Assembly (NCBI GenBank): GCA_043228905.1 | Contig: JBHGNT010000006.1 | Span: 3,162,001-3,226,000 of the forward strand | Source: Azolla caroliniana | Lineage: Eukaryota > Plantae > Polypodiophyta | DNA: 64,000 nucleotides | Direction: 5' to 3' | Shown: piece by piece, positions 1 through 64,000 of the stretch | Layout: each line of letters starts with the position of its first letter | How positions within the stretch are numbered: position 1 is the first letter of the stretch | Translations under genes and position numbers: made by a program | Notes under the pieces: model-generated | Told to the model about the DNA's origin: nothing | Database searches by the model: none | What the model saw: only the letters and a program-made list of their open reading frames with translations

Positions 1-540
1 CTTGAGATAGAATAGAACGCTTGACTTTAGATTGAGAGAGATTAAGATTGAACTCTTGATTTTAGATTTTAAGAAACAAGTTACACGATCAATTCAATAA
101 CAAATTCTCTTCTTCTTAATTTCATAACCAAAAAAAGCCTAACCCTTCTTCTTTTTCATCCCTTCTTTTATAGATGCTCTCATGCATATGATGCATGTGA
201 GGGTACAAGACATGCATAAAATGCATGTTTGCCATTTGGCGCTCATGTATTACATGTAGTGCATGATAACCATGTCACTCATTTTAGCTCTCATGTATGA
301 GAATTTCCATGTAAAAGTACAATGATAGAAATATAAATTTAACTAAATGTCATGGCTTAGTTGTAAGCCTATTCACCCTTAACTAGGAGGTGCAAGGTTC
401 AAATCCTCACTTGCCCTCCTTGTGTATATATATGTGATATATATTTATTTATTAATTTGGTCGCCGGTTTGCCGGATGCCGGTCGCCGATACCACCGGCT
501 CTGTCGGATGCCGATTCCGTCGGATCGCCGGTTATTGTCC
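1..540. mobile_element. Possible LTR/TE fragment
   Basis: Non-coding, with repeated ATGCAT/CATG motifs and a GC-rich CCGG-repeat patch at about 459-532. Termini not seen. Confidence 0.25.
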
Positions 541-3419
541 AGTTAGTTCAAGTTACCTTGAACTCTCTATGCTCAACACATAGACACAAGAGATAATAGC
601 TTTTGCTCTACTTTATATATTATGAGAGCCGTATTTGTCGTGCCTATATGGGATATCTCACAGTTTTCTCTTTTCCTTTCACAAACTTTATACCCTCATA
701 TCTTGACATCTAGTTGTCTGTTTCACGTGTAATAAAGTGCATTCGAAAGCTCTTGAAGATCTCTATCATTTTGTACGTAGATACTTCACTATTATTGCTT
801 TATGTGATTCATACTTGATTTTGTACGTTTTATGTGATTTTCTCACCATTGCCGAAAATCTTCACGACAGCGCTGCTTCCAAAAGTATCTTTTCAGGGCC
901 ACCATGGTAGATATGCCCAAAAAATATTGTTTCTACACCTACATATTGTTCATCACCATAAGAAAATAGAGGTAAAAAGCCCCATAGACCAATATGACCA
1001 ACTGCTTCCACTACAATTCCTGATAGGAGAGGATTTCTTGTTATCTCACGTGTACTTGTCTCAACCAGCTTACTCTCCCAACCTACACATTTCAACAAAT
1101 TTCTTTGGTGACTGAGCAACAACAACTAGAATTCTATTTGATGCCTTAACATGTAAATCAACTGTTCCATTTACGGCCATGGCATGTTCCAATAGCAACA
1201 ACATACGTTCATCTAGGGATGATCTGTCAGTCTCTTTGTAACATTTCAAAAAGGAAAATCATTGCTTCATAGATCTTTGATTCGAATATAAGATCTTGCT
1301 CTCCCAGTGTTGGTTGAATAACCAACCTAGATTGTTGTTTCTCAATGAAGTTCAGCAACGAAGTTCCTGTACAACTAAAAACGAACTAAATCTAGACTAT
1401 TTCCTCCTCCCTCATGATCTACTTCGGCCCCCACACCGTCATCACTCATCCTCTCATCATACTATTATGCTTCAATCCCTATCGCCACACCATGAACACC
1501 CATCATAATGAGAAAACCTAAAATCAAAGCTTTGTTTAGCATAAGAGGTAAATTTTTTGAACATGCACACGTTATGCATGGGTGTGTTAGCTTTGGTCAC
1601 AATGAGTTTGGTTCTTGAACCATATTCATTCATGTGATTGTGCTCTTGAACTACAATCAATCACGAACTCACCTCGTGTCCTAATTCTCACTCACGAGCT
1701 CCCTACAAGAATGTGCTTTTCTCTAAAGCTCATTTTGGTCATGAGATTTGGTTGTGACTAACAAATAGGGAAGTCCTAAATGTGAAGGGTAGTGTTTTGA
1801 TTTTTCGGCTCTACGAAATAATCAAGGCAACTATATTCTCATAAGGTACCTCAAAGTTCTTCAACATTGTCATTTTACTTAGCATACTTGGTGAGTTAAC
1901 CATCCTCGTGGTTAACTGAAAATAAAAAGAAATTAGAGAGAGCAATTTGTGATTAGTGATCAAAATATTATCAACAAAAGTAATAATATTCATGGCACAC
2001 TTAATTAGTAAAGCAAATACAAAATGTGATTAATAGGGGTGGTTAGGGAACCCAAAATTGTCAATTGTGGGCTTGACCTATGTCTCGACTCTTTAGGATA
2101 CCCTTAACACCCTTGATCATATTAAATGTTTTTGAAAACTTGCTTGGAGAGAAATAAAATCTCTGCTGAACACTTTGAGCATTGGCCTCTAGTCATCAAC
2201 AGGGGCATCACATTAGATGTGTCGAAAAAAAGGATGCATATTAACATTAAGAATATATAATAAAATCAACCAACACTTCACTATAGGAACAAGTTACAAC
2301 ATTGCTTTATATAGCATCACCTTCTCACTTGATTCCGACTTCTCTTTCATTATCATATGATTTAGATAGAGTATCCCTTATATTAAATACATGACAAGGG
2401 AGTGAGTGGATCATAATGCATACATGTGCACCCACCACCTGTGTGATCATACAAATGTTGGACAATTGAGTGACTCGCGTGCATCCACTACATGTGGGAT
2501 CACACACATGTTGGATAGTCGAGCTTGATATCTCAACATATGTGCATTAGAGAGACTAAGCTAAAAAAGTTGTGAAAGCCCATAAGTTGGTTTTTATGGT
2601 CACCCCCTTTCACATCGTGGGAACCTAAGACCCTCTCCTAAGTTCTAAAGAAGAAGAGATGTGGAATGACAATGCCCTAATTGAAGGCCATAGTTTCACA
2701 ACTAAGCAAAAAGTTGTGTAATATTAGCACAACGTGAGAACATTGCCTTTCATCATCAATAATGTGCACACTCAGGTTTGGTGTTCTATTCAAATGCTAC
2801 ACACAACATGGATAGAATCATCATACCCAAGCACATCATAACATCAATATATAAACGAATAACATAGAATTAATATAATTAGCACCATTAGAGTTTTCAT
2901 CTAATAATGAAAAAAATGTTAAAAGTATTTTATTCCATGCAAAGTAGCATTCCCCTCCTCATAATTATTGTTGCACGAATCATTTGGTTCTAAACGTGAC
3001 CCTAAAACATTGATGTTGCCATTTTGTTGATCAATGCAACCAGAGAAAAAGGACAACATTTCCCTTTGAAAGGCAAGGCTTATGAAGTTGTTTTTGACCA
3101 ATGAACCTCTCAATCTCCAACAAATAATACAAGAGGGGTTATGGAATAATAGAAGATTGAGGATGAGAAGAGAAACAAATAAAATTACATGTGGCAAGAT
3201 TATCAAAAGCACGACACAAACAAGGGTATGGGAGGACACAATAAGGGGGAGAGAACAATGCAATGAAGAGATCAAATTGATTCTCAAAATAATTTTATGC
3301 AATGTTTTCTCTCTTCACGTATTACTTGTTGGAATCTACCAAGAGTAAGACTCAAGTGGTAAATGCTTCCTTTCGAAACTTCGATGATTAAGAGTTTTCA
3401 ATATTGTCTTCTAGGTTTT

Positions 3420-3838
3420 TAAGGTTCAAATGCATAGTTGATATTTGTAGTAGGATCCTTGGTAGCTCTTAAGGAATGCATGATGAATATCATCATGACA
3501 CAAACATGTCAATCTCACATGTCTTTAAAATATTAGAAGAGAGGTCAATTCTTTCCTTTTTTATTTCTTGGGAGAAATTCACTCCACTTTTACTTACTAT
3601 TCACTTGTTCAAGTCTTCTGAACTTAAGAAACATTCACCCACTTTACTTCAGGTGGTATGTTGTCTTAATCATACTTTTACCTTGGTGAGTTGGGTGTCA
3701 CATCAGCCTTCAACGTCTCTCTTTAAGAACGAGACGTGCATATGTTTTTTGGGTTGGATGGCATAACAAGAGCCATCACTCTAGATTCATTCCAAGAATT
3801 TGAAACAAGGTTTTTGTCCAAATAGATATCTTCCGTTA
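3420..3838 (-). pseudogene. Decayed E+/DYW domain remnant downstream of PPR1
   Basis: SWNE (3786-3797, ~SWIE), HPTQKTYARL (3731-3760, ~HPxxxxIYxxL) and TTA AAG ACA TGT G-A GAT TGA CAT (3506-3528, ~LRxCGDCH), in canonical order with stops and frameshifts. Confidence 0.6.
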
Positions 3839-6424
3839 TTATAAACATGTGTATTGATCACAAAAAAGAGTACCTACATAAACATTATACATACACACAA
3901 ATGCAATGACATCATTTTTATCCAATCCTATTGCATGATCAAACGCAAGTTGTGCAAATTCTAGATTGCTGAACTTCCTACAAGCGCCCAGCACAACATG
4001 CCAAATCATGGCCTTTGGCTGGAAAGGCATTTCTTTTGTTATTGCCACTGCCATGGCAACATGACCAGCCCGCCCAAGAAGATTTACTATACAAGCATAG
4101 TGTTGGAGAGGTGGAGCGAGATCTAAGTAAATGTTTATAGCCTCAAAGCACATCATACCTTCTTCCACTAGGCCTCCATGATTACATGCATTAAGCACAA
4201 TAAGGTATGTCACTAAATTAGGCTTTATATCTTCTCTCATCATGCTATTGAACATAGAGAAAACGCATGCACTCTCACCTAGTAGACAATATCCAGCCAT
4301 GAGTGCATTCCATGATGTAATATCTGGACAAGGAAGCCTATCAAATACTTCTTGTGCCTCTAGAAGTAAGCCACAGTTAGCATACATATCTATCAAGCTG
4401 TTAGCAATAAAAAACTCATCTTCTAACCCTTTATGAACAACGAAAGAATGTATAGCCTGGTTAGTATGCGTGATCAAGCAAGTTTTAAGAAGACAAATAA
4501 AAGCAACATTGTTGATTGAGATAGCCTCATTTTGCATGTGTTGGAAACATAGATGTGCTTCTATTTCATGTCCATTTTCAGCACATCCTGTCATCAGGGT
4601 TGTCCATGAGATTACATCACGAGCTTGAATGTCGTTGAACACTTTATGAGCGTCGTTAAGTAGTCCAGATTTCACGTACATGTATATTAAGCTATTTCCC
4701 ACAAGAAGATTCATCTCTAGCCCTTTTTTCATTATTTCAACATGTACGTTTTGACCTTTTGTTGTGCCCCAAATGCTACCGCAAGCTTTAATGCTACAAA
4801 CATATGTAATAATGTCTGATGAGATTCCCTCAATATACATTGATTCAACACAATTTAATACTTCCTCATAGAATCCATGTTCAGTGTAGCCTGAGATGAG
4901 TGCATTCCATGTAGCTACACTTCTATTTACAAGCTTAAGACACAGCATCTTTGCTTCTGAAAACCAACCACTTTTGCCATAAAAATGAACTAAGCTAGTG
5001 GCTACACGAACATCTGTTTCCAATCCTCTCATGATAATCTCAGCATGCAATCCTCGACCAATTTCTACATAGTCTCTGTCGACACAACATTTCAAGATTG
5101 ACATAAGCGTGAACACATTCCTTGAAACACCTGCATCTTTCATATCTTCCGAGTAATGAAGTGCTTTTTTAATGTCTCCAAGTTCAACACATGACGAGAT
5201 CAATGCAGTCCAGGGAAACACATCCTGTATTGTTAGTTTTCCAAGTACATATTGGGCTTCAAGAAGGAAACCACATTTCCCATACATATGAACCAATCCA
5301 CTTCCTATAACTATTTTTTCCTCAAACCCTCTTTTGATAACCTCAATATGCATTCTTCTACCTCTGGCTATGCACTTACAAGCTTTCAAGGAAAAAGTAA
5401 ATGTGATAGAATTCCCAAAGACACCCTTTTGTTGCATCTGTTCAAAGCAAAAGAGTGCCTCATCAGGACACCCTTGTTCAACATATCCGGAAATAAGCGT
5501 GGTCCAAGAGACCACATCTCTACTTGGAAGCTTGTCAAAAATTACCTTTGCTTCATCGAGATGACCATATTTAGCATAAAAATCAACCAAGCTGTTGCCA
5601 ATACACATCTCACATTCAAACCCCTTCTTTAAGATTTCACCATGTATTTCTCGCCCTTCTTCATCCAAGGTCAATATGCTACAACAAGCTTTTAAGCCAC
5701 AAGAACATGTGATAACGTTGGCAGATATGCCATGAAGTTTCATCTCTTTAAAGCGGTATAGTGCCTCATCACCATAGCCATGTTCTAAAAGACCTACAAT
5801 GAGAGCAGTCCAGGTGACTACATTTCGGAAAGTGAGTTTTTGAAATACTTGTTGTGCTTCTTGGATTGAGCCACATTTACAATACATATCTACCAAAGAG
5901 CTCCCAATATATGCATTCACATCTGATAACCCTATTTTAATTGTCTCGCCATGAAACCCTAAACCCTTATTCGGGTCTTGGATGAGGCCGCAAGCTTTTA
6001 AGCAGCAAACAAAGGTAATTTCATTCAAAGATATTCCTTCCCTTTGCATCTCCTTAATACAACACAATGCTTCCTCACCATAACCATGTTCAACATGTCC
6101 TGCTATGAGAGAAGTCCATGAAACCACATTTCTGACACAGAGGCTTTCCAATACATTTCTAGCTTCTGTGAATGAACCACATTTGGCATACATATGAACC
6201 AAAGAGGTTCCAACACATATGCTTTTCTCAGTAAATCCATGAGCAGTAATTTCACCGTGTATGACGTGACCCTTTTCTAGATCCTTCAACGAGATGCATC
6301 TCCTCAACATGCACATGAACATATCAACATAACCGATGGGAAAAGTATAGGTAGATGCAAGGTGGTAACACACATGACTCTGAGCTTGCGAAGGAGAAGA
6401 GACTTCTCTGAGGAACACTTCCAT
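3839..6424 (-). CDS. PLS-class pentatricopeptide repeat protein, E-type, no intact DYW (861 aa)
   Basis: Intronless ORF of tandem P-L-S triplets (LVDMYxKCG / VVSWTxLIxG / TFxCxLKAC), then L2-S2 (ACNHGGLVEEG, HYACIVNLLGRAG), E1 (WHVVLGAC) and partial E2. Confidence 0.93.
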   Translation of the reverse strand: MEVFLREVSSPSQAQSHVCYHLASTYTFPIGYVDMFMCMLRRCISLKDLEKGHVIHGEITAHGFTEKSICVGTSLVHMYAKCGSFTEARNVLESLCVRNVVSWTSLIAGHVEHGYGEEALCCIKEMQREGISLNEITFVCCLKACGLIQDPNKGLGFHGETIKIGLSDVNAYIGSSLVDMYCKCGSIQEAQQVFQKLTFRNVVTWTALIVGLLEHGYGDEALYRFKEMKLHGISANVITCSCGLKACCSILTLDEEGREIHGEILKKGFECEMCIGNSLVDFYAKYGHLDEAKVIFDKLPSRDVVSWTTLISGYVEQGCPDEALFCFEQMQQKGVFGNSITFTFSLKACKCIARGRRMHIEVIKRGFEEKIVIGSGLVHMYGKCGFLLEAQYVLGKLTIQDVFPWTALISSCVELGDIKKALHYSEDMKDAGVSRNVFTLMSILKCCVDRDYVEIGRGLHAEIIMRGLETDVRVATSLVHFYGKSGWFSEAKMLCLKLVNRSVATWNALISGYTEHGFYEEVLNCVESMYIEGISSDIITYVCSIKACGSIWGTTKGQNVHVEIMKKGLEMNLLVGNSLIYMYVKSGLLNDAHKVFNDIQARDVISWTTLMTGCAENGHEIEAHLCFQHMQNEAISINNVAFICLLKTCLITHTNQAIHSFVVHKGLEDEFFIANSLIDMYANCGLLLEAQEVFDRLPCPDITSWNALMAGYCLLGESACVFSMFNSMMREDIKPNLVTYLIVLNACNHGGLVEEGMMCFEAINIYLDLAPPLQHYACIVNLLGRAGHVAMAVAITKEMPFQPKAMIWHVVLGACRKFSNLEFAQLAFDHAIGLDKNDVIAFVCMYNVYVGTLFCDQYTCL

Positions 6425-6626
6425 TGAAGCACTCCATTAACTAACTAACTTTAGGCCTTGGGGCTCGGACATGCGGTTAGTTTTAATCGGTTACAATTTT
6501 TACCGAGTGCCTTCTCGATCAGACGACACTTGCACACGAATGAGAAGAGCATTCCTCGACTTCATGAATCTGGCTAGCTGCGGATGAATATTATCGAAAC
6601 TGCTCCTCGAGGAATGAACAAAGTGG

Positions 6627-7075
6627 TGTTGCGCTGGTTTTTGACCCATGACCTTATGGTATATGGGTCGAGCTCTTAACCATCACACCATCTATTGTAA
6701 TTCGTAATATATTATTTTCATTTATGTTTTATTATAAGAAAGTAATGTATATTCCAGATTTCTCTGGAACATTCTAGAAATTTCAAGATTACTCCTGACA
6801 ACACTATAAAAGAAGGCACTAGGCATTATGTTGAACCAAATTGGTTCAACGCCAGTCTTAAGCCTCTTAGCCGCTTTGTACTTATCTTTTCACATAATAT
6901 ATTAGCTGCTGTCATCATCTTTCTCTCTCTCTCATCCTCGCTATCTCTCTCTCTCTCTCTCTCTCCTCTTCTCACTTCCTCTCTCGGGAATCTTACTCCG
7001 TCTCGTCCTCTTAGTACTAATAGTACTACTCTTCTTAGTACTAATTCCATCTCTGCTTTAGTACTATTCTTGACA
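6627..7075. mobile_element. Solo-LTR-like element between divergent PPR genes
   Basis: TG...CA-bounded segment with a TTCCAGA..TCTGGAA..TTCTAGAA motif, a CTATAAAAG TATA box and a CT-rich tract. No target-site duplication found. Confidence 0.35.
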
Positions 7076-7760
7076 CACCTTAGGTCCAATGTAAGTTTGG
7101 ATGTGGATGGTGGACTAACTGTCAATGGCTATGATATGATTTACACATATTCTTTAATTAGTATGGTTAATGCATTTCACTTTGAGCCCCTTGACGTCTT
7201 AAAGGTAGTTTTCTTTTGGTTTTGGAGTTGAGGGGGAGGGGGTGAGAGGCCACCCCAACACATGGGATGCGAATAAGAAGGCTAAAGCGAGTTCTCCATT
7301 GTACCTGCACTTCGTCAAGAGAAAGTACTAGTTATTGTCACCTTGCACAGAGTGTTTTGATGATTGGGGGTCCTTCAAGTGAGATTGAAAAGCCGAAAGG
7401 TCAGACTTGTATAAACATTATATAGCAAGACGATTGCCGCTTCTTAACAAGAAGAAGGCAAAATGCAAAGTAACAAGAAAAAGGTTGTCGTAAGAGGTGC
7501 ATGCATGGACATATATGTATGGTATACAAGTTGTTAACTAGGAGCCAATGGCCGAGATGGCACATGGGAGAGCATGAGGCCGTCCATAGCTCTCGATTCG
7601 GCCAAATGAAGCCTCGCATTTTAGTGGCGAAGGCATAGTCCGAATTGTATTGGTATCGTATTGTAATTTGTTACCAAATTGAAGTACGAGGAGATGGTAG
7701 GTAGGTATCACGTGCTTCATTCCTATGAGTTATTTCTTTGCATTTTTTGCATTTTCAACT

Positions 7761-7788
7761 AAACCCTAAAACCCTAAAACCCTAAACC
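7761..7788 (+). promoter_or_regulatory. Triple telo-box (AAACCCTA) upstream of PPR2
   Basis: aaaccctaaaaccctaaaaccctaaacc, followed by a CTT-rich leader and a GT-AG intron (about 7950-8048). Confidence 0.55.
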
Positions 7789-8336
7789 AACACCAACAGT
7801 GCATGTTGCAACCCGACATGCATCTGATGATGAAGACAAAGCTCCTCATTTTCTTCTTCTTCTTCTTCACTCGTGATCATCCTCAGTCCCGAATGCCCAA
7901 CATAAGCATTCTTTCCTTTGAAGCTTCCATGGCTCCCGTAACAAAAAAGGTAAGCAACAAAACTGGACCGCTTCTTGTTTGCATACCTGGCTTGAATTTC
8001 ATTCATGCTTCCTCAATTCTCTGTTGATAATTTCTACCATATGTTCAGAAAATACCGTTGAAAGCAGCGAGGCCTCGTTGTCGTCGACGATGCTCGCGAA
8101 TCGCTGCCATGGAGCTAGAAGCTCACATAAACCTTTGGCCACTCTCTGCGTGTAGTTTTAGGGGAAGCTGATCTAACTGAGAAACTGCTCAAAAGGCATG
8201 ACATGGTATATTAGAATGATGCCATATTAAGTGAGGAAATTCATATATTAAACGAAGAAATGCATATGGATGTCTTTATACTAAGCTTTCCTGAGGATAG
8301 CCAAACCACTTCTTCTATGCATATGTAAATGAAACA

Positions 8337-11300
8337 ATGCCACTTCAATCCTCCATCGAGGATTTCTCCCACATACTGCAATACTGTAGACAGAAACAAG
8401 ACCCTGGCATTGCCTTAAAATTGCAGAGCTATGTTTGTCGCTGTGGATTAGAAGCTCACAGAATGCTTGGAAGCTTTCTTGTTGTGATGCTAGTGGAAAC
8501 TGGTTTAATTGAAAATGCAAAAAATATATTTGATATGCTAACGTATAAAGATCAAACGTCGTGGAGCAGCCTTATCAATGGTTATATTAATCTTGGAAAG
8601 CCGCACTTGGCTTTCCGAGTCTATGAAGAAAAATATCTCGATGTTGCTATGTATTATTCTAAAGGGCATACATTTGTGAACATATTGAAAGCCTGTATAA
8701 AACTAAAAGACCTCAAAACTGGTCTTCAAATGCATGTTGAGGCGTTGAGAACCAGATTGTTTTTTAGAGACCCTTTTGTTGGAAGTAGTTTGGTTGACAT
8801 GTATGCTAAATGTGGCTCACTTTCTATAGCCGAGGAAGTATTTGAGATGCTTCCAGTTAAGGATGTTGTTTCATGGACTACACTTATTGGAGGATATGTT
8901 GAGCATGGACATGAGGAAGAAGCTCTCAAATGTTTAGAAGAAATGGAAGACAAGGGTTTCTCTCCGAATCCTATCACTTATGTATGTGGTCTAAAAGCAT
9001 GTGGGTTTATAATAACTGTAGAGAAGGGCCAGAAGCTACATATAGAGATTGTAAAGAAGGGATTTTTGGAAACAAATGTGTTTGTAGGCAGTGCTTTAGT
9101 TGATATGTATGCAAAATTTGGCTTTTTTGATGTAGCTGGACAAATATGTAGTGACCTTCCAATTCGGAACGTGGTCACTTGGAATGCTTTAATTGCAGCT
9201 TATGCAGAGAATGGTCATAGTAAAAGTGCCTTCCAATGTCTTCAATCTATGCAATTAGATGGTGTTTTCCCTGACTCTATTTCATTGATGTGTATTCTGA
9301 AATCTTGCAGCAACATAAGAGATATAGAAAAGGGCCAAGATATACATGTGGATATTGAAAGAAAAGGATTTCTAAAGTGCAACCTTGTAATTGGCAACAC
9401 TCTCGTTGATATGTATTCAAAATGTGGCTTGCTCGCATCAGCACAAAATGTGTTTGACAATCTTCCAATGAAGGATGTTGTCTCATGGACAGTTCTTATA
9501 GGAGGGTATGCTGAACATGGCCATGGAAATGAAGCAATCAAGTGCTTTGAGCAGATGCAGCAAGGTTGCATCTCACCAAATCCTGTCACTTTTATTTGTC
9601 TACTGAAAGCTTGCAGTAGCGTAAGTTCAACTGAGAAAATCAGAGAAATACACGCAGAGGTAAAAAGATTAGGACTATCAGAGAGATACCGTGATGTTGG
9701 AAATGCATTGGTCGATATGTATGCAAAATCGAATCTTCTGTCAAAAGCACAAGAAGTGTTTGATAATCTTATGATCCGAGACCAAATGTCATGGAATGCA
9801 TTAATTGCTGGGTATGTTGAATATGGACATGAGAATGAAGCTCTCAAGTGTCTAGATCAGATGAAAGGTGAGGGAATCACCCCAACTGTTGTAACATTCG
9901 TTTGTATCTTGCGAGCTTGTGGTAGTCTAAGAGATCTAAATAAGGGTAAAAAATTGCATCACGAGATCGAGTTGAAATGTTTTCTAGATGACATTGTTGT
10001 AGCAAATGCCTTGATTGATATGTATGCCAAATGTGGACAGCTTCTTGTTGCACAAGAAGTGTTTGATAGGCTTCAAGTTCGAGATTTAGTTACTTGGACT
10101 GCATTGATGGAAGGATACATAGAAAACGGTAATGGTATAAATGCACTAAAGTGTTTTAGTCAGATGCAAGTTGAGGGTGTTTCTCGTGATGTAGTCACAC
10201 TTGTTTCTGGCTTAAAAGCATGTGGTGAGATAGGTGACGCAGATAAGGGTAAAGAAATACATGCTGAGATAGAAAAGCAAGGCCTGTTGGAAAGGGACAC
10301 CATGGTTGGCAGCACCTTGGTTTATATGTATGTCAACTGTGGTTCACTTTCAGAGGCACAACAGGTGTTTGGAAAACTTACTGTTCAAACTGTAGTTATA
10401 TGGAATGCATTAATTGTGGGTTATGCTGGTAAGGGCCACAATCTGGAAGCAATTAAGTGTTTTGAAACGATGCAACTCAAGGGTATCTTGGCAGATGCTG
10501 TTACATATGCTTTTGTCTTAAAAGCCTATGGCAGTATTGGTGCAACTGATAAGGTCAGCGACATACATGCTGAGGTTGAAACGAAAGGGTTATTGGAGGA
10601 GGAACCCATTGTTGGTAATGCCTTAGTAGATTTTTATGGAAAATGTGGCTCTCTACAAAGGGCACGACAAGTATTTGACAAGATTCGAGCTCGTAATGTT
10701 GTCTCATGGACTGCACTTATTTCAGGCTATACTGAACATGGGCAAGAGGAAGCAGCACTAAAGTGCTTTGAAGAGATGAAGTTGGAGGGTGTCGTTCCAG
10801 ATCATCTGACATTCCTTTGTGCTCTCAAAGCCTGCTGCAACATTGGAGTGATACAAAAAGCTAATGATATACATATTGAGCTTGAACAGAAGGATTTCCT
10901 AGAAGAAAGCATGGTCATTGGAAATACGATGGTAGATATTTATGGGAAATGTGGCTGGCTTACGAAAGCACAAGAAGTATTCGATAACATTCTATGTCGA
11001 AATGTAGTCTCATGGAATGCCTTGATGATAGGATATATCGAACATGGTCGTGGTGAAAAAGCTATGGAGTGTTTCGAACAAATGCAAGTTGAAGGAGTCT
11101 GTCCTGATCCTGTTACATTTCTTTGCAGCTTAAAAGCTTGCGGAAGTGTAGGGGCCATACAAAAGGGTGAAAAAGTGCATTCTGAGATAGAAATACGAGG
11201 GCTGCTTGAAACAGACTCTTTCATTGGAAGTACCTTGATTGATATGTACAGTAAGTGTGGCTCTCTTGTTAATGCAGAGAAGGTGTTTGACAATCTGTCA

Positions 11301-12071
11301 GTTCGAGATGTGGTCTCATGGAATGCACTGATATTAGCATATGCTATTGAAGGTGAGGGTAACAAAGCACTTCAACGAATTCACCAAATGCAGAGTGAGG
11401 ATATTTGCCCGACTGCTGCAACATTTATTTGCACTCTGAAAGCTTGTGGTAATATAGGAGCGATAGAGAAAGCTGGTGAAATACATGCTGAGATTGAGAG
11501 GAGAAGTTTGTTGGAAACTGATATGCTCATGGGTAATACGTTGGTTGATGTGTATGCAAAATGTGGATTTCTTGCCAAAGCATCAGATGTTTTTGACAAG
11601 CTTCTATTTCAAGGTGTGATATCTTGGACGGCACTTATGGCAGGATATGCACAGATCGGAGAGAATGAACGAGTTTTTTACATCTTTGAAAGAATGCTGG
11701 GTGAAGGCATAAAACCCGATTCGATCTCTTTTATTGTTCTTCTCAATGCGTGCAGTCATGCAGGATTATTTGAGGAAAGCCAATCATACTTTGAGGCAAT
11801 GAGCAAGAGATATGGTATTGTTCCTACTGTGGAGCATCATGCATGCATTGTGAATCTCCTCAACCGAGCTGGAAGATTACAGAAAGCAGTAGAAATGATT
11901 GATGATATGGCATTTAATCCAAACCGTGTAGTGTGGCAAACCATGCTCAGTGGTTGTAGGTACTGGGGAAATATTGAGCTCGGAAAAGAGGTATTTCAGT
12001 GTGCTGTTCGACTGGACAAAAAGGATGCTGCTGCGTATGTGTACATGTCTCACATCTGTGCAGGAGGTTGA
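8337..12071 (+). CDS. PLS-class pentatricopeptide repeat protein, E-type (1244 aa)
   Basis: About 11 regular P-L-S triplets, then ACSHAGLFEES, HHACIVNLLNRAG, E1 WQTMLSGC and E2 AAAYVYMSHICAGG*. Confidence 0.95.
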   Translation: MPLQSSIEDFSHILQYCRQKQDPGIALKLQSYVCRCGLEAHRMLGSFLVVMLVETGLIENAKNIFDMLTYKDQTSWSSLINGYINLGKPHLAFRVYEEKYLDVAMYYSKGHTFVNILKACIKLKDLKTGLQMHVEALRTRLFFRDPFVGSSLVDMYAKCGSLSIAEEVFEMLPVKDVVSWTTLIGGYVEHGHEEEALKCLEEMEDKGFSPNPITYVCGLKACGFIITVEKGQKLHIEIVKKGFLETNVFVGSALVDMYAKFGFFDVAGQICSDLPIRNVVTWNALIAAYAENGHSKSAFQCLQSMQLDGVFPDSISLMCILKSCSNIRDIEKGQDIHVDIERKGFLKCNLVIGNTLVDMYSKCGLLASAQNVFDNLPMKDVVSWTVLIGGYAEHGHGNEAIKCFEQMQQGCISPNPVTFICLLKACSSVSSTEKIREIHAEVKRLGLSERYRDVGNALVDMYAKSNLLSKAQEVFDNLMIRDQMSWNALIAGYVEYGHENEALKCLDQMKGEGITPTVVTFVCILRACGSLRDLNKGKKLHHEIELKCFLDDIVVANALIDMYAKCGQLLVAQEVFDRLQVRDLVTWTALMEGYIENGNGINALKCFSQMQVEGVSRDVVTLVSGLKACGEIGDADKGKEIHAEIEKQGLLERDTMVGSTLVYMYVNCGSLSEAQQVFGKLTVQTVVIWNALIVGYAGKGHNLEAIKCFETMQLKGILADAVTYAFVLKAYGSIGATDKVSDIHAEVETKGLLEEEPIVGNALVDFYGKCGSLQRARQVFDKIRARNVVSWTALISGYTEHGQEEAALKCFEEMKLEGVVPDHLTFLCALKACCNIGVIQKANDIHIELEQKDFLEESMVIGNTMVDIYGKCGWLTKAQEVFDNILCRNVVSWNALMIGYIEHGRGEKAMECFEQMQVEGVCPDPVTFLCSLKACGSVGAIQKGEKVHSEIEIRGLLETDSFIGSTLIDMYSKCGSLVNAEKVFDNLSVRDVVSWNALILAYAIEGEGNKALQRIHQMQSEDICPTAATFICTLKACGNIGAIEKAGEIHAEIERRSLLETDMLMGNTLVDVYAKCGFLAKASDVFDKLLFQGVISWTALMAGYAQIGENERVFYIFERMLGEGIKPDSISFIVLLNACSHAGLFEESQSYFEAMSKRYGIVPTVEHHACIVNLLNRAGRLQKAVEMIDDMAFNPNRVVWQTMLSGCRYWGNIELGKEVFQCAVRLDKKDAAAYVYMSHICAGG

Positions 12072-12395
12072 GAGGATAAAAAGATCAACATTATGCCATC
12101 CTAAATGCTTTCCAAGTTTTCCTTTTCCTTCACATGAGCAGGAAAATTACAGGTGTGTTATCAACTTAAGCATTGAGAATGAACTGTGATGTAAACCTCA
12201 TAGAAACTCGCTTTCTCGAGTTTCCTTCAACTATGATATAGAGACTACATTGACAGTTGAAGGATATTGCGGGCTTGTTCTCAAGCACATTGGGTTTTCT
12301 AAACACTAAATCCTAAGGGAACAAAGTTTACTTCCAAACTAAATGATGTTGTGACCACATTCATAGACAACAATATTTGTCATGAAGGCTAATGA
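12072..12395 (+). pseudogene. Decayed DYW domain remnant downstream of PPR2
   Basis: The stop TGA sits at the conserved E2 Trp (GG*ED ~ GxWED). CAT-AG-AAA-CTC-GCT (12199-12212, ~HxEKLA), TTLTV and LRACSQAH (12267-12290, ~LRxCxDCH) follow. Confidence 0.5.
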
Positions 12396-13020
12396 ATTAA
12401 TGGCGCCATCCAATGCTCAATGGAGAAAGTGCAAGAAGACACGTGCAGTAGTCTTCTTGCTTATGAAGGCAACAAAATTTGTGAAGAAAATCGCAGCTGA
12501 AAGAAATGAGGAGTAAAACCCTTTCATCACTTGTTCTCATTCTCAATCTCTCCACCTGAATTGCCCCCAAATCTTGATCACGATTCATGATCAAATGACT
12601 TAGCACTTCATCTCTTGGTTCTCATAACCAACATTGAATTATTAAGAGGGTCGTAGAAACCAGTAAGCAAAGATCCAACAATGTCATTAAAGAACTTCCC
12701 TTGCCAAACAATTCGAAAACATGTGGAACGAATGCAAAGAGCCACGATCATCGATAAGCATGCCGCTCAATTTGGAATGCCTCTAAATAGAGCACCAATC
12801 AAAACCTACTAAAAACAAGCCAATTTGTGGGAAAGTCTAAAGCACATTAGGAAGCATTATAATATGCAAGTGACTATAACACATTCTTGTTGCTAGATTC
12901 ACAAGCTTACCTTCTTAAATCTAATTGTATAAGCATGAAGTGATGGTAAATTGCAACCTTTATTATGCATGTTTAAATGTTGAAAGTGTGTATAATGTTG
13001 GGATACTATAAAGATGATTC

Positions 13021-13180
13021 ATACACATACACATACACATACACGTACACATACACATACACATACACATACACCTACACATACACCTACACATACACAT
13101 ACACATACACGTACACGTACACGTACACGTACACGTACATATACACGTACACATACACACACATACACACACATGCACAC
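13021..13180. repeat. Compound (TACACA/TACACG/TACACC)n microsatellite
   Basis: Hexamer tandem array seen directly. Confidence 0.95.
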
Positions 13181-13314
13181 ACATATCCATATGCATATAT
13201 TTATACTGTATACATATACAAAGGCCCCAAAATAAAAAACGCACACTCATACATACATATATAATATATTATAATTTATATTATGGAGTATTTCTAAATA
13301 TTAATTTTGTTTGG

Positions 13315-13530
13315 AAACCCTAATTTCTGATTTTCGAGCAGAACCCATACCATCTTCTTCTTCTTCTTCTTCTTCAATAATCTTCAGGTTCGTTCCCTCT
13401 ACTTTCTCTTCTCTGTTTTCCTCTGCATATATCTATTAGGGTTTCGTTTTGTACGTATATATACGTATGTGTTCATGTTTACATACATTTAGGGTTTTAT
13501 TGTACACCTATATATGCAATCTTAGGGTTT
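13315..13530 (+). promoter_or_regulatory. Promoter/5' leader of SR gene with telo-boxes
   Basis: AAACCCTAA at 13315, a (CTT)n leader, a donor CAG|GTTCGT at about 13387, and three reverse telo-boxes (TTAGGGTTT) at the start of the intron. Confidence 0.5.
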
Positions 13531-13599
13531 CATTTTATATGCGAATATATGTGCATGTCGGTCACAGAGAAGGGATCACAGCCTTTTATTGGTTTAATC

Positions 13600-14486
13600 T
13601 TCATCATCGGCCTGCAAATCAACGCCTTTCTTATTTTCTTTTCATCATCAGCATCAAATTAGAGAGTTTCTGTAGTTGATTTCTATATATGTTCATAGCT
13701 TGTTTTCACCATCATGGTCAATCAACAATTTTGACTTTCTTAGCTTAACCTTCGTCATCAACATGCAAATCAGAGGACTTTTGGAGCTCATTTTGATGGT
13801 CAAAGAGCACATGTGCGACTTTCCTTAGTAGTTCTCATCATTAACATGGCAACATGAGATTCTCAGTGAATTTTCATAATCGATATGTAAATATGCCATT
13901 TAGAACTTCTCCTTGTTAAATTCTCACTAACTAAATGCAAATCATGAACTTTGCCTGGTTATTTCTCATCATTTACATGAAAATATGAGAATCTATTGAC
14001 CGGTTTCATCATTAATAGGAAAATATGAGAATTCTCAATGAATTGTTATCATCAACATGCAAATCAAAGACTTTCCTTGTTAAATAAAGTTGAGTGTCCA
14101 ATGAACAACACCAAACTACCACTTTCGAAAGCTGAGCATTTCTCAGTCAATTGATAATTCAACATGCAAATCTGTGACTATGTGATTCTCATTATTAACA
14201 TGTAAATCTGCAATTGCTCTAGTTCACTCTCGCTATCAATGCACTGGCGCTTGTGGAACTGGCAAGGTTAGGCCTAGTCATGGGCCAAAGGTTTTAATAC
14301 TTATTTGCTGGTTTTTAGAAATGTTGGAAGAGGTACTTTAGATACGCCATCAGAAGTGAGTGCTCACCAATGCCCTTAAACATATGTACAGTCTTCTAGG
14401 CTATTTTGGCTCTTAAAAGACGTTAATATAACTTACTTTCTCTCTTTGTGTTCAAGGCTTCTAAGAATTGAATGTCCTCGATTGCA

Positions 14487-14539
<53 letters not shown>

Positions 14540-14670
14540 AATACAACACACAAGTAATGCTCAAGAATGTAGACATCAACGCTTCGCTCGTCTTACCTTC
14601 TTTCTTTCTTTCTCTCTTTATGTTCACTCTCCAAGTTCGTAAGAATCAAATACCCCCAGTTGGTGCGCAA

Positions 14671-14708
<38 letters not shown>

Positions 14709-15275
14709 CCTTCGATTCAATATTACAGGTAATGCACTATTCGTATATATTAACACTTATCACCAGTTACTAAATATGATGGTCTCTTTCTGTTTAGCAA
14801 CCCAATCTAGGTTTCCAACTCTTCTTAACTAGCCCCTGAAACGTGGATGTAGGTATATAATGCCACACTGATCCTTACAAATTCCTCCTTGGAAGGTGGG
14901 AGAATGTAGAATATACATCAAAGAGGGGTTGGGTTCCCGATGTATAGTACCTTATGATATTTTTAGTGGGTATACGTACTTCAAATATTGCATGAGTTTT
15001 TAGCCACGCTTGAAATTCTGCGATATGAATGATCAGCATGCAGACATGAGAATTTCTGATCATCAGCATGCAAATCAGAGAATTTCTTATTTAATTCCAT
15101 CATCAGCAGGAAAATCAGAGACTTTAGTTAATTTTCATCACTTGATGTAAATCAGAGACTCTTAGTTAATTTTCTTCATCAGCATGCAAATCATAGGCTC
15201 TCTATGTCTGTATTATCAACATCAACATGCAATTCAGATACTTTGTCCATTCATCATCATCATCATGCAAAGAAA
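13600..15275. repeat. Degenerate ~40-45 bp minisatellite (TTCATCATCAACATGCAAATCAGAGAATTTCT-like), split by a ~0.8 kb insert
   Basis: Copies at about 13600-14240 and 15030-15275. The insert holds (CT)n tracts at 14491-14535 and 14673-14704. Confidence 0.7.
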
Positions 15276-15978
15276 TGTAGGTCTGACAATGTGTTCGAAC
15301 AAACATCAGTATGTTTTCTCGTGTTCTGGATGGACTTTTATGCGTTTATTATTATTAATTAATGTCATGCCCTTTTTTTTCTTTTTTGCTTGAAGAAAGA
15401 AACTTTTGATCAAAGCTACTTCTTTTTTCAAATAGTATTCTGAATTCGGATAAACCACTTGTAGTGTCAATTTCTATGGAGTTATCGGCTTGTACCCTAA
15501 CTGTAAATATCATGATAATACCTTATTGTTGATTATGGATAGATGCATGGAGCTTGGACAAAAGGAGCTCTTCAACATGCAGTAGTATGGAATAGTTTGG
15601 GAATGAGGGAAAAGAATGATCCAGGGGGCAATTGTTTTTCATGTGGCCTTTGAAAACCATGTTTAGGAGAGAGCTTTGGCTGAATGGGAGATTAATGGGT
15701 TGTTAAGTTTGATAAGTTACATATCATGGCAAAGGAAACAAGAGGAGGAAATGTGCAAGCCAAAGAAAACTACTCTTGGATTGCCCTCAAAGCATTCAAT
15801 CCTTTTAGCGAAACTGTGATTGCAAGCCCATCAGCTTGTTTGTTATTTGACAGTGCTTAATTTGATGGCCTTGGGTTATGATATATATAAATATATATAT
15901 ATGTTCTTCTTTTCCATTGTAGCTATTATTAACCTTGCATCTACAATGTAGTCAAAGTTCAGCTACTGAAGTGTAGCT

Positions 15979-18900
15979 ATGAGCCGTCGGTCAAGTCGGA
16001 CAATTTATGTTGGAAATCTTCCTGGGGATATCCGTGAGGAGGAGGTTGAAGATCTCTTTTACAAGGTCAATATGTTTATTTTGTGAAAACGTTCATCTAT
16101 CATTATTTTACTATGCATATGCTTTAACAAGATTCAAATTTTTTTTTTTTGTCAATCTTTACGCTTCCTAACTTGAGCTTTTGTGTAGTATGGACCTATT
16201 GTTGATATTGATTTAAAAGTGCCTCCTCGTCCTCCGGGCTATTGCTTTGTTGAGGTAATGTGTCACTACTTAGTAAATCTGGATATTTTGCTAGCAACTC
16301 AAATGTCAAATATTTGATTGATTGACACAATTCCACAGTTTGAAGATGAGAGAGATGCAGAAGCTGCAATAAGGGGGCGTGATGGATATAATTTCGATGG
16401 ATATCACATAAGGGTACATTTGCTATAGAAATAGAAAGCCTGATGTTGTAGATATGCTGAAGGAATTGTGAGAAAATGTCTTTGTAATTTGATAGCTTTA
16501 TGGTTAATATTAATGAGCGTCCCTTTTTAAGCAATCTTGTGCTGTGCATTTCGTATTTCTTGGCTGAATGGTTTGAGTATGCTGATCTCTCTTTAGAAAC
16601 GTGACAGAAACTCAGCACAACGATGATGTGGTAATATTAAGCATGCAATAATAAAGTTATGCTTCTTCAGATGGATCTTCTAATTAAATTGAAGCTGTTT
16701 AGCCTTCTGTGAACATATTTATTTTTCTATTATTTCCATTTGTATTGATATTGTTTACTGGGACATTGTCATGCTGCATATCCACCAGGAGAAAATCATG
16801 ATAAGAGTAATACTTATAAACTTTGCTGTCATCTGGTGTTGTATAGAGAACCACTGGGGCCTCATATTTGTTGTATTGAGCATATAGGGGTATCAATTGT
16901 CCCAGTAGGACTAGCCAGAAGGATTTCTGATGCCAAGCATGTATTCTGTTTTAATTCTTTAGCTTGGCATACATGTTCTTGGGTGTGAGCAGTGTGCAAT
17001 TATGTGTTAATGTGAGCAATGTATGTAAGCTTACGTGAGTTAATGTATGTTTGTGTATAAAAGCAAGGTAAATAATGGAACCAAAACAATGTTGAAAGAA
17101 GTTAACTTAGGTATGACCATGTGAGCTGTGTGCATTTATGTGTAAATGTGATTCATGCATGTAGGCTTACACGAGTTAATATGTATTTACATGTCTGTGT
17201 TTGTGAAACCCAAAAAAAGTGAGGAAAAAAGGGGGAGCGAACCAAAGTTGAAGCCTAAATTAACATCTTAACCATTTGGCCCTTAGAAAAGGGAGAGCCT
17301 TGATTGGTTGTAGATATAGAATAGAAGGGAAGCCAAAGAGGTGGGAACCTATAGAGAAATAGGAAAATGTTAAAAGCCTTAATGAAGGTCAGGGTGTGCA
17401 AGTTTATGACAAGCATGGCTTGCACAGCAATGTTGCACCTATCTTCATCTTTGCTTTCACCATCACCATCACCATCACCATCACCATCACCATCACCATC
17501 ACCATCACCATCACCATCATCTTCTTCCTTATCATGTCATTGTCGTTATCTTCTTCACCATGACTTCATTGTCAGCATCAGCATCATCATAACCATCCTT
17601 TTAATCATGAAAAGGCATAGTATACTCTATTTGTTAGGAGTGTGACTTTGTGTTGAAGGTAAAGGGTCCAAATCTTCGAATTGAATTCTCCTCTTCTTCA
17701 TGCTCACAGTGTTTGTCATCTTAAATTTGCTTGTTATCCTCATTCATGTACAAGTGCAATCTATCAAACTCGATAACTTCTAGGAATTTATTTTCCTGCT
17801 AAGTTATCAACTTCAAATATGGGGGTTATGTAACTTTGATATCAAACTATTTGCAGGATAGTTGTGAAATCTGCAAATTTTCTTTGTTATATTGTTACAT
17901 CCTATATAACTTTCAGGTGTGCTGCCTAATAGCATACATGTACACGTTTATGAAGTTTGAATCATTGCATCAGTGTGTAACATCACATATGTAAATGATT
18001 TTAGCTATTTGCTTGGTATTTTCTATTGGCAGTACCATTTTGTTTACTATACATATGTGTGTTTTGGGACATTGATTGTATTTATTCTGCCCCCAACTTA
18101 CTTTTCCATGCTCAAATACCCATAGGTTGAGTTGGCCCATGGTGGGAGGGGTCAATCCTCGTCTTCGGATCGTAACAGCAACTTTAGTTATTCAGGTGGA
18201 AGAGTGGGCGGTGTTTCTAGACGATCAGATTATAGAGGTATGATATCTATCTTAATGTTCTTCCTGTTGGCCCTTCTTAAGGTTATTTGAAGTAAATGAT
18301 CTAATTGTATAAGTGCAGTTGTGGTAACTGGATTGCCATCCTCAGCATCTTGGCAGGATCTTAAGGTTTGATGGAGTGTAGTAGTATATTTTATTTAGTA
18401 TAATGGGAGCTTTTGAAGGCTCTCAGTTTTATCTTTTGGATTTTATCGGAGGGCTTTTTTAGGATCATATGCGCCGTGCTGGTGGTGAGGTTTGTTTTGC
18501 CCAAGTATTCCGAGATGGGAGGGGTGAGCATTTTTCTAAACTGTAGCATCATAAAATAGATGTTTTAGTTCTTGTTATGTTTATGGATCTTATTGAATAC
18601 TGCTATTGCTTGTTTACCACTGTGAGCTTATTTTAGGACTTGTTGGCATAGTGGACTATACAAATTATGATGATATGAAATATGCGGTATGCTCCTGTGA
18701 TTTGATTTCTTTGATAAGAAATTGTTTCTCTACCTAAGGAATCTTATTGGATTCATATCTATCTGTCCATCTATCTAGATACGAAAATTGGACGATTCAG
18801 AATTTAGGAACCCTTTTGCTAAAGGGTATATAAGGGTAAGGAATGCCAGTGGCATGAGCTTATTTCCTTTCTGGATAGGCTTGTTGAAAGCAGTCACTGA

Positions 18901-21491
18901 ACAACCATTTGGACAGGTGAGAGAAGATAAAAATAATGCAAGGAGCCGGAGTCGGAGTCGTAGCTGTAGCCGTAGCCGTAGCAAGGGTCGTGGCCGTAGC
19001 CATAGCCGTAGCAAGGGTCGTGGCCGTAGCCATAGCCGGAGCAGGGGTCATGGTCGTAGCCGAAGCCGGAGTTGGACAAGAAGCCATACTAGAAGCCGTA
19101 GCCTGAGCCTGAGCCCTAGCAGAAGTCGTAGCAGTGCTAGCTACGACCGGAATGCTAACAGAAGTGCACGCAGGTGATTTGAGTTGATTATTATCCTTCC
19201 CATGAAAAACTCTTTTTTTTTAACCATGAGTAGTCAGATTGTACTTCAATCAAGGAAATTTCTGAGGTTCATTGTTATTAGCTCTATTGAATCTCATTTG
19301 CACCTATATTATATGGAAAGATAAAAATATTACTTCTAAATCTTTGCGAAAAGTGTGGCTATTCTTTCTCAAGTATAGAATGTTCTTGATCTTTCTTAAA
19401 ATCATATCTATGTGCTTGAAGCCTGTCATGCTAATTCAATGGAAGAAGGTATGTTTGCAATTTTGCTGTTTTTGATGAAGTCACCACTCCCCTTGGGTAC
19501 AAGGCTGTTGTGTTACGAAACATGGCATATAATGTGTGATTGGGCAGATCTGCACCTCATCACTTCAATTCTGGATGGTAGTTGAATGTATGGAGCTTTG
19601 GAACCAAAATGATGTCTCTATCAGGTGTGCTTTCTAGGGGTGGACCACATATGTCGTTGCCCTGTCTTCTATGAGATCAGAGGAAGGTATCATTGCCTTT
19701 TCAGGGGATGAGGTTTTGGACCTTACAAAGTATAATGGGCTTGGAAGAATCAAAGACGCTACAACTTCAATGCCATTCACCAACGTCTTTGCCAATCACA
19801 GCTCCCAAGAACTATTGCTAACTTCTTCGAAGTTCCCCTGCCCTGGCCCAATCATTCTCCATTTTTGCCCATTAAAGAGTTCAACAAACAGAAAAAGACA
19901 CCTCTTGGAGTGGTAAACATAGAGGGAGCTATGGAATGTTCAGTAAAAATGATCACTATCACGCCCACGGGGCATCACCAACAACCTCACAATTTCAGAA
20001 AGATCAAAGCTATCATTGACATTCACAGAAGGCGTGTGCCAGGCTATCATAACTCCTTTGTGGTAGCATATCCAATGACATATTGGCTTCAAATGTTCTT
20101 TACTTTCTATTTTATTTCAGGAAACTTACTAAAATATGCTTGGTTAAAGTTGAAGCTCAAATGACATGAAAATTAAGGCTAACCACATTAGGAAATAATA
20201 TATGTTTAGCGTATATATTGGCTTAATGAGCCTAATATTAATGATCAAAGAAGGCATGTAAGTGAGGCTAATAAATAATTTAAGTCATCTTTAGTTTTGT
20301 TAGATATGCAAACCACCTTTCTAACCAGAAGCTTTATTTGTAAAGCATAGGTTTTAAGAGAAACATGTGATTAATTTGTTTTATTAAAAAAATCAATTAT
20401 TAATGAGTGGTTGGTGCATAACTATGTGTTAGGCTTCAACTTTGATGAACATATTCTGGTAATGTAAAAAATATAAATGTATACTTTTGTATATATTTTG
20501 TAATTATAACATAGCTTGGTAAATTTCCTGCTTTATTATTTATCTTGTTATGATGAGACAGTTAATTGTAAGCATTTGCTGAACATGCTTCGGTCTCGTG
20601 TGTCCATCTTGGCCTTCGTTAGACGTTTATTCTTTCTCTTCCTCACTAAATAGAAAAATTTATCATAATATCTCCTGTTATACAAAATGCTTTGGTTCAT
20701 CATTGCTTATAGATGATAATACATCTTTCTCTCTTTCCCACACTAAGTAGGCCAGAGAATGGAATGGAAAAACATAGCATATCATAATCTCTCAAAAACA
20801 CAACATATATAACAAACTAGAGACTTCATGAGGCATATGTTACTCTGTTCATTTTAGACATTGAGGGGGATATAAGACTGGGGAAGTCCTTTTTGTGTAA
20901 CATAAATATAATTTTGAGAGACAAAGATGTATTTTTACACATTTCCCTCTATATGGTTATGATTAATTTTCATGGTTCTATATAAGTAGGCCAGGCTCAA
21001 AGTCAAGCTTACATTCCAACTCTAGGAAACTTTCACAGTGGCTTTTTTGAAAATATTTTGTTGCAGTAGCCAAAGTCAGAGTCCAAATCGAACAGTGATT
21101 AAATCAAGGTCACCTTCTGGCTCAGTGAGTATGGCATAAACTTCTTAAAATGATATGTAATCCTTCCATACGTACTGTTAAGTTGAGAACATCTATCATA
21201 TAAAATGAATATGATGGGCTTTAGTCCTTCATGTGTACAACAGTTACAATGATCAAATTTGTTTTATCTTGTTCAAGCAGCCAGAAAACAGCTTGAGGAG
21301 AAGTCCAGCTCGCAATACAAGTAGGAGTCCCTCAATCTCTGCTGTAAGTAAATTGTATTATGACCATTGAGGTTAATTCAGTAACTAGTAAACAAATTCA
21401 ATTATGACTACTGTAGATGTGAATTTATTAACTAATATATGCGCATACAAAATTCCTTGTGCTGACTGCATATCTGTTGCAGGAGAATTGA
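15979..21491 (+). CDS. SR30: SF2/ASF-like serine/arginine-rich splicing factor (SR30/SR34 family), ~313 aa
   Basis: Exons 15979-16065, 16189-16254, 16339-16413, 18126-18237, 18319-18365, 18463-18523, 18637-18686, 18779-18835, 18917-19173, 21067-21124, 21281-21343 and 21483-21491, all GT-AG and phase-consistent. RRM1 ([21 protein letters not shown]), pseudo-RRM with SWQDLKD, and an RS domain. The last three exons are less certain. Confidence 0.92.
17457..17520. repeat. (TCACCA)n microsatellite in an SR intron
   Basis: Direct observation. Confidence 0.95.
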
Positions 21492-22799
21492 TGCCTTTTG
21501 ACTCGAGAATTACAGCAAAATATCACCAACAAAGTATTGAGCAAATTCTTGATGACAAAAGTACTACTCATTTTGGGTATTAAAGCTTCAGCTTTACATT
21601 TAAATCTGTTTGATGTTATGATGGAACAGTTTACCACTGTAACAAACTGCTGTTAGCACATCCATATAGTTTATTTATAGTCATCGTTCTCTTCTTATTG
21701 CACATTATGGTTTTACACTTTAGATTGATTAATGTAAGTGATTTGATTTGTATTGGATGTGCAATTTATAAGAGGGTTGTTTTCTTTTCTAAACTCATTG
21801 TTCTTTACATAATTTTGGTAACTGACTTATATATGTGTAGATCAATGCTGTAGAATCTAGATCAGTGTAACTGACTTATATATGTGTAATGGCTGTTTTT
21901 TCTAAGTTGGAACTTGGGAACGTTTGATGGATCATCATCATGTGAACACATGTTTTGTTGACAGAGACCTTATTCTCATGTAAATTATTTATTGCAGCAT
22001 AGTTATTCACATCAATGGAATTTCACCAAACTTGTGGTTAAGTACTGTGGAGGATAATTATGTAAAGATTCTGGTAGGTCAAATGAAGTTGGCAGTGAGG
22101 CACTGTTCATATGTTTTATGCAAATACAGTTGACCCCAAAAATAGAAGGGGAGATTTAAAGTTATTGATGTGACTTCAAAAGACTGCACAGAAACATGGC
22201 CCTAAAAAATTCAAGGTGATAATTGTTTTAGCATCCAATTGGTCCAATGTATGATTCCATTCCTCAACCCAGAAGCCTGGATGTTAGCTATATTCTGGAA
22301 GGGATCTAGCAAGAAATCCATCTGTCCCTGCCCCATCTGATGACATTTTTGGTCTCGTCACTTGCTCCTTGCCACCAATTTTAGTGGGAGAAGCTCTTTA
22401 AGTTTAAGGGATATTTTGATGCAGATTATTTTATATATAATGTGTTATCAATATGGCAAAGTGTAGGGATTGGATAGGTACGCTTGTACACTTCTTATTT
22501 ACACTACCAAGTGGGTTTAGGATGGTTTGGAGAATACTGTTAAAAATCCCTTTTATCTCGTCTTATACCAAAATGACTTGGATGGTTCAAGAGGCGGTTG
22601 AGATTGTGTCATCAACACTTTTCCACATCCTAATGGTTTCATGTTTTGTTGCATTACCCAATTAGAACTCTTTTCACTATTTCCTCATGTGATGAAATGA
22701 GATAACACAGATGAAAAAATCCTATAAAACATTTGATACTTTTTAGTATACACTTAAACCTAGAGGCTTTAAAATTTGTGCATAAGCATGTAGCTTGGC

Positions 22800-23168
22800 A
22801 GATATGCACAGAATTGATATGCATTTCGCAGATGGAAAATTAGAACGACAGGGCCAGGACCAATATAATCATTCTCTTCATGATGACATGGAATTCAAAG
22901 GGACATGAATCTAGATTTTGGTATTAACATACATTACTAGTGAGAACCCTCAATATGAGGTGAAACCCTCAAAAGAATGTTGATGTAGAAACTGCTGTGT
23001 AGACAGTATGACATGTTTAAAAGCATTCAAAGGTCTACCAAAACTGTACCCTTAGTCAATCATCCCAAGATAGTCTAGATGTCAAAGAATATTAACTCAT
23101 TCATGCACTTGCATGTTTATGTGACATCCCAGAATCTCAACCAATTTATAAATTGTTTCTTTGCATGT
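22800..23168 (-). pseudogene. Decayed E+/DYW domain remnant downstream of PPR3
   Basis: In frame with the PPR: ILGCHINMQVHE (23100-23135), MID*GY (23046-23063) and LHQHS (22974-22988), with L, H and S at canonical positions 22, 25 and 26 counted from GY. Shifted frame: NLDSCPFEFHVIMK (from 22917). Confidence 0.62.
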
Positions 23169-26105
23169 TCACAAAAGTGATATTTGGGCATCTCCATAAA
23201 TCTGAGACATCATCACATAAGCTGCAGAATCTTTCTTGTCAAGATACAGAGCTTGCTCAAATGCACGTCTTCCTAACTGTATATTTCCCCAGCTTCTACA
23301 CATACCCAGTAGTGAATGCCACACAATAGCATTAGCATGAACCTTAATCTCACTTATCATTTTTACTGCTGCCTCTAGCTGTCCCATGTGACCCAGAACA
23401 TTAATCATGCAACTATGATGATCAAGCATTGGAAGGATTCCGTAGTCTTCATTCATGGCTTCAAAATATGATCTACTCTCTGCATATAGGCAATTACGAC
23501 TACAACCACTGAGAATAATAATAAACGTGACATGATCTGGCACTATGCCTTTTCCACAGATTGTAGTATAGACATTAAAGACATTTTCAATCTCTCCACA
23601 CTGTACATATCCTTTCATAATGGAATTCCATGCAATTATATCTTGATACTGAAGCTTATGAAGCAATATATGTGCTACTTGGGTCAAGCCACATTTGACA
23701 TACATATCAATCACACTATTGGCAAGGATAACATCTCTTTCTAGTAAACCTTTTTCCGTGATCTCGGCGTGAAAACTATGGCCCTTCTCTATGGCACCAA
23801 TAATGCCACAAACTTTGAGGATAGAAACATATGTCACAGTATCTGGTGTGAGACCTGCATTTTGCATACATTTAAAACATGCAAGAGCTTCCTTCCTATC
23901 TTCATGTTTGGTACATCCCGCGATTAAAATATTCCAAGAGACTAAATCTTTAGCTGGAAGCTTAGTGAACAATGTCCGTAATTCGGCTAGAGAAGCAAAT
24001 TTGGCATACATGTTGAGTAAGGTGTTACCAACAAAGTTGCATTTCCATAAACCTTTCTTATCTATATCAGCATGTAATTCTACACCCTTCTCTGTGGCAC
24101 TCATGGTCTGACAAATTTTCAAGGCACAGATAATGGTAACAGCATCTGCATAGATACCTTCCATCTGCATCAGCTCAAAAAATGTGAGTGCTTGAATGCC
24201 ATGCCCATTCTCAGCATATCCAGCTATTAAAATCGTCCATACAACATGATCACGAATCGGAAGCTCATCAAATACTTTTTGTGCTTCAATAAGCAAGCCA
24301 CATTTAGTATACATATCTACCAAAGCATTACCAATACCAAGATCTTGGTCGAATAATCCTTTTCTTTCTATTTCAGAGTGTATATGATACCCTTCTTGTA
24401 TGCTTCCGACATCACCACAGACTTTCAGTATGCATGAAAAAGTAAGAGCATCTAAACTAATACCTGTCAGTTGCATGCGTTCAAGGCATTGTAATGATTC
24501 TTCTCCTTGTCCATCCTCAGCATAACCATAGATAAGTGTAGTCCAGGAGACTATATCTGGGACTGGCAGCTCAAAGAAAATTTCCTGTGCTCTAATAACC
24601 CAACCATTTCTAGCATAGATATCTATCAAAGAGTTGCCAATCATCATGTCTTCTTTAAACAAACCCCGTCTTTTTGTCTCTGCATGTATTTCACAACCTG
24701 TCTTTATATCCCCCGTCATGCTGCATGCTTTCAAGATGCAAACATATATAGCATTGTTTGGTATTATACACTGATCTTGCATCTGATAAAAGCACTCCAG
24801 CACTTCCTCATAATACCCATATTTACAGTATCCTGAAATTAAAGCATTCCATGAAACCACATTTCCTACAGGAAGCTTCTTAAATATTTCCTGTGCTTTT
24901 ACTAAGTCAGCCCAATCAAAATACATAGTGATTAGTGTGCTACCGATAAGTATATTACCTTCAAGAAATCCTTTTCTTTCAACCTCAGCATGTATTTCTT
25001 GACCTTTTTGTATGGCGCCTATGCTTCCACAAGCTTTCAAGCTACAAACAAATGTGATTGCGTTCGGAAGGACATCTTGATGCAACATTTCCTCAAAACA
25101 ATTGAGGGCTTCCAAACCTTGGTGATGGTCCACATGCCCTGCTATCAATGCAGTCCAAGCAACAACGTTTTGATTCGGAAGCATGTCCAATGACTGTTTT
25201 GCTTCAATGAACAAACCACATTTTGCATACATATCCACCAAGCTGTTACCAAGAATAAAATGTGTTTCGAGCAATCCTTTTCTCACAATCTCTGTATGCA
25301 TTTCTTGGCCTTTCTCTATTGCCCCTATACTACCACATGCTTTCAAGATGCAAAGCAATGTAACTGCATTTGGATTCACACCCTGAAGCCTCATTTTTCC
25401 ATAAAGCTCAAGTGCTTCTTGAGCATATCCATGTTCGGAATACCCTTCAATTAAAGCAGTCCATGATATGACATCTTGCCATTGAAGCTTGTCAAATACT
25501 AGTTGTGCTACTGAAATCAAACCCATTTTAGCATACATGCTGACCATCGCTCGGCCAATAACCACATCTTCCTCCAAAAGACCTCTTCTTAATATTTCAT
25601 TATGTAAGCTTTTTCCTTCTTCTATAGCTCTTATGTTGCCACAAGCTTTCAAGCTACAAACAAACGTGACTGCATTTGGAGAGACACCGCAATTTTCCAT
25701 TTCTTCAAAATATCCAAGTGCTCTCTCCCCAAATCCATGATTCACATATGCTGCGATGAGTGTATTCCATGTGACAACGTTTCTGAGAGGGAGGCCATGG
25801 AATACTTCTTGTGCTTTACCAAGAAATCCACATTCACCATACATACAAATTAAGCTACTACCGACATAGTAGTCACTTTCAAGAAATCCCATCCTGGCAA
25901 CCTCAGCATGTATATGAGAACCTCCAACAAGGTCTTGAAGCTTTGCACATGCCTTCAACAAAGCAACAAATGTGTAACATGTAAGACCTAGGCAAGGAAG
26001 GCTATGCAAGTAATTATAATAAAGAGCAAGGGCATTGTGTGGCCTCCCAATGGAAACATGGCTTCTCATGTGCCAATTCCATGACCATTCATTCCATGAA
26101 ACCAT
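23169..26105 (-). CDS. PLS-class pentatricopeptide repeat protein, E-type (978 aa), N-terminus possibly eroded
   Basis: P-L-S triplets, then HHSCMINVLGHMG, WHSLLGMC and SAAYVMMSQIYGDAQ. Confidence 0.92.
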   Translation of the reverse strand: MVSWNEWSWNWHMRSHVSIGRPHNALALYYNYLHSLPCLGLTCYTFVALLKACAKLQDLVGGSHIHAEVARMGFLESDYYVGSSLICMYGECGFLGKAQEVFHGLPLRNVVTWNTLIAAYVNHGFGERALGYFEEMENCGVSPNAVTFVCSLKACGNIRAIEEGKSLHNEILRRGLLEEDVVIGRAMVSMYAKMGLISVAQLVFDKLQWQDVISWTALIEGYSEHGYAQEALELYGKMRLQGVNPNAVTLLCILKACGSIGAIEKGQEMHTEIVRKGLLETHFILGNSLVDMYAKCGLFIEAKQSLDMLPNQNVVAWTALIAGHVDHHQGLEALNCFEEMLHQDVLPNAITFVCSLKACGSIGAIQKGQEIHAEVERKGFLEGNILIGSTLITMYFDWADLVKAQEIFKKLPVGNVVSWNALISGYCKYGYYEEVLECFYQMQDQCIIPNNAIYVCILKACSMTGDIKTGCEIHAETKRRGLFKEDMMIGNSLIDIYARNGWVIRAQEIFFELPVPDIVSWTTLIYGYAEDGQGEESLQCLERMQLTGISLDALTFSCILKVCGDVGSIQEGYHIHSEIERKGLFDQDLGIGNALVDMYTKCGLLIEAQKVFDELPIRDHVVWTILIAGYAENGHGIQALTFFELMQMEGIYADAVTIICALKICQTMSATEKGVELHADIDKKGLWKCNFVGNTLLNMYAKFASLAELRTLFTKLPAKDLVSWNILIAGCTKHEDRKEALACFKCMQNAGLTPDTVTYVSILKVCGIIGAIEKGHSFHAEITEKGLLERDVILANSVIDMYVKCGLTQVAHILLHKLQYQDIIAWNSIMKGYVQCGEIENVFNVYTTICGKGIVPDHVTFIIILSGCSRNCLYAESRSYFEAMNEDYGILPMLDHHSCMINVLGHMGQLEAAVKMISEIKVHANAIVWHSLLGMCRSWGNIQLGRRAFEQALYLDKKDSAAYVMMSQIYGDAQISLL

Positions 26106-26237
26106 ACTAAATCTACATCCATACTCATTACATCTCTAAATCTATGAGTTTCTCATGTGCCAATTCCATGACCATTCATTCCATGAAACCATACCAAATC
26201 TACATCCATACTCATTACATCTCTAAATCTATGAGTT
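26063..26237. repeat. 87-bp near-perfect tandem duplication over the PPR3 start codon
   Basis: TCTCATGTGCCAATTCC... starts at 26064 and again at 26151. One mismatch seen. Confidence 0.95.
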
Positions 26238-28176
26238 TTAAAGGACATCACTAAATCCATGAGTTTAAAAGGTTTCTGACTGGGAAACACATACATCTAA
26301 AGGCAATGCCTGTATCTCTGACTTTTTCCATCATCATCATCATCATGACTAGCTCGGTCTCTCTCTATAATTGAATTGATCCATCATAAATATTACGTTG
26401 CCGTGTCCATATGTTTCGGACTACTAATGTGAAAGGCCTTTAAGCAGTTGTGTGAACATCCCCCTTAGCTGAATAGAGGCTGAAAGGCTTCCGACACACA
26501 TTAGTCTGTGTAGAGTGATCATGACGTTCAGACTCTGGCCCTCGGTAGGCTCCTATGTAAACATTAGCCAAGATTGTCGAATCCTTGTGGTAAAGGCCAG
26601 CTACTCCTGGCCTTGGGCTGGGTTGGGAGTTTGTTATTTTCCCTTGTTGTTCAGCATGAATGTGAATGTTGGGATCCTATCACGGCACCTCATCAAGGGG
26701 CATGAATGAAATATAAATGTTACATCATGCTATAATTTCATGATAACAACCTCATGCACTATAACAAAGCTTCAATCTTATGTCGTTTCATTGTTAAAGC
26801 GGGTATTTAATGTTTGCCCTTGTGAATGAATTCAAAACTAAGTGCAACAAGAGACATTCTAAAGTTTTAGTATCATATTGAGTTTGAAAGTATGATGAAC
26901 CATCATTTTTTTGAGATATCATCTTGAATCGATTCTTGCTAATTTCCCCCATTATGATGAGTCATGATAGGATGTTGTATCAAGAAACCAGCCCAAAGTC
27001 CAAGAACTAACATAAGGATAAATAATAATAATCCAGATTTACTGTTAGATAATCATTGTATCAATCTTTGCTTATTTCATCAAACGCTTGATGCTCCTTT
27101 AGGATAGACACACATGTACAAACCAACTTCAAACAAACACTGAAGGTAAATGTTTGATGCATAATTTATAAAGTCTATAAGATTATGAAGTGAAGTCATG
27201 CCTTCACCTCGTTGCATACAAAAAAAAATTCCCAAAGATGTTGGCCCTTGTTCATTCTACAAGTTAATTACAACAAAATCATCTTGTAAATATGGCATGA
27301 ATTAACTTTTAGAAAATACCTACCATGAACACAGCAATGATATCAAAAACAGATATAAAAAACTCAAACTACAAATTTGACTGCCAACTCTTTCTTCATT
27401 TAACATTCAACCTTCAACTAAAAGCCTTCGAAACTTGGGAGTCCTCCCTATTTTTAGAACACAAATATGAAAGAATGACTGCAATTCTATTTCAATTCTT
27501 TTTAGTCATTTTCATCCTCTCTTCTGTTTACAGGGAGTGAAGTTAAGATATAATAAAACAACAGCACAAGTAACAATCTCCAATTAATTCCACTCTTTAT
27601 TAGCTTTTTAACATGCAAAACATGTTGAAATCATGTATTCATATAAAGAATGTAAGTTTGACCATCCATCCAAGTTCACATTCAGTTATCTGAGTAGGAT
27701 TACAACTGGCATGATATGGAAGGGAAATGGACAGAGTATTATTTGAATGGAAAAATCACATTTTTTAACCCTCAACATGTTCAAATCATATTCACAAAAA
27801 AAGCAACAAGCCTATCCTGAATTCAAAAGAGCAGAATGTTTGCAGTTGCAATAACAACGAAAAAGGAAAGACTGATACCCTGCTAGCTACTTTCAACAAT
27901 GTCAAGGACATCAAGGAGAACGAACCAATCCTTTCTTATAAATCTGGCTTTTACATTTTAACATCCTAGAGCTTTTTAGATATTGCTTTCTTCAGGCCAA
28001 TAATTTCAAATGGAGCCTGGATTGTGAAAAGCCATGAAACGGTTTAGATATCTCAAGGAAAACTCTTCATTCACCTTTCAAAATGAAAATAAAATTATGC
28101 TAAAATAAAATCACCTAGATCTCATAGCCTCATAAAATAATCCCTACAATAAAAAAATTGCCCAAACAAAATGTGT

Positions 28177-28390
28177 GCTATAAAATTTTCTTCTTTTACC
28201 AAGCATTGTATTGCTATTAAACTTTCCTCTTCTACCAAGCACACTATTGCTATAAAACTTTCCTCTTTTCACCTAGCATTTGTTTTGCTATTTCTCTTCT
28301 TTCACCTCACCAAAAGAGTATGCCTGCTAAAAAAAATTCCTCTTTCCAAGCTTGTATTGCAATACTCTGCTTTCAACAAGCATTGCTAGA
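28177..28390. repeat. Degenerate 36-bp tandem repeat in the TOC 3' UTR
   Basis: GCTATAAAAyTTTCyTCTTyTACCAAGCA-like units, 3 clear copies plus decayed ones. Confidence 0.7.
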
Positions 28391-28397
28391 AAGAGAA

Positions 28398-31300
28398 TTA
28401 CTGCATACCTTCACCAGAGCTCAAAACCCTTTTCAAGCATGTCCGCAACAAAGGTATCAATGCTATCAAGGCCATTTGTACTTGCTCAGAACTATTGGCT
28501 CGAATAGTTATCTGTCCAGTGCCTCTATTGTTCAAATTACCACGAGCACCCACCAATGTTTGACCTACCTTGAATTGTATTTGCAAGTTTCCACCAACTG
28601 CAACATCACCATGCCAATTCATAAGAGAAAGCCCAAGAGTCGAGAATGTTTGCTCAATGGGGTAATCTTTGGCTCTAACCGAAGCCTCCAGACTACCCCC
28701 ATATGCCACATCTCCACGTCCAGTCATAGCTCCACCATTCAGTACCAGCTTGCATTGCTTTCCGATTGTTAGCTTATCTTCTAACTTCATACCAGCTGAG
28801 ATAGCATCACCCAACATTGTTACCGCAAGACCACATGATGTTCTATTTTTCTTGAAATTATCAAACCTAGTCTCGCTCCGTAAAGTATAACCCAAGTCCT
28901 TACCAATGGTTTGTATATCAACTCCTGCCAAAGTGACCTTACCATTCCCATTCTTAAAAGCTGCATTAGCTTCCATTTGCACAGTACCCTCCTTCTTGTC
29001 TTTAGTAATTTGGCCTGACAGCGAAGCAGGAATCTTCTTAGAAATCACGAAAGTTTTCTCGATATTCAGTCCATCATATCCACTATCATGATCCCAACCA
29101 TGGGTCTCTAATACAGGCCGAACAAGCCATTGATTAGCAGTGTCAAGATAGCGATATCTATAAGCAGGGTTGTCGGAATCAAACGATGGAGGTAATGCCA
29201 TATCAGGCATCGGAACTGCAATTGCACCTGATGTAGTTTCTTCTTCAAGTTCATCCTCCACATAGTCAGATACTTCCTTTGGGAGTGCACTTAGTCTCTT
29301 CTTTAACTCCTTTTTCCTCAACCGTTCTTCTTTCAGCTGTTTCTTCATAAAGAGCTTCTCTCTGTATTCTAGCTCTTCTTGATAGATCTTTCTCTGTTCC
29401 TTATCCAATAGAGCAAGTTCAGCCCTGGTAAGACGTCTGAAAGGCGGCAAGTCATCATAGTCTTCTTCATCATCTGAGTCACTTTCTTCATCTGAATCAG
29501 ATACATCATCGTCCATCTGCTCATCTGGAAGTTTCAGCTGTGCACGAGACTGAAGCAAGGATGAAAGTAAGAAAGGAAGAGGGGGCACCCGTGGCCGGGC
29601 ACCAAATGGCTTAATTGGGCTGTGCTCTTGTAATTTCAAGAGAGAATTAGCTTCAGCTAAGATCTTAGAAGCAAAACAGAGAAGCAAAAGCTGTGGTTTC
29701 CAAACATGACCATTGGGTAATACATATTGTCCAGCTCGGTTTTTCCTGCATGCTGAATGATTCTCTACTAAAGAGACAGGGTTCATAAGACGCATATCAC
29801 CAGCTGCTTGCCGAATAGTTTGCTGAACCACATGAGAACGCTGAGCAACAAACATCTCATAGCTCACAGGAACACCATTAGCACCATCTGGAGGAGCTGA
29901 AGAAGCATGTGTAAGAACTACAATAGCATTAAACCACACAGCTGCACCAAAAGTATCAGTGATAGTCCGAAGCAAAGGGAGATCCCCATAGTCTCTACAT
30001 GGCATGTCTAGTCGATCAAAATAGAGCACCATATCAGGCGGTGACTTTTTGATAAAGCGTTTCACCGATGACATAATCTTCTCGTTATGACGTTGATCAG
30101 CAAATGAGGTTAGGAGGCCAGGTGTATCGATAACCCTTAGTTTTATTCCATGGACAGTACCACTGATCATCTGCACTTTCTTTGTTGCTGGGCTATATGC
30201 ATTAGTAATAGATTTACTTTCATCAAACAAGGAGTTAATAGTAGCACTTTTCCCAACACCACTCTTCCCAAGGACCATTATAGTGCAACCAAACTCTAGA
30301 TCATCCTGCCCTGCTGCTTCTTGTTCTTCAGCTAATGCACTAGCCCTTTCGAAACTAAAAGCTCCTCCTCCTCTACCACTGGTTTGACCTCTACGAAGTT
30401 GCTCAGCCAATCCCAACCTATACAATACCTGAGCAACAACCACATTATTTGCAGATTGTCCAAGCCTATGAGCTAGTCGTAAGAACTTAACACGAATCAT
30501 CTGAAGTTTCTTCTGAGCATCTTCCTGAGCCTCAGAAAGATCTTCGTTTGAGTCTCTAGGTTCATTCTCTGTAGTTGATATAGGCATGGATGATGATCCA
30601 CTGCTACGTTGTTGTAATAGAGATCGAGGAGCGTGATCTAGGGAAGGCATGGAGCGCCCTAGCCCAGCAGGTCGAATAGGGAGAGAAGGTCCTGCACCAC
30701 CCAATGACCGCATATCAGTTGCCCGAGCTTCAGATGAATTAGAACTTACAAATGCATCCAGAAGAGAAGAACTCTCCATGACAAATTCATGTTCATCATC
30801 AACATCATCATCATCATCACCTTCACCTTCACCAACAGCATCATTACCATCATTCTCAACCTCATTGTTGTTAGCATTATAAGCTTCAAAATCTTGCACC
30901 TTTTTACCTTCTCCGGTCTCAATAACATCTTCTTTACCTTCTTTGATGAGATTAGCCTCAATAACCTCTTCTTTACCTTCTTTGCCGGCATCAACCTTGA
31001 TCAAATTTTCTATCTCTATACCATCTTTTACATCTTTCTCTTCCACGTCCACAAAATGAATTTTCACATCTCGAACAGCTTCTGGTTCATTTGAACTCTG
31101 TAACTCCTGCTCAGAGTCACGTACATTTTTTTCATCTAGGATGCCACTCATCTCCAGAGAGTCAGTTTCCTTGTGCTTTAACGCTTCATCTTCTTCCACA
31201 GGGCATGTTGACAATTTTATTTCCAATTCACTATTCTCTGATTGTGCTGAATCCTTCTTATTCTTACTTGTAACTTCTGGAAGCAAATCGTGAAGATCAT

Positions 31301-32327
31301 CCTTTGGTGTGGAATCTGGGTAACCATGAGCGGTATTAAGGTCAATATCATCAGCGGAGTTAACGGTTACAGAGTCTACAAGTTCACTGGTTGATTCCTT
31401 CACATCAAGCAATTGGTCATTAGCGTAAGAAACAGGCTCATGAGAATCAAGATTATTTTCATCAAACGATATAAGAATGCCTCTATTGTCCTGTTCAGAA
31501 TCAATAACCCCCTGATCTTCGCCAGCAACCATGCCTAAGGCCTCAGCTTGTTTTGAATTTAAGGTACTGTTTCCTTCTTCATGAGGTGCCAAGCTTGAGT
31601 CATCTACCTCCTCAGACTCATATTCCGCTCCTCTAACAGGCAAACCTCGTGCGGAATAAGAAAGCGAATCTCCCTCTTCTTCAAAATAATCCAAGTCTGA
31701 GGCTCCCACATTTGCTTCATCTTCAGCATCATCCAAGGCATCAGTATCATCCTCATCTTCAATTGTGGGCTTAGCTACAGGCATAGCTCTGGTATTGATT
31801 ATTGAAGAATCTACAGAAGAGACCATGCCAGCATCCAGTTTATTGAACTTAATGGAATTAGCTTCGGAAAATGGCAGGAACTCTGTGAAGGATCCAACAG
31901 GACTTGCCATATCTGGGGTGGTAACAAGAGCAATACGCTCGAGAGCACTATCATAGCTTTCATTACTGGCCTCTTCATCTTCATTATCACCTTCTTCACC
32001 TTCATCTTCTCCATCCTCTTCTTCTTCTTCTTCTTCTTCTTCATCCTCATCATCAACATCATCTGAAACACGTGCCCGAATAGCTATAAATCCTGAATCC
32101 AGGAGTTTTCCATGGCCGCCCTCTGCGCCAACAGAAACTCCTCGTTCTGCATCTGGAATGCTTCCCGAGGAATTATTAATATTATCCTGAGCTTCGGAAG
32201 CCAAAACATCACCATCTCTTACTGTTCCATCAATCGACGAGATATAACCTCCCAAGGAAACACGGTCAGAGAGAGTATCCGTTTCTCCCTCTTGCGGAAT
32301 AGAACTAATGGAAGGAACTATATCCAT
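28398..32327 (-). CDS. TOC132: Translocase of chloroplast outer membrane, TOC159 family (TOC132/120-like) GTPase receptor, 1309 aa
   Basis: Acidic A domain, G domain (GKSGVGKSATINS, VIDTPG, AAGDMRLMNPVSLVENH) and M domain (PPSFDSDNP, GWDHDSGYDG, NSSEQ). Intronless. Confidence 0.95.
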   Translation of the reverse strand: MDIVPSISSIPQEGETDTLSDRVSLGGYISSIDGTVRDGDVLASEAQDNINNSSGSIPDAERGVSVGAEGGHGKLLDSGFIAIRARVSDDVDDEDEEEEEEEEEDGEDEGEEGDNEDEEASNESYDSALERIALVTTPDMASPVGSFTEFLPFSEANSIKFNKLDAGMVSSVDSSIINTRAMPVAKPTIEDEDDTDALDDAEDEANVGASDLDYFEEEGDSLSYSARGLPVRGAEYESEEVDDSSLAPHEEGNSTLNSKQAEALGMVAGEDQGVIDSEQDNRGILISFDENNLDSHEPVSYANDQLLDVKESTSELVDSVTVNSADDIDLNTAHGYPDSTPKDDLHDLLPEVTSKNKKDSAQSENSELEIKLSTCPVEEDEALKHKETDSLEMSGILDEKNVRDSEQELQSSNEPEAVRDVKIHFVDVEEKDVKDGIEIENLIKVDAGKEGKEEVIEANLIKEGKEDVIETGEGKKVQDFEAYNANNNEVENDGNDAVGEGEGDDDDDVDDEHEFVMESSSLLDAFVSSNSSEARATDMRSLGGAGPSLPIRPAGLGRSMPSLDHAPRSLLQQRSSGSSSMPISTTENEPRDSNEDLSEAQEDAQKKLQMIRVKFLRLAHRLGQSANNVVVAQVLYRLGLAEQLRRGQTSGRGGGAFSFERASALAEEQEAAGQDDLEFGCTIMVLGKSGVGKSATINSLFDESKSITNAYSPATKKVQMISGTVHGIKLRVIDTPGLLTSFADQRHNEKIMSSVKRFIKKSPPDMVLYFDRLDMPCRDYGDLPLLRTITDTFGAAVWFNAIVVLTHASSAPPDGANGVPVSYEMFVAQRSHVVQQTIRQAAGDMRLMNPVSLVENHSACRKNRAGQYVLPNGHVWKPQLLLLCFASKILAEANSLLKLQEHSPIKPFGARPRVPPLPFLLSSLLQSRAQLKLPDEQMDDDVSDSDEESDSDDEEDYDDLPPFRRLTRAELALLDKEQRKIYQEELEYREKLFMKKQLKEERLRKKELKKRLSALPKEVSDYVEDELEEETTSGAIAVPMPDMALPPSFDSDNPAYRYRYLDTANQWLVRPVLETHGWDHDSGYDGLNIEKTFVISKKIPASLSGQITKDKKEGTVQMEANAAFKNGNGKVTLAGVDIQTIGKDLGYTLRSETRFDNFKKNRTSCGLAVTMLGDAISAGMKLEDKLTIGKQCKLVLNGGAMTGRGDVAYGGSLEASVRAKDYPIEQTFSTLGLSLMNWHGDVAVGGNLQIQFKVGQTLVGARGNLNNRGTGQITIRANSSEQVQMALIALIPLLRTCLKRVLSSGEGMQ

Positions 32328-32547
32328 GGCCTTTTCTTTATCTTTTTATTGTTTCTCTTTCAAAAAGCTTCTGGAAACAGTCCTTCAAAAGAAGGAACAG
32401 ATTCAGAGAGGTTTGAAGTCGAGATGGGGGGTGGGACAGGAGAGGGAAAGAGAGAACTCACCAGGTTTTATGCAGGTTAGAAGAAAGCTTGGCGGAGTGG
32501 AGCTATGTCGTTCGTTGCTTCGAGAGGGGATTCGACAGAACCGTAAC

Positions 32548-32662
32548 AAAACCTAAACCCAACCCTAAACCTAAACCCAAGCTTGAACCTAAAGAACTAA
32601 ACCCAAACCCAAGCCCAAACCATTACCATAACCATAACCATAATCCAAACCCTAAACCCAAA
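32548..32662. repeat. Telo-box-like (AAACCy)n low-complexity tract upstream of TOC
   Basis: Degenerate AAACCT/AAACCC/AACCAT hexamers. A (TG)n tract lies at about 32813-32843. Confidence 0.6.
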
Positions 32663-32813
32663 GCATACGCCCAAAGTGCCAAAAAAGCCCGGGTTTGCGA
32701 GACAGGGAGAGGGATGAAAACCTAATTCTTTAGAAGAACGCTGTGCCTCTTCCCATCTCTCTCTCTGTCTCTCTCTTGTCTCTGTGTCTCTGTGTGTCTC
32801 TGTTTCTGAATGA

Positions 32814-32846
<33 letters not shown>

Positions 32847-34599
32847 GTTGGGCCAACAAGATCTTCTTCACAAGAGGCGTGCGTGGGAGACTACATACAT
32901 ACACACCACACCATACACTCAATAATCAATTCTTCCATTTGGATCATCTCTCTCTCTCTATCTCTCTATATATTTATTTATTTAATTTCTACGGCTTTTT
33001 TTTCTCATCCCTAGGATCTGCCACGTGTCTTATCCTTCTCTCGTCTCGTCCGTCTGTCCCGCCCACCCCGCATGTCCCCGGGAAACCATCCTCTCGCATT
33101 CATTCCGCCCTCTCCACCCCCCCTTCTAGCATCCTCGGACCTGGATCCAAGCTCCCTGGAAAAACCACACGATTCCTTCCTTCCTTCCTTCCTTCGTAGG
33201 GTTGGTCCATGTAAGCCGAGAGGCAGCGCGCCACTGCCGTCAACCCTACTCCACCTTTTCGGGAAGCAACTCATTCCTCACAATGACAACTTACGATACC
33301 TCGTACCAAGCTCATTGAATGTCACTCCCATCCTTCATTCTCTCAGGAAGCTGTACTATCAGCGAGGCTCGTCATTTCATAAATACACGTGTTCCCCATT
33401 ACACCAATTTTGCTTTACCAACTTGAATTTTCGAGCACTCTTTCACTCAGGTTGGTGAAATCCGCGTGGAGCAATAACTTGCTCATTGATGAGCCTTTCC
33501 CCATCTGTAAGTAAGTTCCTTATGTGTCTCACTACCCCAAGTTTTACTATAAGTCACTAGTTCCCATATCATCTCCTTGTATTAAGCTTCCAAAGTTTTC
33601 CAAGAATCATCATCCAAAGGTGAACACCTATTACTAGATTATCAATGATCTTAAGTCAACAAAATATTGACCATTTTTACTTTTTTCTATTGTTGAAACC
33701 ATGAAGTTAATGATTCCCTTTGACTCTTACGAATCCTCTTACATATGGCAAGGTGCAAGATATGTGATCAACACAACTCATGATACACACTTTTGTGACA
33801 CACCTTTGCATTCGAATGCATTTTGGCGATCATATATTCCCTCTCAAAATGCATAAAAATTCAACTTTATGAGAACAACTATTGTGAACCATATGACACA
33901 CAAAGTATTGACATATGGCATTGTAATGTCCAACATCTCTCTCTACCATATGCACTCAAGGTTGTTGAATTCCCATTTAGTTGTATTGCTTGCATGTAGG
34001 TAGGCTTGGGTTAAAGATTCTCTTTCAAAAAACTGATTTGTCTAGGTTTTTTTACTACATAGAGAACACATCTCATAATATATTGTAGCTCACACATTCT
34101 CATTCCTCAACATTCATGATATTTAAACCATTGTGTCCAACTTAATGTTCCCATTATTGATCTTCCCTAAAGCATTTGGTACTTCCACTTGCGAAGCATC
34201 GTCACACCATATCTTGTGGTAGAACTAATTCAAATACATATTGCAATATGCAGAGTAAAATACAACCATGGACCCTCGAGACACAATCCCATAGATCTTA
34301 GACACCAATAAACTTTGCTCAGAATCGTAAAAAACATATTGATATTAAATCTAACATGAACCAGTCTAAGTAATTACAAACATAACAACTAATTCATATA
34401 CAATCAAATGCCACACATCAAATGTTAGATACACTTTAACCTTTCCTTTTGGTTAACAACTAAACCAAAAGTAACTTCCCTCCCAAAGCGAAATTTGAGC
34501 TAAAGGCCCACATAACATTATAAAAAGAAAATGGAGTTAGTTCAATTGCATGAACTAACATGAACTAAAGATTCTTATGCTTCAAAATGTCATTCCAAT

Positions 34600-34965
34600 T
34601 GGATCTAATTGTTTACAAAATATAAAAATTGATTTGACCATTAGAGCAAATGAATTAGTGTTTTATATCAAGGAATGTTAGAACAATATCATGTGCGACA
34701 TATTTTATTGTTACCTCAAATATGAAGTCTTGACTCACATATCTTAAAGTTGCTCCTACTTCAAGTTGTAGGTCCTATCAAATCTAATGTTTATGGAACA
34801 TTTAAATTGATTTGATCTTAAGACAATGATTTAGAGTTCTATATCATGGAACGCTAGAACAATCTCACATGTGACATTCTATTGCTATTTCAAATATGAC
34901 AATCAATATATTACATATTTAATTGTTACCTCAAATATGACAATGTCTTGCTTTACATATCTTAT
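34600..34965. repeat. Degenerate ~180-bp tandem duplication
   Basis: ATCTAAT..TTGATTTGA..TATATCA.GGAA..TAGAACAAT..TTGTTACCTCAAATATGA occurs twice. Confidence 0.7.
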
Positions 34966-35389
34966 TGATACATGCCTTGCACAAGCCACTAATTTAAATT
35001 AGACTTTCCTCAGGGAAAACGATTTAGCATTTTATAGCATAACCATTGTGAAAAAAGAACACTTCATCGAAATCTTTTATTTATCAAAATAGCCTCATTG
35101 GGGAAGATGGAGGGTCTCATGGCTCCACAAGGACTATGTTGCTCTCTTACAACGAAACATTTTATTGCCTCAAACCTGCTATCGATCTCTCCTTGTAGCC
35201 AAATCCATAGTAGAAGAGTAGAACATGAATTGTTGTTAATATAATATAATTCTGTCCAAAATGAAAAATTGGAGTATACAAGTTAGAATCTTACTTGTTG
35301 CAATGGTCAGTCTTGACAGAAATAGAATAAATTCATGGAGCATTCAAGTGAAAATCTTACTTGTTGGGTCACTCTTGCCATCCACAAGT

Positions 35390-35864
35390 TTGCTCAAATG
35401 GAACTGAAGACTTCTCTTCAAAGGAAGAAAGTGATATAATCATGAAGTCTACAGATCAAAATATTGGTCTTGTCATTCATCTCAAATGTCATGTTGCAAT
35501 ATTTGCATATCCTGACATGTTTGTATACCTTCTTCACAAGCAAAAAGATGAAGGGACATAATCAGAAACTCAAAAAGAAATATGTTTTAATTACCTTTCA
35601 TATCATAGAGACAAAAGAATACACATTGTAGAGCTACTTTCTCACCTGCTCAATTTCCAATTCCAGATTCACATCAGCAATTTGTACAAGCCACGATTGC
35701 ATTGATATCGTCAACACATCCATGGTGCAGATGATCAGTTGTGGTAGTTTATTGTTATATTAAATAATGACCTTGAATTTGGACTGCATGTTTGCATGAT
35801 TTGGAATCCACTTCAATAGTCGGCTGTGCTTGAAGAAGTTGGTGTACAACTTTCAATTTACAAG
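35390..35864 (-). pseudogene. Decayed DYW domain remnant downstream of PPR4
   Basis: One frame gives QAQPTIEVDSK (IEV starts 35817), GCVDDI (from 35721) and AGEKVAL (E at 35643, exactly 26 codons after G as in GYVPDT...HSE). Then KHVRICKYCN (35493-35522), four single-nt changes from KNLRICxDCH. Confidence 0.68.
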
Positions 35865-38510
35865 CTAAGTAGCAACACCTGAATATATATGAGACATAAG
35901 CACGTAAGATGCAGCATGTTGTTTCCCAATCGACACTGCATTCTTAAATACCTCTTTTCCAAGTTCCACATTTCCACATTTTCTACAAGAACCTAGAACA
36001 GTATGCCAAACATCAAGATCAGGGTTGAATGGCAACCTCTTGACCATTGCTAATGCCATGTCAATTTGACCTACACGAGCAAAAAGATCCACAATGCAGG
36101 CATGGTGTTCCACAGTAGGAATAATTCCATAGTCTCTACTCATAGCTTCAAGATACATCAAACTACTATTAAATAACCCTATACGACTACATGCATTAAG
36201 AATAATGACAAAGGTGATATGGTTGGGCTTTATAGATTTTTTGAGCATACTGTGAAAGACATTTAAAACATTTTCACTGTCTCCAAGCTGGGCATACCCT
36301 GCCATTAATGAATTCCACAAGGTTGTGTCCTGTACTGGACGCTTATCAAACACTTCTTGTGCTAAGTCAAGTGAACCACATTTACAATACATGTCAACCA
36401 AAGCAATGCCAGCAGCTGGATCATTTTCCAATAACCCATTTCTTTCCAATTGAGCATGTATTTCTCGACCCTTATCTATGGCTCCAGCATAACCACAAGC
36501 TTTCAGGATGCAAAGATATGTCACATCATCTGGAGACAATCCCTCTAGGGACATATGTGCAAGGCAATCAAGTGCTGCTTCTCCATGACCTTGCTCTGCA
36601 TAGCCTGAAATTAGTGCGGTCCATGAAAAAACATTCTGAACCGCCAGCTTATCAAACACTTTGCGTGCCTTTTTAAGAAAACCACATTTGGCATACATGC
36701 TGATCAATGCGCAGCCAACAGCAGGATCTTCCAACAGCCCTCTTTTTTCAATTTCCAAATGGAGGTTTTCCCCCTTCTCTATTGCTCCAATACAGCTACA
36801 AGCTTTCAAACATGAGACAAAAGCAATAGCATCTGGATGAACTCCCTCTAGCAACATTTCATTAAAACAGCTGATTGCTTCCTCACTTGGCCCATGCTCA
36901 ATATAGCCATTAAAAAGAGAAGTCCAAGAGACAACAGTTCTGATTGGAAGCTTGTCAAAAACTTCTTGCGCTTTAACAAGAGATCCAGATTTCACATACA
37001 AATCAACCAAGCTATTTCCTACCATGATATCTCTTTCCAACAAACCTTTTACAACAATCTCAGTATGTATTTTTCCACTTGTCTCTATGGCTCCAACATT
37101 GCCACAAGCTTTCAAGCTGCAAGTGAATGTAATTGCACTTGGCGAAATTCCTTCAACTTGCATCTGTTCAAAACACTGCAATACTTTCTCGTTATACCCA
37201 TGATTCGCATATCCTGTAACCAAAGAATTCCAGGAAACAATGTCTCGACCTGGAAGCTTCTCAAATGCACCTTGTGCCAGGTCAAGGAAACCACATTTAG
37301 CATACATTACAATTAGCATATTGCCAACAGAAAGTTCTCTTCCAAATAAACTTTGGATCTCAATCTTTGCATGTATTTGTTGGCCTTTTTCTACAGATCC
37401 TATAGTACCACATGCTTTCAAGATGCAAACAAGAGTAATATCATCTATTGGTATACCTTCAAGTTGCATCTGTTCAAAACATTTAAGTGCTTCATCACCA
37501 CGCCTATGCTCAGCAAGCCCCGAAATTAGCATAGTCCATGATACAGAATCCCGAACACTAAGCTTGTCAAAAGTTATTTGTGCTTTGGTAAGAAAGCCAC
37601 ATTTACAATACATATCAACCAATGCACTACCGACAATCAAATCTGTTTCTAGCATATGATTGGTTTCAATTTCAGCATGTATTGCTTGGCCCATGCCGAC
37701 ATCACCTCTATTGCCACAAATCCTTAGAACACAAGAAAATGTTATAGGATCTGGAGAGACACCTTCAAGTTGCATTTGCTCGAAGCAGTCTATGACATCT
37801 TGATCACAGCCATATCTTGCATATGCTGTAATGAGTGCATTCCAAGAGACAACATTTCTAACCGGAATCTTTACGAAAACTTCTCGTGCCTTAACAAGTG
37901 AACCAAAATTAGCGTACATATCAAGTAACGCGGTACCAACATAAAGGTCCTCTTGGAGCGATTTATTTCTAGCAATATCAGCATGAATTCTTGGTCCCTT
38001 TTCGATGTCTTTCACCTCTCTACAAGACTTGAGCAAAGCGACAACAGCATGTCCAGAGAGAAGAACAATATCTTCATTTTGTAATCTCTGGTAGAGGTTT
38101 AAGGCATATATGGGCTTTCCACATCTCACACAACCAGTGATGAGAGTATTCCAAGATAATTCATTAGGATGCAACAATGCATCAAAGGCCTTGTAAGCTT
38201 CATCAATACATCCAACATCCACAAACATAGAGATAAGGCAATTACATAAAGACGTATGAGCTTCCAAGTCATTTCTATACACATAGGAATGAAGACGGAG
38301 TACCTGATTGCGATCATTCCTTCTTCTAGATCTATGCAATATGCTTAATATGTCTCCAATGGAAGGTTGAGGATGTGTACCTTTCTCGAGAAGTGGCAAT
38401 GCTTGATCGAGGGTGAGAATCTTCCAGAAGCTATGGAAACCATGTGCCTGCGCCACTTCGCTCAGGAATGCTGATGCAGGAAGCCCTGCGGTAGATTGCC
38501 ATGTCTGCAT
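35865..38510 (-). CDS. PLS-class pentatricopeptide repeat protein, E-type (881 aa)
   Basis: P-L-S triplets, then HHACIVDLFARVG, WHTVLGSC and AASYVLMSHIYSG. Confidence 0.94.
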   Translation of the reverse strand: MQTWQSTAGLPASAFLSEVAQAHGFHSFWKILTLDQALPLLEKGTHPQPSIGDILSILHRSRRRNDRNQVLRLHSYVYRNDLEAHTSLCNCLISMFVDVGCIDEAYKAFDALLHPNELSWNTLITGCVRCGKPIYALNLYQRLQNEDIVLLSGHAVVALLKSCREVKDIEKGPRIHADIARNKSLQEDLYVGTALLDMYANFGSLVKAREVFVKIPVRNVVSWNALITAYARYGCDQDVIDCFEQMQLEGVSPDPITFSCVLRICGNRGDVGMGQAIHAEIETNHMLETDLIVGSALVDMYCKCGFLTKAQITFDKLSVRDSVSWTMLISGLAEHRRGDEALKCFEQMQLEGIPIDDITLVCILKACGTIGSVEKGQQIHAKIEIQSLFGRELSVGNMLIVMYAKCGFLDLAQGAFEKLPGRDIVSWNSLVTGYANHGYNEKVLQCFEQMQVEGISPSAITFTCSLKACGNVGAIETSGKIHTEIVVKGLLERDIMVGNSLVDLYVKSGSLVKAQEVFDKLPIRTVVSWTSLFNGYIEHGPSEEAISCFNEMLLEGVHPDAIAFVSCLKACSCIGAIEKGENLHLEIEKRGLLEDPAVGCALISMYAKCGFLKKARKVFDKLAVQNVFSWTALISGYAEQGHGEAALDCLAHMSLEGLSPDDVTYLCILKACGYAGAIDKGREIHAQLERNGLLENDPAAGIALVDMYCKCGSLDLAQEVFDKRPVQDTTLWNSLMAGYAQLGDSENVLNVFHSMLKKSIKPNHITFVIILNACSRIGLFNSSLMYLEAMSRDYGIIPTVEHHACIVDLFARVGQIDMALAMVKRLPFNPDLDVWHTVLGSCRKCGNVELGKEVFKNAVSIGKQHAASYVLMSHIYSGVAT

Positions 38511-38527
38511 CCCATCAGCATTACCAC

Positions 38528-38560
<33 letters not shown>

Positions 38561-40164
38561 AACCCTGCTGAATATGTATATACATACACTACTAGTGACA
38601 CACTTGTATATATATTTCCTATGTACATATTTCTGTATTGTATACACTGTACACATACATATATACATATAACGCTAGATATTATGTTATGTATAGAAGA
38701 AGTATATATACAGTACAAAAGACACACTTGTATATATATTTTCTATATACATAGATAGATAGATGCAAGTGTCAAGATATCATCCATTATATGCCATTCA
38801 ATATTTAGCTCGCCCTTTTAAATATCGCTTCAGAGCCCTCATCATCGTCACGGTATAGTCGTTGAGTGTCACTAACATTTCCCTCTGGCATATCCATCAA
38901 GTTGTCGGGGGTGCTACCATGCTCTCATAAAAAAATTTATTGTTGTTAGTTGGACTAGCTTGTTGTTCACATTGAGCTTGTTGACATGTCAATAGGCCCT
39001 CCCTGAATGTGGTATGGTGTTCGTTTGGAGACAACAATGTATCAACTTGTCCAAAACATACCATCCAACATTCATTTCGAGTCATTGCTGACATGTCACC
39101 TCCCATTGACACGTGATTATAGTGAATGAGATGCCAATCCCCTTCCTCTGTTGGTTCCACTTGGTAGCCTGCCATCCATTCTTTGTAGCATGAAAGATAT
39201 TGTTGCCATCCAATGTTTAACAAACTCCATTATTTAAGTTCACCTTCTCTACAAATATTTCAAATAATCTAATCGTGTTAATTAAACCCCTCAATTAATT
39301 ATTCCAAGTTTTCAATTTCAACAGTTTGCCTACAAGCTTAACTGCATTATAACTTCTTTGTCCAAATCATTGTAAGTGTATTTTCCTTGCAATGTAAAAC
39401 ATGAAGTTGTAAAGCCAATGTTTAGAAGGAATTTGTTAGTCTACACGAATTGAAACTAAAAACTCTAAATGAAAAACTAGAACCTAGAATGTCACATCAA
39501 TTGTGAAACCCATTGATCAAGACATGAAACCCCAAGCATTAAAAAGCACATTTATTTGATTAAATTTAAGAATATGCAAGCTCATGAGTCTATAAGGAAT
39601 AAGACATTTACGTAGACTCATCTTACTATGTGTATGGATGGACATGTGAGAATATTACAGAAAAAAGAGTGGCATGTTTCAGATTGCCACATGAAATGCA
39701 CGATGATTATATAATATGTATACTCCCTACCTCTTATGCCTCCCAACCTCCACCATGTTACCCATGCTGAATTTTTTTTTGTTAGCCCGCATTGTCCTTG
39801 ATGAAATGATCTACTTATGTGTTAGCCCTCTTTGTCACCCATGTTATATTTCCAAACCTTACTCGCCAACATTGATAACCAATGAGAAATTTCTCTTTGA
39901 GGTGTCATCCAACCTTCTCCATGTTATCTACTTGAATTTATATATTTTGTGAAGACCGCATTATGCTCCAATTTATTTAGTATCGCCTTATCTCTCTTCG
40001 TGCCCTATTGTGCTCCAAAACATTGTTCATCAAGATCCATGACCAATAAGAAATATGTCTTTGGTGATAACACGATAGAAAAAATCAACATAATTTTCTC
40101 CCATTAGTATCTTATAATCTTTTATCATGTACATCTCGCACTAGAATTGAACACCAATTGCTAG

Positions 40165-40507
40165 CATTGTGTAATTTCACACTGCAACCTGAATCTTGGT
40201 GAATGTGGCTCTAGAGAAAAAATTTCTTTAGCACTTGATCAAATGTTTTTTTATGCATGAAATGCTACAAATTTGTGAAAAAACACGACAAATTTAAAGG
40301 ATTTAGTACAAAAATGATGTATTTATGGTACTCGCTCAAAAATCTCTACTTTCATAAACTAGAAAGTGAAGGCATGGTTTTCTTCAACGTGACACATGCA
40401 ACTTCATCGTTGGAATAAATGTTTGCACATAGAAGTTCTACTAACAAATATGTAACTATTATTTTATTTTATCCAAAAAAAATATGTAACAATTCATTCC
40501 ATAGCTT
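40165..40507. repeat. Dispersed ~300-bp repeat, copy A
   Basis: Colinear with 49238-49521 (shared TTTTTTATGCATGAAATGCTACAAATTTG, GAAGGCATG, ATTCCATAGC). Confidence 0.8.
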
Positions 40508-42051
40508 GCGGCTTCTTGTGTGATTTAAGGTCGTGATTACCTCTATATTACAAATATTAAATTTCGTAATAGAAAATTTCTACATGGCTTCTTTCATCTA
40601 GAACCTTCTTTTAGAGTAGGGTTTCTTATGTGAGATGGAATTTAGGGTGTTTGAGAAGGATCTAAGTTTCTATGACTAAAAAGAAGCGATTGAAATGAAT
40701 AGTAGTGAAAAGCCAAAATGGAGTAATCTTAAGGATCAAACTTTGAACACTCATGGAAGGAATGTGTGAAGGCATCAAATTTATGTTTATGGAAATTTTG
40801 ATATAACCTTGATATTCTTGGACTATGATGATCTATATAAATCATCATGTGCTCTTGGATGTCCTACAGAACCTATGAAAAATAGAAACGACCCAAGAGG
40901 TGGATCACATGGCGAACTAGCGAGGAATAGAGGAGGGTGAACAACCATCACCAACACAATTTATTATGTATAGTCGGTGTGTAATTCAATAGTATACCTC
41001 CTCACCTAAACAATGGTAGAACACATGTGGCTCGTGCAAATTTTTACTTTCTCAATGTCATCCCTAACTTATGCGGACAATGCGAATGCATGTATTTAGG
41101 AGAGAGGGGGATAATGGTGGTCTATGTAGACTAGAGAGTATATACATATATATATTATGCGTGTGTTTGTGTGTTGTGTGTGCGCGCATTGGGGAAATGA
41201 TGGGCGGGTTTGAAAGAGAGCAAAAGTGACTGGCTAAGGTTTTGATGGGCGAGCGAATATATCGATTCAAATGTGAGTGTGGAGAAAGGTGACATAGGTA
41301 CATAACAACAACCAGCACATGCATCGATTGACATGCCTAGAGACCATAAGAATATGAAGAACAAGTCACATAAAATTGGCTAATCGCTAATTTCTGAAAA
41401 CCGGAAGGCTGGAGATCGAAGACCGAAGTTGGAAACGGGGATGTTCCGAATGTAGTTGCGATACATGGAATAGTGATTGGAATGAAAATGGAACAAATAC
41501 AAGATTACAGTTCCCAATAGATGGATGGAAGCATGGATGGATGTATCGGAATAGTACGTAATATACTCGAATGCACCGGCAAACATTCCCTTTCATACGA
41601 ATTCAAACGAATGCGTATGTTATCAAAACATTCGTATGGTTATTATTATTATTACATTTTTTACCTTAACTTTCTTACCTTTAAAAAACAAATTACCTTA
41701 TAATAAATATGTAATGAATACAAAAGTATGGTATTTACGATACGTAGAGGGTGTTTACCATACTCGAATGATTTCAACATTCGCGAATACGTATGGTTAT
41801 GTATGGTTCATACTATGGATGTATGCATGCATGGATGGGGCAGGGGAGAAGCCTGTCTTTCTGCATGCATTTCATGGCAAGCTCCAAACAGGCAGAAGCT
41901 TCCGCTTCCTCCTCCTCCCATCACCACCACACGCCTCTACTATTTCATCCTCAGACACAGACACAGACACAGACACAGACACAGAACAGGCAGGAATCCT
42001 CACAGACATCGACAGAATTCATCGAAGGAGATCGATGATAGTAAAGACGCC

Positions 42052-43983
42052 ATGGCCGCCCCCATGTACCTTCTTTCTGCGCCGCGATCTGTCATCTCAC
42101 ACCCTTGCATGCCTATGTCTGGCCTCGATCATTATGCCTCTGCCCCGAAATCTAGCTCTTGTCCTGCCTTCAGTACCACCAATCCAGTGGCTATGGCGAT
42201 GTATTCTTCTCCTTCCTCCTCTTCCTCCTCCTCGTCTAGTTTCATCAATAAACTTCCTGCAGAATTATCTTCTGCTACTTCCAATGGAAGCCGAGTCTAC
42301 TGCAACATGCAGGTCAGACACCATATTTCTGATCGTGATGAGGTTAATACGTTTTAGAGGGAAAAAAAAACTCTTTTTGAAACTTTCGTTGATTCTCTGT
42401 AGCAAGCTTGAATCGTATGGTTTTCTGCATGCTTATAAATCTTAAAATCAACTCGATTAATTTCTTAAAACTGTCATTAATCTGCTTCAATGATTTTGCA
42501 ATCATGTAAATTCATGGCCATTCAAGCCACTTCCTTTTCTTTACATCTTCACATATCATCAAACTGTTTGTAATCTTATATCAATCTATGTTTTCTTTTA
42601 ATCTTCAACCTCAATCAGTCTCTAGCTCTTGGTTTAATTTCCATTAACCGCTGGCCTGTTAATCTGGTTAAACCCATCGTTAGATTTCGCGTGTCCCATT
42701 TTTGTGACCTTTATTAAAATCATTTTTTCTGACCAGTCTATATTTGCTCTAAATTCCTTTGAAAATCTGAGTAGACCTTGCATGTCCATTTTATGACCTT
42801 GTTAAAATCGCTTCAACCTTAACGAACCTCTTGATTTCCATGAAATCTGACCTTATTCATTAAATGTTTGGTGTTAGATTTTGCCTGTTCATTTTTGTAA
42901 CCTTATCAAAAAGTTACCATCTTTCCAATGAGGTTGAGCAGCCTGTTACCTGTTCCTGTTCCAAGTTCCATCAAATATGATGAAAACCTTGGGGATCTAC
43001 ATACAACAATATGTCATTAATTCATCGACATGCATGTTTTGTATGGATCAAGGTTAATCAAGTTGGTAATGATCTAAAATGTTACCAATGAATATGGAGC
43101 AAGGTTAATCAAGTTTGTAATGATCTAAAATGCTACCTATGAATATCTCTACTCTCAACAACTCAAAGCTAAATGATCTTCCAACGTCATTAATTGCTCT
43201 AGCTATACTGCAAACTAGCAATACATGCATGCATCCATGTATGTATGTACAAATGCAAATAAAATGTGAGTTTGATTACATTTTATTTGCATTTGTGTGT
43301 TTCCTCTTCATGACAAACGTGTGCTTTATATATATTAATTTGTGGTTTTTGCATGATGTTGGCATCTAGGTGGTGAACCCTTGTACGAACAGGAGGTTCG
43401 AGACATTGTCGTATGTGCCTGCGTTGAGTGACGAGCAAATCGCAAAGCAAGTCGACTACATCATCTTGAAGGGATGGGTCCCTTGCCTCGAATTTGACCA
43501 CGTAATTCATCAATTTTACCTTAACATCTCAAAACTAATATAACTTATTTTATCAATCAAGATTCTTGAAAAGGAAATTTTACAAGATTACCTATATTTC
43601 TTTATATAGGAAAGTGTACCACATGGGGGTATTTAGTTGTTTTTTAGAACTTAAGGCATTATGGTAAATATATCAAAAGTTCGTTTATTTATTTATTTAC
43701 ATTTACTTAATGTTGGGATGACCAATTCAATCTCTATATCTCTCTCTTTTAGGAAGCTACCTTATCTCGAGAGAACTCTAGGGGATGTGGCTATTATGAT
43801 GGACGCTATTGGACCTTGTGGAAACTTCCTATGTTTGGATGCATGGATGCTGGAGCTGTTCTTAGGGAAATCGACGAGTGTAAGAAAACCTACCCGAACG
43901 CATACATTCGTCTCATGGCATTTGATAACAAGCGGCAAACACAAGTTGTGGCCGTGGTGGTGCACAAACCCAACTCTTCATAG
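42052..43983 (+). CDS. RBCS: Rubisco small subunit precursor, divergent (207 aa; ~85 aa transit peptide)
   Basis: Exons 42052-42312, 43370-43501 and 43753-43983, with introns at the usual rbcS positions. Motifs [45 protein letters not shown] and AFDN. Confidence 0.95.
43042..43145. repeat. 51-bp tandem duplication in rbcS intron 1
   Basis: CAAGGTTAATCAAGTT.GTAATGATCTAAAATG occurs twice. Confidence 0.9.
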
Positions 43984-44964
43984 ATGGTGCTTTCTTCTCT
44001 AGTTACAAAATGATCTCCATTAAATCCAACCTACATAAATTTTAATGGATACTTTAAAGCCATATTGTTAATGCTCTATTGAGTTTCACATAATAGAATG
44101 GCACGACTCATTTCTCAAAGTATGATGTAAGAACCCTATTTTCACAAGATAACAAAGAACTTGTTATGATCCTTTCCTTCATTATGGAATCCCAAATGGT
44201 TTTGTGTGGTTTATAAAAGGTTTGTTTCACGGATATTTTTTATATACGCATGTCCACACAAGCTCGTAACAAAATGATTAAAGTTTGTTAGTACCAACAT
44301 AAACTATGCATTTCCGTTAAAGGAATAACAAGCACGTCAACCAAGAAAGTGAGCAAGCAATATCATCATGACATGTAGATTTTTTTCTTCTTACTTGATA
44401 TAGCAATCAATAATGGCTTCTAAACGTTAGCAAAGCCCCATTGCTAGAACATGAATAGGGACTTTTTGTCTGCCTCTATAAAAAACAATCATCTCCATTC
44501 TCCACATTAAAGATACTCCTCCAATGCAAGGGCCATGCAAGCAAGAACCAATTTTCTCGTATGGAGGTTGAGAACAATGGGAAAGCTTGAGATTTTGATC
44601 ATATTGATGGTATCGTTTAATTGCAAATTAACAGCCTCCATATGAGCTCCCCTTTAATTCTTTTGTTTCTCCTCCTGATATCACTTCCATTTTAGCCACA
44701 TTTACAGAAAAATAGATCAAGTTCAATATGAAAACATTTGAGAGAATCTAATTGCCTTCATAGTCGACTCCCTCCAAAGAGTAAACAATAGGCATATACC
44801 AATATGTAAGTCTCATTTGGGTACAACCAAAACTGTCCACTTCCATTAACCACCAGGAAGCACATATAATTAATTGCACTATCAAGAATTAAAAGCAACC
44901 AAAACAATCAAGTAATATTCATGAAAGCATGTATACTATCAGGCCATAAATAGTGATGAATGAA

Positions 44965-45776
44965 CTATCTCTTTTTGATACCACTCATATTGATCGAACC
45001 ATGGCTTTTAGGCTCTGGAATCTATTCTTAATTCTGCAAAGATCACACCTTGTACCTACCATGGCTTTAAGCTCTGGAATCTACTCTTAATTCTGCAAAG
45101 ATCATACCTTGTACCTACCATGGCTTTTAAGCTCTGGAATCTACTCTTAATTCTGCAAAGATCAGACCTTGTACCTCCATACCATGTTGGGAAATGAAAG
45201 GAGACTCTGCGCCACTCGGATTTCCAATACATAGCCCCTTTGCTAGAAACATATATTACATACTTAATCTCAAGCTCTTTGCTGACACGGGGCTCTCTTT
45301 AAGCTCTGCAATCTACTCTGAAGGATGCAACGATTACAACTTGCTGCCTGCATCTGCATTACCATGTTCACAAATGAGAGGAGACTCCGCATCACTCAGT
45401 TTTTCGGTACTGCAGTGGAAGAGTAGCATCAACTCTATACTATCTTCTCTGTAACCTGAAACAATCTTCATGGATGCTTTGCATCTTACTTCCCTGCAAA
45501 CCTCTTCCCCAACCTCAGTTTGTTCCAGAAATCTTGAAGTACTCATGCTATGCTAAGAGCTCGTGTTGTTGGTAGTGGAATGGCCAGTGCAAACACACTC
45601 TACTGATTGAACTCTGTAGAATGGTGGCATCCGACAACTTAGACAAATAGCCTATAATTGCATCATCATGTCACAGAAATATTCACATGCATGAACAGGA
45701 GATGAAAAATAGCCAAAGTGCCCCCAGCTTATTGGGTAATCACCAGAGCATCATTAAATTTCAAAATTTAGAAAAG
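44965..45776 (-). pseudogene. Duplicated 3' fragment (last exon plus part of last intron) of the BPP-like gene
   Basis: EVGEEVCREVRCKAS...YREDSIELM matches the 52181-52600 ORF. In-frame TAG where the parent has GAG (SS*HS vs SSEHS). Intron sequence is also shared. Confidence 0.85.
44998..45176. repeat. Three tandem 59-60 bp units
   Basis: ACCATGGCTTTTAAGCTCTGGAATCTACTCTTAATTCTGCAAAGATCAxACCTTGTACCT at 44998, 45058 and 45117. Confidence 0.95.
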
Positions 45777-46559
45777 CACATTGTGTTCTGAAACTAAAAC
45801 TGTTGGTGCACATCAATGATCCAGACATGAACCCAGAAACATTATGAAGCGCATTTATGTTTTTAAATTTTAAATTTTGTAACCTTGTGAATCTATAAGA
45901 AACAGGACATTTGTGACCTGTATGCAATATGTTTTGACATACATATTAGTATTTAAAGACTGATCTACCTGATCTACATGCAATTTATAAATGTGCAAAG
46001 GTTTCAAGTTTTCAAATGAACTTCATTTTTTATAAGAATGGCATCAGAACGGCATCAGAATGGGTATTGCATATTAGATGCAGCATCGGAAAAAATAATT
46101 TCACAATAGCCTCACCAAACATTCATGATCTAGATTCTTACAATGCATAAAGAATCAAATATGCAATGAAGACTATTCTTACAATTATTTACCTTCATCT
46201 CATTGCCATCTCTCAAATTTAAAACACCCTTAGAGCTTACATATAAAATACATATTCTAAACAAGTCATTGACATTTACAACATGTAATCTATCCTCCAA
46301 CATTGCCTTTATCAAGTCGGGACATGAGGATGAGCACCTAATTCTATCATTTACATCTGTGTCTCTGAATGATGACAAGTGTATATTAGTATTGATTGTA
46401 GTAATAACAAACAAATGTTTTTTACTTCATCATCCCTCTATTTAGACTTCCTCTCTACATGATTTAACTCAATAACCTGTTAGACCAGATTCAAAAATCT
46501 TCATTTTCCTCTACTAGAGGTTAGGACCATAAGAATAATCCTAGTGTTTACAGAAGAAT

Positions 46560-46922
46560 TGGCTTAGGAGGCAATGCTTTAGCAAGATTAATTGGTTGGT
46601 TACGAGTTCAAATTCCACTGAACATAAATTTGGTCCAGAAATGTTTTGGTCTTTACCAAATACCCTTGGGAAAACCTAAGATTCCACAGCTACTCTTTTG
46701 CACCAACCTCATTAACACTTAGCCAACATCCAAACTTCAGCTATGGGACACTACATAAGGTCAAGTTTTTGTTAACCCTTGTGACTCAAAGCTAAATGTG
46801 GGCATCTTTATGAAATTCTGATTCCCCTTGGAGCACTAAGATTTGCGTAGACATCAATCTTTCATAACATTTGGCCTTTCCAATCTTTTTGTGCATGTGT
46901 GTCACCACAATGAAAGCATATT
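46560..46922 (-). pseudogene. Possible decayed E+/DYW remnant downstream of PPR5
   Basis: GDTHAQ (46889-46906), YERL, HS*SLDVG*VLM (46710-46745, ~HSEKLAVAYGLM) and NLR (46675-46683). A gag zinc-knuckle reading is also possible. Confidence 0.4.
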
Positions 46923-48704
46923 TTATCCACCAATGGATATTTTTTTATTTTCTTTGGATTGCAGCTTCATTATCCCATCAAATGCTTGTTTTGCTCTTCC
47001 CAAATTACCGTATGCACAACATGCACCTAACAAAGCCAACCAGATGGTGAGATTGGGTTCCATTGGCATCTTTGTTAAGATAACTTCAATCATCCCAAAG
47101 TTCCCTGTTTGGCCAAGCATCTCTATTATGCTACTATAATGTTTCAAGCCTGGTATTAAACCATAGTCTTTACTTATGGATTCAAAATACTGAAGACCTC
47201 TATGCACAAGGCCACTGTGACTACAAGCCGAAAGAATTGAAACAAATGTGACATCATTTGGTTTCATTTGTGTCTTCTTCAGTACCTCAAAGATTTGTAG
47301 ACACGATACATGATCTCCTAGGCATGCATAACCAGCTATGTATGCATTCCAAAACACTATATCAGGTTGCTCTATAGCTTTATCAAACAATGGTTTTGCA
47401 TCTACCATACTAAGGGTGCAAATCCCATAGACATAGATAAGCGTTGATGCTATACATGGTATTCGGTCATAACCCAAAGCAACTATTTCCATGTGATGTT
47501 GTCTACATCTCTCCACATTTCTTATAGCACCACAAGCTTGAATAAGACATAACAGTATAACATGATCCAGGATCATGCCCTTCTCCTGCACAATTTTATA
47601 AAGATCTAATGCTTTGTGCCCTAATCCTTTATGAACATATGCACACACCATTGCGCTCAATGACATAGTAGTTTGTTCGTTCATTCCATCAAATACAGCT
47701 TCAACTTCTTTTATCAATCCACATTTTCCATACAGACTCATGATTGTATTGCAAACAAAGACATTGGATGCATAACCCATTTTTATGACATCCGTGTGTA
47801 ATGATTTTCCGATCTCCAAATATGATCGATGAATATCTTGTGTTTCTACAAGTATACTACATGCCTGAAGTGCATGCACCAATGTTTGCTCATTCGGGCT
47901 CACACCCTTTTCTTGCATGTGCTTGTAGAGTTGTAAAGCATTCTTTTCATAACCATTTTCAGCGTATGCTGAGAGCATCGTAGTCCATGATATGACATCA
48001 TACTTGAATGGGCATCCACAAAATACATTCTCAGCCTCCTTAATCGCGCCGCATTTGCCATAAACATTTACAAGGCTGTTTGCAACAACAGTGTTTATTG
48101 CACAATGTTTCCAGAAGAAATCCGAATGAATAGCCCGAGAAAGATTGAGAAGCATCAAATCAGCTCCCAGATCCTTTCGGAACAAGCCTTCTTCTTTCTT
48201 GACTAGAATTCTTGTAGCATGAAGAATGATCGAGAAAGTCGTAAAATCCGGATTCATACCTTCGTGCTTCATTTGTCGATACAACAACAATACACGGTTT
48301 GCCTTCCCAAGGTCAACATAGGCCAAGAGCATGCTATTCCAGGAGATAACGCTCCGTCTACGCAGGGCAACAAATATTCTCTCAGCCATTGCGATCTCAC
48401 CACATTTTCCATACATACTCAAGAGACTGTTTGAAACAAAAATGTTGGATAGAAAGTCTTCTTCTCTATGGATAAGGAGAGCATGGATTTCTTTACCATG
48501 CCCAAGATACCTTATACTTGCACAAGCTTTCAAAACACATACAAAAGTGTGTGGACAAGGCTTGATACCATTGTTTTGTATGCGAGAAAAAATGTTCAAT
48601 GCTATCTCAGGTTCACCACGCTCGATACATGATGAAATCATGGTATTCCAAAAGATTGATCTTGATGAAGGAGACCCCAATGCTTTATTTGACCATATGA
48701 TCAT
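46923..48704 (-). CDS. PLS-class PPR protein with extended L motifs, truncated before E2 (593 aa)
   Basis: PLS repeats, ACSHSGLVHRG, HYSSIIEMLGQTG and WLALLGAC. It lacks YVLMSNIY and starts inside a PPR motif, so it may be a young pseudogene. Confidence 0.85.
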   Translation of the reverse strand: MIIWSNKALGSPSSRSIFWNTMISSCIERGEPEIALNIFSRIQNNGIKPCPHTFVCVLKACASIRYLGHGKEIHALLIHREEDFLSNIFVSNSLLSMYGKCGEIAMAERIFVALRRRSVISWNSMLLAYVDLGKANRVLLLYRQMKHEGMNPDFTTFSIILHATRILVKKEEGLFRKDLGADLMLLNLSRAIHSDFFWKHCAINTVVANSLVNVYGKCGAIKEAENVFCGCPFKYDVISWTTMLSAYAENGYEKNALQLYKHMQEKGVSPNEQTLVHALQACSILVETQDIHRSYLEIGKSLHTDVIKMGYASNVFVCNTIMSLYGKCGLIKEVEAVFDGMNEQTTMSLSAMVCAYVHKGLGHKALDLYKIVQEKGMILDHVILLCLIQACGAIRNVERCRQHHMEIVALGYDRIPCIASTLIYVYGICTLSMVDAKPLFDKAIEQPDIVFWNAYIAGYACLGDHVSCLQIFEVLKKTQMKPNDVTFVSILSACSHSGLVHRGLQYFESISKDYGLIPGLKHYSSIIEMLGQTGNFGMIEVILTKMPMEPNLTIWLALLGACCAYGNLGRAKQAFDGIMKLQSKENKKISIGG

Positions 48705-49237
48705 AGTATATAAGCTTTCGACAACCTAACATATTGTGTTTCTAGTAGTACCTGTTCTTCTGTATTTCTATGCATATTCTCCCACTCAATTTCAGACATT
48801 TCTGATATTCTTGATCATTAATGATGCAATGATGTTAAAGAAATCAGTCCAAAGAATACGAAATGTTAAGATGTGTTCATGCACACATGATCAGGGGTGC
48901 CACACACCTAGGAAAATATCAATTGAAGATGAGTGTAAATTTTTTTCCTCGATCTTCGGCATGGCCTTGCCTCGCCCTCTATCTATATGTGGCCCAATCT
49001 CTTCCAATTTATCCATTCCACATGTTTTGCTCAAACCTGTGTTGTCCTCCAAATGATCCACTGCCATGTTAACTCTGTTTAAATTCTGTGCTGTAATTTT
49101 AAACCCTGCTTGCCAAGATGCATAACCGATAAGGGATCTCTTTGTCCATAACAAGCAAAAAGAATCAGCATAATTTTCTTACTTTCATATCCTACGTTCA
49201 TTTATCAAATGTCCGACTCAAATTAAATCTCATTTAC

Positions 49238-49521
49238 CATAGTGTAGTTTCACAATGCAACCTAAACCTTGGCGAATGTAGCTCTTGGAAAAAAAAAATT
49301 ATAACTTGGTCGAGTTTCTTTTTTATGCATGAAATGCTACAAATTTGCAAAAAAAGTATGACAATTTTAGAGGATTAGTACAAAATTTATATATATATCT
49401 CAGTTATAAATTACATAATGAAGGCATGTTTTTCTCAAAACGCATACATCAGCCTCATTGAAATAAATGTAATACACTTAGAATTTCTACAGATAAATAT
49501 GTAATTATTTATTCCATAGCA
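49238..49521. repeat. Dispersed ~300-bp repeat, copy B
   Basis: Colinear with 40165-40507. Confidence 0.8.
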
Positions 49522-49789
49522 TGTAGCAGAAGTTGTTGAAGAGCGACAATATAACCACACAAGCTCATGAACAAAGAACAAGATCTCTCTGTTCATTATC
49601 GACCTATGCTAGAGATCATTCCAAGACAAAAATTACAATCCATCTCATTTGAGAATCTTACATCTATAGGTAACATGATTCTTTCGTCACTTTTATTTTA
49701 TTTTTTATTTTTTATACAAATATATTTATTTTGGTTTTTCAAACAAAATGCCTTTTCCATGTCTTCCACCCCTCTATAATAGTAAAGAA

Positions 49790-50196
49790 AAGGGACAAAG
49801 GCACGTCCAGAAAATAGAACAATTTCTTCATTTGCAAACGCTGGTAGAGGTTATTTCCATATTTCACATGCCCAGTGATGAGAGTATTCCAAGATAATTC
49901 GTAAAGACACAACAATGCATCAAAGGCCTTGTGAGCTTCATGGATACATCCAACATCCACGAACATAGACACAAGGCCAGTCATTATTCATAAAGCTTCC
50001 AAGTCATTACTATACGCAAAGGAATGAGGACGAATTGCCTGTTTGAAAATCACTCCTTCGTCTAGATCCATGAAATATGCGTAAGTAATATGCCTACAAT
50101 GGAAGGTTGAGGATTGTGTACCTTTCTCGACAAGTGGATATCCTCGATCGAGGGTGGGAATCTTCCAGAGAGCCCTGGAGTAGATTGCCATGTCTG
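49790..50196 (-). pseudogene. Frameshifted copy of the 5' end of PPR4
   Basis: QTWQSTPGL, PQPSI and SMFVDVGCIHEAHKAFDALL..ELSWNTLITG match about 38040-38507 but are spread over several frames. Confidence 0.9.
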
Positions 50197-51349
50197 AATA
50201 AAGTGGCGAGAAGCTCGAAGTTTAGGGTTAAGGGGGGTCGTCCCTGCACAGTCCAGGGGATTCCAACAGAGCTTGGGGTGACATGCAAATAATGATATAC
50301 ATACATGATACAACTTTACAAGGCTACCATTTTTTGTACACTAGAGAAATGCTCGGAGATCATTCATTCAAATACCACCCAACCAACGTTTAGGTCCTAA
50401 TGTGTAGCCCATGGTATCCATGTTGGCATAAAAGGCCGACTCCTTCCACTTTGTATCCATATAAGTGTGAACACGTCCAATAGTTAGGGCTTGGGTATAT
50501 ACACTCTAACCTAACCTTGTAACTATATGATCGTCTTGTATCGTATCTTGAGTCTTGTAGAGAAAGAGTTACAGAATAATAGAGAACTTCCATTGAAGCT
50601 AGAACTGCGTCTATCTTCTTCTTCATATTGCTACATATCTGTGTTGTTTGTTGTGCATAGCTCAAACAAGTCCTCACACACATACTTCCGCACATACTTT
50701 CAAACCTCCTTCCAGCAATCCATCCCATCTTTCACAGTCCTTCCTTCGTTGTACACAAGTTTGTGTACGCACATACGTGTCCCATGATTCGCCTAAAGGC
50801 ATTAACGAAGAGATCACGTTGACATAAAACGGTTTGTTGTGGCCTCCCCATTACCCATATGGGTCCATCGTGTTGCCCATCACAACAAAATAGCCTCAGC
50901 ATTGCCCAAATGGTTCGATCATGTTGACATCACATTAGTTGATTGCAACCTCGTCTGCCACCCCCCACATGGCTCGACATTTAAGATTTACTCTAAATCT
51001 TAGCTTCTTCTTTTTTGCAACATAAGAGTATGATTGATTACATAGTCATAGCAAGAGAGGGCCATCTTGTCCCCTATAGGAACATGGCTCTTGATACAAC
51101 GATCATCTTTTAATAGTGGGTTATGTGTGCAAAGGGTGGTGCAAAATGCATGGCAAGTCATGACATTGCACCCTCATATTAGATGTATGTAATATAAAAC
51201 TTGTCATAGTAATTATATTGATGTCATCACGTGCTCCTTGTCAAGGAGTAAGTTTTTTGTCTTTTTAAAAGTATTTTCACATGCTAACTCTTCATATTAA
51301 TAATTACACGTGAGTTGAATATAAAACGGAAGAATGTTGATTTTTAGTC

Positions 51350-52080
51350 AAATATGAACAAAAAAAATGGTTTATGAACAATATCAAAATTTAAAAGAAA
51401 TTAGGGTTCCACAATTAATGAATCACATTTTTTCATTAATCAAATCAGGATAATCAATCAATTATTAAGAAGCCTATGTGATTATTTTCACTGAAATCTT
51501 GTGTTTTTATGGATAAACATATTATCAATAAGAACAATGCTTCTCATTATATTGATTGAACACTTTCAAAGCACATTGATACATATATTAACAATAAGAA
51601 CGCTATGATTAATTGCATTGTCATAATGGGATAGGGCATCATGACCATCCAAGAATACTGACTCTTGAGACAACAAGCATCTTTGGATAATGGGTTTTAA
51701 GCTACAATTCACGACAGGCATAAAATCAGGGGTAATTTGGGAGACATCTGGCTACATACCCCTTGTTAAGCGATGTGTTGTTTATCTTGTAAAATTTATT
51801 TGCATGGTAATTATTCACATTAATAATTTATTATGATTTGACTATAAATTTAACCACCAAGGAGAAACATATCAATTATGAACAATAAATGGTAAGGAAC
51901 ATCAAAATTCAAAAGAAATAAGCATTTCATAATTAATGAGCCACATTTTTTCACCAATCAAATTAAAATAATCAACTATTAAAAAACTTTTGTGACAACT
52001 CTAAATATATCTTTTCTGGATAAACTGTATTAACATTACGAGCAGTGCCTCACAGAAAGTCAATTGAACACATTTCAACA
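51350..52080. repeat. Degenerate ~210-bp direct repeat (51350-51570 / 51875-52080)
   Basis: TATGAACAA..AATGG..ATCAAAATT.AAAAGAAAT..AATTAATGA..CACATTTTTTCA occurs twice. Confidence 0.75.
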
Positions 52081-52180
52081 TGATTGGTAGCATGTAAACC
52101 ATGGTGATTCTAAATATGATTCTCCTCATGTTGCTGGATGAAGAAATCAAAGTGGTACCTCTTTTGATACTCAATTTGAT

Positions 52181-55100
52181 TTAGCAATGGCTTCCGGACG
52201 GTGACAAAGCCCCGGTGCTAGAACATGAATACGGACTTAACCTCAAACTCTCAGCTGACATTGGACTCTCTTTTAAGCTCTGGAATCTACTCTTGATGCT
52301 GCAAAGATCACAACTTGCACCTCCATTACCATGTTGACAAACAAGAGGAGACTCCGCGCCACTCAGCTTTTCAATACTGCGGCGGAAGAGTTGCATCAAC
52401 TCTACACTATCTTCTCTGTAATCGGAAATACTCCTCGGGGATGCTTTGCTTCCTACTTCGCTGCAAACCTCTTCACCCACCTCACTTCCTTCTAGGTCTC
52501 TTGCAATACTCATGCTATGCTCAGAGCTTGCAGTGCTGCTTGCTGAATGGCCAGTGCGAATACACCCTACGGATCGTACAACTCCGTAGAATGCTGGCAT
52601 TGACGACGATGAGGTTATGTTTGGTACGAGGGATCGGATTCTGTTTGTTGCATTTTGCCGAATATCCTACAGTTGCATCATCATGTGACAAATCAATCTA
52701 CACACGCATACCCCAAAGGGGTGGGTGAACACCGAAGTAGCCCTGGCTTGTTGAGTAATCACGAGAATAACCTTAAATTTCCAATTTAGAAAAATGTGAA
52801 CGCACCCAATAACCAGAATACACCTTCTGTGCTACAAAAGTATCACTACTATACAGGGGTATTCGAGTAATTATTGAAAACTTGGGGGATATTCTCGTAA
52901 ATACCCATCAAGTTAGGGCTATTGTGCTCTTTCCCCTACAAAAAAGCTATCATCAAATCCATAGAGCTAAAAATATATTTGAGTTACCATATGTCGAAGG
53001 GCCATGTCGATTGGCTTCCGCGGTAAATTCCTACTATCTTTAATTGTTGGAGTTGTGGGCTTCATGGCACGTCTTGTATGCGATGTTGACATTTCTTCCG
53101 GGGACATGGATGATGTGAGGGCAACACGTCGAGACTGTAACATACGATCAACCATCTTGCTACTTCTACCAACGCTCATGTCATTCAAGTTGTTACCCTC
53201 ATTCCGTCCATTTCTTGAGAGGGGTCTTTCAGAGGTGGATGCCCGGCCTCGAGTGATGTTAGGCGAGGACGACTGTCTTCTCGATCTATCTAGAATTGAT
53301 TCACTTGTTTTCGATGAGGTTGTCGATGATGGGGATGGGGGGTTTGCTGATGAATGGGCCATAGAGGGCCTTGATGATGATGATGACGATGAAGCACCCT
53401 GCCTAAACCCCCCAGTCTTAGATGGTGTTCCCGGCCTTGTCTTAGTTGGTGTTCCCGGCCTTGAAGGACCCAACAATGGTGAAGACAATGTTGTTCGTGG
53501 CCTTGAAGAAACTAACAATGGTGATGAAGATGTACCCGGTTTGACACAACCCATGGATGGTGACACACTTGGCCTACCAGTACCTACAGAAGTGCCTCTA
53601 GAATTGGAAACAGAACGAGTGCCGGGTATAGTTGTAGTTCTTAGGTTCGGGGGTGGCTCGAGTGAGAATCCTGGCATCTCGGATGGTTGCCAAGCATGGG
53701 GAACAGTAGCTCTAACATTAGGAGAGCTTCCACGAGAACTCAGTGTATTTCTTGAAGGCAAAGAGCTTGCCCTGTTAGCCGAAGAAGACCTTCCTGGTGC
53801 TGATTGTCCTTGAGACATCACAGGAGTAGAAGGTCTTCGAAGAGGAGTGGTGGATCTTGATGGAACCCCCGACCTTGTAGATGATGAATTTGTATTGGAC
53901 CTAGCAGTAATGCCGATGCTTCCATTAGTAGTTGAAGATGGGATCGTGGGTCGGCTTCTTGTGGGTGTTGAAGGACGAGATGATGAACTAGGCCTTGATG
54001 TTGGGGCTGAGGATGTTGTTGGAGCAAGAGACGAGCGTCTATTTGGTCCACCTGCTGGCGAATTGTTGTAGAGATTACCACCACGGACCGTTCTCGATGT
54101 CGAATCCGACCTTGATGTTATTGTTGATGGTTCCCTCAGCATCTGCACATTTCCAAATGATGGATTGGCAAACAAATAAGCTAGTTGCAGAAGTATCTTT
54201 ATTTCAAATTGGATTCAAGTTGTCTCCAATATTCTCATAATATTGAAACATAAAACAAGAAGGCATATGTGAGCACATAAAACAACATGTCCGAACCCGA
54301 TTTCAAATATACAAGAAAATAAATATTCAACATAAGCTTTGATGCTAAAAGTAAAGATTTCGCCTTTTTAATATAAACTTACTCGACTTGTCTTGATTGT
54401 AGCAAGAGATTTCACAAGATTAGGAAGTCCTTTCTGGGATGAAATGTTTCCAGCACTTTCCATTGGTTCATTCTCCAATGCATTCGTTACCAAAGGTGTG
54501 CCAGGAGGAGTCATGAGCCTATGGAAAATTCATATGAGAAAGTTTAAAAAAACAAAATTCCAGCATACTACATTGGTTGGTTTCCATCATAGATTGATAT
54601 GGTTTCTTGTTTGCCTTACCAGTCATAGTCATTTTTACCCATATCAGAAGCTAGAAGCTCCTCACCCGATGTCCTTCCTCGATATACATTGGTTGCAGCT
54701 GCAGATGTTGCCATTCTATATAATGATGGATTTGCTAGCCTTGCTGCTTAAGAGAAGAAGAAATATCAGCTTATTAGAACAAAACACATATCATACATGC
54801 ATGCGTGGATAGCCTGCATAGATACACATATATGCAGGCATATGTACACATGATATGTACATGCATATACAGTATAAGTATATAAACGTGATGAAATGTT
54901 CAAATACTCTTCACACTAAGATGAATTCATGTATTCATTTCACATTGTATGTATATGAGCAAAGTGCCTAAGTCTTCTTTTAAAGTGACCAAATGCTATT
55001 CACATAACTTTGCATAAAAAACTAGGAGTAATGTCCAAATATTCTCGCACTAGACCAAATGCAGGTTGAATCCTTGCATTCACGTCACATTTGAACGATG

Positions 55101-55812
55101 AGCTTTGAACATAGAAATGTTAAGAAGATAATGTGACATACATAATCAATATGCTCAAATCTTTTGTTGATAGATGAATATGCTTCGGCATGCTTGATAT
55201 AAAACCTCCAATTTTTGAGCTTCCCAGATATGAACAAGGATACAATTTTAAAATTAATTCAATACTTCTATCACTAAAACTCTCAAAGTTTGATTCTAAA
55301 TTTTGAGTTTGCCTAGTAGATTTTGAGTTTCTCAAAAGCTTATTAATGAGAAAATCTACTGAGTATTTAGGCTTTAAAAATCTAAAATTGACCACATTTT
55401 TCTATTGCTAAAAATGTTTCGAACTGTGATGCTAAAAATTTTGTAGCTATCCTAGTAAGCACTGATGTAGCTAAGATTATTTTCCAGACAGGAAAGTAAT
55501 TCAGTTTTAGGAGGAGGAGAGACAAAAAAAACAAACCATGGTTAACGATCCATTGAAGATAAGGAATAAACAAAACCAAAAAAAAACTAACCATGGTTAC
55601 GATCACGTAAAGATCAGAAAGAAAACAAAACCATGGATAAGGTAAGGTGAAGAGAGACACAAAAACTGACCATGGTTAGGATCGGAGTGTTGATTCTCAG
55701 CAACAGGACGCATAGGAAGACTGTGCTTCTTCTCTCTTTCTCTCCTCTGCATTTCATGGAACAGAGCCAAGTCATCATCCCTCTCGCCTCTACTGCCTCT
55801 TGCCGAAGCCAT
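52181..55812 (-). CDS. Basic proline-rich (BPP-like, microtubule-associated family) Ser/Pro/Arg-rich protein, ~680 aa
   Basis: Exons 55812-55671, 54743-54620, 54518-54383, 54142-52988 and 52666-52181, phase-consistent. Family motifs DDDLALFHEMQRRE, KNDYDWLMTPPGTP, GFSLEPPPNLRT, DMALRHMDIR and SSTASSE. Confidence 0.88.
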
Positions 55813-55989
55813 CTCTTGTTCTTAACCTGTTAATTATCTACGAATGAGAGAGTGTTGTGGGTACAAAACCCCCCTAATTCCTTTCCTCGCCCATAGATCA
55901 CACTCACATAGGGACTTAGTAAAAATTTGCTTGTGTGATTGTTTGCTTGTATATACATTCTTCTTCTTCTTCTTCAACAGAGAAGACTA

Positions 55990-56347
55990 AAGAAGAAGAA
56001 GAAGAAGAAGAAGAAGAAGAAGAAGAAGAGAGGAACTGTTTGACGTAGTGATGGGACCTCTGAGGTGAGGTTTAGAGAGAGAGAGAGAGAGAGGATAGGG
56101 TTTTAAGAAGAACAGGGGGGACTTCACCATTTTGTAAACATTTTGAAAATGCAGAGAGGGAAGCAACTATACTATCATCTATGTATGTACATACATACAT
56201 ATAGAGAGAGAGAGAAAAGAGAGAGTATACACAAAACAATAATATTAATAAAAAGCTCTGCTTAAGCCAACAAGGCCATTGGGTGGAATCAAAGATTCAT
56301 TAAAGCTAATATACAAAAAGAAACCCATAAGAGACAGACACAGACAG

Positions 56348-56383
<36 letters not shown>

Positions 56384-56403
56384 TGTGTGTGTGTGTGTGT
56401 GTG
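55990..56403. repeat. (GAA)n, (GA)n and (GT)n microsatellites in the BPP-like 5' region
   Basis: Direct observation at 55990-56028, about 56074-56093 and 56352-56403. Confidence 0.9.
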
Positions 56404-59400
56404 AATATATGGGAACTTGAAAGAAGAATGGAAACCTTGAAGAAGAAGAAGAAGACAGCAGACAGACAGACAGACAAAGTATAGAGAGAGAGAGAGAGAG
56501 AGAATGAGAGAGAGTGAAAACTTATGTTTGGGGTTTTTCAATTTAGTTCAAATTGCTCTGTTTTTCTGAGAAGAGAGAGGTAAGACACGTGTTTTGCCAT
56601 GTCATCACCCTCTGCATACGTGGCATGCTGACATGGAACCCCCCCCCCCCCCCCCCAAAACAAAAGCAAATTGTTTTGGGGGGGGGGGGGGGGATTCTTT
56701 TAGCGTTTTTGGGGAAAATCTTCTGCTTTTTGTTTGTTCTTTTTCTTTATTCTTTATGTCTTTTTTGTTGTTTAGTTTTTCATCCCCCCCCCCCCAACTC
56801 TCATGTCTCCCCATTCTTTCCTCCTTTTTTTGTCTGGCTCGAGAGACTTGCGTTGTCCGCCGAATGTGAAACCACACACACACACACACACATTATTGAC
56901 GTGCTTGTCCATCAGAAGGAAACAAGCAACCGACTTGTTACATGTCATGATTTCAATCCATGAATATGTAGTTCTAGGCTTTGATCCTAGGTTTTGATTT
57001 TAGACTTAAAAGGGTTTGATGTTGCATTCATTAGAGAGATTTATCAGTCATTTACTGGTTTCCTCGTAACATCATCTACCTCTATAACATTGGCATCCTC
57101 ATTTTCTTGGACAAAACTGAGAGTGGAAACAATGACATTACCGAGGAGATATGTTGATTGTGGTCCGTGATGATTTAAAAGAATTTGATTGGCATAGGTC
57201 AGTTTTGTTTTTCGCCTTCCCCGTATGGGATGGTTTTCTGAATAGGAGAGTTCACATACATACATTCTTTAGCTCGCTTAAAAAAGCTTAAAACGAAACC
57301 TTGTTCTAGGTCTGGGTTTCAATGTTGTGTAGGGCAAATCAAACTTGTGCCTATTACTTCATGGGCTCATTTATTTTACCTAGATTTATGGTACAAATCC
57401 CAGGTTTTTTCTGTCAATTCACAAATTCAAACTCCTTGCTATTGCTTGTCTCTAAGTCAAAATTCAATGTTATGTAAATCCAAGATGTGTCGAGTAAACT
57501 TCATCCACCAACAAACATAAAAGGTGTTGTTTTGTTTGTTTCGTAATAGTTTCAAGAGAAATATAAAGGCATTGACGTTGTCATGAAAAGTTTTGGATGC
57601 TTTGGTTTCTTTCACCATTGAACCCTTGCGGAAAAGAAGCTTGTTCTCCAAACAAAACTAATGTTTTTCCCCCCGACCCCCATCTTTTATTCTACTTTAC
57701 CGTATTGGATTGCATTCATGCCATTCCTCCCAAATACCAACCTTTTTATCACAAGTTGTATGAAAATTATACTATGTCAATTTGAGAGTCAAAACAAGTA
57801 GTATATATGCATACACATAATACATTGATTATAGTAGGTGAAGTAAAGAAACTCAATTGGATTTGCAAGCCATTTCTTTTGAAAGTTGGAATTATCAAAA
57901 TGCCATATCCAAACCCTTGACAAAGTTTTGTTTGTAGCACAAAAGGCAGAGTTAGAACCTACATATGGATACCATGTTAATGGATCTGACCAGGTGAGCA
58001 TTTATTACTATGTGGTTTTCATAAGTTTTTTATCTTGCTTTCAATTTTATCATCCGTGTATAACTTTTCTCACTTGGGCCATAACCGAAATACTCACATG
58101 CGAAAGCACCTCCACCTCAACATTTTGTTATATCAAATGACCAGATTACTGACAAACACCAAGGATAGTTTAGTGAGATTTATTTTGATTTTGTTGTTCT
58201 TTATTACTGTCACATGTAAAACGTTCATTCCTACCCTTGATTTCACATTGTTTTCAAGATATCATGGTTACGACTACTAAGATTGTCTCTTCCTTTATCA
58301 AAATTCTAGAGGCATTACAACACCATCTAAATTCCATGTTATCCAAGAAAACACATGCATATGTAAATTATTTGTTAATGGATGCATTTAATCCTTTTGA
58401 AATCTCTCTCCCCAATAAACATGAGCATGCAACATGTTGTATGACCAAAGATAACATCATGGTTATTTTTCACTTTAAATCAATTTCTATACTCGTTAAG
58501 ATGACACTTCCATATTCATTACATCATTGCAATGGAACTCATTAGCCAACCACATCATTTTTAACTATCTAGAATTAAAAATGGTATGATAAAAATGTAT
58601 GGTTTTATCATCTACAAATTTATAGAGCCAAATAAATATTTGCTAGGTTTCCTCCACTTGGAATTCACTATCCTTATCAAATACGAAACAAGCTCAACCT
58701 ATGAAATGCTCTAATTAATGATTGGTCACCCTACCAAACCACAGGTTCATGCTCAAACTCACAATATTATGCCAATTTAATACAAGTCCAACAACAAATT
58801 CATAGATAACGATGGGATTGTACGAAAGAAAGTGACATACGTATATTATCAATGAGAATAAACTAAAAACTAGCAATAATCCAAAACACATACAAATGAA
58901 TTGAATTTGGTGGAACCTGAGATGTTAAAACAATTTTTCTATTCCATTTCCCCCTCATGTTGGATGTAGCATTTCTATCTTGTACCAAGTGTGTGATGGT
59001 TGGGAAAGTCAAATGAATCGTTATCATGATTTTATATCGTTTGAGAGCACAAGAAATGTAGAAGGGCTACTAAATCCTTTAATGCACGATAGTGTGTGAG
59101 GTGTGTGGTTGCGTGCATTTGGGAGTTAGAAATTAAGTACATAGCAATCACCCATATCACTCCTTTTTATGTTTGCATGGTCAAGACTTTATTAACCCAT
59201 GGGTTAAAGATCGAGGCCACCATAAGTATTTATGTACACTCTAGTTAAATTTACCCATTCAGAATTAAACATTTTAAAGCGATTTTACAAAGATTTGTCA
59301 ATGTCTCTCTATTTGCTTGCATCCATCATAGCCATTTCATAATGATTGGTTGAAGCTCTCGTCCAGCTATGGTTTTCTTTGGTGAAGCATTTGTGGTTTT

Positions 59401-60399
59401 CTTTGTGCTGAAACTTCTTACCTCAACCCCTAGCAAATTAAGCGTTATATTGAGGTGAGGGATTTTCAAAGAGACAACAAAGAGTGTGATCCCAATTATG
59501 ATTTGTTGATGCTCCAATGTTGCAACACCGTGTTGAGGAAAAACAATCAAACATTTGGAATGTGTTGATGGTTACTCGTAAGATTTCTAACCCAATGTAC
59601 ATACCAATGATAGACTTGTTGTAGTTAGAAGTAGCTTGTGAGACCCTGAACTCAACATAAAATATAGAGATGGTAGTTTTACAATTATATACAACCATTT
59701 TGTGGTCCATATTCTTTTACCATCACTAAAAGTACTCCAACAGTAAAGTCAATATTTGTGCATTTATGTTATTAATTGTGCATTCCCAATCTTCAATGCC
59801 AATTGATTTATTAGCAATTGTATTATATGGGAGAGGATTCTCATTTAGGCTTGATTCTTTAACTCTCCTCTCATGTTATAATGGTATTATCCATTTAAAG
59901 AAAGAGAAAAAAGTATACATTAAATTACCACGTCACAAAATCTGAAAAGAACAAGACTACGCATTTCATAATAATGGTCTCAAAGCGTTTACAATATATT
60001 TTTGTTAAAGAGAATCATGATCATTTTTTGAACCTTCTACTATCACGATTCACAAAAATTTCTATGATCATCATCACTAATCCAAAACTTTTATTTATGG
60101 GAACAATAATGGGTTGTTGAAATCATTTTCTCTTCTATTTGTGGTAATAATTTTTCTTTTGTAACTCGGAACATTTACAATATGCAATATTAGATGGAGA
60201 TTTTTTACCATGGATGACCTATGCCCTAGATAGTAACCAAATATTACCATTGAAGCAAGAGACATGAAAAAATGCTCATATACATATAGTGAAGTACATA
60301 CATACACACTGGATGAGGTGACATGTAAAATTTAGTGCACCCAAAAAAGACAAATCTTGCAACTTCTATGAAATCAATGATCCTTTCAATATGCATACT

Positions 60400-63000
60400 T
60401 GTGGTGGTACTCCAATTGTACCTTGGACCTCAATACTTAAGGTAGTCAAACACATTATATGATGGGGAGGGTAAAACCCAAGCTCCCTCAAGAAAACCCA
60501 CCGGAAGGGTAAGACAAATTTCCTTCTTCGCGATGCACAAAGTTGCAACATAACAACCCAAATGGTTTGAACCATTTGGCATCAAGAAAACATGACAAAC
60601 AATATGCACTTTTATATGAGTAGGCAAATGGTACAAATTTATATGCTACTACACATATTCTTGATTAAAGGGGCTTGCAAACACATGGGATAATGCTCCT
60701 TCCTTATCCATGTGAAGCTTTCCTAGGGTTATCTTTACACAAACCACATCCCAAAAGCAAATATTGCATTGTTAAGTTTCACATCTTTAAGCTATGCATG
60801 TTTTATGTTATCACATATAACATATAATTCCTCACCCATCATTTGAAGTAAAGGCACTAAAAATTCTACTTTGTTCTAGGGATTAGAGAAATTCACAAGA
60901 GTAAAATAATAATGACCATACATCTTGGAAAGGTGTTGATTCAATGTTATTGCGCTATGAGCTATTATAGGCAAATTATGTCGATGGAAGATACTCAACC
61001 TAATTACTTTGCCTCATATACTTGTTAACCATATGTATTCTTGAGTATGGTTTATTGTCTAATCCCTTTCAATGATGGCCCCTTGGATTACAAAATAGAT
61101 TTTCAAAATTGGTGACCTTAAATACCAAAGGAAGACCATGTTTTTAGGCAAATCCCATAATCAAGATATCTCTTTGATGTCAAATACATGAAAGGTTATA
61201 TCGTCAAGAAACCCATTCCTAAACTCCATGGAGATACATTCCCATTTCAACTTTGTTTATGTTATAGGCGTAACCTTATGGACAAATTCTATGGCTAATT
61301 TTAATGAGTTAAGGGTAGGATCCTTAGGAAATTGGTTATCCTTGGAATTGGGACATATGACATGTGGGAACACTTAGTGGCCTAGGAGTTGTATTGAGCT
61401 ATATAAAGGGGACTAGCTACCGCCTTCATTATGACATCTTGCTGCTTATGCACTTTAGCTTTTGGTGGTATAGGCTATATTCCGTGATCATCCACAGTTT
61501 GGGAGGAGTAGAGCATAGTAATCATGGAGATATGGTATAATGCATTGAAAATAAGTTTGGCTCTTGTATATATGCTTCAAATTGGCCATGATGTGGGTCT
61601 ATGGGATTTAGATGTTATAATGCCAAGGAGTATCTTGTGTACATGTTCGTTGTGATCTTATAATGCCAAGGAGTATCTTTCATGGGAAAAAAAGAGTGTA
61701 ATCGAGTTGAATATGATTCCCACCAACAAATGCCTCAAACACATTAAGGTATGTACTCTTGCTATTAGGTACCACATGTACTTCCATGAACTCTTGAGGT
61801 ACAACCTCCCATCATGAATCAATGCACATTGAGGGTGATATTGTTTGGCATCACGACTAGCTACATACAGCTTGGCTAAATAGATAATCTTAAGCAGACA
61901 ATTCTTTGCAAACTTATGGTTTACGTTTTGAAAGGTTGTCGACACTATTTGATCCACTCAAACAATTTATTGTTCATGAATAGTCAAATATGTGAGTACT
62001 AATTATCTTAGAGATATCTTGAGCATGCATGCATCATCAATACCCCTACACATTGTACCTAATTAATAGTTGTCACTTAGTTGTACGCTTCTTATCACTA
62101 CTTTCTTGAGCCTTTTAATCTGACATGCGTACCATTTAATATAAGATGGTTGTAACTATTGATCTCATAAGTCATTTTGGTTTGTTGCAAACATCAATAT
62201 TACACTAAATCCAATCTCTCAAAGAATACACGAAACATCCAAACAAGACACGAGTTCAACCATTAAAATGAACCTGGTTATTATGCCACTAAATACCTTG
62301 GGGTCATTGAGATTATCTTGTGATTAACAAGGTCATCTACATCTATAACAAGCATCTTGCTTTTGTCTTCTCATACTTACCGTAGTTATGAAAATTCGCA
62401 CATCCTATACACATCTAGATGTAGGTGATTCTACCTTATACAAATCTATGACTATCCCGTCCTTGACTATGTTTTTACTAAGTAATCTATCTTATCAAAA
62501 GAAAAGAAAAAATTATGCTAGTATAGAAGTTATGTTTTTCTAACCACTTGCATAGTCATATTTCAGCTAAATAAGCATACCATAAAGAAACGTGAGCAAA
62601 CTCACAAAGATAAGGACGAAACACACTATCCATAAGACATATAAATGTATTACGTACACTTATTGAACCAAAAAATAAAACAACGAACTCATAATGCATG
62701 TATCTACTCCTAAAAACAATATTTGGAATATCATTCTCTTTAATCTAGGCATGACGATAACCTAATATCGAATCAACCTTAGAAAAGATATTAGTGACAT
62801 GTGATTGACCTAATAGTTTATCAATATGTGAAAGAGGATACCTATTTTTAAATGTTTTCTTATCTAGGTCCGTATCACCATTGTATAGTGTGTATGCCCC
62901 ATCTTCATTCCACTGGAACAAAACCAAATCATCACAAGGAGATAATATATATATATGTCTCATAGAATACTTTCGAGAGAAAATCTTCTAGTGGAGTTTC
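60400..63000 (-). mobile_element. Heavily decayed Ty3/Gypsy pol
   Basis: In minus-strand order: RT (KNRYPLSHIDKLL..IFSKVD..GYRH), RNase H (DA..LIHDGR..VHTL..LRHLLVG), integrase (KWECISMEF, about 61220-61250) and post-integrase motif (LPTHIKVHIVCHVFL). Confidence 0.8.
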
Positions 63001-64000
63001 AACTCTTTGAACTTGTTAATGTTGAATCTACTAGAGTATGGACTATTATTTTCCCCGGATAAGTTAAGAGAACTGAGATTTATTCATTTATCTCTAATGG
63101 GAATATCTTAGAAGTTAGGACATATGCAAAATTTATACGTTGTGGTTGTATGTGGAAAACCTCATTGACCCCAGCAACTCTCTTGTGATCCATTTGCATT
63201 GATTTCACGCATAGATTCCAAAACAACCTCACAATATCACATTTCTTAGAGAGAGAAATTGACATGGAATGCCATTGTATGAACATAAAAAACAAAGGAA
63301 TTACACATTTTCCAATTAAATAAAAGCAATCCCAGTGCAACTATTCGTGTCTCTTAAGGTAAATAAAAACAAGATATTTGAATATAAGTTATAGCAAACT
63401 AAGATTTGCAGTTGGTCTAGATCCAAAAATTGGGTTACGCCCCTTAACAGTTAATGAATTGTAAATATTAGACATTTACCTCGAAGAAAGAGCAATGTCC
63501 AGTACGGGTCCAATGATAAGTATAGAACCATTTCACATTGTGATATTGTGTGTATGTGTGTTTTATACATGTAAAAAACTAATAGTATGAAACTTTGAAG
63601 AATGTTGTGCAACACTCCATGCTTGAGAATTGGTAATTTTGTTTCTAAGGTGTGCAGATGAAATTGTGAAACCTAAAATTGAGATGCAATACTCAATAAT
63701 ATTAAACTCATTTTTGGTAATCCTTACAAAAATAGATCAGATGACACTAAAGTTCTATACATATTAATTAAATGGTATATACATATAAGTAGTAGGCTGT
63801 AATATCGATCAAACTTCACACGTTATGAAAATATAATCGCTAGTTTTCACATTTTTTGAAAGGAATTTTTATTTATTTAGAATACACCTTAATTATTAAA
63901 GTTTCTCATACATATAAGAAATATGAAAAATCATATTATCCATGTATAGCTATTTTATGATTTTTTCTAAAAAAAAATACTACATTAGTATATATATATA

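Follow-up and report, generated by a model that had tools for sequence, protein, structure and literature searches.

Five truncated PLS-PPR genes of Azolla caroliniana as putative RNA-editing guides, and candidate proteins that could provide their catalysis in trans

The window, i.e., the whole stretch of 64,000 nucleotides that was analyzed (contig JBHGNT010000006.1 of assembly GCA_043228905.1, positions 3,162,001 to 3,226,000), derives from the 523-Mb genome of A. caroliniana, for whose proteins the closest named relatives are found in Ceratopteris, Adiantum and Pteridium. It harbors five open PLS-PPR reading frames of 593 to 1244 amino acids when counted from the ATG; all of them end in E2, between W+39 and W+54, where W denotes the conserved tryptophan of E1 and stop positions are counted in codons from this residue. 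The first-pass annotation of this DNA, which reported five open frames that end in or before E2, was correct in this respect.

3839..6424, minus strand: PPR1, an 861-aa PLS-PPR ending after E2 helix A, with its stop at W+54 (54 codons past the E1 tryptophan)
8337..12071, plus strand: PPR2, a 1244-aa PLS-PPR ending directly past E2 helix A, stop at W+45
23169..26105, minus strand: PPR3, a 978-aa PLS-PPR, stop at W+50
35865..38510, minus strand: PPR4, an 881-aa PLS-PPR, stop at W+47
46923..48704, minus strand: PPR5, a 593-aa PLS-PPR whose frame is left before E2 helix A, at W+39

Three other features are found in the window: an intact chloroplast import receptor gene of the TOC159/132 family (28398-32345, minus strand; AIG1 and TOC159_MAD domains), an RS-repeat ORF that by eye probably represents one exon of a gene for an SR-type splicing factor (18779-19177, plus strand), and a Ser/Pro/Arg-rich frame of 415 codons without a Pfam match (52967-54214, minus strand), opposite to which a frame of 276 codons is present on the other strand.

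Each of the five genes possesses the P-L-S array ending in P2-L2-S2-E1 with code residues that is characteristic of PPR proteins in the PLS class, and canonical code pairs are present in 31 of 34 P motifs and 25 of 28 S motifs, as counted with a regular expression that itself biases position 5. E1 is complete in every case, E2 is incomplete in all five, and neither E+ nor DYW follows, a composition that matches that of the E subclass of guides. They lack the complete E2, PG box and E+ of the E+ subclass, their stops being located 27 to 72 nt before the gate position, and an in-frame DYW domain with HxE and CxxC, as found in PLS-DYW enzymes, is missing from each. In typical angiosperm E proteins, E2 is not incomplete, unlike in the five window proteins. 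A PF14432 profile search of the genome yielded 122 matches from 145 candidates, with none in the window. In the ORFs of PPR3 and PPR5, hardly any residues precede the first repeat, and a leader is not evident in either; an upstream targeting exon may be absent from these ORFs. An 87-bp tandem duplication (98% match) at 26063-26238 lies over the PPR3 ATG.

The first-pass annotation had described eroded DYW motifs in their proper order behind all five genes and had proposed a frameshift-aware search against shuffled and non-PPR controls. Such a search was conducted with a codon-level profile that tolerates frameshifts and stops, models neutral decay, and was built from 43 intact E-DYW ends of the same genome (8 WW-gate, 3 related, 22 KP-like and 10 PG genes, classes that we assigned ourselves, chiefly from gate motifs). 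When left-out intact genes were decayed in silico, a score above 3 was reached by 100% of them at 0.4 substitutions per site, 40% at 0.6 and 3% at 0.8. The five window tails score between −1.5 and +0.4 with this profile, and genuine fossils elsewhere in the genome between 30 and 102. The tails were assessed by strict Viterbi, local forward, anchored forward and permissive Viterbi scoring and over the region from E1 onward, and additionally with sub-profiles for E2 helix B, gate/E+ and the core. When the WW-class profile was run at its most permissive, the scores of PPR1 to PPR5 were equalled or exceeded by 36, 64, 146, 3 and 17 of 218 real-DNA controls, respectively; PPR1, PPR2, PPR3 and PPR5 do not rise above these controls, and the claim of DYW motifs behind all five genes is not confirmed for these four and is borderline for PPR4. 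The counts obtained with the all-class profile (17, 8, 93, 14 and 9 of 218, in the same order) lean mildly towards the first-pass annotation. Controls consisting of shuffles only are too lenient, as distal and reverse-complement DNA beat shuffles to a similar extent, and the proximal tails of 31 truncated genes were no better than distal or reverse-complement DNA. Across 109 truncated genes, the tails exceed real controls slightly (p about 0.065 after normalization to their own shuffles); a strong raw excess with the sub-profiles (p down to 1e-11) was discarded, as it fell to this value upon normalization and mostly reflects composition. Among 39 genes that stop by W+50, none reached p ≤ 0.05.

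A loose ordered chain of motifs (gate, GY, HxE, CxxC), which was defined after PPR4 had been seen, does not occur behind PPR1, PPR2 or PPR5 and is found in 23 of 134 non-PPR windows; chains recognized by eye over three frames arise in roughly one in six control windows and call for caution with the window genes. A stricter chain is found behind PPR4 and also in 1 of the 134 control windows. The exactly canonical GY-to-HxE spacing previously attributed to PPR3 and PPR4 is recovered with loosened motifs, which also let 4 of 134 controls pass; under a strict definition it is lost, with GY followed by HSFE instead of a true HxE in PPR3 (22968..23051, minus strand; profile score below the control median), and with GC at the GY position and AGEK at the HxE position in PPR4. 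Past the end of PPR2, the stop codon followed by EDKKINIM resembles E2 helix B by eye and scores like controls. One further stretch lies at the end of PPR5:

46880..46935, minus strand: gate/E+-like stretch across the PPR5 stop (HWWIK-YAFIV-GDT-HAQ), requiring a frameshift

Its score is not significant, being matched in 71 of 500 shuffles and 7 of 218 real controls; to the eye it is suggestive.

The tail of PPR4 deserves separate consideration.

35430..35864, minus strand: 3' tail of PPR4 containing pieces of borderline DYW likeness (TIEVD at 35820, GEKVALQC at 35646, KHVRICKYC at 35522)
35529..35645, minus strand: intron of 117 nt in the PPR4 3' UTR, GT-AG, with the acceptor inferred from 20 unaligned letters of a contig from run X8
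35252..35360, minus strand: intron of 109 nt in the PPR4 3' UTR, GT-AG, skipped in contigs of the relatives' runs X1 and X8

Scores as high as that of this tail occur in only 4 of 2000 shuffles and in 3 of the 218 real controls, a result that is the best of about eight settings applied to five genes, and forward scoring gives p about 0.05; the tail is possibly a very old DYW fossil. The distance from HxE to CxxC is about 55 nt too long, and the HxE-like GEKVAL coincides with the CAG-GTGAG donor of the 117-nt intron. This identity counts against a fossil and weakens the case, although a conversion of old HSE codons into a splice donor is conceivable. PPR4 has a long 3' UTR (window positions 35013-35864, minus strand) with two introns past the stop. 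Introns downstream of a stop codon normally invite nonsense-mediated decay. The stop of the PPR4 ORF precedes both introns, and the spliced tail contains stops in all three frames.

Genuine DYW fossils exist at other loci of the genome. A frameshifted fossil tail was detected behind the following genes, of which the first four were picked via the DYW search and the last two via the set of E1-E2 paralogues:

L092 (C4), L086 (C1), L085 (C17), L094 (C11), L123 (C16) and L152 (C5)

These six tails, whose scores span the range of 30 to 102, contain 3 to 6 frameshifts or stops in 134 to 159 codons and follow at least 566-825 unbroken codons. Among 80 E1-E2 paralogues, two clear fossils (L123 and L152) and two weak ones (L155 and L157) were found. 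All six fossil genes sit on short branches that are nested within intact WW-type genes, and PG-type cases are represented by L090 and L018. HxE and CxxC are both kept in 5 of 8 intact WW genes versus 20 of 22 KP-like and 9 of 10 PG genes, and the normal HSE is absent from all four further WW genes. The WW-type DYW, judged from its sequence, appears to be a domain class in ongoing decay within a younger clade. The earlier proposal that PLS-E genes descend from complete DYW enzymes and keep their RNA-binding ORF holds at six other loci and is not supported for the five genes of the window. The fossils illustrate how a guide originates: selection is retained on the binding tract, and the deaminase falls into decay. 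As a separate observation, the catalytic His or Glu, or the DYW at the very end, is frequently missing from WW-type DYW domains that are still in frame (L061-L063, L074, L077-L080, L084, L098-L100). Extra partial DYW copies lie beside intact DYW genes at G000:C5:4653341-4654125, C3:21873335-21873754 and C21:3275034, an arrangement that suggests local duplication of the tail.

The phylogenetic position of the window genes was assessed with a midpoint-rooted FastTree phylogeny of about the last 243 residues, into which foreign homologues chosen by a search with PPR4 were included; the DYW-less assignments in this tree rest on gene models of other species, which could miss exons. PPR2, PPR3 and PPR4 belong to a clade of 53 members (support 0.976) that comprises 16 proteins of A. 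caroliniana, 13 of Ceratopteris, 11 of Adiantum and 13 others, none with a DYW domain. PPR5 falls into a 25-member clade of truncated proteins only (support 1.0), and PPR1 into a weakly supported truncated group. The loss of DYW in PPR2, PPR3 and PPR4 is, on this evidence, likely ancient and shared, and would have occurred before these ferns split. The separate loss in each gene that had been proposed conflicts with the placement of PPR2/3/4 and PPR5 in shared DYW-less clades. Terminal branches measure 0.3 to 0.8 substitutions per residue; with branches of such length since an ancient loss, neutral DYW remnants would have been erased, and none is to be expected. The scattered stops are better read as a later nibbling of an already dispensable end.

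Contigs from relatives differ from the PPR4 coding sequence by 3-4% without gaps, over an uninterrupted 2556 nt, and from the PPR4 tail by 7.4-7.5% with gaps; they cover the PPR3 tail only as far as 22670. Synonymous changes make up 8 of 18 coding differences listed for PPR4 and 12 of 35 for PPR3, corresponding to dN/dS values of about 0.35 and 0.50, respectively (pooled 0.43, p = 0.005, 53 differences). These values cover PPR3 and PPR4, with 418 and 179 further rows outside the listed differences and with 1 and 4 rows dropped beforehand for a paralogue signal; they indicate moderate purifying selection on both genes. A 1-base gap in PPR3 at 23726 occurs in one run that is probably DNA, and the contigs may represent paralogues. 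Our guess is that the relatives' runs are RNA, and the spliced joints argue for mRNA. The ordinary pseudogenization that the first-pass annotation associated with dN/dS near 1 and a lack of expression is not what was observed, the dN/dS of PPR3 and PPR4 being about 0.4 and spliced contigs existing for PPR4; the combination of neutral dN/dS, broken frame and missing transcript does not describe either gene. When ORFs were simulated, only 1 of 300 was still open at 0.05 substitutions per site, and the long frames of the window genes are open despite nearest paralogues that are only about 45-60% identical. Open frames such as those of PPR1, PPR2 and PPR5 would rarely survive a divergence of 0.05 substitutions per site. 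Among proteins, a one-to-one orthologue of PPR4 was not found; the best matches show 35-52% identity.

The gene family to which these proteins belong is large. A first look with the E1-E2 region of PPR2 gave 2217 candidates (not a copy number) versus the 122 DYW matches, and a cross-check of coordinates placed a DYW domain behind about 6 of 150 scored candidates. Paralogues obtained with E1-E2 queries were truncated in 80 of 80 cases. Unbiased queries ending before E1 led to 60 fetched loci and, after deduplication, 41 genes with stops from W+26 to W+75; E1 is kept in all 41, a PG box or DYW is present in none, and 12 of the 41 stop at W+26-37, before E2 helix A. An apparent wall of stops just past E2 helix A (77 of 80) proved to be an artefact of E2-containing queries and vanished with the unbiased ones, and a model in which guide and donor complement each other exactly between E2 helix A and helix B was dropped in view of the 12 paralogues that stop before helix A.

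Three proteins encoded elsewhere in the genome are of particular interest as potential partners.

L096:668-1978 (G000:C1:31721167 region), minus strand: P0001, a single ORF of 437 aa, with a duplicate on C723
L233:656-1267 (G000:C10, about 18470950-18471570), minus strand: P0242, a PPR-less ORF of 203 aa
L097:678-3806 (G000:C1:33400580), minus strand: L097, a long PLS array with degenerate E2/gate and an intact DYW core

P0001 consists of a Ser-rich leader, which by eye looks like a plastid transit peptide, a conserved Pro-rich segment and, past it, E2 helix B, PG box, E+ and an intact DYW domain; its Pfam matches are restricted to E/E+/DYW, and PPR repeats are absent. It has an intact HSE, CxxCH and terminal DYW and is conserved, its C-terminal part being nearly invariant in Ceratopteris, Adiantum and Pteridium; these are the sequence properties of a donor, and P0001 is accordingly a candidate trans deaminase. 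Its closest relative in the genome, L095 (L095:6066-6788), is built alike; a splice-acceptor-like site precedes the DYW-coding ORF of L095. The short trans-donor DYW genes for which a search had been suggested earlier were found as PPR-less candidates, and their role is predicted. P0242 comprises a leader, the whole E2, a KKPGKAWIE gate and E+, and ends just past GYVP; its E2-E+ region is 73-81% identical in Ceratopteris, Adiantum and Pteridium, where the proteins terminate at the same place; in two longer homologues (593 and 505 aa), PPR repeats are still present in a decaying state. We regard it as a candidate adaptor. An intron that would join P0242 to a DYW core was considered and rejected, as no core lies within about 8 kb downstream and the homologues share the same end. 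The intact core of L097 begins about where P0242 ends; in its layout, L097 resembles DYW2. P0236, which had been labelled a DYW protein by its length, is not one.

A complex prediction for the PPR2 C-terminus with P0001 (residues 240-437) reached 0.49 versus 0.04 for the best control, with runs agreeing in at least 47% of contacts and a partner pLDDT of at least 72; among the comparison pairs, 51 of 78 solved ones and 2 of 108 mismatched ones attained the mark applied, and with values no higher than 0.60 only 5 of 78 solved pairs and all 4 passing mismatches did so. The prediction lends weak support to docking. Since a single-chain PPR-DYW structure exists (9KFX), whose residues 455-612 align with P0001, it shows likeness only.

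Several of these features have parallels in known systems. The split editosome is established in angiosperms, where recognition and catalysis reside on separate proteins, as in PPR-E with MEF8/MEF8S and PPR-E+ with DYW2/NUWA, and where the donors make up for the parts missing from the guide, which are either E+ and DYW or one half of the gating domain (excerpts of PMC9522420 and PMC10226603). The putative guides of this fern, in contrast, can end as early as E1, and the candidate P0001, unlike the donors of these editosomes, is PPR-less and starts with E2 helix B after its conserved Pro-rich segment; as a further difference, the fern has a separate E2-PG-E+ protein without PPR repeats. P0001 is predicted to act as a PPR-less DYW protein in trans, as does DYW1 with CRR4 (PMC9522420 and PMC10226603). 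DYW1 serves this one partner (PMC10226603), whereas P0001 also possesses a PG box, E2 helix B and E+ and is expected to act with many guides; the DYW1 chain of structure 7W86 matches P0001 only from residue 331. MORF co-factors are described as specific to seed plants in the portion of PMC5515838 that was consulted. The P2-L2-S2-E1 architecture of the window proteins is that of the full-length PLS-DYW protein consPPR-DYW (PDB 9KFX), in which it forms the surface contacting DYW (PMC13324415, excerpts); unlike consPPR-DYW, the proteins of the window lack a catalytic domain, since they already stop in E2. The excerpts of PMC12548569 report thousands of PLS proteins, few DYW proteins and short DYW/DYW:KP proteins in the Salviniales, an excess resembling the one seen here, mention no obvious C-terminal signature, and propose trans donors. 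Named donor candidates, fossil tails and an E2-E+ adaptor go beyond what these excerpts contain. Our literature search found no fossil DYW tails, named fern donor or E2-E+ adaptor, nor any earlier report of these particular proteins or fossils; PPR catalogues may already class them.

We suggest, as the reading that we hold to be rather probable, that the five genes encode selected PLS guides ending in E2 that borrow catalysis from a separate DYW protein and thereby take part in editing in trans. They belong to very large fern clades in which the deaminase was likely lost a single time, far in the past. The PLS-E1 guide would bind its site on an organellar RNA, and a P0001-like donor would dock on the P2-L2-S2-E1/E2 helix A region of the guide and deaminate the target; alternatively, P0242 could serve as the link between E1 and a DYW core with a degenerate gate, as in L097. 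If the donor supplies all parts past E1, the guide's own tail would be free to erode, and this would account for the scattered stops. More tentatively, and in our estimation doubtful as it stands, the fern editosome may be split elsewhere than that of seed plants, with guides ending in E1/E2 helix A on the one side and P0001 or P0242/L097 on the other. Thousands of guides would then share a one-piece or a two-piece donor; with its KP-like gate, the two-piece P0242/L097 system might constitute a shared U-to-C machine. Both halves of this split would appear to be in progress, with DYW tails decaying behind guides and, ahead of the adaptor, PPR repeats likewise in decay. For the earlier suggestion of either a split system or a repurposing for non-editing roles, candidate partners have come to light for the former, with functions that are predicted. 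The matter is of interest for hyper-editing ferns, in which deaminase-bearing PPR proteins are far fewer than editing sites and a shared catalytic partner is sought (PMC12548569, excerpts). The conserved candidates have Ceratopteris orthologues (KP509_22G033800 and KP509_18G082100), and the minimal boundary of a guide would be E1.

Other explanations have to be weighed against trans editing. DYW-less PLS proteins can have non-editing roles, and the window proteins might be functional factors that stabilize, splice or process organellar RNA and have shed an unneeded deaminase; the missing catalytic domain and PG box, the dispensable E2 and a selection on repeats that suits any RNA-binding role agree with this. 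We nevertheless judge it rather improbable, as E1, which contacts DYW and the RNA beside the edited base in a solved structure (PMC13324415, excerpts), is always kept, about 120 DYW genes are too few for the thousands of fern editing sites (PMC12548569, excerpts), and PPR-less donor-like proteins are conserved. That each gene lost its own DYW separately and left a readable fossil, as the first-pass annotation held, draws on the PPR4 tail in its one favorable setting, the gate-like stretch of PPR5, the slight excess across the 109 tails and the real fossils at other loci; with four tails at control level, no significant case among the 39 early-stopping genes, the shared DYW-less clades, and a key PPR4 motif that is a splice donor with improper spacing to CxxC, it is improbable.

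Ordinary pseudogenes or junk duplicates would be in keeping with a very large and fast-diverging family and with a moderate dN/dS that covers PPR3 and PPR4 only. Against them speak the long frames that stay open at such paralogue divergence, a dN/dS of less than 1, orthologous contigs free of gaps and the splicing seen in PPR4 contigs, so that this explanation is largely refuted for PPR3 and PPR4 and very unlikely for the set. Finally, splicing could join E2 to an exon further downstream that encodes the DYW domain, a notion to which the PPR4 introns past E2 and the acceptor-like site of L095 lend some color; given the lack of DYW matches in the window, the stop that precedes both introns and the spliced PPR4 tail that is closed in all three frames, it is barely credible.

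A search of the ESM Atlas returned only generic E-motif clusters. A further set of PLS genes (L235, L236, L238, L239, L240, L242 and L243) carries a PG/KP-like gate and E+ and stops just past a GYVP-like segment; by its sequence, this group resembles a classical E+-like class that ends where P0242 ends.
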